The notes beneath the pieces were generated by a model. It saw only the letters and a list, made by a program, of their open reading frames with translations, made no database searches and had not been told where the DNA came from. Below are positions 1 through 24,000 of a stretch of DNA of 24,000 nt, one piece after another. The stretch spans positions 1 through 24,000 of the forward strand of contig CADDZL010000003.1 in the NCBI GenBank assembly GCA_902812335.1, written 5' to 3'. This stretch comes from Chloroflexota bacterium (GTDB lineage: Bacteria; Chloroflexota; Anaerolineae; DSLN01). Position 1 is the first letter of the stretch; every line of letters starts with the position of its first letter. Made by a program: the position numbers and the translations under genes.

Positions 1-13
1 GTCTCGACGGGAT

Positions 14-724
14 CTAGTCCACAAAGCGGTACTTGAGCAATGTCCAGGCCGCAATGGGGGCATCTTTCCAACCGATCTTCTTGCCCTCCTCATACTCGCG
101 GCCGCTGTAGGAGATGGGAACCTCATAAATGCGATGGCCGCGCTTGAGCACCCTGGCGGTCACCTCCGGCTCGAAGTCGAAGCGGCGCGCGCGTAGCGGC
201 AGGGGCTTGACCACTTCAGCGCGGAACACCTTATAGCCGGTCTCCATGTCCGTCAGGATCGTATCATAGAGAATGTTGGTCAGAAGCGTCAGAAGCTTGT
301 TACCGATAGTATGCCAGAAGAGCATGGCTTTGCGCGGGCCACCGAGGAAGCGCGAGCCATACACGACCGCTGCCCGGCCTTCCTCGATTGGGCGCAACAG
401 CGCCGGATAATCGCGGGGGTCGTACTCCAGGTCTGCGTCCTGGATCAGGATCACATCGCCGCTGGCATGGGCCAGGCCGGTGCGCACTGCTGCGCCCTTG
501 CCGTAGTTGGTCTCGTGGTGCAGGATGGTCACGCAACCATCTTGGGCCACCTGGTCGAGGACTTCACGGGTACCGTCGGTGGAGCCATCGTTCACGACAA
601 TGATCTCATCGGCACGCCCAACTGCGCGCACCTGGGCGATGATCGCGGCGATGGTCTCGCGCTCGTTATAGCACGGAATGATGACCGACAGGCGCAGCCG
701 TTGTGTGGGCCGGAGCAAGGTCAT
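14..724 (-). CDS. Family-2 (GT-A fold) glycosyltransferase, polyprenol-phosphate sugar transferase-like
   Basis: ORF 14..826(-). Motifs [30 protein letters not shown] and [10 protein letters not shown] (DxD) form the classic GT2 signature. Start placed at ATG 724 ([10 protein letters not shown]) because the extra 34 aa of the long ORF are P/G/C-rich low complexity. ATG 826 remains possible. Confidence 0.8.
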
Positions 725-730
725 AGGCTG

Positions 731-736
731 ATTATA
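731..736 (-). promoter_or_regulatory. Candidate -10 box (TATAAT on minus strand) 6 nt upstream of the GT2 ATG; would give a leaderless or near-leaderless mRNA
   Basis: Plus strand 731-736 is attata, which is TATAAT on the minus strand. Only aggctg (725-730) separates it from ATG 724-722, and no Shine-Dalgarno fits in between. Confidence 0.3.
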
Positions 737-829
737 GCCGGCAGCCGCTGATCCGACAACCGGTGGAGGCGGTAGGGGTGAAATACACCCGCAGCCGGGC
801 GGGCAGGTTGTGGAATCAGGTTTCATCTA

Positions 830-838
830 TGCTATAAT
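830..838 (+). promoter_or_regulatory. Candidate extended -10 promoter (TGCTATAAT) for the long + strand operon
   Basis: tgctataat at 830-838, 31 nt upstream of ATG 870. AAAAGGAG Shine-Dalgarno at about 856-863. No convincing -35, which extended -10 promoters tolerate. Confidence 0.4.
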
Positions 839-869
839 GGCTATCCCAGTACAAGAAAAGGAGCCGGCT

Positions 870-1748
870 ATGCAGCGTCCTTCTACTTTCTCCATTGTGG
901 CCTACGACCCGCAGCGCGGTGAGTGGGGGGTGGCAGTCCAGTCCAAGTTTCTGGCGGCAGCGGCAGTCGTGTCATGGGCGCGGGCGGCTGCGGGCGCGGT
1001 GGCGACGCAATCGTATGCCAACACAAGTTATGGCCCGCGAGCGCTGGAGTGGATGGCGCAAGGGGTTTCGGCCGAGGAAGTGGTGGCCCGATTAGTTGCC
1101 GATGATGAGGGCCGTGCCCAGCGCCAGGTCGGCGTGGTGGATGCGCAGGGGCGCGCGGCAGCCTTCACTGGCGACGGCTGTTTGCCCTGGGCCGGCCATA
1201 TCATCGGGACACACTACACTTGTCAGGGCAATATCCTGGTAGATGAGCGGACTGTGCAGGCGATGGCCGAAACGTTTGAGGCAACCAGCGGCGAACTGGC
1301 CGAACGGCTGGTGGCAGCCCTGGCTGCAGGCCAGGCAGCCGGGGGCGACCGGCGCGGACAGCAATCCGCAGGGTTATTGGTCGTGCGCGAGAACGGCGGC
1401 TATGGCGGCTTTAATGACCGGTATATTGACCTGCGGGTGGATGATGACCCCCGGCCTATCGAGAAACTGCGCCAACTCCTTGACCTTCATCATCTGTATT
1501 TCGGCCAGACACGCCCCGAAGACTGGCTGCGGATCGAGGGTGACGTCGCCCGCGACCTGCAGCAGTTAGCAGCCAGGGCCGGGTTGTACAATGGCCCGGT
1601 CCATGGTGAATATGACGCGGCGACACGGGCCGCGCTGCGGGCGCTCGTGGGGATCGAGAACCTGGAAGAGCGCTTACGCGAAGAGGATGGGTACATTGAC
1701 GCCGTGGCATTGCAGGTGCTGCACGAGCGCGTGGAGCAGGCGACATGA
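870..1748 (+). CDS. DUF1028-family Ntn-hydrolase-like protein with C-terminal peptidoglycan-binding-like repeat
   Basis: ORF 810..1748. Start moved to ATG 870 (MQRPSTFSIVAYD) behind an AAGGAG RBS. STFSIVA...GVAVQSKF...ATQSYAN...TCQGNIL...GGDRRGQQSA matches my memory of DUF1028. The C-terminus GLYNGPVHGEYDAATRAALRALVG looks like a PG_binding-type helix repeat. Confidence 0.75.
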   Translation: MQRPSTFSIVAYDPQRGEWGVAVQSKFLAAAAVVSWARAAAGAVATQSYANTSYGPRALEWMAQGVSAEEVVARLVADDEGRAQRQVGVVDAQGRAAAFTGDGCLPWAGHIIGTHYTCQGNILVDERTVQAMAETFEATSGELAERLVAALAAGQAAGGDRRGQQSAGLLVVRENGGYGGFNDRYIDLRVDDDPRPIEKLRQLLDLHHLYFGQTRPEDWLRIEGDVARDLQQLAARAGLYNGPVHGEYDAATRAALRALVGIENLEERLREEDGYIDAVALQVLHERVEQAT

Positions 1749-3091
1749 TGCTGATCACACACGGCACAGTGTGTACCTGTGGGGCTGAGCCGCAGGTGCT
1801 TGATGATGGTGCAGTTTGCATCGAGGGCGATCGGATCGCCGCGGTCGGGCCGACCACGGAACTGGCTGTGCGCTATCCGCAGGCGGAACGATTAGATGCC
1901 GCCGGTCAATTGGTCATGCCCGGCGCGATCTGTGCCCATACCCACTTCTACGGCGCGTTTGCGCGGGGGATGAGCCTGCCGGGCGAACCGCCCCGCAACT
2001 TCGTGGAGATCCTCAGGAAGCTGTGGTGGCGCCTGGACCGGGCTTTGGATGAGGAAGCCATCCGCTACTCGGCGCTCGTCTCACTGGTTGACGCCATCCG
2101 CCATGGGACAACCACGCTGATGGACCACCATGCCAGTCCGAACCAGATAGACGGGTCGCTGGATGTTATCGCCGAGGCAGTAGAGCAAGCCGGCCTGCGG
2201 GTCTGCCTGTGCTACGAGGTGACCGACCGCAACGGTGATGAAGGGGCCAAGGCGGGCATTGCTGAGAATGTCCGCTTCATTCGCCGAGTGCGAACGACAG
2301 GCACTGAGCGATTGGCGGCTTCCTTCGGATTGCATGCGTCGCTGACACTGTCGGACCGGACACTAGAGCACGCCGTGGGGGAAGCGCAAGGGCTGGGATC
2401 GGGCTTTCACATTCATGTGGCGGAAGACCAGGCCGACCAGGACGATAGTCTGCGACAGCATGGCCTGCGGGTGGCGCAGCGGTTGGAACGACAGGGCGTG
2501 CTGGGCCAGATGACGCTGGCGGCGCACTGCGTCCACGTGGACCCGGCGGAGATCACTGTCCTGGCACGCACTGGGACAAAGGTCAGCCACCAGCCGCGCA
2601 GCAATATGAACAACGCCGTCGGCACTGCACCGGTTCAGGCGCTGCTTGACGCTGGGGTCCACGTCGGCCTGGGCAACGATGGGTTCTCTAACAATATGTT
2701 CTTGGAGATGAAGGCAGCTTACCTGGTGCACAAACTGGCCGTCCGAGACCCGCGTGCGATGGGCGGTGAGACGGTGATGCGGCTGGCATACGCGGAGAAT
2801 GCCCGCATCGCCAGCCTGTTCTGGCCGGGCACAGTAGGTTCGCTGGAACCAGGGGCTTATGCCGACATCGTGCTGTTGGACTACCGGCCCTATACGCCGC
2901 TGACAGCCGGCAACCTGCCCTGGCATGTTATCTTCGGCGTGGACGGCTCACATGTGACGACCACCATCTGCGCCGGGCGCTTGCTGATGAGAGACCGCCA
3001 ACTGCTGACGCTGGACGAGGAAGCTATTGCGGCCAATGCCCGTGAGGTCGCAGGCAAGGTGTGGCGACGCTTCGCCGAGAGCGGAGACTGA
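1745..3091 (+). CDS. ssnA: SsnA-type putative aminohydrolase (amidohydrolase superfamily, COG0402 clade)
   Basis: 448 aa. PGAICAHTHFYG (HxH), ILRKLWWRLDRALDEEAIRYS, LMDHHASPN, GFHIHVAEDQ, RSNMNNAVG and GLGNDGFS line up closely with E. coli SsnA as I recall it. ATGA overlap with the upstream gene. Confidence 0.85.
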   Translation: MMLITHGTVCTCGAEPQVLDDGAVCIEGDRIAAVGPTTELAVRYPQAERLDAAGQLVMPGAICAHTHFYGAFARGMSLPGEPPRNFVEILRKLWWRLDRALDEEAIRYSALVSLVDAIRHGTTTLMDHHASPNQIDGSLDVIAEAVEQAGLRVCLCYEVTDRNGDEGAKAGIAENVRFIRRVRTTGTERLAASFGLHASLTLSDRTLEHAVGEAQGLGSGFHIHVAEDQADQDDSLRQHGLRVAQRLERQGVLGQMTLAAHCVHVDPAEITVLARTGTKVSHQPRSNMNNAVGTAPVQALLDAGVHVGLGNDGFSNNMFLEMKAAYLVHKLAVRDPRAMGGETVMRLAYAENARIASLFWPGTVGSLEPGAYADIVLLDYRPYTPLTAGNLPWHVIFGVDGSHVTTTICAGRLLMRDRQLLTLDEEAIAANAREVAGKVWRRFAESGD

Positions 3092-3098
3092 AGAGATC

Positions 3099-3761
3099 AT
3101 GCGCATCGCGATCCTCGGGGGCACTGGTAAGGAAGGCTCCGGCCTGGCACTGCGCTGGGCACACGCCGGACACGACCTGGTGATCGGCTCACGCGAACGG
3201 GCCAAGGCCGAACGCGTTGCGGCGGAACTGAACGCTGTCCTGGGCCGTGACGCCATCACCGGGCAGGAGAATCTCAGGGCAGTCGAGCAGGGCGAGGTCG
3301 CCGTCCTGACCGTGCCTTATGCTGCCCATGCGGCCACATTGGAGACTGTGCGCAAGGCGCTGGCGGGCAAGGTGTTGATTGACGTGACTGTGCCACTTGA
3401 CCCGGCCAATGTGCGTCGGGTGAAATTGCCGCCGGCCGGTTCCGCTGCTGTCGAAGCCCAGCAGCTTCTTGGGCCTGAGGTTCGGGTGGTAGCAGCATTC
3501 CATAATGTGTCCGCCGAACATCTGAAGAGGCTCGGTGACCCAATTGACTGCGACGTGCTGGTATGCGGTGATGACAGGTCTGCGAAGGAAGTCGTTATCG
3601 GGCTGGCGGCTGATGCCGGTATGCGCGCGTTCGACGCCGGCGCGCTGGCGAACGCGGCTGTGCCGGAGGGGCTGACGTCGGTGCTGATCAACATCAATGC
3701 GCGCTTCAAGATCAAGGATGCCGGCATCCGCATTACGGGCATCCCCCAGAGCAACTCATGA
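3099..3761 (+). CDS. npdG: NADPH-dependent F420 reductase (F420H2:NADP+ oxidoreductase, NpdG/Fno)
   Basis: ORF 3027..3761. Start moved to ATG 3099. MRIAILGGTGKEGSGLALRWAHAGHDLVIGSR Rossmann N-terminus and VAVLTVPY...VLIDVTVPL are typical of the NpdG family. Confidence 0.85.
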   Translation: MRIAILGGTGKEGSGLALRWAHAGHDLVIGSRERAKAERVAAELNAVLGRDAITGQENLRAVEQGEVAVLTVPYAAHAATLETVRKALAGKVLIDVTVPLDPANVRRVKLPPAGSAAVEAQQLLGPEVRVVAAFHNVSAEHLKRLGDPIDCDVLVCGDDRSAKEVVIGLAADAGMRAFDAGALANAAVPEGLTSVLININARFKIKDAGIRITGIPQSNS

Positions 3762-4522
3762 CTGATCACCCCACCATACAGATCATCGCTATTCCCGGTA
3801 TCCCGTTGATCCGAGCGGGGGACGATCTGGCGGCCATGTTGCTTGACCGGCTGATCGCTGCCGACCTGCGTTTGCAGGACGGCGATGTGCTGGTGGTCAC
3901 CTCCAAAATTGTGTCTAAAGCCGAGGGTCGGGCCGTGTGGCTGCATGATGTGGTGCCCTCGCCGCAAGCCACAGAGCTGGCAACTGTCTGCCAGAAGGAC
4001 CCACGACTGATCGAGGTGATTCTGCGCGAATCGAAGCGAGTGCTGCGCACCCGGCCGGGGCTGATCATCGTGGAGGACCGGCGCGGCTTTGTGTGCGCTA
4101 ACGCCGGAGTGGACCATTCCAACGTGGCGGGCGAGGACTGGGTATTGTGCCTGCCTGAAGACCCGGACCGCTCGGCATTGATGCTGCGGCGGCAACTCGA
4201 AGCGGTGACCGGTGCCCGCATTGGCGTGATCATCGCCGACAGTCATGGGCGGGCCTTCCGCATGGGAACAGTAGGGGTGGCCGTGGGTGTGGCCGGAGTA
4301 GCCGGCCTGCTCGACCTGCGCGGGCGGCCCGATCTGTTCGGCTATCGGCTCCAGGTGACACAAGTGGGCCTCGCCGATGAAATCGCGGCAGCCGCTTCGT
4401 TGCTGATGGGCCAGGCAGATGAGGCCCGCCCAGCGGTGCTGGTGCGCGGTATGCCCTATCCGCTGCGCGAGGGCAACGCTCAGGAGTTGGTCAGGCCACG
4501 TGAACTGGACCTGTTCCGATGA
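3758..4522 (+). CDS. cofE: Coenzyme F420-0:L-glutamate ligase (CofE / FbiB N-domain equivalent)
   Basis: 254 aa. IPGIPLIRAGDDLA, GDVLVVTSKIVSKAEGR, FVCANAGVDHSN and IIADSHGRAFRMG are CofE hallmarks. ATGA overlaps on both sides. Confidence 0.9.
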   Translation: MTDHPTIQIIAIPGIPLIRAGDDLAAMLLDRLIAADLRLQDGDVLVVTSKIVSKAEGRAVWLHDVVPSPQATELATVCQKDPRLIEVILRESKRVLRTRPGLIIVEDRRGFVCANAGVDHSNVAGEDWVLCLPEDPDRSALMLRRQLEAVTGARIGVIIADSHGRAFRMGTVGVAVGVAGVAGLLDLRGRPDLFGYRLQVTQVGLADEIAAAASLLMGQADEARPAVLVRGMPYPLREGNAQELVRPRELDLFR

Positions 4523-5415
4523 ATATCTACGTGCAGCCAATTGCTGCTTCTCGCGAATCGAAGCTGCGTCCCTACCTGGCATTAGGCGTCGGCGTTGTCA
4601 GCCTGGGTTTCTCGGCGATCTTTGTGCGCTGGGCGCACGCGCCGGGTGCCGTTACCAGTTTCTACCGCGTGGCCATTGCCGCCGCCTTGTTAGCCTGGCC
4701 CTTCTTCCGTCGGGTCCGCGCCAGGGGAGGGCTGGCACGGCGTGGGGTTCAATTCGCCGTGCTGGGCGGGTTGTTCTTTGCGGGTGATCTGACCTTGTGG
4801 ACCACAGGCGTGGTTCTCAGTGGCGCGACCAACCCCACGTTGCTGGCCAACACAGCACCGTTGTGGGTCGGATTGGGCGCATTGGTCCTCTTTCATGAGA
4901 GACTCAATGCGACGTTCTGGGTGGGTTTGCTGCTGGCGATGATCGGTGCGCTGGTTGTCCTGGGTCTCGATGCTCTGCGCGCCACGTCCCTCGGCCTGGG
5001 GACGTTCTTGGGGCTCCTGGCCGGGGTGTTCTACGGCGGCTACTTTCTGATCACCCAGCGCGGTCGTGAAACCCTTGATTCGCTGACCTACTTCTGGCCT
5101 GCCGCTGCCAGTTCGACGGCGGCTCTGCTCGTTCTAAGCCTAGCCTTGCGCCAGCCTCTGACCGGCTACCCGGCCTTCACCTACCTGAACTTCATTGCCC
5201 TGGGCCTGGTGACCCAGGTCTTTGGTTATCTGGCGATTAATTACGCTCTGGGCCACTTACCCGCTTCGCTGGTATCGCCAACGCTGCTGGGCCAACCGGT
5301 GGTGACTGCGGTTCTGGCCGGGCCGCTCCTGGGCGAGTCTCTGCAGTTGTGGCAGGTCTTGGGTGGACTGGGCGTGCTGGCCGGGATTTATATTGTCCAT
5401 CGCAGCCGATCATGA
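4519..5415 (+). CDS. EamA/DMT-superfamily transporter (about 10 TM, two EamA repeats)
   Basis: 298 aa, hydrophobic throughout with about 10 helix-length segments. The general EamA pattern (FVRWA..., [27 protein letters not shown]) is present. ATGA overlaps with cofE upstream and the nitroreductase downstream. Confidence 0.8.
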
Positions 5416-6014
5416 ATGTGACTGAAGCGATCCGATCACGCCGCTCGATCCGGCGCTACTTGCCTGAGCAGGTGCCGGACGAAGTTGTTATGAGGCTGTT
5501 AGAAGCGGCTTGCTGGGCACCATCGGCGCATAATCGCCAGCCATGGCGCTTCGCCGTTATCACCGCTGCCGTGGTCAAGGAACAGTTGGCGCGGGCAATG
5601 GGCGCGCGGCTGCGGGCCGACCTGGAACGGGACGATGCGCCATCGCAGGCGATTGAGCGGGATGTCAGCCGTTCCTTTGCCCGCATCACCGGCGCACCGG
5701 TCCTTGTGCTGGCCTGCCTGACCCTGTCCGATATGGACACCTATGCTGACGCCAAGCGTGCCCGGGCTGAGTGGGTGATGGCGGCGCAGAGCGTGGCTAT
5801 GGCAGTACAGAACCTGCTGCTCGCTACTCAGGCGGAAGGGCTGGGAGCATGTTGGATGTGTGCGCCGCTATTCTGTCCGGAGACAGTTCGTGCCGTCCTC
5901 GACCTGCCGGAGGACTGGGAGCCGCAGGCGCTGATCACGCTGGGATATCCCGCGGAGCCACCTAAGGATAAGGGACGGGAGCCGTTAACCAGCCGCGTGA
6001 TTTTTTATAGATGA
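5412..6014 (+). CDS. Nitroreductase-family protein, stand-alone homologue of the FbiB C-terminal (dehydro-F420-0 reductase) domain
   Basis: ORF 5349..6014. Start moved to ATG 5412 (ATGA overlap). [19 protein letters not shown] and GLGACWM are nitroreductase-fold motifs. The position between cofE and cofD supports an F420 biosynthetic role. Confidence 0.75.
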
Positions 6015-6940
6015 AAGTCGTGGCTTTGGCGGGGGGCGTCGGTGGGGCCAAGCTGGCCGATGGGCTGGCACGGCTTTTGCCGCCGGCTGATCTGACGATC
6101 GTCGTGAATACGGCCGACGATTTCACCTGGCATGGGCTGCATATCTCACCCGACCTGGACACGGTGATGTATACCCTGGCGGGGCTTGCCAACCCGGAGA
6201 CCGGCTGGGGCGTGGTCGGGGATGCCTTCCTGGCCCTGGACATGCTGGGGCGTTACGGGCAAGAAACCTGGTTTCATGTCGGCGACCGCGACCTGGCAAC
6301 GCACGTCCTGCGCAGCCATTTGCTACGCCAGGGTATGACGCTGACCGCAGTCACAGCTACACTGGCACGGGCGTTGGGCATAGGGGCGACACTCCTGCCC
6401 ATGAGCAACGAACGTGTGGAGACCGTGGTCGAGACCGACACGGGCGATCTGTCTTTTCAGGAGTATTTCGTCCGCTATGCCTGGCAGCCGGTGGTACGCC
6501 GCCTCCGTTGGGACGGGCTCGATGTAGCCCGGCCAGCGCCAGGCGTGCTGCCGGCGCTGCAGGCCGCGGCTGTCGTGGTGATCTGCCCTTCGAATCCCTT
6601 TGTCAGCATCGGCCCGATGCTGGCTCTGCCCGGCGTACGCGCCTCTCTCCGGGCCGCCCGGCGCGTCCTGGCCGTCTCGCCCATCGTCGGCGGCCGGGCG
6701 CTCAAGGGACCGGCGGCCAAGATGATGGCCGAACTGGGCCAACCTGTTTCCGCCGTGAGCGTCGCGCAGGGCTATGCCGATTTCCTGAATGCGTTCATTC
6801 TAGATCGAGTTGATAGCGCCGAGGTTCCCCAGGTTGAGGCTCTGGGTGTGCGGCCCTTCGTCACAGACACGATCATGCAGGACCAGGCCGGTCGCATCCG
6901 GCTGGCACAGCAGGTCCTGAAGCTGGCGGAGTCGCTGTGA
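6011..6940 (+). CDS. cofD: 2-phospho-L-lactate (or enolpyruvyl) transferase CofD/FbiA
   Basis: 309 aa. [34 protein letters not shown] and [12 protein letters not shown] are CofD signatures. Confidence 0.9.
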
Positions 6941-7542
6941 TGCGTACGACGAAGACCTGGGCCATCGTCCCGGTAAAGCCGCTGCGGCAAGCTAAAAGTC
7001 GGCTCGCGCCAGCGCTCACCGCTAACCAGCGGGCGACGTTGGGACGCTCGTTCCTGGCGCACACGCTGGATGTGCTGACCTCCGGATCAGACCTGGCCGG
7101 TGTGCTTGTGATCAGCGCGGACGCGACGGCCCTGGATCTGGCGCGTGCCAAAGGTGCTGTTGGCCTGCTGGAGACTGACCCTGGCCTGAATGCTGCACTG
7201 GCGCAGGCGACGGCCTGGGCGGTCGAGCATGGCGCTGACGCGACTCTGGTCGTGCCTGCCGATTTGCCGCTGCTCGCGCCAGAAGACATCCAGAGAGTGC
7301 TGGCATTGGCAGAGCCGATGCCAACCGTTGTCCTGGCTCCCGACCGGCGCGAGGAAGGTACGAATGCGCTCCTCAGCGCCCCGCCCGGCCTGATCCCTTA
7401 TGCCTTCGGCCCCGGCAGTTTCGCCCGCCACCGGGCGCACTGTCGGGCACGGAACGTCCCTTGTCGGGTTTATCGCTCGCCGCGCCTGGCGTTTGATGTG
7501 GATTTACCTGAAGACCTGCGCCAGTGGGTGGGCAGCTTGTAA
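6940..7542 (+). CDS. cofC: Phospholactate/phosphoenolpyruvate guanylyltransferase CofC/FbiD
   Basis: ORF 6937..7542 begins GTG-ATG. ATG 6940 overlaps the cofD stop (GTGATG). WAIVPVKPLRQAKSRLA, LVISAD and VVPADLPLL fit CofC. Confidence 0.85.
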   Translation: MRTTKTWAIVPVKPLRQAKSRLAPALTANQRATLGRSFLAHTLDVLTSGSDLAGVLVISADATALDLARAKGAVGLLETDPGLNAALAQATAWAVEHGADATLVVPADLPLLAPEDIQRVLALAEPMPTVVLAPDRREEGTNALLSAPPGLIPYAFGPGSFARHRAHCRARNVPCRVYRSPRLAFDVDLPEDLRQWVGSL

Positions 7543-7581
7543 TTTCTCTCCTCATTTGTAAGGCAGTCCAGGTGGGGGGAC

Positions 7582-7610
7582 TTGCTCCGCGCCTCTGTTC
7601 AGTGTACGAT
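7582..7610 (+). promoter_or_regulatory. Candidate internal sigma-70-like promoter (TTGCTC - 17 nt - TACGAT) ahead of the LLM/hydroxylase genes
   Basis: ttgctc at 7582-7587, exactly 17 nt, then tacgat at 7605-7610. It lies in the only sizeable intergenic gap (87 nt) of the array. A GGGAGGTGG RBS follows at about 7618-7626. Confidence 0.25.
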
Positions 7611-7629
7611 ATTGCCTTGGGAGGTGGCC

Positions 7630-8640
7630 ATGAGCGGAGACCGGGTGGCACTTTACTTGCAGGATGCTCATCCGATACGGGATGGGATGCGTTATGTGCA
7701 ATATGCCGAAGCGCGTGGCTTTGAAGCAGTCTGGCAGGCCGAGTCGCGCCTGGTGCGCGACGCCATCGTGCCGATGGCTGCCTTCGCTGCGGTCACAGAA
7801 CGGATCAAGGTCGGCTCCGGCGTGGTAAACAACTGGACGCGCAACCCTGCGCTTCTGGCCGCGACTTTTCTGACGCTCGACGATCTGGCCCCGAACCGGA
7901 TCATCTGTGGCATCGGCGCATGGTGGGACCCCCTGGCTGCCAATGTCGGCATTACCCGGTCCAGGCCGCTCACGGCCATGCGCGAGGTGGTCACGGTGGT
8001 GCGCGATCTGTTGGCGATGAAACGGGTAACCTTTCACGGCGAGTTCGTCCACGTTACCGATATCGAACTCGATGTGGTACACGGCCGGCGCGAGCCGCGC
8101 CATGTGCCCATTTACATCGGCGCGACCGGGATGCAGATGATGGAGCTGGCTGGTGAGATCGCCGATGGGGTCCTGCTCAATTACTGTGTGCCGCCGGAGT
8201 ATAATGATGCTGCGCTGGAGCATTTGGAAGCGGGAGCGCGACGGGCCGGGCGTTCACTCGATAGTCTCGACCGACCGCAGCTTGTGGTGTGCTCAGTGGA
8301 CTACGATCATGAGCGGGCGCTCGATGGCGCGCGCGAACTGCTGACGCAGTATCTGGCTCAGCAACCGCATATCGCCCAGGCCAGCGGTGTGAAGCCGGAG
8401 GTGGTGCAGGAGATTCGGGGCATCCTCGGCTGGCCGGCGACGAAGGAACAGATCCATCGGGCTATGCGGCTGGTGCCTGATGATCTGGTTGAGCGCATCA
8501 CGGCCAGCGGTACGCCAGCGGAGGCTAAGGCCAAGGTGCGCGAATATGTTGCCCACGGCTGTACCTGCCCGATTCTATACCCGCTGGGGGATGTACAACT
8601 GATGATTGATACCTTCGCCGAGGGCTATACCGCATCATGA
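7630..8640 (+). CDS. LLM-class (luciferase-like, Mer/FGD-related) F420-dependent oxidoreductase
   Basis: ORF 7582..8640. Start moved to ATG 7630 behind [54 protein letters not shown] and [14 protein letters not shown] match the TIM-barrel LLM family typical of F420 enzymes. Confidence 0.8.
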
Positions 8641-9527
8641 CTCTGCTGAATCTACGGGAATACCATCGCCCCGAGACGGTCGAGGAGGCGCTGGCGGCCC
8701 TCACCCCCGGTCCCTCTCCCAGAGCTTGGGGAGAGGGGAAGGTCGTCCCTCTGGCCGGTGGCACAGCATTGATAGGCACAGGCGGACCAGATGTCGGTGC
8801 GGTTGTAGATCTGGCTGAGCTTGACCTCGCCTGCGTTCGAGCGGACGCTGAGGCAGTCTACCTCGGCGCGATGACATCCTTGCAGATGCTGGTCGAAGCC
8901 TCGCAACTGGCCGGCCCGGCGTTAGGGATCGTCTCCCAGGCCGCGCGGCTGCAGGTCGGCCGCAACCTGCGTGTGGCGGCGACGCTGGGTGGGACGCTGG
9001 CTGTGACCGGCCCCGAAGACCCGCTTGGGGTGGTGTTATTGGCACTGGATGCCCAGGTCCAGGGGGCAGTGGGCAGTCAGCGGTGGGCGATGCCCCTGGA
9101 TGACTTTCTTGAGGAGCGCGGAAAGTATTTGGAACAGGGCGGCCTGATCACAGAAGTTATCATACCCGGAGGTGCAGCGGGGACCGTGGCTGCTTTTGCC
9201 CGCGTAGGGCGGACACCCGCCGACCGGCCGATTGTGTGTGCTGCTGCTCGCCTGGCAGTGATAGATAGGCTGTGCGCCGGGCCACGACTGGCTCTGGGCG
9301 GTGTGGCCGCCCGGCCGGTGCGTCTGCGCCAGGTGGAGGAGATGGTCTCGGGCAAGATGTTGGGGGATGACCTTTTGGCTGAGGCAGCTACGCTGGCCAG
9401 TGCCTCAGTGTCACCGCCTTCGGATTATCGGGGCAGCGCTGACTATCGGCGCGCCATGGCCGGCGTGCTGACTAAGCGCGTGCTGGCGCAGGCGGCTCAT
9501 CTGGTGCTGACCGCTGAGCCGGCATAA
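8637..9527 (+). CDS. Molybdenum-hydroxylase FAD-binding (medium) subunit, YgfM/CoxM-like
   Basis: 296 aa. [14 protein letters not shown]...[11 protein letters not shown]-terminus, ATLGGTLA, and C-terminal [17 protein letters not shown] (CO-dehydrogenase flavoprotein C-domain motif). ATGA overlap with the LLM gene. Confidence 0.85.
8712..8737. repeat. Perfect 9-bp GC-rich inverted repeat (ccctctccc / gggagaggg, 8-nt loop) inside the FAD-subunit CDS
   Basis: 8712-8720 ccctctccc, loop agagcttg, 8729-8737 gggagaggg. It encodes the PSPRAWGEG part of [13 protein letters not shown] in the variable loop before the AGGT motif. Confidence 0.7.
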
Positions 9528-9541
9528 TCGGAGCCAGGACG

Positions 9542-12500
9542 ATGGAGACAACGCTGACCGTCAACGATCGGCTGTATCGTCTTGACCTGCCGGTTTACAC
9601 ACGCCTGCTGGATGCGCTGCGCGGCCTGGGCTACTTCGGTGTGAAGCACGGCTGCGAGACGGGTGAGTGTGGTGCGTGTACGGTGTTGGTGGACGGCGTG
9701 CCGCGCAATAGTTGCGTCATGCTAGCGGCGCAGGCCGAGGGCCACGCCATCACGACAATTGAGGGGGTCGGCGGTCAGCAGGGGCGCGGCTGGCGTGGGA
9801 GTGGTGCGCTGCATCCGCTGCAACAGGCATTTGTCGAAACGGGCGCTATTCAGTGTGGCTTCTGTACGCCAGCGATGATCCTGGCAGCCAAGGCCCTGCT
9901 CGACCGACAACCGGCTCCCAGCGAAGATGAGGTGCGTGACGCGCTCTCCGGCGTTCTGTGCCGCTGCACCGGCTATTTGAAACCAGTGCAGGCTGTGCTC
10001 CGAGCCGCAGCAATCATGCGCGGCGAGGCCGTGCCGCCGTCCAATGGCGGTGAAGGGGAGCTGCCGCTGGCCAACCTGTTTGCCGCACCACAGTTCGGAG
10101 AGCGGGAAAGCCTGGGAGGTCTTGAAGGACTGCCAGGCCTGAGGAGCACGACGCAACTGAAGCCGGTGCCGACCATCGTCGTGGCGCCGCAGACCGAACC
10201 TTTCAGGGTTGTGGGCAAGCCGGAGAAGAAGGTGGATGCGCTCAAGTTGGTCCAGGGGAAGCCAGCCTTCACGGACGACTTTGAGATGCGGGGCATGCTT
10301 TATGCCAGGCTGTTGTTGTCCCCCCACGCCCACGCCCGCATCGTTCACATAGATGCCAGCCATGCCCGCGCCCTGCCTGGGGTTCACGCTGTGCTGACCT
10401 GCCAGGACCTGCCTCGCGTGGTCTTCACCACCGCCGGCCAGTCGGATCCGATCCCCGGCCCGATTGATACATTCAGCCTGGATCACAAGGTCCGCTTCGT
10501 CGGCGATCGGGTAGCGGCAGTAGCAGCCGAGACGCCGGAGATCGCGGAGCGGGCGCTGGGGTTGATCAAAGTCGAGTATGAGGTCCTGCCAGCTATCCTG
10601 AACCCCGAGGACGCGATGCAGCCGGGAGCGCCGGTGATTCATGACGAAGCGGAGTCCTGGAACATTGCCGACAAGAGCCGCAACCTGGCGGCGGTGGTCG
10701 ACTTCGAGGTTGGCGACGTAGAGGCGGGCCTCAGGCAGGCCGATTTTGTCTTCGAACAGACCTATCGTGTGCCTCAGGTGCAGCAGACGCCCATCGAGAC
10801 GCACGGTTGCATCACCTACTGGGACGAGGATGACCGGCTGGTGATCCGCACCAGCACGCAGGTCCCGTTCCACGTCAGGCGCATCCTGGCACCAGTGCTG
10901 GGGCTGCCGCCCAAGCGCATCCGCGTGGTCAAGCCACGCATCGGCGGCGGTTTCGGCTCCAAACAGGAGGTGATGATCGAGGACATCTGCGCCCATCTGA
11001 CCATTGTCACCGGCCGGCCGGTGCGGCTGGAGTACACGCGCGCCGAGGAGTTCATGTCCAGCCGGTCGCGTCACCCCATGATCATCAGGATGCGCACGGG
11101 CGTCAAGGCCGATGGCACCCTCGTTGCCAACGAGATGACGGTGCTGTCCAACACAGGCGCTTACGGCACGCACGCCATGACGGTCGCGGGTAACACCGGC
11201 CACAAGGCCATGGCACTATACAAAGCGCCGAATATCAAGTTCCATGCCGACATTGTTTACACCAACCTGCCGCCGGCTGGGGCCTTCCGGGGTTACGGTG
11301 TGCCGCAGGGCTTCGCGGCGCTCGAGCCGCACATGGAGTGGATCGCCCGCGAGTTGGGATTGGACCCGCTGGAGTTTCGGCTGAAAAACGCAGTGCGGGT
11401 CGGCGACGAGCACCCCCTGTCGCGGGCGTGGAGCGAAGGGCGCGAACCCAAACCGGAGTACATTCAGACCTGCGGGTTGGCTGATTGTGTGGCTCAGGGC
11501 GCGGCGGTAATGAAGTGGCATGAGCGCATGGGCAGCGCCGACTGGCGCACTGTCCCCGGCGCGCCCCATTTGCGACGCGGCCTGGGCGTGGCCTGCGTTA
11601 TGCAGGGGACTGCCATTCCCTACCTGGATATGGGCGCGGCCAGCATCAAGATCAATGATGACGGCTCATTCAACTTGTTGGTCGGCGCGACCGATCTGGG
11701 TACAGGTTCAGACACAGTGCTGGCCCAGATGGCCGCAGAGGTCCTGGGTTGCCCGCTGGAAGATATCATTGTGTACTCCTCCGACACCGACTTCACGCCC
11801 TTCGACAAAGGCGCGTATGCCTCCTCCACGACCTACATCTCCGGCGCGGCTGTAGTGCGGGCGGCGCAGCAAGTCGCCGAGCAGATCAAGGCGGTGGCGG
11901 CGCGGCTGCTGAGCCAACGGGGGGGGTCGGTTGCGGCCGCAGACCTGGTCCTGCACGACCGGGCAGTATGGGCACCGGACGGGCGCAGCGTGACCTTGCA
12001 GGAGGTGGCGCTGGAATCGTTACATCACACCGAGCAACACCAGATCATGGCGGTGGCTTCGTATGTGTCGCCGGAATCGCCGCCGCCCTTCGCAGCCCAA
12101 TTCGCCCAGGTGCTGGTGGACATCGAGACGGGCGAGGTGCGTGTGGAGAAGCTGGTTATGGCTGTGGACGCCGGGGTGATTGTCAACCCGGCGACGGCGT
12201 CGGGCCAGGTCGAGGGTGGGATGACGCAGGCGCTGGGCTATGCGGTGTGTGAGGAGATGTGCTACGACGAACGAGGGCGGCTTTTGACGACGCGCTTCGG
12301 CGACTATAAGGTCTTCCAGGCTGACGAGATGCCGGAACTGGAGACGATCTTTGTGGAGACTTACGAGCCATCACACCCGTTCGGCGTCAAAGCTGTCGCC
12401 GAGATCCCCATGGACGGCGTGGCACCAGCGGTGGTCAACGCCATTTATGATGCCGTGGGCGTGTGGGTGCGTGAGCTGCCAGCGACGCCGGAGCGCGTCT

Positions 12501-12553
12501 GGCGGGCACTGCGACAGAAGCAGACGCTGATGAACGCTCATGAACGCGGATAA
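9542..12553 (+). CDS. xdhD: Fused [2Fe-2S] small subunit + molybdopterin-binding large subunit of an XdhD-type molybdenum hydroxylase
   Basis: 1003 aa. The N-terminal 160 aa carry both 2Fe-2S motifs ([11 protein letters not shown]...C, QCGFCTP...CRCTGY). A linker of about 60 aa follows, then the Mo domain: [62 protein letters not shown] and KAVAEIP. The architecture and the GGGFGSKQ motif match E. coli XdhD as I recall it. GGAG RBS 8 nt upstream. Confidence 0.85.
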
Positions 12554-13349
12554 AATCTTTGAAGCCATTGTTGAGGCCGAACGCAAGGGCCAGCCGGTCG
12601 TGCTGGCGACCGTCGTGCGGGCACGCGGCTCGGTCCCGCGACACGAAGGGGCCAAGATGCTGGTCTATCCCGACGGCTCAATCTGGGGGAGCATTGGTGG
12701 CGGCGAGATGGAGTCGTGGGTCATCGGCGAGGCGCTGGCGGCGCTGCGAGAGGGCCGGCCCAGGTATGTAAACTACACGCTGGTGAATCCAGCAGAGGGT
12801 GACCCGGGCGTATGTGGGGGCGAGGTCGAGTTGTTTGTCGAGCCGCTGTTGGCAGCGCCGACGCTGCTGGTGGTGGGAGCCGGGCACGTGGGGCGGGCGG
12901 TGGCGTTTCTAGGGAAGTGGCTCGGTTTTCGCATAGTCATATATGATGACCGCCCTGACTACGTCACAGCCGACGCAGTCCCCTCCGCCGACGTGCGTCT
13001 CACCGGTCCGCTGGCTACGGCGCTCAAGGACATTGCCATCACGCCCGATACTTACATCGCGGCGGTGACCCGCTCTTATCCGATGGATGTGGAGCTATTG
13101 CGGCTGGTGCTGGATTCGCCGGCGGCTTATATTGGGCTGATCGGCAGCCGCCGGCGCGTGCAAGAGGTCTTCAAGGTATTGCGGAGTGAGGGCGTGCCTG
13201 AGGACAAGCTGATGCGGCTGCACGCGCCTATCGGCCTGGAATTGCACGCCGAGACGCCGGAGGAGATCGCCGTCAGCATTCTTGGCGAGATCATTATGTT
13301 GCGGCGGGGTGGATCGGGTAAGGCTATGAAGATGATGAATGGCACATGA
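12540..13349 (+). CDS. xdhC: XdhC/CoxI-family molybdenum cofactor insertion chaperone
   Basis: 269 aa. VLATVVRARGSVPRHEGAKMLV..GSIGGGEME, GGEVELFVEPL and a Rossmann segment LLVVGAGHVGRAV..IYDDRP. The start overlaps the xdhD-like 3' end by 14 nt. Confidence 0.85.
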   Translation: MNADKIFEAIVEAERKGQPVVLATVVRARGSVPRHEGAKMLVYPDGSIWGSIGGGEMESWVIGEALAALREGRPRYVNYTLVNPAEGDPGVCGGEVELFVEPLLAAPTLLVVGAGHVGRAVAFLGKWLGFRIVIYDDRPDYVTADAVPSADVRLTGPLATALKDIAITPDTYIAAVTRSYPMDVELLRLVLDSPAAYIGLIGSRRRVQEVFKVLRSEGVPEDKLMRLHAPIGLELHAETPEEIAVSILGEIIMLRRGGSGKAMKMMNGT

Positions 13350-14776
13350 CGATGTGGGATACCTACTACACACCGAGAACTGTTGACGAGGTCCTCGACC
13401 TGCTGGCGCGCTATGGGCGCGAAGCGCGCATTATCGCTGGCGGGACCGATCTTCTAATTGAGCTGGAACGCAAGGTCCGGCGAGTAGCCGTTCTGATTGA
13501 CATCACGCGCATTCCCGGCCTGGACGAGATCACCCTGGACGAGGCGGGCTGGATTCACCTGGGGCCGTTGGTGACGCACAACCGGGTAGTGAATTCACCC
13601 CTCATCGTCGAACGGGCCTTCCCGTTGGCGCAGGCGGCCTGGAAGGTCGGCGCGCCACAGATCCGTAATCGTGGCACCATCGCCGGCAATCTAATCACTG
13701 CCTCGCCCGCCAACGACACGATCACGCCGTTGTGGGCGTTGGACGCGCGGGTGACCTTGCTAAGCAGGCGCGGGCAGCGCACGTTGGGCTTCCCTGAGTT
13801 CTTCCAGGGAGTGCGTCGGACCGCGATGGCCGATGATGAGATGCTGATCGACATTGCCTTCCCGGCGATGGGCCGGCCTGAGCGGGGCACGTTCGGCAAG
13901 CTGACACTTCGGCAGGCGCAAGCTATCTCGGTGGTCAATATCGCTGTCATAGTAGAGTTGGATGATCACGTTGTGCGACGGGCCCGCCTGAGTTACGGCA
14001 GTGTCGCGCCGACGATTGTCCGGGCTGAGGAGGCCGAAAGATGGCTGGTTGGCAAGAGCCTGGATGACCCTGCGATTGCGCGTGCCGCGCAACTGGCGAT
14101 GGAAGCGGCGCGGCCGATTGATGACGTGCGGGTGACAGCCGAGTATCGCCGCGAAATGGTGGGTGTGATGACCGCGCGGGCCTTGCGAGCCTTGCGTGAT
14201 GGGGCTGAACGCGCCGATTGGCCCGATAGGCCGGTCATGCTTTGGGGGAAGACGGAGGGGCGCATCCGGCCCCTGCCGGGCCCAACGATGCGGCACGGCA
14301 CAGGCAGCGATGATGCCATCGAGACGCGCATCAATGGTCGGTCATATGTCGTCCGAGGGGCGAACGATAAGACGCTGCTGCGTATGCTGCGCGAGGATAT
14401 CGGATTGACGGGCACGAAGGAGGGTTGCGCTGAGGGTGAATGCGGTGCCTGTACGGTATTCCTTGACGGCATGGCAGTGATGGCATGTATGGTCGCCGCG
14501 CCCAAGGCGCATGGAGCCGAGATCACCACTGTGGAGGGGCTGGCGCAGGACGGAAAATTGCATCCGATCCAGCAGGCATTTATTGACGCGGGTGCGGTGC
14601 AGTGTGGCTATTGCACGCCGGGGTTTCTCATGGCCGGAGCAATGCTCCTGGCCGAACGGCCTCACCCGTCGCGTTGGGAGGCCGAGCAAAGCATCACGGG
14701 CAATCTGTGTCGCTGCACTGGCTACTATAGTATCCTGGCCGCGATTGAGCGGGCAGGCCGGACGGATCAGAGATAG
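13346..14776 (+). CDS. Fused FAD-binding (medium) + [2Fe-2S] (small) subunit of a second molybdenum hydroxylase
   Basis: 476 aa. Residues 1 to about 290 form the FAD domain (IIAGGTDLLIE, RNRGTIAGNL, VRVTAEYRREM). Residues from about 324 to 476 form the FeS domain ([26 protein letters not shown]). ATGA overlap with xdhC. Confidence 0.9.
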   Translation: MTMWDTYYTPRTVDEVLDLLARYGREARIIAGGTDLLIELERKVRRVAVLIDITRIPGLDEITLDEAGWIHLGPLVTHNRVVNSPLIVERAFPLAQAAWKVGAPQIRNRGTIAGNLITASPANDTITPLWALDARVTLLSRRGQRTLGFPEFFQGVRRTAMADDEMLIDIAFPAMGRPERGTFGKLTLRQAQAISVVNIAVIVELDDHVVRRARLSYGSVAPTIVRAEEAERWLVGKSLDDPAIARAAQLAMEAARPIDDVRVTAEYRREMVGVMTARALRALRDGAERADWPDRPVMLWGKTEGRIRPLPGPTMRHGTGSDDAIETRINGRSYVVRGANDKTLLRMLREDIGLTGTKEGCAEGECGACTVFLDGMAVMACMVAAPKAHGAEITTVEGLAQDGKLHPIQQAFIDAGAVQCGYCTPGFLMAGAMLLAERPHPSRWEAEQSITGNLCRCTGYYSILAAIERAGRTDQR

Positions 14777-14785
14777 GAGGCAGTT

Positions 14786-15073
14786 ATGGCTTTCCGACGC
14801 GCACCAGAACGCCCACGCCCCAAGCCCGATCCGGTGCGGCGGGCCTGTTTGGGCCTGGTCTATTTTGCGGTCCTGGCCGTCGTCGCTTACGGCCTGTTCA
14901 CGCTAATTGACAGCCGCGTGCAACTGCGGCAAGTGCTCGAACTGGGAAGCGAGATACCCGATGTGGTTGTGGCCGTTGTGGGATCGCTAGTCCTATTCGG
15001 TATCCTGCACTTGTTGGTTCTCATGGGGACCTCTATCGTTCGTGGAGGGAAAACGAATGGCACTCGGCCTTAG
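14786..15073 (+). CDS. Small hypothetical membrane protein (95 aa, basic N-terminus, two predicted TM helices)
   Basis: ATG 14786 lies 5 nt after a strong AGGAGG (14775-14780). Hydrophobic stretches [22 protein letters not shown] and [22 protein letters not shown]. Without this gene there would be a 280-nt hole in an otherwise gap-free operon. I recognise no family. Confidence 0.55.
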
Positions 15074-17255
15074 CCTGCCCCGCATTGACGCCCTGGGCAA
15101 AGTCACGGGCACAACGCCCTATCCCGGTGATTTGAACCTGCCGGGTATGCTGCACATGAAGATTTTGTTTGCCGGCCGGCCGCATGCCCGCATCCGCCGC
15201 CTCGACACGCACCGGGCAGAAGCCGTGCCTGGCGTTGTGGCCATACTCACGGCCAAGGATGTGCCCGTCAATGAGTATGGGCTGATTATTAATGACCAGC
15301 CCGTGTTGTGTGGACCTGGCAGCCGCAAGCAGGGCGCTGATGTCGTCCGCTTCATCGGTGATCAGGTGGCGCTGGTTGTGGCTGAGTCGGAGAAGGCGGC
15401 AGCGACCGCACGTGATTTGATCGAGGTAGACTACGATGATCTTCCTGTGGTCACCGATCCGGTTGTGGCGATGCGGCCGGACGCGCCGTTGCTCTTTCCG
15501 GAACTGGGCACGAATGTCCTCAAGCATTACCGTATCCGCAAAGGCGATATCGCTACCGGCTTTACCCAGGCTGATGTTGTCATCGAGAGCACCTACCGCA
15601 CGCCCTTTCAGGAGCATGCCTATCTACAGCCGGAGGCAGGCCTGGCCTACGTAGATGAGGCCGGGCGGGTGACCGTGGTAGTGGCCGGGCAGTGGACACA
15701 TGAGGACCAGGCACAGATTGCGCATGCGTTGGACCTGCCGGTGGATCAGGTGCGTGTGATCTATCCGGCTATCGGCGGCGCGTTCGGCGGGCGCGAGGAT
15801 ATGTCGGTGCAAATCGTGCTGGCGCTGGCAGCCTGGAAGCTGCGGCGCCCGGTCAAGATCGTGTGGAGCCGGGAGGAGTCCATCGTCGGCCATCACAAGC
15901 GCCACCCCATGGTGCTGCGTGCGCGCTGGGGGGCGACACGGGAGGGCAAAGTCGTCGCGGCAGAAGTAGAGGTCATTGCCGACGCCGGAGCGTATGCTTA
16001 CACCTCGACTAAAGTGCTGGGCAATACGACCCTGATGTGCACCGGGCCGTACGAAATCCCCAACGTGAAGGTAGACAGTTATGCCGTCTACACCAACAAT
16101 ATCCCCACCGGTGCCTTTCGAGGCTTTGGCGGTCCGCAGGGACTGTTTGCCGCCGAAACCCAGATGAACAAGCTGGCCGAAGCGCTGGATATGGACCCGG
16201 TTGAACTGCGGCAGCGCAACCTGTTGCGCGAAGGCAGCCTGCTCTCGGTCGGCACACCGCTGCCGCCAGGCGTGACCATCGGCCAGGTGGTGCAGGCAGC
16301 GGCGGAGGCTGGTTGGAACCTGCCCTCACCCCCGGCCACTCTCTCCAAGGCCGGCAAGAGGGGAGCAAGGGTAAAGGGTAAAGGCTTTGCCTGTGGTTTC
16401 AAGAACGTCGGCTTCAGCTTCGGCGCGCCTGAGCGTTGTTGGGCGACGGTGGAACTATACGGCGGGACCGAGATTGAGCAAGTGATTGTGCGCCACGCCG
16501 GGGCTGACGTCGGACAGGGAGCACATACGGCCATTGTCCAGATGACGGCTGAGGCTGCTGGCGTCTCTGTTGAGAAAGTGCGGTTGGTTGCCTCAGATAC
16601 GGCGGAGACAGGTGATTCAGGCAGTTCATCGGCGTCGCGCATGACCTTCATGGCGGGCAATGCCGTGCGGGGTGCGATGGAGGCGGCGCTGGCGAAGTGG
16701 CGCGATGAAGAAAGGCCCGCAGTAGCTACGTATGTGTACCGGGCGCCACCGACCACGCCTTTCGACCCGGAAACCGGCCATTCTGAACCCAACTTTGCCT
16801 ACGGCTACGTGGCGCAAGTGGCCGAAGTTGAGGTGGACACCGAGACCGGCCAGGTGCGGCTTGTCCGGGTCGTCTCTGCTCACGATGTTGGCCGGGCGGT
16901 CAATCCGCAACTGATCCAGGGTCAGATTGAGGGCGGGGTGGTTCAGGCGCAGGGCTACGCCCTCATGGAGAACCTGGTTGTGCGGGATGGCCGCATCCTC
17001 AACCCATACCTGAGCACCTATCTGATTCCTACAGTGTTGGATGTGCCGGAACGGGTTGAGTCTGTTATTTTGGAGTGCGCCGACCCACGTGGGCCCTGGG
17101 GGGTGCGCGGCATGGCCGAGATGCCCTTCCTGCCCTTAGCGCCTGCTGTCATCGCCGCAGTTCACGACGCGACCGGTGTGTGGTTCGACGCCATCCCCCT
17201 GACGCCTGAGCGAGTTCTGGCCGGTTTAAAGAGCCAGCGCTCAGCGAACGGCTGA
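15057..17255 (+). CDS. Molybdopterin-binding large subunit, xanthine-dehydrogenase-like (XdhA/PucD type)
   Basis: ORF 15042..17255. Start moved to ATG 15057, 6 nt after [35 protein letters not shown] (Glu aligned with bovine XDH E802), [10 protein letters not shown] (R880 equivalent) and GMAEMP (E1261 equivalent). Confidence 0.9.
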
Positions 17256-17274
17256 ATGCCGTTTACGGCACCTC

Positions 17275-18108
17275 ATGTTGTCTCCTGAGGCAGCTTTCGA
17301 AGGCGCGCTTATTCTGATTAAGGGCGCGGGCGATCTGGCCTCCGGCGTCGCCTACCGGCTGCACCGCGCCGGTTTCCCGCTAGTGATGACCGAATTACCT
17401 GAGCCGTTGGTCGTGCGCCGCGCCGCGGCGTTTGCCGAGGCGGTGTACTCTGCTCAGACGAACGTCGAGGGGCTGGTAGCGCGCAAGGCAGCGAATGTGG
17501 CAGAAGCGCTTGCGCTGGCGCGGCAAGGCATGATCCCGGTGCTGGTGGACCCGACGACAACCTGTCTGGGGGCGCTGGCACCGCTAGTCTTGGTGGACGC
17601 GATCATGGCCAAGCGCAACACCGGCACGCGGATAACCGATGCACCCCTGGTGGTCGCATTGGGGCCGGGTTTCGTTGCGGGCGTGGATTGCCATGCAGTG
17701 ATCGAGACCAATCGGGGGCACTGGCTAGGGCGGGTCTACTGGAACGGGTCGGCTGAGCCGGACACAGGCATTGCCGCCCCAGTGGTGGGCTACACTGCTG
17801 AGCGCGTGCTGCGAGCCCCCTGCGACGGGCCAATCGAGACCTTCTGCCAGATCGGCGACGCCGTCCGGCAGGGGCAGTTCGTGGCAGCGGTGGCCGGGCA
17901 AGGGGTAGCAGCGCCATTTGACGGGGTGGTGCGCGGGCTGATTCACCCCGGGCTTATGGTGCGAGCCGGGTTAAAGATCGGTGATGTGGACCCCAGGGCA
18001 CAGCGTGAGCACTGCTTCACCATCTCGGACAAGTCTTTAGCAGTAGGGGGCGGCGTGCTGGAGGCGGTATTGGCGTCGCCGGCGGTGAGGGCGCGGCTGT
18101 GCCGCTGA
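17275..18108 (+). CDS. yqeB: YqeB/EF2563-family selenium-dependent molybdenum hydroxylase system protein
   Basis: 277 aa. ILIKGAGDLASGVAYRLHRAGFPLVMTELPEPLVVRRAAAFAEAVY matches my memory of the TIGR03309 family N-terminus. It sits directly downstream of a hydroxylase and upstream of yqeC. No clear RBS, so the start is uncertain. Confidence 0.7.
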   Translation: MLSPEAAFEGALILIKGAGDLASGVAYRLHRAGFPLVMTELPEPLVVRRAAAFAEAVYSAQTNVEGLVARKAANVAEALALARQGMIPVLVDPTTTCLGALAPLVLVDAIMAKRNTGTRITDAPLVVALGPGFVAGVDCHAVIETNRGHWLGRVYWNGSAEPDTGIAAPVVGYTAERVLRAPCDGPIETFCQIGDAVRQGQFVAAVAGQGVAAPFDGVVRGLIHPGLMVRAGLKIGDVDPRAQREHCFTISDKSLAVGGGVLEAVLASPAVRARLCR

Positions 18109-18112
18109 AGCC

Positions 18113-19477
18113 ATGCAGCTTCGCCGGGCTCTTCGCATAGTCAAAGGTGACATCATCGCCTTCGTCGGCGCTGGCGGCAAGACGACCGCAATATTCCGAT
18201 TGGCAGATGAGATGGCCGCCGATAGTTGCCGCGTTGTCATCACCACCACGACGCACATGTACCCTCCAACTGGCGGTGACCTGCCGGTTATCACAGGTGA
18301 CGGGGATGAGTTGCTCCAACGTGTGCGGCAACGGCTGAATCAGGTTAGCCGCGTAGTCGTGGCATCCACCTATGTAGACACGCCCGAAGGCACAAAGCTG
18401 GCCGGTCTCAGGCCGGAATTTGTCGCGTTGCTCAGCGGAGGCACACAGGCGGATGTCGTCTTAGTCGAGGCAGACGGTTCCCGTGGGCGGCCTCTCAAGG
18501 CCCCGGCAGCGTACGAGCCGGTCATCCCGCCGGCTGCGACGCTCGTTGTAGCAGTGGCCGGACTCAGCGTTCTCGGCCGGCCGCTCGGCGGTGAAACCGT
18601 TCACCGGTCGGAACGGGTGACTGCCCTCGCAGGTATTTCTGACGGAGAGATGATCACACCTGAGCATTTGGCGAATGTCCTCGTTCATCCGGAAGGAGGG
18701 CTGAAGGGCATACCGGAAGGAGCGCGTGTTGTGGCCTTACTCAACCAGGCAGACGATCCGGCGCGCCTCGATGCAGGCCGGCAGGTGGCAAACCGGCTCT
18801 TGCGCCAGGGGCGATTCGCGGCGGTAGGTATCAGCGCGCTGGGGGGCCTCATCAGCGATGGGGTGCGCGAGGTGCACGAACGGGTTGCCGCTATTGTCCT
18901 GGCGGCCGGTGCAGGACGGCGCTTTGGTGGTGCCAAGCAACTGGCGCTCTGGCGGGGTCGGCCGCTGCTGGTGCACGTGGTTGAGGCGGTGCTTGCCAGC
19001 CAGGTGACTGAGGTGGTGATCGTTACGGGTTATGAGAGTGAGAGGGTAGCAGCGGCTGTGTCGAGTTGGGGTCCACATCTTCGCATAGTCATGAATCCCA
19101 ACTGGTCCAACGGACAAAGCACATCCGTGCACACCGGACTGAGCGCCCTGCCTACAAACATAGGAGCTGCCCTCTTTGTCCTGGCGGACCAGCCACGCCT
19201 GTCACCCCAGGTCATCAACGCGATCCTGCAATGTCGCCGCGAGACGCTCGCGCCCATCGTTGCCCCAACCTATGGGGAACAGCGGGGTAATCCCGTGCTC
19301 TTCGACCGCGATCTATTTCCCGAGTTGCTGGGGACGACCGGTGACGTTGGCGGGAGACTGTTGATCGAGAGATATGCGGAGCAGGTGGCCTGGCTGCCCT
19401 TCGCCGTTGAACTGGCCCCGGGGGACGTGGACCGGCCGGAGGACCTGCAGGAGGATAACGCGGACGGCGGGCCATAA
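18113..19477 (+). CDS. Fusion protein: YqeC-family selenium cofactor accessory protein (aa 1 to about 245) + MocA-like molybdenum cofactor cytidylyltransferase (aa from about 247 to 454)
   Basis: The N-terminal part has IIAFVGAGGKTT (P-loop), VVITTTTHM and VLVEADGSRGRPLKAPAAYEPVIP, as in TIGR03172/YqeC. The C-terminal part has AAIVLAAGAGRRFGGAKQL, VVIVTGY, NPNWSNGQSTSV, LADQP and GNPVLFDR, as in MobA/MocA-type NTP transferases. Confidence 0.8.
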   Translation: MQLRRALRIVKGDIIAFVGAGGKTTAIFRLADEMAADSCRVVITTTTHMYPPTGGDLPVITGDGDELLQRVRQRLNQVSRVVVASTYVDTPEGTKLAGLRPEFVALLSGGTQADVVLVEADGSRGRPLKAPAAYEPVIPPAATLVVAVAGLSVLGRPLGGETVHRSERVTALAGISDGEMITPEHLANVLVHPEGGLKGIPEGARVVALLNQADDPARLDAGRQVANRLLRQGRFAAVGISALGGLISDGVREVHERVAAIVLAAGAGRRFGGAKQLALWRGRPLLVHVVEAVLASQVTEVVIVTGYESERVAAAVSSWGPHLRIVMNPNWSNGQSTSVHTGLSALPTNIGAALFVLADQPRLSPQVINAILQCRRETLAPIVAPTYGEQRGNPVLFDRDLFPELLGTTGDVGGRLLIERYAEQVAWLPFAVELAPGDVDRPEDLQEDNADGGP

Positions 19478-19493
19478 CACCGGTCCGCCGTCC
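19462..19493 (+). terminator. 12-bp GC-rich hairpin (one G-U pair) whose loop contains the yqeC-mocA stop codon; possible U-tract-less terminator
   Basis: ggacggcgggcc (19462-19473) pairs with ggtccgccgtcc (19482-19493). The loop is ataacacc and includes TAA 19475-19477. No T-run follows. Confidence 0.3.
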
Positions 19494-19633
19494 AACGTCA
19501 TAGGGTCCCCCCGCCCCATTATTCAGCCCGTATTCTAAATGAACGTTCGCCTCAGTTCAATATGCAAGGGGATAGAGATCGGTTAGATTTGGTAAATAGA
19601 TCGGGCTATCCGCAATCATGCCTTCGGCCCATC

Positions 19634-20719
19634 TCACTCTGCGATAGCCTGGCGCAGAGCTTCTAATCCCCGTTCGACCAAACTCATGTTGGCCTGGCTG
19701 CCCATGTGGCCGATGCGGAAGACCTTCCCCTCCAGGGATCCGAGGCTGCCTCCCATGACCACGCCCCGCTGACGCAGGCGGGCGTCCAGCTCTTGCCAGG
19801 TCAGGCCAGCAGGGACCTTGAGCGCCGTCACCGTCGGCGAGCAGATAGCTTCATCTACCGGAAACAGCTCCAGGCCAAATTCGCGAGCGCGGTCGCGTGT
19901 AGCCTGTGCCACGGCGCGGTGGCGGCTGAAAACATTGTCCAGCCCCTCGGTCAGAACCATCCTGCACGCGACGTGTAAGGCGGCCAGCGAAGCCCAACTT
20001 GGCGTGTAGGGGAACCAGCGGCGTTCGACCGCGTCACGGAAGGGCAGCAGGGCATCGTAGCCCGGGTAGTTGACTTTGGCGATTATCTCCCAGGCCCGGT
20101 CGCTTACCGCCACGATCGCCAGGTCTGGAAAACACGAGAGAGCTTTCTGTGACCCCACCAGACACAGGTCGATTCCCCAGTCATCCACCCGAACGGGCAC
20201 ACCTGCGGCGCTGGAGACCGCATCTACATAATAGAGCGGCACGCTGTACTGGCGGACGAGTGCCCCGATCTCTGCTGCCGGGTTGAGTGTGCCGGAAGGG
20301 GTTTCGCAGTGGACAAGTGTGACCATCTTGGGCCGGAAGCGCCGGATGGCCTCCTCAACCCGGGCCGGGTCAGCTACGCTGTCGTAGCCGAATTCGACAA
20401 ACTCGACCCTGGCGCCGATCTGGGCGGCCATCTCGCCGATGCCGTGGCCGAATACACCGGTGCTGATGGCTAACACTCGATCACCGCGAGCAACACAGCT
20501 CTTGAGCGCACCCCACAGCGCAGCCATACCCTCGCCCGTCATGATGGCCATCTTGTTACCGGTGCCGAGGATCGCGCCCAGGTGAGCCTGGACGCGGGTG
20601 TACTCCACGCCGTACTCCGGCTCCAGATCGGCCGAGCCGTAGTCGGTGAGATAGGCTTCTCGCACCGCCTGTGGCACCCGAGTCGGGCCGGGCACCAATG
20701 GCACGTCGTAGGTGATCAC
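19634..20719 (-). CDS. Class-V PLP aminotransferase (serine-pyruvate / alanine-glyoxylate / PucG-like family)
   Basis: 361 aa. GTG start at 20719, 5 nt after GGAGG. PLVPGPTRVP N-terminus, HCETPSGT and LVGSQKALSC (PLP lysine in the SQK motif) are typical of the AGXT family. Confidence 0.8.
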   Translation of the reverse strand: MITYDVPLVPGPTRVPQAVREAYLTDYGSADLEPEYGVEYTRVQAHLGAILGTGNKMAIMTGEGMAALWGALKSCVARGDRVLAISTGVFGHGIGEMAAQIGARVEFVEFGYDSVADPARVEEAIRRFRPKMVTLVHCETPSGTLNPAAEIGALVRQYSVPLYYVDAVSSAAGVPVRVDDWGIDLCLVGSQKALSCFPDLAIVAVSDRAWEIIAKVNYPGYDALLPFRDAVERRWFPYTPSWASLAALHVACRMVLTEGLDNVFSRHRAVAQATRDRAREFGLELFPVDEAICSPTVTALKVPAGLTWQELDARLRQRGVVMGGSLGSLEGKVFRIGHMGSQANMSLVERGLEALRQAIAE

Positions 20720-20811
20720 CGTAACCTCCGCTCTCCTTATCAGCAGCCTGCTAACTGTTGAAGATGCTGGCGTCTGATTCTAACATGCAATAGCAGCGGG
20801 GGCCAACAGAA

Positions 20812-20820
20812 TGCTATAAT
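20812..20820 (+). promoter_or_regulatory. Candidate extended -10 promoter (TGCTATAAT) for the MtaD-like gene
   Basis: tgctataat at 20812-20820, 39 nt upstream of ATG 20860, in a 140-nt divergent intergenic region. AGGAG RBS at 20849-20853. Confidence 0.4.
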
Positions 20821-20859
20821 GCGGGGCAGACCAGAAAACTTGGCCGACAGGAGTGGAAT

Positions 20860-22185
20860 ATGGGCAGCATCCTAATCCGCAATGTGGATGTGGTCACGCT
20901 GGATGACGCCGGCACCATCGTCCACGACGCTGACATCGTTATTGAAGGGGGAATCATTCGAAGCATTGGTGAGACTCCGCCAGTTTTTGCCGCAGCCGAG
21001 ACGATTGACGGCCGCGGTCACGTTGCCATGCCCGGCTTCTTCAATGCCCACTGCCACGCGCCCATGACCTTCGAGCGGGGCTGGGCTGAGGACCTGCCCC
21101 TGGACCGCTGGTTCAATGAGCGCATTTGGGTGGCTGAGTCCGCCTTGACCGAGGAGGATGTCGCCTGGGGTGCAGCGCTGGCGGCCTGCGAGATGATCCG
21201 TTCCGGTACAATCGCTTTCGCCGACCATTACTTTTACATGGACCGCGTAGCCGAGGTGGTCGAGCAAAGCGGTCTGAAAGCAGCATTAACCTGGTGTGTC
21301 TTCGGCATCGGTCCGGCAGCCGAGATCGGGCCCGGCTTGGAAGGGACGATTGAGTTTGTCCGGCGGTGGCAGGGAGGAGCCCAGGGGCGTATTCGCACGC
21401 TTCTAGGCCCCCATTCACCTTATGTCTGCCCACCGGAGTTCCTGGCCGAAGTCGCGGCACGGGCGAAGGCGCTGGGCGTGGGCGTGCATCTACACGTCTC
21501 TGAATCGCAGGAGCAGATGGATAACTCACGGCAGCAGCATGGGCTGACGCCCGTGGCCCTTCTGGAACGGCTGGGCATCTTCGACGTACCCTGCATCGCC
21601 GCCCACTGCATTTACCTGAGCGATGACGACTGCCGCATCCTGGCTGAGCGCGGTGTCAACGTTGTCCAATGCCCCAAAACGCATCTGAAGCTGGCGATGG
21701 GCACGACGCCAGTGCCGGACCTGCTGGCTCGGGGTGTCAATGTCGCATTGGGCAGCGATGGCCCTGGCTCAAACAACGACATGGATATGTTCGAGGTAGG
21801 CCGGCTGGCAGCGCTGGTGCAGAAACACGAACGGCACGACGCGACGGTCTTGCCCGGCGACACTACGCTGCGGCTGGCGACGCGTAACGGCGCGCGGGCG
21901 ATGGGCTTCAATGAGAGCGGCGTCCTGGCTCCTGGCCGGCCTGCCGACCTGATTCTGGTGGACTTCGACCAGCCGCACCTGCGCCCGCGGCACGATCTGA
22001 TCGCTAACCTGGTGTACGCTGCCAGAGGAGCCGATGTGACCCATGTCATCGTGGACGGACACCTGCTCATGCGCGACCGCCAGCTTCTAACGCTGGATGA
22101 GGAGCGCATCCTGGCGGAGGCGGAGCGACGCGCGCTGCGCATGGTCAACCAACCCCTGCGCATCGTCAGGGAGTATCAAGGGTAA
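20860..22185 (+). CDS. mtaD: MtaD-like amidohydrolase (5-methylthioadenosine/S-adenosylhomocysteine deaminase family; purine or nucleoside deaminase)
   Basis: 441 aa. PGFFNAHCHAPMTFERGWAEDLPLDRWF, HLHVSESQ, AAHCIYL and LGSDGPGSNNDMDM are COG0402/MtaD hallmarks. Substrate is not determinable from sequence alone. Confidence 0.75.
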   Translation: MGSILIRNVDVVTLDDAGTIVHDADIVIEGGIIRSIGETPPVFAAAETIDGRGHVAMPGFFNAHCHAPMTFERGWAEDLPLDRWFNERIWVAESALTEEDVAWGAALAACEMIRSGTIAFADHYFYMDRVAEVVEQSGLKAALTWCVFGIGPAAEIGPGLEGTIEFVRRWQGGAQGRIRTLLGPHSPYVCPPEFLAEVAARAKALGVGVHLHVSESQEQMDNSRQQHGLTPVALLERLGIFDVPCIAAHCIYLSDDDCRILAERGVNVVQCPKTHLKLAMGTTPVPDLLARGVNVALGSDGPGSNNDMDMFEVGRLAALVQKHERHDATVLPGDTTLRLATRNGARAMGFNESGVLAPGRPADLILVDFDQPHLRPRHDLIANLVYAARGADVTHVIVDGHLLMRDRQLLTLDEERILAEAERRALRMVNQPLRIVREYQG

Positions 22186-23318
22186 GGGCTGAGTGCCTCC
22201 TGAATTTCCTCTATAACGGTTGCGTCCGTCTCAGTCGAAGCTGCTTGAGCCAGCGCTTCCTGGGCTCGCCGGTCCGCCATGCGGCCCAGTGCCCAGGCGG
22301 CGTGGGCACGAATAAGCGGTTCGGGGTCATGCAGCGCCCGCGTCAGGGCCGGGAGGGCCTGCGGATCGCCCCAGTTGCCCAGCGCGACGGCGACATTGCG
22401 CAACAGACCGCGCCGCCCGGCTCGCTTGACCGGCGTGTCGCCAAAGCGGGCATGAAACCCCTCCTCGGTCAGCTCAATAAGGTCGAGCAAGGGCGGTGCA
22501 GCCCGGTCGAGGTCAACCGGGTAGAAGGCCGGTTCACGCCCCGGACGGGCGAAGTGCAGGTTCCAGGGGCACACTTCCTGGCAGATGTCGCAGCCGAAGA
22601 TGCGGTTGCCCAGCAATGGACGCAGTTCCTTCGGGATGGGCCCACGTAACTCAATCGTCAGGTAGGAGATGCAGCGGCGGCTATCGAGGACGAAGGGCGC
22701 AACGAAAGCATCGGTCGGGCAGGCGACCAGGCAGCGGATGCAGCGGCCACAGCCGATACCTGCGCTAAGCGTGGTGTCTGGTTGCAGATCGAGGTCCGTC
22801 AGAATCTCGCCCAAGAAAAGGTAAGAGCCCAATCGGAGATGAATCAAACAGGTGTTCTTACCGGTGAAGCCAAGTCCGGCCTGCACTGCGATGTCTCGTT
22901 CCAGCAGCGGGCCCGTGTCGACGTAGACCCTGGTGGCGACCGCACCACCTGCCTCCACGCGAATGAAGTCGGCCAGGGCTCGCAGGCGCGGCGTCATCAC
23001 CTTGTGATAATCCTGGCCCCAGGCATAGTTGGAGATGATGCCCCGCGAGGGATCGCGAACGATGTCCTCAGGCAGCCTGCGTGCATAGTAGCTCAGGCCG
23101 ACAGAGATGATGGACCGGGCGCCGGGCAGAACCTGACGCGGGTCCTGCCGCCGCTCCGGCTCGCGTGCCATGTAGGCCATCTCGCCAGCGTGCCCTGCCT
23201 CCAGCCAGGCAATGAATTCCCGCGCGTGGGGACTGGGTTGCGCTGGCGCAATACCAACCAGGTCAAAGCCCAGGTCATAAGCACGGGCCCTGATCTGCTC
23301 GCCCAGGAGGACAGTCAC
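22176..23318 (-). CDS. queG: tRNA epoxyqueuosine(34) reductase QueG
   Basis: 380 aa. LGFDLVGIAPA, GEMAYM, the ferredoxin motifs CGRCIRCLVACPTDA and CDICQEVCPWN, and a C-terminal HEAT-like repeat LGNWGDPQALPAL..DPEPLIRAHAAWALG. GTG start at 23318 immediately after the opcA stop. Confidence 0.9.
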   Translation of the reverse strand: MTVLLGEQIRARAYDLGFDLVGIAPAQPSPHAREFIAWLEAGHAGEMAYMAREPERRQDPRQVLPGARSIISVGLSYYARRLPEDIVRDPSRGIISNYAWGQDYHKVMTPRLRALADFIRVEAGGAVATRVYVDTGPLLERDIAVQAGLGFTGKNTCLIHLRLGSYLFLGEILTDLDLQPDTTLSAGIGCGRCIRCLVACPTDAFVAPFVLDSRRCISYLTIELRGPIPKELRPLLGNRIFGCDICQEVCPWNLHFARPGREPAFYPVDLDRAAPPLLDLIELTEEGFHARFGDTPVKRAGRRGLLRNVAVALGNWGDPQALPALTRALHDPEPLIRAHAAWALGRMADRRAQEALAQAASTETDATVIEEIQEALSPYP

Positions 23319-24000
23319 TTATCCTGCTGCCTGCGGTCTGAAGCTGGCGATGGCGCGCAGTGCATCTTCGTAGATACGATCACGGCCCAGGACATTGAGT
23401 TCGTCGTGCAGAAGCTGGGCATCGCCCGCGACAGGGACCGACACAACCCGCGTGACAGGCCGCGATCCACCCAGCGCGACGGCGGTCTCGACGCACGTCT
23501 CGTCTTCAAGCCGGCAGACAGTGAAGCTCGCCGGCTGTGCACCACCAGCCGTCAGCCGGAGTGAGGTCAGGTTACAGGCAGGTGCGTTGCAGGCTACGTC
23601 TGTGGGGTAAATCACCACACGGATCTCAGAGCTGTTTCGACGAAATGCCACTCTCACCTCGCCCTGCACCGTTGGGGTCAACTCCGAGTCTGCTCGCCAG
23701 CCCAGGCGGCTGGCCAGCCAACCGACGACCAGCAGCGCCTGGGCCGGGTTGGACCGGGCATCGGTCCCGGCAGCGTACTCGATGCTAACCTCAGACAGAA
23801 GTGATAGATAAGGCAGGAGATTGGGGGCGTCGAAGAACTGGGCCACCATTTCGCGCCACGGCGTGATCCTGGCCCAGTTCAGGTCGCTCACTGCCAGCTT
23901 ATCACCTGCCCCTTGCAGCCAGTCGGCCAGATGGATCAGCACATCCACTGGCGGCTGGAACTGGAACGAGTCGATGATCAGCCGGTCGCAACTCTGGGTT
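23319..24000 (-). CDS. opcA: OpcA-like glucose-6-phosphate dehydrogenase assembly protein, C-terminal part (5' end beyond window)
   Basis: The frame stays open from 23948 up to the window edge (translation continues ...TQSCDRLIIDSFQFQPPVDVLIHL). DLNWARITPWREMVAQFFD resembles the conserved OpcA C-terminal motif as I recall it. Confidence 0.55.
   Translation of the reverse strand, partial: TQSCDRLIIDSFQFQPPVDVLIHLADWLQGAGDKLAVSDLNWARITPWREMVAQFFDAPNLLPYLSLLSEVSIEYAAGTDARSNPAQALLVVGWLASRLGWRADSELTPTVQGEVRVAFRRNSSEIRVVIYPTDVACNAPACNLTSLRLTAGGAQPASFTVCRLEDETCVETAVALGGSRPVTRVVSVPVAGDAQLLHDELNVLGRDRIYEDALRAIASFRPQAAG

What the first reader, a model, noticed from the sequence alone, without database searches (positions are those of the whole stretch)
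870..19477. 17-gene, 18.6-kb translationally coupled array joining F420 supply to selenium-type molybdenum hydroxylases
Seen: every gene from 870 to 19477 is on the + strand. Seven junctions are ATGA start/stop overlaps (1745, 3758, 4519, 5412, 6011, 8637, 13346) and one is GTGATG (6937). Two are longer overlaps (12540-12553 and 15057-15073). The remaining gaps are 4-19 nt, apart from a single 87-nt gap (7543-7629). Gene order is DUF1028, SsnA, NpdG/Fno, CofE, EamA, FbiB-C-like nitroreductase, CofD, CofC, LLM F420 oxidoreductase, YgfM-like FAD subunit, XdhD-like FeS-Mo subunit, XdhC, FAD-FeS subunit, small TM protein, Mo subunit, YqeB, YqeC-MocA. Established: F420 biosynthesis clusters and the yqeB/yqeC/xdh selenium-dependent hydroxylase clusters are each known separately. 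I know of no described system in which they form one operon. Inference: F420/F420H2 is the dedicated redox partner, or an obligatory pathway cofactor, of a purine or N-heterocycle hydroxylation/reduction pathway.
Basis: partly seen in the sequence, partly recalled or inferred. Interest (0 to 1): 0.85.

Follow-up and report, generated by a model that had tools for sequence, protein, structure and literature searches.

The report
F420-powered anaerobic purine breakdown operon
This is a Chloroflexota version of the recently discovered anaerobic uric-acid breakdown pathway, in which an F420-dependent enzyme probably replaces the usual ring-reducing enzyme and the operon carries its own F420 assembly genes; a 2025 paper already noted the F420 enzyme in one sentence, so this is an interesting variant rather than a new kind of system.

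Summary
Seventeen co-directional genes run from 870 to 19477, with the stated overlaps and gaps, and HMM searches confirm every family call, though several only as "-like".

The linkage is not peculiar to this genome. Close homologues of the central luciferase-like (LLM) gene are at least 74% identical in the best 80 of at least 588 matching genomes, nearly all Chloroflexota. Of 40 loci with both flanks, 36 carry F420 (cof) genes next to the LLM. Twenty-three carry cof genes, SsnA and a xanthine-dehydrogenase-family enzyme together, always co-directional. One of these is the cultured Phototrophicus methaneseepsis.

The best reading is the upper half of the reductive uric-acid pathway published in 2025 (urate, then 2,8-dioxopurine, then a dihydro form, then SsnA ring opening). 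Here a Mer-like, putatively F420H2-dependent LLM stands in for YgfK/UacX. Fno recharges F420, and CofC, CofD, FbiE and CofE assemble it.

- LLM and YgfK never co-occur beside SsnA (11 loci versus 6, none with both).
- In two loci the LLM abuts SsnA with no cof genes between them, once with YgeW-, YgeY- and YqeA-like lower-pathway genes.

Li et al. 2025 already flagged the Chloroflexota LLM. The F420 biosynthesis genes inside the operon appear undescribed. DUF1028 and EamA are lineage-specific passengers. Nothing here is biochemically tested.

The parts
830..838 (+). Extended -10-like element TGCTATAAT, 31 nt upstream of the first start codon; candidate promoter of the array
   Evidence: Read directly from the sequence. 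The consensus scan did not report it because the -35 region is weak. Inference only.
870..1748 (+). DUF1028 (Ntn-hydrolase superfamily) plus PG_binding_2 protein. Its stop overlaps the SsnA start (ATGA). Probably a lineage-specific passenger linked to cell-envelope genes.
   Evidence: Pfam DUF1028 at 5.9e-79 and PG_binding_2 at 1.2e-13. Absent from all 80 LLM loci. At 85% identity it has the same position (L172). At 68% identity it follows PMT_2 and precedes ThiF and methyltransferases, with no SsnA (L173/L174).
1745..3091 (+). SsnA amidohydrolase; predicted to open the ring of reduced 2,8-dioxopurine
   Evidence: NF005540 546.5 bits (cut-off 444) and TIGR03314 525.6 bits (cut-off 455.5). It is 36% identical to E. 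coli SsnA over the full length. The E. coli function is from Li et al. 2025.
3099..3761 (+). Fno/NpdG, NADPH-dependent F420 reductase; recharges F420H2
   Evidence: TIGR01915 221.9 bits (cut-off 149.8). Found in 34 of 52 related loci with enough upstream flank.
3758..4522 (+). CofE, F420-0:gamma-glutamyl ligase
   Evidence: TIGR01916 294.4 bits (cut-off 180.65). Found in 35 of 52 related loci.
4519..5415 (+). EamA/DMT-family transporter of unknown substrate; lineage-specific insert in the F420 block
   Evidence: Pfam EamA at 9.1e-26. Absent from all 80 genome loci. Present in the 85% relative L172.
5412..6014 (+). Stand-alone FbiB-C-terminal-like nitroreductase, called 'FbiE' in Chloroflexi; predicted dehydro-F420-0 reductase
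   Evidence: TIGR03553 151 bits, below the cut-off of 249.55 but the best hit. The FbiE role in Chloroflexi is from the F420 review PMC8498797. Found in 29 of 52 related loci.
6011..6940 (+). CofD/FbiA, 2-phospho-L-lactate (or enolpyruvyl) transferase
   Evidence: TIGR01819 319.5 bits (cut-off 257.45). Found in 34 of 52 related loci.
6937..7542 (+). CofC/FbiD guanylyltransferase
   Evidence: TIGR03552 169.4 bits (cut-off 105). Found in 37 of 52 related loci.
7630..8640 (+). Mer-like luciferase-like (LLM) oxidoreductase, putatively F420H2-dependent; proposed 2,8-dioxopurine (yanthine) reductase that replaces YgfK/UacX
   Evidence: Pfam Bac_luciferase at 3.2e-68. The top 15 NCBIfam hits are all F420-dependent LLM families, none above its cut-off. 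The best solved relative is Mer at 1.5e-42, against Fgd at 2.9e-14. It is 74-81% identical in the best 80 of at least 588 matching genomes. It abuts SsnA in L088 and L132. It is mutually exclusive with YgfK near SsnA. Li et al. 2025 propose the same role.
8637..9527 (+). YgfM-like FAD subunit (CO-dehydrogenase flavoprotein fold); its start overlaps the LLM stop
   Evidence: Pfam FAD_binding_5 and CO_deh_flav_C. The best E. coli match is YgfM at 30%, against XdhB at 25%. TIGR03312 scores 92.8 bits, below the cut-off of 241.5.
9542..12553 (+). XdhD-like fusion of a 2x[2Fe-2S] domain with a molybdopterin subunit (1003 aa); candidate urate to 2,8-dioxopurine reductase
   Evidence: Pfam Fer2, Fer2_2, hammerhead, MoCoBD_1 and MoCoBD_2. 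It is 37% identical to E. coli XdhD over 982 aa with the same fusion architecture, and equally 37% identical to XdhA over the Mo part. The best solved relative is the reductive dehydroxylase 4-hydroxybenzoyl-CoA reductase. It shares the GGGFGSKQ motif with E. coli XdhD. It scores below the equivalog cut-offs.
12540..13349 (+). XdhC-family molybdenum-cofactor insertion chaperone
   Evidence: Pfam XdhC_CoxI and XdhC_C. It is 38% identical to the N-terminal half of E. coli YqeB.
13346..14776 (+). Fused FAD-binding and 2x[2Fe-2S] subunit of the second xanthine-dehydrogenase-family enzyme
   Evidence: Pfam FAD_binding_5, CO_deh_flav_C, Fer2 and Fer2_2. Found in 23 of 45 related loci with enough downstream flank.
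14786..15073 (+). 95-aa protein with a basic N-terminus and two predicted transmembrane helices; no family
   Evidence: No Pfam or NCBIfam hit. Hydropathy gives two TM segments. Small proteins occupy the same slot in relatives; those checked (the u26 and u28 ORF groups) have two hydrophobic segments.
15057..17255 (+). Molybdopterin subunit of the second enzyme (PucD-like); candidate (hypo)xanthine dehydrogenase
   Evidence: TIGR03196 PucD 610 bits, below the cut-off of 784. Solved relatives are 4-HBCR, the selenium-dependent nicotinate dehydrogenase 3hrd, and XDHs. It carries the motifs [16 protein letters not shown] and AEMP. Equating these motifs with bovine Glu802, Arg880 and Glu1261 is from memory.
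17275..18108 (+). YqeB, marker for selenium-dependent molybdenum cofactor maturation
   Evidence: TIGR03309 361.4 bits (cut-off 220). It is 49% identical to the C-terminal half of E. coli YqeB.
18113..19477 (+). YqeC fused to a MocA-like cytidylyltransferase (forms the molybdopterin cytosine dinucleotide cofactor)
   Evidence: TIGR03172 202.1 bits (cut-off 73.05). TIGR03310 MocA 154.7 bits, below the cut-off of 186.45. The same fusion occurs in L175.

Best explanation
The array encodes the 'upper' part of a Chloroflexota variant of the reductive (anaerobic) uric-acid/purine degradation pathway, together with everything needed to run it on coenzyme F420.

Proposed flow:
1. A PucD-like xanthine dehydrogenase (13346-17255) makes urate from (hypo)xanthine.
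2. The XdhD/YgfM-like enzyme (8637-12553) removes the C6 oxygen of urate to give 2,8-dioxopurine.
3. The Mer-like LLM (7630-8640) uses F420H2 to dearomatise that ring. YgfK does this step in E. coli and UacX in C. difficile.
4. SsnA (1745-3091) pulls the unfavourable reduction forward by hydrolysing the product.

Supporting functions:
- Fno (3099-3761) regenerates F420H2 from NADPH.
- CofC/FbiD, CofD/FbiA, FbiE and CofE build F420 from the deazaflavin FO.
- XdhC, YqeB and YqeC-MocA mature the cytosine-dinucleotide, possibly selenium-bearing, molybdenum cofactor.

Shown here: gene identities, overlaps, conservation, and the pattern of co-occurrence and exclusion. Taken from the literature: the E. 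coli and Clostridium pathway chemistry. Inferred: the LLM substrate, its use of F420, which of the two molybdenum enzymes does which step, and single-transcript expression.
For: Family calls. Junction overlaps with no terminators between genes.

Comparison with the E. coli cluster. The window has homologues of SsnA (36%), YgfM (30%), XdhD (37%, same FeS-Mo fusion), YqeB, YqeC and MocA. It has none of YgfK. E. coli's order ygfK-ssnA-ygfM-xdhD corresponds to ssnA-[fno cofE eamA fbiE cofD cofC]-LLM-ygfM-xdhD here.

Pathway chemistry. YgfK needs coupling to SsnA, and Chloroflexota SsnA clusters carry a PF00296 protein instead of YgfK/UacX: PMC12507026 and PMC12990295.

Conservation. LLM orthologues are 74-81% identical in the best 80 of at least 588 matching genomes. 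Of 40 loci with both flanks, 36 have cof genes, 26 have SsnA, 25 have xdh genes and 23 have all three. All 23 are co-directional. The layout persists in a divergent LLM clade at 54% identity and in cultured Phototrophicus methaneseepsis.

Independence from cof genes. In L088 the order is LLM, then SsnA (its start overlapping the LLM stop), then PALP, M20 (YgeY-like), PALP, YqeA (47%) and two YgeW-like genes, with cofE 10 kb away on the other strand. In L132 SsnA and LLM are adjacent.

Substitution pattern seen from SsnA. Of 40 metagenomic SsnA loci, 11 have the LLM only, 6 have YgfK only and none have both. cof genes accompany the LLM in 8 of 11 and never accompany YgfK.

Lower-pathway genes (HyuA, YgeW, YgeY, YqeA, YgeX-like) lie directly upstream of SsnA-Fno-cof-LLM in L097, L150 and L157.

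The LLM's closest solved relative is the F420-dependent Mer. The XdhD-like protein's closest solved relative is a reductive dehydroxylase.
Against: - No biochemistry supports any step.
- The LLM scores below every curated NCBIfam cut-off, so F420 dependence is inferred from its nearest families only.
- The LLM is linked more tightly to cof genes (36 of 40) than to SsnA (26 of 40). Some lineages keep cof-LLM with no SsnA in view: Caldilineaceae-type loci L006, L012 and L085, and also L175.
- The LLM is far more conserved (74-81%) than SsnA (49-72%) or CofD (43-57%). That would also fit a housekeeping enzyme.
- The exclusivity count is small. About 1.6 'both' loci would be expected under independence, so zero observed is only suggestive.
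- Many related arrays carry only one xanthine-dehydrogenase-family enzyme, the FAD/FeS plus Mo type. The assignment of the urate-reducing step is therefore open.
- The XdhD-like protein is as similar to XdhA as to XdhD, and it keeps an Arg where E. coli XdhD has Gln.
- HyuA, YgeW, YgeY and YgeX are absent from the window.
- FO synthase (CofG/H or FbiC) is not in the window.
- Unrelated genes (metallophosphoesterase, DHH phosphoesterase, a large membrane protein) interrupt the arrays in relatives.
Confidence: 0.6

Rival explanations
1. Neighbourhood by descent, not by function. A self-contained F420 biosynthesis/Fno/LLM operon happens to sit between ssnA and xdh genes in an ancestral Anaerolineae arrangement. 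The LLM would then be a highly conserved Mer-like housekeeping enzyme acting on some other substrate, for example a pterin or folate C1 carrier.
For: - LLM-cof linkage (36 of 40) is stronger than LLM-SsnA linkage (26 of 40).
- Some loci have cof-LLM only, or the LLM alone.
- The LLM is 74-81% identical across a phylum while its neighbours are 43-72% identical.
- Its best solved and curated matches are Mer, and JGI annotates the family as 'mer'.
- The only sizeable gap, 87 nt, lies just before the LLM.
- Unrelated genes are interspersed in relatives.
Against: - The LLM abuts SsnA without cof genes in L088 and L132, and in L088 lower uricolytic genes are present too.
- The LLM is never found with YgfK near SsnA.
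- All 23 triple-linked loci are co-directional, even though neighbour identity is only about 50%.
- In the window the LLM stop overlaps the start of the YgfM-like subunit.
- No folate or C1 genes were seen next to the LLM in any annotated context.
Confidence: 0.2
2. F420 is the direct electron donor or acceptor of one or both molybdenum hydroxylases, through their divergent FAD subunits. The LLM would play a separate or auxiliary role.
For: - cof-LLM stays next to xdh, XdhC and YqeC genes even where SsnA is not in view (L007, L076, L175, L177).
- The LLM and the YgfM-like subunit are translationally coupled.
- The FAD subunits match curated XDH FAD models only weakly.
- The physiological donor of the Clostridium urate reductase is still unknown (PMC12990295).
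Against: - The FAD subunits show no recognisable F420-binding domain, only the ordinary FAD_binding_5 and CO_deh_flav_C domains.
- E. coli XdhD-YgfM works with NADH.
- The missing YgfK/UacX step already gives the LLM a sufficient role.
Confidence: 0.1
3. The cluster degrades a different N-heterocycle, such as nicotinate, a pterin or a substituted purine, rather than urate or xanthine. The SsnA-like and XDH-like enzymes would have diverged in specificity.
For: - Both molybdenum subunits fall below all equivalog cut-offs.
- Their best solved relatives are 4-hydroxybenzoyl-CoA reductase and nicotinate dehydrogenase, not XDH.
- SsnA is only 36% identical to the characterised E. coli enzyme.
- 23 of 40 related SsnA loci have no purine genes nearby.
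Against: - SsnA passes the curated SsnA equivalog cut-off.
- Relatives carry YgeW-, YqeA-, YgeY-, HyuA- and YgeX-like genes, the set specific to uricolysis.
- The second Mo subunit keeps the xanthine-type Glu/Arg/Glu motifs.
Confidence: 0.1

Closest known systems
E. coli reductive uricolytic cluster ygeW-ygeX-ygeY-hyuA-yqeA / yqeB-yqeC-mocA / ygfK-ssnA-ygfM-xdhD (Li et al. 2025, PMC12507026; commentary PMC12990295)
   Same: The window has SsnA, a YgfM-like FAD subunit, an XdhD-like FeS-Mo fusion, YqeB, YqeC and MocA homologues (30-49% identity). The reductase, amidohydrolase, FAD-subunit and Mo-subunit genes are grouped in the same way.
   Different: The window has no YgfK; a Mer-like LLM is proposed in its place. 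The block between ssnA and the LLM holds Fno, four F420 assembly genes and an EamA transporter gene. The window has no HyuA, YgeW, YgeY, YgeX or YqeA. E. coli YqeB is a fusion of XdhC-like and YqeB halves, which are separate genes here. YqeC and MocA are fused here. A second complete XDH lies inside the array.
Clostridial variant (C. difficile UacX/UacY; C. sporogenes XdhAC)
   Same: It shows that the dearomatising reductase slot is interchangeable between lineages while SsnA stays constant.
   Different: UacX is a DHODH-fold flavoenzyme presumed to depend on ferredoxin. Here the candidate is a TIM-barrel LLM using a deazaflavin hydride carrier, and the cofactor's own biosynthesis genes are in the cluster.
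Chloroflexota SsnA neighbourhood with a PF00296 'putative F420-dependent yanthine reductase' (one sentence plus Fig. 3c in Li et al. 2025)
   Same: This is the same system. The window is an instance of it.
   Different: The paper does not mention the Fno/CofC/CofD/FbiE/CofE genes, the second XDH, YqeB/YqeC, how far the layout is conserved, or any test of the assignment. No supplementary text mentions F420 or Chloroflexota.
Bacterial F420 biosynthesis via dehydro-F420-0 (FbiC, FbiD/CofC, FbiA/CofD, FbiB or CofE plus FbiE) as reviewed in PMC8498797
   Same: CofC, CofD and CofE pass their equivalog cut-offs. A stand-alone FbiB-C-terminal homologue (FbiE) is present, as described for the Chloroflexi strain Thermomicrobium roseum. 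Fno is the F420 reducer.
   Different: FO synthase is not in the array. The genes are embedded in a catabolic operon. The review does not mention xanthine, purine or molybdenum at all.
Mer, F420-dependent methylenetetrahydromethanopterin reductase
   Same: It is the closest solved and curated relative of the LLM (1.5e-42). It has the same TIM-barrel LLM fold family and also transfers hydride to a fused N-heterocycle.
   Different: The LLM scores well below the Mer cut-offs (181 vs 349; 183 vs 276). It is a bacterial protein with no methanopterin genes nearby. The LLM forms its own tight clade, with the next full-length 50%-cluster representatives at 54% identity or less.

Membership tests
Reductive (anaerobic) uricolytic gene cluster | SsnA-family amidohydrolase | tested here: met
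   NF005540 546.5 bits (cut-off 444) and TIGR03314 525.6 bits (cut-off 455.5). It is 36% identical to E. coli SsnA over the full length.
Reductive (anaerobic) uricolytic gene cluster | XdhD-type molybdenum enzyme with a YgfM FAD partner (urate to 2,8-dioxopurine) | tested here: inconclusive
   It has the same FeS-Mo fusion and an adjacent YgfM-like gene, and is 37% identical to XdhD. However, TIGR03313 scores 709 bits (cut-off 1102), TIGR03312 scores 93 bits (cut-off 241), and it is equally similar to XdhA.
Reductive (anaerobic) uricolytic gene cluster | Dearomatising reductase YgfK (IPR017701) | tested here: not met
   No YgfK homologue was found in the window or in the 80 LLM loci. The window has no DHO_dh (UacX-type) Pfam hit either, but UacX itself was not searched for in the related loci. 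The slot is proposed to be filled by the LLM.
Reductive (anaerobic) uricolytic gene cluster | [quoted passage not shown] | tested here: not met
   None is in the window. They are present next to homologous arrays in L088, L097, L150 and L157.
Reductive (anaerobic) uricolytic gene cluster | Conversion of urate via 2,8-dioxopurine to ureidomethyl-hydantoin | not testable with these tools
   This requires enzymology or metabolomics.
F420 biosynthesis pathway (bacterial dehydro-F420-0 route) | CofC/FbiD, CofD/FbiA and CofE | tested here: met
   TIGR03552 169 bits (cut-off 105), TIGR01819 319 bits (cut-off 257), TIGR01916 294 bits (cut-off 181).
F420 biosynthesis pathway (bacterial dehydro-F420-0 route) | Dehydro-F420-0 reductase (FbiB C-terminal domain or FbiE) | tested here: inconclusive
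   The best hit is TIGR03553 at 151 bits, below the cut-off of 249.55. BluB is second at 92 bits.
F420 biosynthesis pathway (bacterial dehydro-F420-0 route) | FO synthase (CofG/CofH or FbiC) | tested here: not met
   No such gene was found among the 22 window proteins scanned. None of the recurrent neighbour families that were examined looks like one. It may lie elsewhere in the genome.
Fno (F420:NADPH oxidoreductase) | NpdG equivalog | tested here: met
   TIGR01915 221.9 bits (cut-off 149.8).
F420-dependent LLM oxidoreductases | Membership of a curated F420-dependent LLM subfamily | tested here: inconclusive
   The top 15 NCBIfam hits are all F420-dependent LLM families (Mer, TIGR04024, TIGR03841 and others). 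FMN-type LLMs score at 1e-12 or weaker. No cut-off is reached.
Mer (methylene-H4MPT reductase) | Equivalog score | tested here: not met
   TIGR03555 180.7 bits (cut-off 348.7) and NF002619 183.1 bits (cut-off 276).
Selenium-dependent molybdenum hydroxylase trait | YqeB and YqeC present | tested here: met
   TIGR03309 361 bits (cut-off 220) and TIGR03172 202 bits (cut-off 73).
Selenium-dependent molybdenum hydroxylase trait | SelD in the same genome, and labile selenium in the enzyme | not testable with these tools
   SelD is not in the window. The trait needs SelD, YqeB and YqeC together (PMC9312934). The whole genome is not available here.
Single operon | Co-directional genes with overlapping or short junctions and no internal terminator | tested here: met
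   The single 87-nt gap has no significant structure.
Single operon | One transcript | not testable with these tools
   This needs RNA-seq or RT-PCR.

The most novel reading that the evidence does not exclude
In Anaerolineae-type Chloroflexota, coenzyme F420 is made largely for purine catabolism. The cofactor's tail-assembly and recharging genes are part of the catabolic operon, so the cofactor would be made on demand. The Mer-like LLM would then be a new enzyme activity, an F420H2:2,8-dioxopurine reductase. That would give F420 its first defined physiological role in this phylum.
Probability: 0.4. Interest if true: 0.65.

Novelty: new variant of a known kind. Interest (0 to 1): 0.5.

Why it matters
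The F420 review (PMC8498797) notes that no F420-dependent enzyme has been studied experimentally in bacteria outside Actinobacteria, and that F420's role in Chloroflexi rests on guesswork. This array links F420 supply, F420 recharging and a single highly conserved LLM to a pathway whose chemistry was worked out only in 2025. It therefore offers a concrete substrate to test.

It also shows a catabolic operon that carries the biosynthesis genes of its own unusual cofactor. The dearomatising step of anaerobic uricolysis would then have been solved at least three times: by YgfK, by UacX and by an LLM.

The array occurs in many environmental Chloroflexota and in a cultured strain, so the test is feasible. 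The value is tempered because the key idea is already in print as a bioinformatic remark.

Tried and rejected
- **Riboswitch or other RNA control.** Rfam found nothing in the window. Folds of the 87-nt gap and of the 3' end are no better than shuffled sequence.
- **Internal terminators.** All 18 terminator-like hits lie inside coding sequence, none in a gap.
- **DUF1028 as a new pathway hydrolase.** Rejected. At 68% identity it leaves the cluster and stays with PMT_2 glycosyltransferase genes.
- **EamA as a conserved F420/FO or purine transporter of the system.** Rejected as a core part. It is absent from all 80 related loci.
- **Flanking class-V aminotransferase (19634-20719) and second amidohydrolase (20860-22185) as lower-pathway genes.** They are not conserved beside the array.
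- **Using distant LLM relatives from the 50%-cluster library for context.** Those ids cannot be looked up directly. I worked around this by re-searching with P0241.
- **Resolving which molybdenum enzyme reduces urate.** BLAST, curated models and motif alignment all failed to decide it.
- **Annotating 'SsnA-alone' metagenomic loci in search of a third reductase type.** The neighbours were housekeeping genes such as RecJ, RNase J and PP2C.
- **Whole-genome questions** (a second cof set, FO synthase, SelD, YgfK elsewhere). These could not be addressed because only ±10 kb around each hit is available.

Full report
**1. Observation**

The window has about 63% G+C. It contains an unbroken run of 17 + strand genes from 870 to 19477.

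- ATGA overlaps at 1745, 3758, 4519, 5412, 6011, 8637 and 13346
- GTGATG at 6937
- a 14-nt overlap at 12540-12553 and a 17-nt overlap at 15057-15073
- one 87-nt gap (7543-7629), with all other gaps 4-19 nt

No terminator-like hairpin lies in any gap. The 87-nt gap and the region after 19477 fold no better than shuffled sequence. No Rfam family matches. An extended -10-like TGCTATAAT sits at 830-838, ahead of a GGAG ribosome-binding site and the ATG at 870.

The same gene order is found on three metagenome contigs from runs SRR24490439 to SRR24490441.

**2. Gene identities**

Pfam and NCBIfam confirm all 17 labels.

These score above curated cut-offs: SsnA, NpdG/Fno, CofE, CofD, CofC, YqeB and YqeC.

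These are best hits below the cut-offs:
- the stand-alone FbiB-C-terminal-like nitroreductase, which the F420 review calls FbiE in Chloroflexi (PMC8498797)
- the LLM (best hit Mer)
- the YgfM-like FAD subunit
- the 1003-aa FeS-Mo fusion (XdhA 719 vs 780; XdhD-type TIGR03313 709 vs 1102)
- the second Mo subunit (PucD 610 vs 784)
- the MocA half of the last gene

The 95-aa ORF has no family but has two clear transmembrane segments.

The flanks hold:
- a GT2 glycosyltransferase (14-826, minus strand)
- a class-V aminotransferase (19634-20719, minus strand)
- a TRZ/ATZ-type amidohydrolase (20860-22185)
- QueG and an OpcA fragment

No FO synthase is present.

**3. What is already known**

A full-text search led to Li et al. 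2025 (PMC12507026) and a commentary (PMC12990295). Together they describe the reductive uric-acid pathway:
- XdhD-YgfM (E. coli) or XdhAC (C. sporogenes) reduces urate to 2,8-dioxopurine ('yanthine').
- YgfK, or UacX in C. difficile, dearomatises it. Turnover was detected only when coupled to SsnA, which opens the ring.
[quoted passage not shown] Neither the main text nor the held supplement mentions F420 biosynthesis genes. The F420 review never mentions purine, xanthine or molybdenum.

**4. Comparison with E. coli**

I compared the window against the K-12 ygeW-ygfT region.

| Window protein | E. coli match | Identity |
|---|---|---|
| SsnA | SsnA | 36% |
| YgfM-like FAD subunit | YgfM (better than XdhB at 25%) | 30% |
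| XdhD-like FeS-Mo fusion | XdhD over 982 aa, same fusion; XdhA over the Mo part | 37% each |
| YqeB | C-terminal half of YqeB | 49% |
| XdhC | N-terminal half of YqeB | 38% |
| YqeC-MocA | YqeC | 37% |

The window has no YgfK, HyuA, YgeW, YgeX, YgeY, YqeA or YgfT homologue.

E. coli's order ygfK-ssnA-ygfM-xdhD maps onto ssnA-[fno cofE eamA fbiE cofD cofC]-LLM-ygfM-like-xdhD-like here. The F420 module and the LLM occupy the place of ygfK.

Solved-structure searches give these closest relatives:
- LLM: Mer at 1.5e-42, against Fgd at 2.9e-14
- XdhD-like protein: the reductive dehydroxylase 4-hydroxybenzoyl-CoA reductase
- Second Mo subunit: that enzyme, then the selenium-dependent nicotinate dehydrogenase, then XDHs

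In an alignment the second Mo subunit carries [16 protein letters not shown] and AEMP. From memory, these correspond to the bovine XDH residues Glu802, Arg880 and Glu1261. The XdhD-like protein shares GGGFGSKQ with E. coli XdhD but keeps Arg where XdhD has Gln. Which enzyme reduces urate is therefore not settled.

**5. Is the linkage conserved?**

A scan of one genome per species with the LLM found at least 588 relatives. The best 80 loci are 74-81% identical and almost all are Chloroflexota MAGs: Anaerolineae, Caldilineaceae, Aggregatilineales, Thermoflexus and Ardenticatenia.

tblastn of the window proteins against these loci gives, for the 40 loci with both flanks:
- 36 have cof genes beside the LLM
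- 26 have SsnA
- 25 have xanthine-dehydrogenase-family genes
- 23 have all three, and all 23 are co-directional

The recurring order is SsnA, Fno, CofE, (FbiE), CofD, CofC, LLM, variable inserts, (YgfM-like, XdhD-like), XdhC, FAD/FeS, small TM protein, Mo subunit, (YqeB, YqeC-MocA).

DUF1028 and EamA occur in none of the 80 loci.

The inserts include a large membrane protein of about 790-860 aa with no Pfam match, a metallophosphoesterase, DUF6909, a DHH-CBS phosphoesterase, a thioesterase and NUDIX.

The layout persists in two further places:
- a divergent LLM clade, 54% identical to the window
- the complete genome of cultured Phototrophicus methaneseepsis ZRK33, whose description paper mentions neither F420 nor purines

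This refutes the 'only in this genome' scenario.

**6. Is the LLM part of the purine pathway or only of the F420 operon?**

LLM-cof linkage is the tightest. Some lineages keep cof-LLM with no SsnA in view (L006, L012, L085, L175). The LLM is also unusually conserved. So the question is real. Three observations favour a role in the purine pathway.

(a) In L088 the LLM (78% identical) is followed by SsnA, whose start overlaps the LLM stop. SsnA there is 46% identical to the window protein and 36% to E. coli SsnA. Then come PALP, an M20 peptidase (YgeY-like), PALP, carbamate kinase (47% to YqeA) and two YgeW-like carbamoyltransferases. The only cof gene in view is 10 kb away on the other strand. 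L132 also has SsnA and LLM adjacent.

(b) I scanned metagenomes with SsnA and kept the 40 loci with at least 5 kb of flank. Eleven have the LLM and no YgfK, six have a YgfK homologue and no LLM, none have both, and 23 have neither. cof genes accompany the LLM in 8 of 11 and never accompany YgfK. The numbers are small: about 1.6 loci with both would be expected by chance.

(c) HyuA-, YgeW-, YgeY-, YqeA- and YgeX-like genes lie immediately upstream of SsnA-Fno-cof-LLM in L097, L150 and L157.

**7. Mechanism proposed**

A PucD-like XDH supplies urate from (hypo)xanthine. The XdhD/YgfM-like enzyme makes 2,8-dioxopurine. The LLM transfers a hydride from F420H2 to dearomatise it, and SsnA hydrolyses the product.

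Fno keeps F420 reduced from NADPH. CofC, CofD, FbiE and CofE make F420 from FO. XdhC, YqeB and YqeC-MocA mature the molybdenum cofactor.

Shown here are the gene content, the coupling, and the conservation and co-occurrence patterns. Taken from papers is the pathway chemistry in E. coli and Clostridium. Inferred are the LLM's substrate and cofactor, the assignment of the two Mo enzymes, selenium dependence (SelD was not seen) and single-transcript expression.

The lower pathway and FO synthase must be encoded elsewhere or be replaced by other genes.

**8. Rivals**

- Inherited neighbourhood with an unrelated Mer-like housekeeping LLM: 0.2
- F420 as the direct partner of the hydroxylases: 0.1
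- A different N-heterocycle substrate: 0.1

Evidence for and against each is given in the rival entries.

**9. Verdict**

Its claim of novelty is overstated, because the F420-dependent LLM in Chloroflexota SsnA clusters was noted in 2025.

New here:
- the F420 assembly and recharging genes sit inside the catabolic array
- the arrangement is conserved across the phylum and into a cultured strain
- the LLM/YgfK exclusion and LLM-SsnA adjacency lend independent support
- DUF1028 and EamA are identified as passengers

I rate it a new variant of a known kind, with moderate interest (0.5).

Noticed in passing
window 7630-8640; loci L004-L083: The LLM is 74-81% identical across Chloroflexota orders, while its operon neighbours are far less conserved: SsnA 49-72%, CofD 43-57%, XdhD-like 60-70%. 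The reason for this extra constraint is unexplained.
   Followed up: partly
window 14786-15073; u26 and u28 ORF groups in L013, L014, L017, L024, L027, L033, L063, L068; L177 11284-11724; L179 16665-17063: A small protein always sits between the FAD/FeS gene and the Mo-subunit gene of the second XDH. In the window and in the u26 and u28 groups it has a basic N-terminus and two hydrophobic segments (95-146 aa overall). Sequence similarity is weak but position is conserved. It may be a membrane anchor for the enzyme.
   Followed up: partly
window 870-1748; L172; L173/L174: The DUF1028 plus PG_binding_2 protein stays next to PMT_2/GT2/YfhO envelope glycosyltransferase genes in relatives. In 68%-identical homologues it is followed by ThiF, two O-methyltransferases, an acetyltransferase and a JAB peptidase rather than by SsnA.
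   Followed up: yes
window 12540-13349 and 17275-18108; L084 16615-18240: E. coli YqeB (541 aa) is a fusion of an XdhC-like N-terminal half and the YqeB-specific C-terminal half. In the window these are two separate genes about 4 kb apart, and YqeC is instead fused to MocA.
   Followed up: yes
L179 11012-13519 and 17244-19010; L177 5435-7903 and 11763-13523; L024 16968-18764; L055 4657-7236: Two uncharacterised proteins recur inside related arrays but are absent from the window. One is a large protein of about 790-860 aa with no Pfam match, right after the LLM; the representative inspected looks multi-pass membrane. The other is DUF6909 (about 590 aa), between the FAD/FeS and Mo genes. No paper in the library mentions DUF6909.
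   Followed up: partly
L172 18205-18657: In the nearest relative of the window's array, a PNPOx/Pyridox_ox_2-family gene lies on the opposite strand between cofC and the LLM, and a SpoIIE phosphatase gene is inserted after EamA. The PNPOx fold is the one used by F420-dependent FDORs.
   Followed up: no
L050 (binned as Pleurocapsa minor), L088 (Ca. Bipolaricaulia), P0474 (Oceanobacillus sp.): A few LLM homologues at 75-78% identity (to the window; L050, L088) or 59% (to the divergent-clade query P0241; P0474), in L050 with a Chloroflexota-type array, are attributed to non-Chloroflexota bins. This could be mis-binning or horizontal transfer; it is not resolved.
   Followed up: no
window 19634-20719 (-) and 20860-22185 (+): Just past the array lie a class-V aminotransferase (best hit pyridoxamine-pyruvate or aspartate-glyoxylate type, below cut-off) and a TRZ/ATZ-family amidohydrolase (474 bits to the N-ethylammeline chlorohydrolase model, 26% identical to SsnA). 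They could feed or drain purine metabolism, but they are not conserved next to related arrays.
   Followed up: partly
L175 (Logan SRR28678153): One divergent lineage keeps Fno-CofE-FbiE-CofD-CofC-LLM, the membrane protein, the metallophosphoesterase, DUF6909 and YqeC-MocA, but shows no XDH subunits or SsnA in the 19 kb available. This may be a decayed or rearranged version of the cluster.
   Followed up: no

Follow-up and report, generated by a model that had tools for sequence, protein, structure and literature searches.

Which enzyme reduces the purine ring in a urate-type gene cluster from which ygfK is missing? In Escherichia coli K-12, the cluster reads yqeB-yqeC-mocA(ygfJ)-ygfK-ssnA-ygfM-xdhD, as the initial annotation of the DNA studied here had correctly quoted apart from the strand of yqeB and yqeC, which is the opposite one in E. 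coli. The E. coli XdhD-YgfM enzyme reduces urate to 2,8-dioxopurine (yanthine) with NADH via its own FAD subunit. Dearomatisation of 2,8-dioxopurine is the task of a distinct substrate reductase, YgfK, which SsnA pulls forward by opening the ring (PMC12507026). Indeed, YgfK and SsnA together convert yanthine into ring-opened products with NAD(P)H, while YgfK alone shows no turnover (PMC12507026). Clusters of Chloroflexota carry an F420-dependent luciferase-family enzyme (PF00296) instead of YgfK or UacX (Li et al. 2025, PMC12507026), and the exchange of YgfK for an F420 enzyme in this phylum is already published as a prediction. We have examined a Chloroflexota locus that provides a clean test case for this prediction rather than a discovery. 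"The window" refers here to the whole stretch of 24,000 nt that was analysed.

Gene content and organization of the locus

Positions 810-19477 of the window contain 16 genes in operon-like packing: all of them are encoded on the + strand and tiled end to end, the majority overlapping by 4 bp, and the stretches between them showed no terminator-like sites. The first gene (810..1748) encodes a protein with DUF1028 and PG_binding_2 domains (PF06267, 265 bits; PF08823). Its last 4 bp coincide with the beginning of ssnA, its membership of the system is uncertain and no counterpart was found when 160 related loci were searched with its sequence. The SsnA amidohydrolase (1745..3091) matched two curated models over its full length and above their cutoffs (NF005540, 546.5 bits, cutoff 444; TIGR03314, 525.6 bits, cutoff 455.5). 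It is 37% identical to E. coli SsnA, by analogy with which it would open the ring of the reduced dioxopurine (PMC12507026).

The genes that follow are devoted mainly to coenzyme F420. NpdG/Fno, the NADPH-dependent F420 reductase (3099..3761), gave a full-length match above the curated cutoff (TIGR01915, 221.3 bits, cutoff 149.8). Curated cutoffs were also exceeded by CofE, the F420-0:L-glutamate ligase (3758..4522; TIGR01916, 294 bits, cutoff 181), by CofD, the 2-phospho-L-lactate transferase (6011..6940; TIGR01819, 320 bits, cutoff 257), and by CofC, the guanylyltransferase of F420 biosynthesis (6937..7542; TIGR03552, 169 bits, cutoff 105). Between cofE and cofD lie two genes. One encodes a membrane transporter of the EamA/DMT family (4519..5415; two stretches of PF00892), for which a search of 160 related loci with its sequence found no counterpart. 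The other, whose start was corrected to the ATG at 5412, encodes a stand-alone nitroreductase-fold protein similar to the C-terminal domain of FbiB (5412..6014; PF00881; TIGR03553, 150 bits, below its cutoff of 250), presumed to be a dehydro-F420-0 reductase. An FO synthase (CofG/CofH or FbiC) was found neither in the window nor among the ORFs annotated in related loci and, therefore, its gene must lie elsewhere in the genome or FO must be imported. The block ends with an F420-class luciferase-like (LLM) oxidoreductase resembling the methylene-pterin reductase Mer (7630..8640; PF00296, 231 bits). Its ORF spans 7582-8640; since homologues measure 330-340 aa, we placed the start at the ATG at 7630, which has GGGAGG in front of it.

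Downstream of the LLM gene, a YgfM-like FAD subunit is encoded (8637..9527; PF00941 FAD_binding_5 and PF03450 CO_deh_flav_C). It is 30% identical to E. coli YgfM (E 1e-14) and scored 92.8 bits with the YgfM model TIGR03312, below the cutoff of 241.5; agreement with YgfM is limited to architecture, position and this level of identity. This gene ends 14 bp upstream of an XdhD-like gene (9542..12553), in which two [2Fe-2S] domains are fused to the molybdopterin subunit (Fer2, Fer2_2, Ald_Xan_dh_C and MoCoBD_1/2), as expected for the XdhD architecture. The XdhD-like protein is 36% identical to E. coli XdhD (544 bits) and contains the XdhD-specific insertion, with WSEGREP aligned to IGEGKAP and Glu632 corresponding to E. 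coli E606. The Glu-bearing insertion was kept in 13/13 XdhD-like orthologues and is missing from two other types of Mo enzyme. The XdhD model TIGR03313 scored 708.6 bits, below its cutoff of 1101.9, and XdhA models scored about equally (719.5 bits, cutoff 780). We propose that this protein is a reductase of urate to 2,8-dioxopurine.

The remaining genes encode an XdhC-like Mo-cofactor insertion chaperone (12540..13349; PF02625 and PF13478), which is the counterpart of the N-terminal half of E. coli YqeB (38% identity to residues 2-259), and a second enzyme of the xanthine dehydrogenase (XDH) family. The latter consists of an FAD and [2Fe-2S] fusion subunit (13346..14776; PF00941, PF03450, PF01799 and PF00111) and a PucD/XdhA-like molybdopterin subunit (15042..17255; TIGR03196, 610 bits, below its cutoff of 784), which lacks the XdhD-type insertion in alignments. 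A small ORF at 14786-15073 was dropped as a conserved extra gene, with no homologues in the 160 related loci searched. The cluster closes with YqeB, a selenium-dependent Mo-cofactor maturation protein (17275..18108; TIGR03309, 361 bits, cutoff 220), and a YqeC-MocA fusion (18113..19477; PF19842 and PF12804; TIGR03172, 202 bits, cutoff 73; TIGR03310, 155 bits, below its cutoff of 186), MocA being the Mo-cofactor cytidylyltransferase. Profile and pairwise matches thus confirmed the places that the initial annotation had given to the SsnA, YgfM-like, XdhD-like and YqeB/YqeC-MocA genes, and the gene calls likewise placed the block from npdG through the LLM gene between ssnA and the FAD subunit.

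YgfK is absent from this locus, as had been noted before. When E. coli YgfK, PreT and PreA served as queries, tblastn of the window at E<=10 returned noise (best E 0.15-0.45), and no ORF in the window matched the Pfam domains Fer4_20 or Pyr_redox_2. Given the tblastn result, we rejected the idea that the window conceals a YgfK or UacX.

The luciferase-like enzyme groups with F420-dependent relatives

When the LLM protein was compared with NCBIfam, nearly all the top matches, including the first 15 and all those above 50 bits, were F420-dependent LLM subfamilies, and none reached its cutoff. The closest solved structure was Mer (E 1e-42 over ∼300 residues), followed by Fgd1, Adf and fHMAD. The protein is, thus, a Bac_luciferase TIM-barrel whose nearest relatives depend on F420 rather than FMN. 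Like Mer (PDB 8QQ8, 1Z69 and 1F07), it combines the TIM-barrel LLM fold with a Gly-Val backstop and a carboxamide at position C, here an Asn. The invariant Gly-Val of its GSGV(V/I)NNW motif aligns with the F420 backstop Gly61-Val62 of jMer, a match at the level of sequence, from which the non-prolyl cis-peptide geometry cannot be read.

Unlike a true Mer, the LLM protein scored far under the cutoffs of the Mer models (TIGR03555, 180.4 against 348.7 bits; NF002619, 182.9 against 276 bits), and a Trp-Trp-Asp motif replaces Asp96. Moreover, the invariant Tyr of its RVALYLQD motif falls at the position of the catalytic Glu6 of Mer, at the end of beta-strand 1, a correspondence obtained by ungapped extension of the HMMER alignment. 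Glu6 lies in the jMer N-terminus, MKFGIEF. Use of H4MPT is not known from Chloroflexota, the host phylum. Glu6 is catalytic in Mer, and its mutation leaves 0.4% of kcat (PMC11094777). The low scores and the missing Glu led us to reject an assignment as a true Mer. Retention of the Gly-Val backstop together with the change of Glu6 to Tyr points to an F420 enzyme whose substrate chemistry probably differs from that of Mer.

Proposed pathway for ring reduction

We consider it probable that the genes of the window form the upstream half of an operon for purine/urate degradation of the reductive, anaerobic type, in a host probably of class Anaerolineae, and that the non-homologous LLM enzyme has taken the place of the ring-reducing flavoenzyme. 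The XdhD-like Mo enzyme and its YgfM-like FAD subunit would turn urate into 2,8-dioxopurine by removing the oxygen at C6. NpdG would transfer a hydride from NADPH to F420, and the LLM enzyme would then reduce the electron-poor purine ring with this hydride of F420H2, yielding a dihydro-dioxopurine. This would be the reductive dearomatisation that YgfK performs in E. coli and UacX in C. difficile. SsnA would then hydrolyse the reduced ring and pull the unfavourable reduction forward. The genes cofC, cofD, cofE and fbiB-C-like are presumably co-transcribed with the pathway genes, so that supply of F420 would be coupled to production of the F420-using enzyme, and XdhC, YqeB and YqeC-MocA would mature the Mo cofactor. 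We accordingly propose the LLM protein as a candidate F420H2-dependent 2,8-dioxopurine (yanthine) reductase replacing YgfK/UacX, with substrate and direction predicted from this context.

If this is true, the locus would represent a third, mechanistically distinct way of taking what is the hardest step when urate is degraded anaerobically, besides YgfK (NAD(P)H, FMN, Fe-S) and the ferredoxin-linked UacX. It would also add a new class of F420 reaction, and give F420 a physiological role in the Anaerolineae, which are abundant in sediments, sludge and soils but little understood. The two proteins could provide an Fe-S-free module for engineered urate-degrading probiotics, for which F420 production by the host would be required. 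Only tentatively do we go further and suggest that the LLM protein might be the first F420H2-dependent purine-ring reductase, built on a remodelled methylene-pterin reductase scaffold, and that purine dearomatisation might be a principal physiological use of F420 in Anaerolineae, more than just one of several clients. The same joint reading takes in the change of the catalytic Glu to Tyr, the new Trp-Trp motif and the wiring of F420 tail genes into a purine-fermentation operon.

Conservation of the locus in related genomes

Both flanks were available for 38 genome loci centred on the LLM gene. Of these, 27 showed the order ssnA-npdG-cofE-(fbiB-C)-cofD-cofC-LLM and 24 carried XDH-family genes. 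The fbiB-C-like gene was located between cofE and cofD in 27/48 loci. ssnA was present in 30 of the 48 loci with at least 7 kb upstream of the LLM gene, and an XdhD-like gene in 13 of the 45 with at least 9 kb downstream; that is, ssnA and the F420 genes are commoner companions of the LLM gene than xdhD is. G+C content is even across the F420 block (0.63-0.65) and the same layout occurs in many species; therefore, the position of the block between ssnA and the FAD subunit is an old, stable arrangement. The E. coli order had initially been described as split open, which implies an insertion and does not fit these observations. Flat G+C and a layout conserved across orders also led us to reject a recent insertion or horizontal island.

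The neighbourhood might still be incidental, that is, an Anaerolineae F420 biosynthesis operon with a housekeeping LLM client, near which ssnA and xdh genes lie by chance or through loose co-regulation. No ssnA was found within 10 kb in 11 of the 38 fully flanked loci, 8 of which keep only the F420 biosynthesis genes, without ssnA or xdh, and 3 the LLM gene alone, in both cases among unrelated neighbours. Thus, the tightest partner of the LLM gene is the F420 pathway and not ssnA. Many SsnA homologues are in turn orphans, and the closest relatives of the window's SsnA (65-69% identity) lie mostly alone in unrelated contexts; a check of the neighbours in LLM-only and orphan-SsnA loci for purine genes or other reductases turned up nothing but unrelated genes. 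The LLM protein is also well conserved. In the best 80 of 592 confirmed GTDB genome matches, nearly all labelled Chloroflexota, identity was 75-81%, the best genome match reaching 81%, and closer matches (90-99%) occurred on short metagenome contigs. ssnA in the same loci showed 50-64% identity, and the LLM gene is far more conserved than either ssnA or the cof genes, a possible sign that its role is more general.

Several arrangements argue against chance. Wherever a genome locus had ssnA, npdG followed it with no recognised gene between (30/30, and 13 metagenome loci in addition; two loci have a gap of 1-2.3 kb). The LLM gene adjoins ssnA without intervening F420 genes in three loci (L126, L136 and L160). 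The same holds in a Bipolaricaulia MAG (L168), where it abuts an SsnA gene (512 bits, cutoff 444) at the position of ygfK in E. coli. There, ssnA is followed by genes for a PLP enzyme, an M20 deacylase, a carbamate kinase and two carbamoyltransferases, which are the enzyme classes of E. coli YgeX, YgeY, YqeA and YgeW but not equivalogs of YgeW/X/Y. In two further loci (L091 and L144), ygeY/ygeW/yqeA/hyuA-like genes precede ssnA-npdG...LLM. In the closest relatives of the window (L166 and L167), the LLM gene adjoins the FAD subunit and the XdhD-like gene with no cof genes present. Since F420 genes were, in addition, never mixed with YgfK or PreA in any locus, we regard an incidental neighbourhood as unlikely.

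Distribution of YgfK and electron supply

Following a suggestion of the initial annotation, we asked whether ygfK and the F420 block ever share a locus. YgfK and F420/LLM genes were never found together in the 165 related loci examined. Among 80 SsnA-centred metagenome loci, 17 carried NpdG/Cof/LLM genes, 8 a well-covered YgfK and 4 PreA-like genes, and none combined two of these reductase types; 4 further SsnA-centred loci had a partial YgfK at contig ends. The significance of this absence of co-occurrence is only modest, as chance alone would give about two mixed loci in the SsnA set and the loci are not independent of one another phylogenetically. YgfK clusters and homologues are present in other Chloroflexota MAGs; therefore, the absence of YgfK from Chloroflexota stated by Li et al. 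2025 (PMC12507026) does not apply throughout the phylum.

The presence of YgfK in such MAGs allows for a YgfK or UacX encoded elsewhere in this genome, of which the window covers 24 kb. The LLM enzyme would then act on another step, purine or pterin, for instance as a methylene-tetrahydropterin reductase, and Mer is indeed its best family and structure match. We find this quite unlikely, since the Mer scores (180-183 bits) lie far under the cutoffs of 276 and 349, an invariant Tyr occupies the place of the catalytic Glu6 (whose role is described in PMC11094777) and YgfK was found within 10 kb of the LLM gene in 0/84 LLM-centred loci.

The reading in which the LLM enzyme itself reduces the ring retains part of what the initial annotation had inferred, namely that NpdG and the LLM enzyme may replace YgfK: YgfK is absent and the F420 module is the best candidate for its function, while the role of electron conduit to XdhD/YgfM did not hold for YgfK, a separate reductase beside an XdhD-YgfM that runs on NADH alone (PMC12507026). 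That NADPH, F420 and LLM feed electrons into the molybdoenzyme is very improbable, even though the LLM stop overlaps the FAD-subunit start by 4 bp (8637-8640) and the LLM, FAD-subunit and XdhD-like genes adjoin in L166, L167 and several genome loci, because the window keeps the FAD subunit and the XdhD-like enzyme thus needs no new conduit, the LLM protein has no Fe-S or flavin-relay domain, LLM enzymes are hydride transferases directed at substrates, its nearest solved relatives (Mer, Fgd and Adf) all move hydride between a substrate and F420, and XdhD-like genes accompany LLM in 13/45 downstream-covered loci against 30/48 upstream-covered loci for ssnA.

Comparison with known systems

The cluster shares with that of E. 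coli an SsnA above the equivalog cutoff, a small FAD gene directly upstream of a fused XdhD-type gene, the Glu-bearing insertion specific to XdhD and the YqeB/YqeC/MocA maturation set. It differs in that YgfK is missing, and NpdG, four F420 biosynthesis genes, a transporter and the LLM gene lie between ssnA and the FAD subunit. In addition, separate XdhC-like and YqeB proteins stand for the single E. coli YqeB, YqeC and MocA form one fused protein and a second XDH-type enzyme is included; a sequence search of the window found no hyuA, ygeW/uacY, ygeX, ygeY or yqeA.

The Rhodococcus Npd system for picrate and 2,4-dinitrophenol offers a precedent for the chemistry, as NpdG and the F420-dependent hydride transferases NpdI/NpdC reductively dearomatise picrate. 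Both systems would pair an NADPH:F420 reductase with a ∼33-kDa hydride transferase that dearomatises an electron-poor ring. NpdI is, we assume, a member of the LLM/Mer-like family; the likeness drawn here is one of two-part logic. Unlike here, the Npd substrate is nitroaromatic and its reduction is followed by nitrite elimination instead of amide hydrolysis.

The Chloroflexota variant described in PMC12507026, with SsnA, XDH genes, an F420 luciferase-family enzyme and no nearby YgfK/UacX, is the variant found here; it was presented there as neighbourhood colouring only, and the embedded npdG and cofC/D/E/fbiB-C genes were unmentioned. The UacX variant of C. difficile is similar in that the ring reductase beside SsnA has been swapped while SsnA and XdhD are kept. 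UacX, however, is a ferredoxin-linked yanthine reductase of the PydA/DHO_dh type, with FMN/Fe-S, another fold and no F420. The PreA-like genes observed in four metagenome loci lie beside SsnA, in an arrangement that bears on this UacX-type comparison.

Genes and layout of the cluster

Gene calls, made by combining an ORF listing with Pfam and NCBIfam scans of the window, recovered every gene named in the initial annotation where that annotation had placed it, and the E. coli K-12 gene order that it used is correct. Sixteen co-directional genes tile positions 810-19477, with 4-bp overlaps at most junctions, and no terminator-like sites were found between them. A DUF1028 protein, Ntn-hydrolase-like with a C-terminal PG_binding_2 domain (810-1748), is followed by SsnA (1745-3091; 546 bits against an equivalog cutoff of 444), NpdG (3099-3761; 221 bits against a cutoff of 150), CofE (3758-4522), an EamA/DMT transporter (4519-5415), a stand-alone FbiB-C-like nitroreductase (5412-6014, start corrected), CofD (6011-6940), CofC (6937-7542) and the Mer-like F420-class luciferase-like oxidoreductase (LLM; 7630-8640), whose true start is the ATG at 7630 with a GGGAGG site ahead. 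Then come the FAD subunit (8637-9527), the XdhD-like protein of 1003 aa, a fusion of two [2Fe-2S] domains and a Mo domain (9542-12553), an XdhC-like protein (12540-13349), the FAD-FeS (13346-14776) and PucD-like Mo (15042-17255) subunits of a second hydroxylase, YqeB (17275-18108) and YqeC-MocA (18113-19477). At the distal cluster end, a class-V aminotransferase of the alanine/serine-glyoxylate type (19634-20719, minus strand; Pfam family shared with ureidoglycine aminotransferase) and a second TRZ/ATZ-family amidohydrolase, deaminase-like and 26% identical to E. coli SsnA (20860-22185, plus strand), are possible purine-pathway accessories.

The reported absence of YgfK from the window was borne out, as the E. 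coli proteins YgfK, PreT and PreA, searched by tblastn at E≤10, gave nothing above noise; downstream pathway genes of urate breakdown are also absent from the 24-kb window. G+C is flat over the F420 block. AT skew, ∼0 over most of the window, is -0.12 to -0.23 at 4001-8000 (cofE to LLM), where a membrane protein is encoded; codon or amino-acid composition is the probable cause.

The F420 block is an old and conserved arrangement

Of 592 genome matches confirmed in GTDB, the best 80 come almost entirely from genomes labelled Chloroflexota (Anaerolineales, Caldilineales, Aggregatilineales, Thermoflexus, Ardenticatenia). In these LLM is 75-81% identical to its counterparts, 81% being the top identity among the GTDB matches. 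The 80 corresponding LLM-centred loci (L002-L081) were mapped with the window proteins and E. coli proteins, and 38 of them have both flanks. The order ssnA-npdG-cofE-(fbiB-C)-cofD-cofC-LLM occurs in 27 of these 38 and XDH-family genes in 24; eight keep F420 biosynthesis genes alone, and three have neither the ssnA string nor XDH-family or F420 biosynthesis genes. The flat G+C and this conservation therefore rule out a recent insertion, as which the synteny ‘split open’ by the F420 block could be read: the ‘split’ is old.

Across orders in these loci, LLM keeps its 75-81% identity, compared with 50-64% for ssnA, 45-62% for npdG and 43-57% for cofD. Two neighbours seen in these loci have no equivalent in the window. 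One, 3′ of LLM in many Anaerolineae loci, is an ORF of ∼905 aa without a Pfam domain (L038, 11019-13736); the other encodes a DUF6909 protein (584 aa, 737 bits) and separates the FAD-FeS gene of L038 from the Mo subunit gene (17250-19004). Similar gaps occur in L009, L010, L017, L022, L042 and L070. LLM has a PydA-type gene nearby in one locus alone, L057, which is without ssnA: this gene (11089-12171, minus strand), beside npdG-cofE-LLM, is PreA/DHO_dh-like and 29% identical to E. coli PreA.

LLM as a candidate reductase in place of YgfK

E. coli XdhD-YgfM converts urate to 2,8-dioxopurine (‘yanthine’) with NADH (Li et al. 2025, PMC12507026). Yanthine is then dearomatised by YgfK, a separate FMN/FAD/Fe-S reductase whose turnover was observed only with SsnA present, SsnA hydrolysing the product; in C. 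difficile the PydA-type enzyme UacX takes the place of YgfK (PMC12507026). The initial annotation suggested that NpdG and LLM may replace YgfK as an electron conduit. The replacement is supported but the conduit is not, since YgfK is a yanthine reductase in its own right (PMC12507026). The swap of YgfK/UacX for a luciferase-family F420-dependent enzyme in Chloroflexota clusters is a published prediction (PMC12507026).

E. coli XdhD and the 1003-aa protein have in common an insertion that XdhA lacks. The glutamate of this insertion (E606 in E. coli), proposed to orient urate (Li et al., PMC12507026), corresponds to E632 in the window protein, and ‘AWSEGRE’ is kept in 13/13 orthologues in related loci. 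The insertion is absent from the second Mo subunit and from a third Mo-hydroxylase type known from other loci. This third type is 32-41% identical to the window's enzymes and has a ‘GQxLxES’ motif at the insertion site; in many F420-type loci without an XdhD-like gene it is encoded immediately 5′ of ssnA (L044, 1523-4291; L052, 59-3820; L054, 418-3964; L138, 4611-8277; L136, 4284-6521).

The closest solved structures to LLM are Mer (E 1e-42), followed by Fgd, Adf and fHMAD, all of them F420 enzymes. LLM retains the F420-backstop Gly-Val of Mer and the carboxamide at Mer position C, but its Mer-model scores reach about half of the cutoffs, the position of the catalytic Glu6, whose Gln variant keeps 0.4% of kcat in Mer (PMC11094777), is an invariant Tyr, and that of Asp96 is a Trp-Trp-Asp motif. 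LLM is therefore predicted to be a hydride transferase that uses F420 but acts on a substrate other than Mer's. There is a precedent in Rhodococcus, whose picrate/dinitrophenol system pairs NpdG with a hydride transferase that uses F420 to dearomatise an electron-poor ring.

Reductases near SsnA

Eighty metagenome loci with SsnA 58-69% identical to that of the window were sorted by the nearby reductase. NpdG/Cof/LLM were found in 17, a well-covered YgfK in eight (four more being partial matches at contig ends), a PreA-like protein in four and no recognised reductase in 51; in the 17 of these with flanks of 10 kb or more, the neighbours are unrelated genes. Loci with both ygfK and the F420 block were looked for and, in line with the proposed replacement, none was found among these 80, no locus of which combines two reductase types; nor does any LLM-centred locus contain YgfK. 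As ∼2 mixed loci were expected by chance in the SsnA set, mutual exclusivity of YgfK, PreA and F420-LLM is suggestive, not conclusive.

A neighbour-joining tree of 107 SsnA sequences contains one large Anaerolineae F420 clade. The SsnA proteins of the window, L049, L091 and L133 fall outside it, interleaved with YgfK-, PreA- and orphan-type SsnAs, so the reductase partner of SsnA has been exchanged more than once. Most of the SsnAs with the highest identity to that of the window (65-69%) are such orphans (L083, L089, L096, L100, L119 and others): their neighbours encode methyltransferases and TPR, FHA, RNase J and SH3 proteins, and no purine gene lies within 10 kb of them.

Gene contexts of LLM and occurrence of YgfK in Chloroflexota

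In three metagenome loci (L126, L136, L160) LLM adjoins ssnA without cof genes, and in two others (L091, L144) ygeY/ygeW/yqeA/hyuA-like genes precede ssnA-npdG...LLM. In L166 (LLM 90%) and L167 (84%), the closest relatives of the window, cof genes are missing and LLM stands ahead of the FAD-subunit and XDH genes. A Candidatus Bipolaricaulia MAG (L168; GCA_052743395.1, 10001-19448) has LLM directly adjacent to a genuine SsnA (512 bits, cutoff 444), which is followed by a threonine-synthase-like PLP enzyme, an ArgE/DapE-family M20 deacylase, a PLP enzyme, a carbamate kinase (441 bits against a cutoff of 358) and two acetylornithine-carbamoyltransferase-like proteins. These downstream enzymes belong to the E. 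coli YgeX/YgeY/YqeA/YgeW classes, as analogues and not equivalogs, and LLM fills the E. coli ygfK slot; the locus resembles a compact pathway of the F420 type in a genome from outside Chloroflexota.

Linkage of LLM across lineages to ssnA, xdh and F420 synthesis in varying combinations is consistent with an F420-dependent enzyme of the purine pathway. A broader role is a possibility to be taken seriously, because LLM is better conserved than any neighbour gene and remains beside cof genes where ssnA is lacking. YgfK could also be encoded elsewhere in the source genome, given that some Chloroflexota do have it. NCBI-named YgfK proteins occur in Chloroflexi, Anaerolineae and Anaerolineales MAGs, and a Chloroflexi MAG locus (L165; GCA_024232355.1, 150-23306) holds a classical cluster of carbamoyltransferases, carbamate kinase, ABC transporter, PLP enzyme, YgfK, amidohydrolase and XdhD-type protein; the published statement that Chloroflexota lack YgfK is therefore too broad. 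Overall, the initial interpretation of the locus is partly supported, the enzyme activity being predicted. In the model that we favour with moderate confidence, NpdG would use NADPH to form F420H2, LLM would use F420H2 to reduce the dioxopurine, and the reduced product would pass to SsnA.

Accessory genes and gene fusions

The EamA/DMT transporter and DUF1028 genes are peculiar to the window, with no counterpart of either in the 160 related loci searched. The former, flanked by cofE and the fbiB-C-like gene, overlaps each of them by 4 bp and could import FO or a purine, FO import being conceivable as the cluster is without FO synthase. The latter is translationally coupled to ssnA through a 4-bp overlap and might encode a lineage-specific downstream hydrolase. 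E. coli YqeB (541 aa) matches two window proteins, the XdhC-like one with its N-half and YqeB with its C-half, their genes being 4 kb apart; YqeC and MocA, separate in E. coli, form one fusion. Between xdhC and yqeB (13346-17255) lies the second xanthine-dehydrogenase-family enzyme, a FAD-[2Fe-2S] fusion with its PucD-like Mo subunit, which may produce urate from xanthine or hypoxanthine. Near LLM in related loci, this type was found in 23/45 cases and the XdhD-like protein in 13/45.

Follow-up and report, generated by a model that had tools for sequence, protein, structure and literature searches.

An LLM-class, presumably F420-dependent oxidoreductase in a Chloroflexota gene cluster related to reductive urate catabolism

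Gene content of the locus

The window, that is, the whole 24,000-nucleotide stretch of Chloroflexota DNA analysed here, carries a plus-strand array of genes (Table 1) in which the gene for SsnA (36% identical to E. coli SsnA) is followed by genes for the reduction and assembly of F420, so that much of the cofactor-supply pathway is placed inside a catabolic cluster. The gene under study, which encodes an LLM-class oxidoreductase, stands at the junction of this cofactor-supply block and a block of molybdenum hydroxylase genes. YqeB and YqeC are encoded beside the latter, which is a feature of a selenium-dependent molybdenum hydroxylase system.

Table 1. Features of the array and their coordinates in the window (profile scores in bits).
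Feature	Position	Strand	Evidence or remark
SsnA amidohydrolase, reductive urate pathway marker	1745..3091	+	NF005540 546 (cut-off 444); TIGR03314 526 (cut-off 455)
Fno/NpdG, NADPH-dependent F420 reductase (F420H2 supply)	3099..3761	+	TIGR01915 222 (above cut-off 150)
CofE, F420-0:glutamate ligase	3758..4522	+	TIGR01916 294 (above cut-off 181)
Stand-alone nitroreductase, FbiB C-terminal domain-like	5412..6014	+	TIGR03553 151 (below cut-off 250); Pfam Nitroreductase
CofD	6011..6940	+	TIGR01819 320 (above cut-off 257)
CofC	6937..7542	+	TIGR03552 169 (above cut-off 105)
CofC-LLM intergenic gap	7543..7629	+	GGAGG at 7620-7624; no Rfam; fold z = +1.0
Proposed promoter TTGCTC-17-TACGAT	7582..7610	+	weak candidate; 7/12 consensus
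LLM-class, Mer-like, presumably F420-dependent oxidoreductase, 336 aa	7630..8640	+	PF00296, model and gene context; proposed F420H2:2,8-dioxopurine reductase
LLM/FAD-subunit stop/start overlap ATGA	8637..8640	+	4-nt overlap, of which the array has eight
YgfM-like FAD-binding subunit, 296 aa	8637..9527	+	FAD_binding_5 78 and CO_deh_flav_C 75
XdhD-like fused [2Fe-2S] and molybdopterin subunit, 1003 aa	9542..12553	+	proposed urate to 2,8-dioxopurine reductase
XdhC-type molybdenum-cofactor insertion chaperone	12540..13349	+	Pfam XdhC_CoxI and XdhC_C
Fused FAD and [2Fe-2S] subunit, second molybdenum hydroxylase	13346..14776	+	domain/profile matches
Molybdopterin subunit of second hydroxylase, PucD-like	15057..17255	+	lacks the XdhD insertion
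YqeB, selenium-dependent molybdenum-cofactor maturation protein	17275..18108	+	TIGR03309 361 (above cut-off 220)
YqeC and MocA-like cytidylyltransferase fusion	18113..19477	+	TIGR03172 202 (above cut-off 73); TIGR03310 155 (below cut-off 186)

The FAD subunit encoded directly downstream of the LLM gene has YgfM as its best E. coli match (30% identity, 81 bits; XdhB, 54 bits), and the next protein, containing the [2Fe-2S] and molybdopterin domains, best matches XdhD (37% identity, 590 bits), with which it shares the same fusion architecture. Because they score under the cut-offs of TIGR03312 (93 bits) and TIGR03313 (709 bits), respectively, we refer to them as YgfM-like and XdhD-like, meaning homologues and not curated equivalogs. 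The XdhD-like protein keeps the XdhD-specific insertion, and its Glu632 (WSEGRE) aligns with Glu606 of XdhD, the residue to which Li et al. (2025; PMC12507026) point as the one that orients urate when 2,8-dioxopurine is formed. Both the insertion and the glutamate are conserved in the window protein and 13 aligned orthologues, while XdhA and the second molybdopterin subunit of the window lack both.

A search with E. coli proteins found no homologue of YgfK, HyuA, YgeW, YgeX, YgeY or YqeA in the window. YgfK was likewise not found by tblastn of 80 related loci, and UacX (PF01180) had zero matches among the scanned genes. The downstream enzymes UacY/YgeW, HyuA, YgeY and YgeX are thus absent from the window; YgeY and YgeX genes flank the LLM gene in one related locus (L077), whose order is YgeY-YgeX-LLM-8-oxoguanine deaminase and which has no F420 biosynthesis genes nearby.

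Junctions on either side of the LLM gene

The stop codon of the CofC gene, TAA, lies at 7540-7542, and the LLM gene begins with ATG at 7630, preceded at a distance of 5 nt by a GGAGG ribosome-binding site; reading of the sequence and a script both gave the 87-nt gap between them that had been described in the original prediction. It was there called the only real gap in the array, which holds only if a 95-aa ORF at 14786-15073 is a gene, as this ORF occupies what would otherwise be a gap of 265 nt; tblastn of the ORF against the 80 related loci gave no match. The letters of the candidate promoter noticed in the gap are present (TTGCTC at 7582-7587, a 17-nt spacer and TACGAT at 7605-7610), but they agree with the consensus at 3/6 and 4/6 positions, which is no better than chance, and a scan of 6800-9800 with a threshold of 9/12 found no promoter-like site. 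The sole terminator-like hairpin near the gap falls within the CofC gene, the predicted RNA fold of the 87 nt is not better than that of shuffled sequence, and no Rfam family matched anywhere in the window.

At the other end of the LLM gene, its TGA (8638-8640) shares bases with the ATG of the FAD-subunit gene (8637-8639), and the boundaries of both genes are identical in the collection's own gene calls. The sequence and a script confirmed this overlap, and profile matches agreed with the identities first proposed for the two proteins. The idea that the overlap marks a partnership carries less weight, since 8 of the 16 plus-strand junctions of the array are 4-nt ATGA or GTGA overlaps and 2 more overlap over a longer stretch (script). 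As 4-nt overlaps are the default junction in this array, the one between the LLM and FAD-subunit genes is a weak argument; it is ordinary operon compaction, joining what are proposed to be consecutive pathway steps, and no evidence of a physical complex.

A Mer-like member of the LLM family

The Pfam family Bac_luciferase (PF00296) matches residues 13-311 of the LLM protein with 231 bits. Nearly all of its top NCBIfam matches are F420-dependent LLM families, the 15 best being F420 families throughout. Its AlphaFold2 model (pLDDT 93.9) has the luciferase-like (beta/alpha)8 TIM-barrel fold and superposes on jMer with a TM score of 0.88, and the top 22 matches of a structure search with this model are F420 enzymes, headed by Mer and followed by FGD and Adf. 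Residues G64-V65 align without gaps with Gly61-Val62 of jMer, which form a non-prolyl cis-peptide "backstop" after strand beta3, so that the sequence motif is present at the site of the F420-backstop cis-peptide. Taken with the adjoining F420 and Fno genes, these family and structural matches suggest that the protein presumably uses F420 rather than FMN.

The closest characterised homologue of the LLM protein, both by sequence (149 bits, about 31% identity) and by structure, is Mer (PDB 8qpl, 1z69), with which it shares the LLM TIM barrel, the Gly-Val motif and Asn184 at the F420 site, and which acts, as is proposed for the LLM protein, on a fused pyrimidine heterocycle. It could accordingly be asked whether the protein is a bacterial Mer-type, F420-dependent methylene-tetrahydropterin (H4F or H4MPT) reductase that fills the missing MTHFR step of some Chloroflexi. 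Homologues are annotated as Mer by JGI, a Chloroflexi genome from Lost City lacks MTHFR (PMC7117926), and strong conservation would fit an enzyme of central metabolism. However, the protein scores under both curated Mer cut-offs (NF002619, its best NCBIfam match, 183 against 276; TIGR03555, 181 against 349), and three of the four pterin-site positions of jMer differ (Glu6 to Tyr9, Phe233 to Gln240 and Asp96 to Trp99), only residue 178 (Asn) being kept, as Asn184. The latter two replacements were read from a HMMER alignment and the first from its gap-free N-terminal extension, for which an assumed sequence of the first ten jMer residues was anchored on the published Glu6 and Val8. Glu6 is catalytic in jMer, where it lies at the end of beta1 and where a Glu6Gln mutant retains 0.4% activity; Tyr9 ends the predicted strand 7-9 of the LLM model, in a column that holds no acidic residue throughout the clade. 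The clade further differs from Mer in a distinctive GAWW(D/E)P motif, in being bacterial and in its context, which is purine catabolism and not C1 metabolism. On the cut-offs and the catalytic residues we reject an identity with Mer itself, and we consider a Mer-type pterin reductase very improbable.

Across Anaerolineae and Caldilineae genomes the LLM protein has a median identity of about 77% (range 74-81%), while neighbouring proteins are 32-66% identical across relatives and the FAD subunit about 32% (27-40%). The LLM protein is thus far more conserved than any pathway partner, which would also suit a housekeeping enzyme. Long proteins considered as possible fusions tying the LLM domain to a partner (P0267, P0223, P0206, P0215, P0207 and P0216) were LLM fragments or obviously chimeric (ribosomal protein S19, MFS, HEAT) and hence uninformative. 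The neighbour of a more distant homologue, P0124 (46% identity), was considered as an SsnA and rejected, being an amidohydrolase of the deaminase type (SsnA models 212 against a cut-off of 444). Note also that these two genes abut, the last base of the stop codon of the P0124 gene being the first base of the next start.

Gene neighbourhood in relatives and proposed role

The context of the LLM gene was surveyed in 80 related genomes, with counts expressed per 75 loci, per 71 species-level loci or for subsets defined by flank length. In these genomes its steady partner is the upstream F420 supply block Fno-CofE-FbiB-C-CofD-CofC, with SsnA ahead of it, and the LLM gene usually closes this block; the original picture of a gene heading a hydroxylase sub-operon is not the conserved one. 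The immediate upstream neighbour is CofC in 44/75 loci, CofE in 4/75 and a divergent F420 block in 4/75, that is, the LLM gene abuts F420 genes in 52/75. The CofC-LLM gap is often short in relatives, with a 4-nt overlap in four loci, and the gene of P0121 (54% identity to the LLM protein) also comes after CofC. Where at least 6 kb was available on both flanks (n=42), F420 genes were present in 37 loci, SsnA in 27 and XDH-family genes in 30; in 9 of the 42, F420 genes occurred without an XDH-family gene inside 10 kb, and 3 had no associated genes. An XDH-family gene lies no more than 5 kb downstream of the LLM gene in 33/53 loci.

Because CofC, and not a purine enzyme, is its tightest and most frequent neighbour, the LLM gene could merely travel with the cofactor genes. 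Its product might then be the main F420-dependent housekeeping reductase or dehydrogenase, acting on a non-purine substrate and carried beside the hydroxylases by the F420 block. Such a role would agree with the upstream neighbours counted above, the short or overlapping CofC junctions, the nine well-flanked loci with F420 genes and without hydroxylase genes, the position of P0121, and the conservation of the protein (74-81% against 32-66% for its neighbours). In most loci, however, SsnA precedes the F420 block itself, and several loci pair the LLM gene with hydroxylase genes (L008, L026, L027, L044, L085, L086 and L091) or with YgeX/YgeY and 8-oxoguanine deaminase (L077), with no F420 biosynthesis genes nearby. 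Moreover, in the Caldilineaceae loci L004 and L073 the LLM gene is co-oriented with the hydroxylase genes, whereas the F420 genes diverge from it, and the clusters require a dearomatising reductase for which no candidate other than the LLM protein is present. We regard a housekeeping function as unlikely but far from negligible.

Two options had originally been put forward for the LLM protein, namely docking on the hydroxylase as an F420-reactive module, or action on a ring intermediate made by the hydroxylase. If docked on the YgfM/XdhD pair, it would pass reducing equivalents between F420 and FAD. This would suit the 4-nt LLM/FAD-subunit overlap in the window and in L060, direct adjacency in L008, L014, L026, L054, L060, L075, L080, L085, L091 and L092, and a FAD subunit that is divergent, has weak scores and belongs to an XdhD-type reaction requiring a reductant. 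Of these loci, L014, from the cultured Anaerolinea thermophila, shares the gene order of the window. But when adjacency was checked in relatives, the FAD-subunit gene was directly downstream of the LLM gene in only 7/71 species-level loci and overlapped it by 4 nt in 1/75 (L060), and an overlap of the LLM gene with a hotdog-fold gene is commoner (6 loci). Unrelated genes, for a membrane protein, a thioesterase, PIN or restriction-modification proteins, often stand between the LLM and hydroxylase genes; other insertions, assigned by eye and with Pfam where possible, are an 830-900-aa PMT_2-like membrane protein, hotdog/4HBT, metallophosphoesterase, DHH/CBS, M16 peptidase and GlcD, and none of the latter is an obvious purine-pathway enzyme. 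Furthermore, the FAD subunit reaches only 27-40% identity in the comparison that gives 74-81% for the LLM protein, and 4-nt overlaps are generic in the array. The F420-reactive modules known from redox complexes are members of the FrhB family and not of LLM, which also counts against docking. Finally, known LLM-type F420 enzymes pass their hydride directly to the substrate (review PMC8498797). Assessed by gene order and relative conservation, docking finds no support and is hardly credible. There is perhaps a slim chance that in the sub-lineage with adjacent genes the LLM protein is physically joined to YgfM/XdhD, with F420H2 driving both reductive steps, from urate to 2,8-dioxopurine and on to the dihydro product, or 2,8-dioxopurine being handed over directly; if so, this would be the first case of a molybdenum hydroxylase carrying an LLM-type F420 module.

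The second option, a ring intermediate as substrate, fits the YgfM/XdhD-like neighbours, SsnA in the array, the absence of YgfK and UacX, and a prediction of Li et al. (2025; PMC12507026), in whose searched text a luciferase-family protein of Chloroflexota is assigned, from gene neighbourhoods, as a 2,8-dioxopurine ("yanthine") reductase. On balance we lean towards reading the window as the form that the reductive (2,8-dioxopurine) urate cluster takes in Chloroflexota, with the LLM protein as an F420H2-dependent replacement of YgfK that hands its product to SsnA; its substrate is assigned because of the gene context and because the usual enzyme (YgfK/UacX) is absent. The YgfM-like and XdhD-like proteins would strip the 6-oxo group from urate to give 2,8-dioxopurine, the LLM protein would transfer a hydride from F420H2 to the pyrimidine ring of the latter, and the reduced ring would be opened by SsnA. 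Fno/NpdG would reduce F420 with NADPH, and CofC, CofD, CofE and the FbiB-C-like nitroreductase would assemble it; the window holds no FO synthase gene, which we counted against this reading.

The LLM enzyme of picrate breakdown (Fht/NpdI) works paired with NpdG (Fno). The picrate system of Rhodococcus and Nocardioides is by description similar to the arrangement proposed here, in that an NADPH:F420 reductase feeds an LLM-family hydride transferase acting on an electron-poor aromatic ring, which starts catabolism; the window Fno matches the npdG model. It differs in its nitroaromatic substrate, its actinobacterial host and the lack of molybdenum hydroxylases and SsnA. A chemical precedent for the proposed step is provided by an F420H2-dependent reductase of the LLM superfamily (LLHT), which reduces picrate by passing a hydride to its aromatic ring (PMC8498797).

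With YgfK (DOPOR) of E. coli and UacX of C. difficile the LLM protein shares its cluster position with SsnA and XdhD, and the reaction proposed for it is theirs, a two-electron reduction that dearomatises 2,8-dioxopurine and is coupled to the opening of the ring by SsnA. The proteins themselves are not homologous to it: YgfK is an NAD(P)H-using Fe-S flavoprotein of about 1030 aa and UacX a PydA-like enzyme with FMN that probably uses ferredoxin, whereas the LLM protein, a TIM barrel of 336 aa without an Fe-S or flavin domain, would presumably use free F420H2.

The window is an instance of the Chloroflexota variant of Li et al. (2025; PMC12507026), in which SsnA and XdhD/YgfM-type genes occur with a PF00296 protein that replaces YgfK/UacX; the searched text supports this variant solely by protein families that co-occur up to 15 genes away from SsnA. 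That text, as far as it was searched, mentions neither the Fno and F420 assembly genes between SsnA and the LLM gene, nor the Mer-like nature and very high conservation of the LLM protein, nor the variable downstream order. The proposed role of the LLM protein as a 2,8-dioxopurine reductase has therefore already been published, as a bioinformatic remark, and the present data are supporting detail and not a new discovery. If the assignment is true, purine catabolism would have in the LLM protein its first F420-dependent enzyme, and the dearomatisation of 2,8-dioxopurine, which is the difficult step in breaking down urate anaerobically, a third, unrelated solution. A small enzyme doing the job of YgfK without an Fe-S or flavin domain could be of interest for the engineering of urate-degrading probiotics, whose host must also make F420. 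For the Anaerolineae and Caldilineae themselves, it would give F420 a concrete physiological job.

The LLM gene between F420 supply and molybdenum hydroxylase genes

The gene encoding LLM, a luciferase-like TIM-barrel protein of 336 aa (PF00296), lies at the junction between a block of F420 supply genes and a block encoding two molybdenum hydroxylases; SsnA bounds the F420 block on the opposite side. Its boundaries, read from the sequence and checked by script, are identical to those that the gene caller of the collection places on the metagenome contig of origin (Logan SRR24490441). The gap, gene limits and ATGA overlap of the original prediction are confirmed.

Features of the LLM gene array and its surroundings
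Feature	Position	Strand	Remark
DUF1028 protein	810-1748 (ORF; called start 870)	+	also carries PG_binding_2; 4-nt overlap with SsnA start
SsnA	1745-3091	+	above both curated cut-offs
Fno/NpdG	3099-3761	+	passes NCBIfam npdG cut-off
CofE	3758-4522	+	passes NCBIfam cut-off
EamA-type transporter	4519-5415	+	4-nt overlap with both neighbours
FbiB-C-like nitroreductase	5412-6014	+	
CofD	6011-6940	+	passes NCBIfam cut-off
CofC	6937-7542	+	passes NCBIfam cut-off; stop TAA
Gap	7543-7629		87 nt
TTGCTC-17-TACGAT	7582-7610		
GGAGG	7620-7624		
LLM	7630-8640	+	ATG to TGA
Small FAD subunit (YgfM-like)	8637-9527	+	start ATG overlaps LLM stop (ATGA)
FeS-Mo fusion (XdhD-like)	9542-12553	+	1003 aa
XdhC	12540-13349	+	
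FAD-FeS fusion	13346-14776	+	
95-aa ORF	14786-15073	+	own GGAGG; 17-nt overlap with second Mo-subunit gene
Second Mo subunit	15057-17255	+	
YqeB	17275-18108	+	
YqeC-MocA	18113-19477	+	
Class-V aminotransferase	19634-20719	-	
TRZ/ATZ-type amidohydrolase	20860-22185	+	

A promoter had also been proposed in the gap; the sequence is present, but it agrees with the consensus at just 7 of 12 positions, and a consensus scan of 6800-9800 returned no promoter-like site. The gap holds no Rfam family and folds no better as RNA than shuffled sequence. Described as the only real one in the array, it is the largest of the + strand array only if the 95-aa ORF is a real gene, a gap of 265 nt lying there otherwise. 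This ORF, also called by the collection's gene caller, encodes two predicted membrane helices and is flanked by the genes for the FAD-FeS fusion and the second Mo subunit; unlabelled ORFs of 123-142 aa occupy its position in relatives, with no sequence similarity by tblastn. Stop and start overlapping by four bases is the default in this array (ATGA or GTGA at 8 of 16 junctions, with longer overlaps at two more), so the LLM/FAD-subunit overlap, real as it is, says little about the partnership it had been taken to mark.

The EamA-type transporter gene, placed after CofE and before the nitroreductase, interrupts the F420 block and has no homologue at this position in 80 related loci. As genes for FO synthase (cofG/cofH or fbiC) are absent from the window, uptake of FO or F420 is possible. 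The pairing of DUF1028 with SsnA is lineage-specific, since no homologue of the DUF1028 gene was found in the 80 loci. XdhC-like and YqeB-like proteins are encoded separately, about 4 kb apart, whereas in E. coli one fused protein, YqeB, combines both, residues 2-259 matching the former and 258-524 the latter; the window also fuses YqeC with MocA, which E. coli encodes as separate proteins. Just beyond the cluster, the aminotransferase and amidohydrolase genes diverge; every NCBIfam score of both is below cut-off. The amidohydrolase family includes 8-oxoguanine and guanine deaminases, and the two enzymes may supply the purine pathway or draw from it.

Fold and active site of the LLM protein

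The protein matches Pfam Bac_luciferase with 231 bits. Its top NCBIfam matches are to Mer, the F420-dependent methylene-H4MPT reductase (183 and 181 bits), followed by F420-dependent LLM families; all are below cut-off, which places it outside every named subfamily. By sequence, the nearest solved structure is that of Mer (149 bits); FGD and Adf come next. An AlphaFold2 model built from 39 sequences (pLDDT 93.9) superimposes on Methanocaldococcus jannaschii Mer (jMer) with a TM-score of 0.88 at 31% identity, and structural matches 1-22 are all F420 enzymes. The Gly-Val sequence motif at the F420-backstop cis-peptide site of Mer is retained (G64-V65, corresponding to jMer G61-V62), as is Asn184, the residue that provides a carboxamide at the F420 site, and a GAWW(D/E)P motif is distinctive of the LLM clade.

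Three of four pterin-site positions of Mer are replaced: Phe233 of jMer by Gln240 and Asp96 by Trp99, directly from the HMMER alignment, and the catalytic Glu6 by Tyr9 when this alignment is extended gap-free to the N-terminus. The Glu6Gln mutant of jMer has 0.4% of its activity left. With scores under the cut-offs and the catalytic Glu missing, Mer identity was rejected and a Mer-type methylene-pterin reductase is very unlikely; the protein is Mer-like, not Mer.

Gene order in related Chloroflexota

LLM homologues number thousands, the best 120 (77-99% identity) coming from Anaerolineae, Caldilineae and related Chloroflexota. We fetched 80 species-representative genome loci and mapped the window proteins onto them. 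Directly upstream of LLM stands CofC on the same strand in 44 of 75 evaluable loci, CofE in 4 and a divergent FbiB-C/CofD/CofC block in 4. Directly downstream (71 evaluable loci) are a hotdog/4HBT gene in 15, a gene for a membrane protein of ~860 aa in 10, the YgfM-like FAD subunit in 7, the FAD-FeS fusion in 5 and XdhC in 1. The CofC-LLM junction is often short, with a 4-nt overlap in L014, L017, L025 and L040; in 9 of 75 loci LLM itself has a 4-nt overlap with the gene that follows, which is the hotdog gene in six cases, XdhC in one and a FAD subunit in only one (L060). Among the five closest metagenomic relatives (81-90% identity), the FAD subunit follows LLM in three, with gaps of 18-83 nt (L085, L091, L092), and inserted genes follow it in L086 and L090. 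The conserved picture is thus not that of a gene heading a hydroxylase sub-operon, as had been proposed.

Median identity to the window is 77% for LLM (range 74-81%), 66% for the FeS-Mo fusion, 58% for SsnA, 51% for CofD, 48% for CofC and 32% for the FAD subunit. That LLM docks on the hydroxylase as an F420 module, one option of the original prediction, is unsupported and very unlikely: adjacency to the FAD subunit is rare, genes are frequently inserted between LLM and the hydroxylase, overlaps are generic, and LLM is far better conserved than its supposed partner.

Among 42 loci that extend 6 kb or more to either side of LLM, F420 genes accompany it in 37, XDH-family genes in 30 and SsnA in 27; of 53 loci, 33 have an XDH-family gene in the 5 kb downstream. 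In seven loci (L008, L026, L027, L044, L085, L086, L091) LLM adjoins hydroxylase genes and the vicinity lacks F420 biosynthesis genes. In the Caldilineaceae loci L004 and L073 it is co-oriented with a FAD-FeS/Mo hydroxylase and divergent from the F420 genes. In a third Caldilineaceae locus (L077, 7301-13968) the order is YgeY-YgeX-LLM-8-oxoguanine deaminase (score 597, cut-off 532), then an apparent BMP-type binding protein recognized by eye; neither F420 biosynthesis genes nor hydroxylase genes are within reach. The conservation of LLM exceeds expectation for a peripheral catabolic enzyme and, together with the dominant CofC adjacency, would suit a housekeeping F420 enzyme merely travelling with cofactor genes; we consider this rather unlikely, since SsnA flanks the F420 block and the purine contexts are independent of F420 genes.

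The hotdog-fold protein directly 3' of LLM (~160 aa; Pfam 4HBT in L086; L024 10990-11487; also L016, L031, L035, L065, L070 and others) is absent from the window, and its gene often lies 5' of YgfM-like and XdhD-like genes. In L019, where the usual neighbours are all absent, another LLM paralogue of 321 aa lies in convergent orientation 125 nt downstream of LLM (~11.1-12.1 kb, - strand). Small PNPOx-like proteins, whose fold is that of FDOR, the other large family of reductases that use F420H2, are encoded near LLM in L085 (1498-1932, -) and L092 (2179-2592, -).

A predicted reductive step in urate catabolism

The reductive (2,8-dioxopurine) urate pathway was established by two 2025 studies (one being PMC12507026): urate is converted to 2,8-dioxopurine by XdhD-YgfM in E. 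coli or XdhAC in C. sporogenes, 2,8-dioxopurine is dearomatised by YgfK with NAD(P)H or by UacX, and SsnA opens the ring. Compared with the E. coli ygf/xdh region, the small FAD subunit best matches YgfM (30% identity, 81 bits; XdhB, 54 bits), the FeS-Mo fusion best matches XdhD (37%, 590 bits), with the fused architecture in both, and SsnA is 36% identical to its counterpart. An XdhD-specific insertion is common to the FeS-Mo fusion and its orthologues from related loci; the whole segment is absent from E. coli XdhA and the second Mo subunit of the window. The fusion and the orthologues also retain a counterpart of XdhD Glu606, which in the window protein is Glu632 (WSEGRE). Glu606 is the residue to which Li et al. 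(PMC12507026) ascribe the orientation of urate for 2,8-dioxopurine formation. The window has no homologue of YgfK, HyuA, YgeW, YgeX, YgeY or YqeA, and YgfK is also absent from the 80 related loci.

The XdhD/YgfM-type neighbours, SsnA, the lack of YgfK and the purine-linked loci support the other option of the original prediction, that LLM acts on a ring intermediate. Fno would reduce F420 with NADPH, the adjacent XdhD/YgfM-type enzyme would make 2,8-dioxopurine from urate, LLM would pass a hydride from F420H2 to its pyrimidine ring, and SsnA would hydrolyse and so trap the reduced product. The picrate-reducing LLM-superfamily enzyme pairs with NpdG. Hydride transfer to the aromatic ring of picrate by F420H2-dependent LLM-superfamily reductases offers a chemical precedent (PMC8498797). 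We lean, with modest confidence, towards LLM being an F420H2-dependent 2,8-dioxopurine reductase supplied by Fno and delivering its product to SsnA. What the analysis shows is the identity of the genes, their order and the fold; cofactor, substrate and direction are what we infer here.

Among the literature searched, only Li et al. (PMC12507026) link F420 with SsnA; from genome neighbourhoods they predict that the luciferase-family protein of Chloroflexota is the 2,8-dioxopurine reductase. A 2021 review of F420 mentions no purine role (PMC8498797). The window is a clear example of this cluster variant, which the literature has so far presented as a prediction. Its main interest is that, if the assignment is true, purine catabolism would have its first F420-dependent step.

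Follow-up and report, generated by a model that had tools for sequence, protein, structure and literature searches.

A conserved YqeC-MocA fusion encoded beside yqeB and two molybdenum hydroxylases in a Chloroflexota bacterium

Results

Gene content of the locus

The window, by which is meant the whole stretch of 24,000 nt that was analysed, carries a standalone gene for a YqeB-family maturation protein of 277 aa (yqeB, 17275..18108) and, immediately after it, a single open reading frame of 454 aa in which yqeC and mocA are fused (18113..19477), both on the forward strand. The two are separated by 4 nt, the junction reading TGA, agcc, ATG, and both were located where an earlier note on this DNA had placed them. 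The yqeB product matched TIGR03309 with 361.4 bits against a cut-off of 220 and was 49% identical over 266 aa to the C-terminal half of E. coli YqeB (residues 259-524); it matched no Pfam family, and a search of the PDB returned no meaningful relative.

Directly 5' of these two genes, and again on the forward strand, lie a gene for an XdhC-family Moco chaperone and the genes of two hydroxylases of the xanthine oxidase (XO) family, an arrangement that is kept in relatives. The first hydroxylase (8637..12553; Pfam Fer2_2, Ald_Xan_dh_C and MoCoBD_1/2) comprises a YgfM-like FAD subunit (8637-9527) and an XdhD-like subunit of 1003 aa (9542-12553), in which the [2Fe-2S] and Mo parts are fused and which is 37% identical to E. 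coli XdhD over nearly its full length; every NCBIfam equivalog match to this enzyme was under its cut-off. The second (13346..17255, assigned by its Pfam domains) comprises a subunit combining FAD and [2Fe-2S] parts (13346-14776) and a PucD/XdhA-like Mo subunit of 737 aa (15042-17255), for which the NCBIfam pucD model gave 610 bits against a cut-off of 784. Both enzymes are likely clients of the maturation proteins. Between them lies xdhC (12540..13349), which was recognized by PF02625 and PF13478, with matches to NF045664 and TIGR02964 under their cut-offs, and which is part of the same maturation set as yqeB and yqeC-mocA.

Farther upstream on the same strand is ssnA (1745..3091), encoding an aminohydrolase that is 36% identical to E. 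coli SsnA and exceeds the cut-offs of two NCBIfam models (NF005540, 546 bits against 444; TIGR03314, 526 against 455). Elsewhere ssnA travels with the yqeB/yqeC/mocA island. Genes related to F420 are also present in the window. A class-V aminotransferase encoded at 19634-20719 was considered as a sulfur or selenium donor of the NifS or selenocysteine-lyase type and was rejected: it scores as a transaminase of the pyridoxamine-pyruvate or aspartate-glyoxylate type, and the cysteine desulfurase models matched it with E values of only ~1e-5. Scans of the window against Rfam and for tRNA genes, aimed at a Moco riboswitch or a tRNA-Sec, found nothing, and promoter and terminator scans gave no useful information.

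E. coli encodes the same three families as YqeB (b2875), YqeC (b2876) and MocA/YgfJ (b2877), and the window locus mirrors the E. coli yqeB-yqeC/mocA-ygfK-ssnA-ygfM-xdhD island, with ssnA, an xdhD-like hydroxylase and a ygfM-like FAD subunit in common. The earlier note was correct in describing yqeC and mocA of E. coli as adjacent and separate; they are divergently transcribed neighbours there, whereas in the window they encode one polypeptide. The opposite is true of YqeB, which in E. coli carries an XdhC-like domain in the same chain (541 aa), whereas XdhC and YqeB are products of separate genes in the window. The island gene ygfK is missing from the window, where the F420 genes stand instead.

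Domain structure of the fused protein

The N-terminal part of the fused protein (aa 1-246; 18113..18850) is a YqeC domain and a putative P-loop NTPase. It was matched by PF19842 (aa 15-167, 144 bits against a cut-off of 27.6, E 4.7e-42) and by TIGR03172 (aa 14-231, 202 bits against 73), and shared 37% identity with E. coli YqeC across 199 aa (E 3e-38), the motifs GAGGKT(S/T) and EADGSRG.PLKAP being aligned between the two. The MobA-like nucleotidyltransferase domain of MocA type that follows (aa 255-448; 18875..19456) was recognized by PF12804 (aa 260-423, 137 bits, E 1e-39), TIGR03310 and Foldseek. The domain assignments of the earlier note are therefore correct, including that of the N-terminal part to the YqeC family, and its boundary near aa 247 fits the short inter-domain linker found here at about aa 241-256 (18833..18880). 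This linker was recognized from column frequencies and from a dip in the predicted structure, pLDDT falling to 74 in the block 241-250; E253 and R257 in this region are near-invariant among the aligned homologues.

The YqeC domain contains a Walker A motif, VGAGGKTT (aa 18-25), followed by E119-A-D-G122, K129-A-P-A, H164-R165 and a G4-like motif, N211-(K/Q)-x-(D/E). In an alignment of 58 homologues the Walker A, EADG and N(K/Q)x(D/E) motifs were invariant, and neither Cys nor Sec was conserved in this domain. The corresponding motifs of the MocA domain are L263-A-A-G266, R270, G272, K275, G334-Q-S-T-S338 and D359-Q-P361. The four motifs picked out by the earlier note, GAGGKTT, EADGSRGRPLKAP, LAAGAGRRFG and LADQP, were all confirmed, and each is fully or almost fully conserved across the same 58 sequences.

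The AlphaFold2 model of the full-length fusion had a pLDDT of 94 and a pTM of 0.92, and the latter implies a fixed arrangement of the YqeC and MocA domains in the predicted structure. The YqeC domain itself was modelled with a pLDDT of 94.6. Its Foldseek matches were exclusively SIMIBI NTPases, including MipZ, FleN, FtsY and MeaB, and were weak (probability 0.97-1.0 but TM 0.37-0.46); a profile search of the PDB gave only a borderline match to the P-loop of FtsY (E 0.013), and a PDB sequence search with the domain gave no match. YqeC thus models as a divergent P-loop NTPase of SIMIBI type. The predicted fold class is that of NTPases concerned with the delivery of cofactors and metallocentres (MeaB; the MinD/ParA-like MipZ and FleN; FtsY), and the YqeC motifs resemble Walker B (ExDG) and G4 (N-K/Q-x-D/E); at TM values this low, however, membership of any of these families cannot be claimed, and dimerisation and GTPase activity are unsupported. 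To our knowledge the biochemistry of YqeB and YqeC has not been established, and we know of no activity for any YqeC.

A further small P-loop protein, MobB, was considered as a homologue of YqeC and rejected. The Pfam MobB family (PF03205) did not match the YqeC domain at E<=10, hhalign of the two gave a probability of 6% that covered the P-loop part only, and the top 50 Foldseek matches of the domain did not include MobB, so that a functional analogy alone remains.

Nucleotide specificity of the MocA domain

TIGR03310 (MocA) was the best NCBIfam model for the C-terminal domain, with a score of 154.7 bits that lies below the equivalog cut-off of 186.45; the MobA models of the same collection reached 37-40 bits. 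Foldseek matched the domain to Rv0371c, to SSO Q97W15 (3d5n) and to MobA 1e5k, with E values between 5e-12 and 3e-10 and target TM values of 0.76-0.92. The domain was only 23% identical to E. coli MocA, compared with 29% to E. coli MobA in a three-way alignment. The same alignment places LAAG and GQSTS opposite TAAG and GLLTS of E. coli MocA, not LAGG and GPLAG of MobA, and the MocA-type LAAG was found in 57 of the 58 homologues. The patterns xAAG and G-x-x-T-S reportedly go back to Neumann et al. in 2011 as motifs of cytosine-type specificity, and these two short motifs suggest that the domain uses CTP.

The possibility was considered that the domain is not an MCD synthase and is instead a MobA-like transferase of other specificity, for example one forming MGD from GTP or acting on another nucleotide or acceptor. 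The score under the TIGR03310 cut-off and the higher identity to MobA could be taken in this sense, as could a second MocA-like gene or domain that stands beside the fusion in some relatives. This explanation is nevertheless improbable, since MocA is by far the top NCBIfam model, the MocA-type motifs are kept in 57 of the 58 homologues, and the neighbouring enzymes are of the XO family, which use MCD or MPT and not bis-MGD (PMC2997495). MocA makes MCD for enzymes of this family, and the MCD is handled by chaperones of the XdhC type (PMC2997495).

Distribution and linkage of the fusion

Both domains were present in all 120 of the best database homologues, which were ~430-500 aa long and 43-90% identical to the window protein, and the 90%-identical relative, likewise of 454 aa, is encoded on a syntenic metagenome contig. 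Among species-representative loci, the fusion was found in 44 of 80 related species genomes, mostly Chloroflexota but also Acidobacteriota, Desulfatiglans, Clostridia and Moorellaceae; the best match to the window fusion among the GTDB representatives scanned was 52% identical. It was also found in 67 of the best 150 representatives of 50%-identity clusters, out of the 5134 clusters that make up the family at E<=1e-10. The survey of fusion frequency proposed in the earlier note thus shows the arrangement to be common. That the fusion was created by a frameshift, a lost stop codon or misassembly in this contig is refuted: the architecture is kept in independent assemblies (120 homologues, the 90%-identical protein and 44 species-level genomes), the linker contains conserved residues, and the two-domain model is a confident one. 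The chance of an artefact is negligible, and the single reading frame which the earlier note took for a fusion is genuine.

On a rough NJ tree the fusion state was gained or lost at least ~10 times, and in one MAG, on an NCBI contig, YqeB, YqeC and MocA are joined in a triple fusion. Where yqeC was unfused, a separate mocA was found within 10 kb in 22 of 36 loci (15 of the 20 that had full flanks); it lay directly 3' of yqeC in about a dozen, from a short overlap to a spacing of ~25 nt. Linkage was counted in the 44 loci with full flanks, that is with at least 8 kb on each side: linkage to YqeC was seen for a MocA domain in 39, for YqeB in 24 and for a Mo subunit in 18, and 10 of the 24 fused loci in this set had no YqeB within 10 kb. 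These data show that the fusion is real, conserved and recurrent and that MocA is the closest genomic partner of YqeC, its linkage being tighter than that of YqeB.

The window protein does not differ in kind from its fused relatives in the database, the closest of which are also syntenic; the fused proteins of Chloroflexota/Anaerolineae, Acidobacteriota and others have the same architecture, length and motifs. They have been named automatically, as 'putative selenium-dependent hydroxylase accessory protein YqeC' by NCBI and as 'molybdenum cofactor cytidylyltransferase' by both NCBI and JGI. The window protein is an ordinary member of this annotated architecture and adds nothing beyond its many fused homologues. 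The earlier note had argued from the fusion that YqeC acts directly on MCD. A physical cooperation of YqeC with MocA and MCD synthesis is indeed backed by the fusion counts, by the adjacency of unfused genes, by the ~10 changes of state and by the triple fusion. The weight given to the fusion as a Rosetta stone has to be reduced, as the fusion is common and automatically named and the neighbourhood link between yqeC and ygfJ (mocA) has been in print since 2008 (PMC2276186), so that the argument gains only incrementally. The fusion is further evidence that YqeC and MocA cooperate and does not reveal a new kind of system.

Evidence bearing on selenium

YqeB, YqeC and SsnA have been described as comparative-genomic markers of the selenium-cofactor trait (PMC2276186), and all three exceed their NCBIfam cut-offs in the window. 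A reading in line with the earlier note takes the locus for a selenium-specific assembly line, in which YqeC would act on MCD to install or activate the labile selenium ligand together with YqeB and the selenophosphate made by SelD, and in which, as the note predicted, at least one of the hydroxylases would be selenium-dependent. The resemblance to the E. coli island and the triple fusion, which joins YqeB to YqeC-MocA, are in agreement with this reading, as are the requirement of C. difficile for YqeB and SelD in purine use (PMC11448449) and the SelD-dependence of DOPDH and XDH in C. sporogenes (bioRxiv 10.1101/2025.04.24.650524). The reliable marker of the trait, however, is the joint presence of SelD, YqeB and YqeC (PMC9312934; PMC5029168), and YqeB or YqeC alone may serve processes unrelated to selenium (PMC5029168). 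Two of these three, YqeB and YqeC, are present and adjacent here.

With a validated SelD query, selD was found neither in the 24,000-nt window nor, across 83 related loci, at a distance of up to 10 kb from yqeC, nor in 42 kb of a syntenic relative. A further set of 80 metagenome loci, anchored on the DUF1028 gene of the window and covering, in two syntenic relatives, the 10 kb 5' of ssnA, was likewise negative. The sole candidate, an AIRS-family match in one locus (L157), was weak and unrelated. Neither Mo subunit reached the cut-offs of the models for selenium-dependent XDH: TIGR03311 scored 496 and 494 bits on the hydroxylases against a cut-off of 830, and TIGR03313 scored 709 against 1102. 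Selenium-dependent and sulfur-dependent enzymes have not been reported to differ by any sequence signature (bioRxiv 10.1101/2025.04.24.650524). The lack of a conserved Cys or Sec in YqeC and its more frequent linkage to MocA than to YqeB also speak against a selenium-specific function, as does C. difficile, in which deletion of yqeC had no phenotype whereas deletion of yqeB resembled selD mutants (PMC11448449).

A selenium-specific assembly line is possible but less likely than not. The fusion does not show that the source organism uses selenium, and the prediction of a selenium-dependent hydroxylase does not follow from it by itself, given that published criteria demand SelD with YqeB and YqeC and that no selD was found in the regions searched. 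Because of the tighter link to MocA, the absence of a conserved Cys and the silent yqeC deletion, a role of YqeC independent of selenium is equally compatible with the data.

Discussion

The domain identities of the fused protein are clear, as is its position among genes for XdhC and hydroxylases. The interpretation that we favour is that yqeB and yqeC-mocA form the tail of an operon-like row of genes and would serve to mature the cofactor of the two adjacent hydroxylases of the xanthine dehydrogenase family. The C-terminal domain would convert Mo-molybdopterin and CTP to molybdopterin cytosine dinucleotide (MCD). The YqeC domain, presumably an NTPase packed against the MocA domain, may then couple MCD formation, through nucleotide binding or hydrolysis, to the release of this fragile cofactor or its transfer onward. 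It would be received by YqeB and XdhC, the proteins acting next in maturation, which may install the terminal chalcogen ligand and load the apo-enzyme, the ligand being selenium if selenophosphate is made and sulfur if it is not. On balance, an MCD-maturation module of this kind, in which YqeC couples MCD synthesis to hand-off, appears somewhat more likely than not; within it the specificity for CTP, an NTPase activity, the hand-off and any part played by selenium are the conjectural steps. Several observations were counted against it. The C-terminal domain falls short of the MocA cut-off and has limited identity to E. coli MocA, the fold matches of YqeC are weak and no homology was found to MobB, its obvious analogue; the silent deletion of yqeC in C. 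difficile (PMC11448449) suggests that the proposed function might be dispensable or redundant.

The last observation would also be in keeping with another role. In the synthesis of MGD, MobA, a nucleotidyltransferase of the same fold as the MocA domain, is paired with or fused to the small P-loop protein MobB, much as MocA is with YqeC. MobB is non-essential, and dispensability may be common to both P-loop proteins. The domain order of MobA-MobB is the reverse of that in YqeC-MocA, the nucleotide is GTP instead of the CTP predicted for the MocA domain, and homology between YqeC and MobB was not detected; MobA-MobB fusions occur in Geobacter (PMC2700814). By this analogy YqeC could assist MocA independently of selenium, as a dispensable adaptor that binds nucleotide and serves the synthesis or delivery of the dinucleotide cofactor, and would appear linked to selenium only because selenium-dependent hydroxylases are MCD enzymes. 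The predominance of MocA among the partners of YqeC, the fused full-flank loci without YqeB nearby, the recurrent fusion and fission and the absence of a conserved Cys would all be accounted for, as would the lack of a phenotype on yqeC deletion (PMC11448449) and the suggestion that YqeB or YqeC can act outside selenium processes (PMC5029168). Set against this, the analogy with MobB extends to function alone, YqeB remains a neighbour in the window and in over half of the loci and is included in the triple fusion, and a C. difficile yqeB yqeC double mutant was complemented only in part by yqeB (PMC11448449). An accessory function of this type is possible, though we lean against it.

A more speculative scheme can also be drawn up, in which YqeB, YqeC and MocA would be a single physical assembly line, the chalcogen (selenium where SelD exists) would be placed while the MCD synthase still holds the cofactor and before its hand-off to XdhC and the hydroxylase, and the P-loop of YqeC would act as a nucleotide-driven gate. 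This scheme is unlikely. If true, the lineage would be a user of selenium-dependent molybdenum hydroxylases outside the host-associated anaerobes known for the trait; it is apparently environmental and F420-rich, and would have a purine pathway in which an F420-dependent reductase replaces YgfK.

For the family as a whole, the survey narrows the focus: the first partner of YqeC is the MCD synthase MocA, and its coupling to YqeB is less frequent. YqeC looks like a P-loop NTPase of the delivery type and lacks a conserved Cys, which points to a nucleotide-dependent hand-off of MCD rather than to selenium chemistry within YqeC. The natural fusions, together with the triple fusion, are handy single-chain targets with which this family may be approached by biochemistry and structural work.

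Reading frames of yqeB and yqeC-mocA

The earlier note described a YqeB-family gene 4 nt upstream of a 454-aa YqeC-MocA ORF, and both were found as described on the plus strand: yqeB (17275..18108, 277 aa) and a two-domain yqeC-mocA ORF (18113..19477), with the junction reading TGA, agcc, ATG. The YqeB ORF scored 361 bits against TIGR03309 (cut-off 220) and shares 49% identity with E. coli YqeB over residues 259-524 of the latter. Profile scoring likewise placed the N-terminal domain of the fusion ORF in the YqeC family (PF19842, aa 15-167, E 4.7e-42; TIGR03172, aa 14-231, 202 bits, cut-off 73), and it shares 37% identity with E. coli YqeC. The C-terminal domain matched the MobA-like NTP transferases (PF12804, aa 260-423, E 1e-39); its top NCBIfam model was MocA, TIGR03310, at 154.7 bits, under the equivalog cut-off of 186.45, and it is only 23% identical to E. 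coli MocA. The statement that yqeC and mocA are adjacent yet separate genes in E. coli was correct, since in K-12 mocA is transcribed divergently from yqeB and yqeC, which share a strand.

Frequency of the fusion and its genomic partners

The YqeC-MocA fusion is real, conserved and common. A sequencing frameshift, raised previously as a possible source, did not create it: both Pfam domains were present in 120/120 best matches from a collection of 5.8 billion proteins (43-90% identity, about 430-500 aa), and a 454-aa protein 90% identical to that of the window is encoded on a fully syntenic metagenome contig. An assembly deposited at NCBI encodes a 64%-identical fusion protein, likewise on a syntenic contig. 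The architecture is found widely and already receives automatic annotation, some homologues bearing the NCBI name 'putative selenium-dependent hydroxylase accessory protein YqeC' and others 'molybdenum cofactor cytidylyltransferase' (NCBI and JGI).

The frequency survey proposed in the earlier note was performed in two ways. With each GTDB species represented by a single genome, the first scan gave at least 586 YqeC loci; among the best 80, which were analysed, 44 were fused, mostly from Chloroflexota, with five from Acidobacteriota, two from Desulfatiglans, and one each from Clostridia and Moorellaceae. An exhaustive HMMER search gave 5134 YqeC clusters (50% identity) at E<=1e-10, and a MocA domain followed YqeC in 67 of the 150 best cluster representatives. 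The fused or unfused state changed at least 10 times by parsimony on a rough NJ tree built from YqeC domains, and fusion or fission is therefore recurrent. A separate mocA was located within 10 kb of yqeC in 22 of the 36 unfused loci, in about a dozen directly 3' of yqeC, with spacing from a short overlap to ~25 nt.

Linkage was counted within 10 kb of yqeC at the 44 loci that have 8 kb or more of sequence on each side. A MocA domain, fused or separate, was present in 39/44, YqeB in 24/44, a xanthine-oxidase-type (XO-family) Mo subunit in 18/44 and SelD in 0/44. MocA, at 39 loci against 24 for YqeB, is thus the primary partner of YqeC, and YqeB is a frequent third member. All three are joined in a single 726-aa protein (P0208) on an NCBI MAG contig (L087:123-2303, GCA_041579715.1), the YqeB part of which is 57% identical to YqeB of the window.

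Other arrangements were also observed. The homologue P0220 is a YqeC-MocA-MocA protein, and in seven Anaerolineae/Chloroflexia loci (L030, L035, L044, L057, L063, L072 and L074) a second MocA-like gene stands on its own immediately after the fusion, which suggests two transferase activities or specificities. Two cluster representatives of ~466 aa, P0200 and P0245, lack MocA and carry a class-I SAM methyltransferase domain on the YqeC N-terminus; YqeC ORFs at two Thermodesulfobacteriota loci, L043 (9371-10780) and L083 (ending at 10756), resemble them in length and layout.

Structure and motifs

The AlphaFold2 model of the full-length fusion was confident (pLDDT 94, pTM 0.92), which suggests that the two domains are held in a fixed arrangement with a short conserved linker between them. 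The modelled C-terminal domain resembles the MobA-like transferases Rv0371c, S. solfataricus Q97W15 and E. coli MobA. Its LAAG and GQSTS motifs correspond in the alignment to TAAG and GLLTS in E. coli MocA, not to LAGG and GPLAG in MobA; Neumann et al. are said to have found in 2011 that these motif regions determine cytosine versus guanine specificity.

For the YqeC domain modelled alone (pLDDT 94.6), no close structural relative was found in the PDB. The top matches were the SIMIBI-class P-loop NTPases MipZ, FleN, FtsY and MeaB, with probabilities of 0.97-1.0 and TM scores of only 0.37-0.46, and in a profile search the P-loop of FtsY was a borderline match. A test for homology to MobB was negative. 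Residues G19, G21, G22, K23, E119, D121, G122, K129, P131, H164, R165 and N211 were invariant in 58 homologues, N211 lying within N-(K/Q)-x-(D/E), which resembles the G4 motif of GTPases; in the same alignment no column reached 30% Cys.

Gene neighbourhood

Gene content is similar to that of the E. coli yqe/ygf island: ssnA (1745-3091, NCBIfam score over cut-off), a YgfM-like FAD subunit (8637-9527), a 1003-aa XdhD-like Fe-S/Mo subunit (9542-12553, 37% identical to XdhD), xdhC (12540-13349) and a second hydroxylase (13346-17255). E. coli YqeB is a 541-aa XdhC-YqeB fusion, whereas the window encodes XdhC and YqeB separately, 4 kb apart, and has YqeC fused to MocA. As the comparison with L084 (4615-6240) shows, these four domains are joined in differing pairs across lineages.

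Between ssnA and the hydroxylase genes (3027-8640) lies a complete F420 gene set of npdG, cofE, the FbiB C-terminal domain, cofD and cofC, together with a gene for an F420-dependent oxidoreductase of the LLM class; two relatives show the same syntenic arrangement (L088:12263-17187, L089:12246-20136). No ygfK homologue is present. An F420H2-dependent reductase might therefore stand in YgfK's place, in a purine pathway resembling the 2,8-dioxopurine one. Directly upstream of ssnA, and overlapping it, lies a gene (810-1748) for a DUF1028 protein that ends in a peptidoglycan-binding domain; this pairing is kept in L088 and L089 (83-85% identity), and the protein has 249 metagenome relatives.

A 95-aa ORF without a family match (14786-15073) lies between the FAD/Fe-S and Mo subunits of the second hydroxylase, overlapping the Mo-subunit start, and a gene is called at its position in the relatives L002 (6143-6430) and L001 (6719-6943). 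In those two loci, xdhC is also separated from the second hydroxylase by a small gene of toxin-antitoxin type, for a BrnT toxin or a CopG antitoxin (L001:4425-4836, L002:4149-4568); the window has no such gene at this position. Just downstream of yqeC-mocA, a minus-strand class-V aminotransferase (AGXT or pyridoxamine-pyruvate type) and a TRZ/ATZ-family amidohydrolase (19634-22185) are found, again as in L001 and L002, and this conserved pair is in keeping with a locus for purine or N-heterocycle catabolism.

Possible selenium dependence

In comparative genomics, YqeB, YqeC and SsnA are the markers for selenium-dependent molybdenum hydroxylases (PMC2276186), and the accepted selenium signature is SelD, YqeB and YqeC together (PMC9312934; PMC5029168). 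Searches with a SelD query (620 bits against the NCBIfam SelD model) found no selD in the window; none was located up to 10 kb from yqeC at 83 loci, or in 42 kb from a relative with conserved synteny. In C. difficile, deletion of yqeB gives the phenotype of selD mutants and deletion of yqeC gives none, and a yqeB yqeC double mutant is only partly complemented by yqeB alone (PMC11448449). For the hydroxylases in the window, selenium dependence is a plausible candidate reading. The fusion is more informative on molybdopterin cytosine dinucleotide (MCD) than on selenium.

Proposed role and significance

MCD for XO-family enzymes is made by MocA, and the cofactor is handled by XdhC-type chaperones (PMC2997495). 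The predicted formation of MCD by the MocA domain of the fusion is well supported. From fold class, fusion and linkage we infer an NTPase role for YqeC, which would couple MCD formation to a protected transfer of the cofactor to YqeB and XdhC; these in turn would supply its terminal ligand, S or Se, and load the apo-hydroxylases.

The yqeC-mocA neighbourhood link has been published since 2008 (PMC2276186), and no discussion of the fusion was found in the YqeC/YqeB literature examined or in a broader literature search. The window protein is one more fusion of an already known architecture. Modestly useful leads for work on the maturation of the molybdenum and selenium cofactors are that YqeC is linked first of all to MocA, that their fusion recurs, that a triple fusion with YqeB exists, that the YqeC fold is SIMIBI-like and that YqeC has no conserved Cys.
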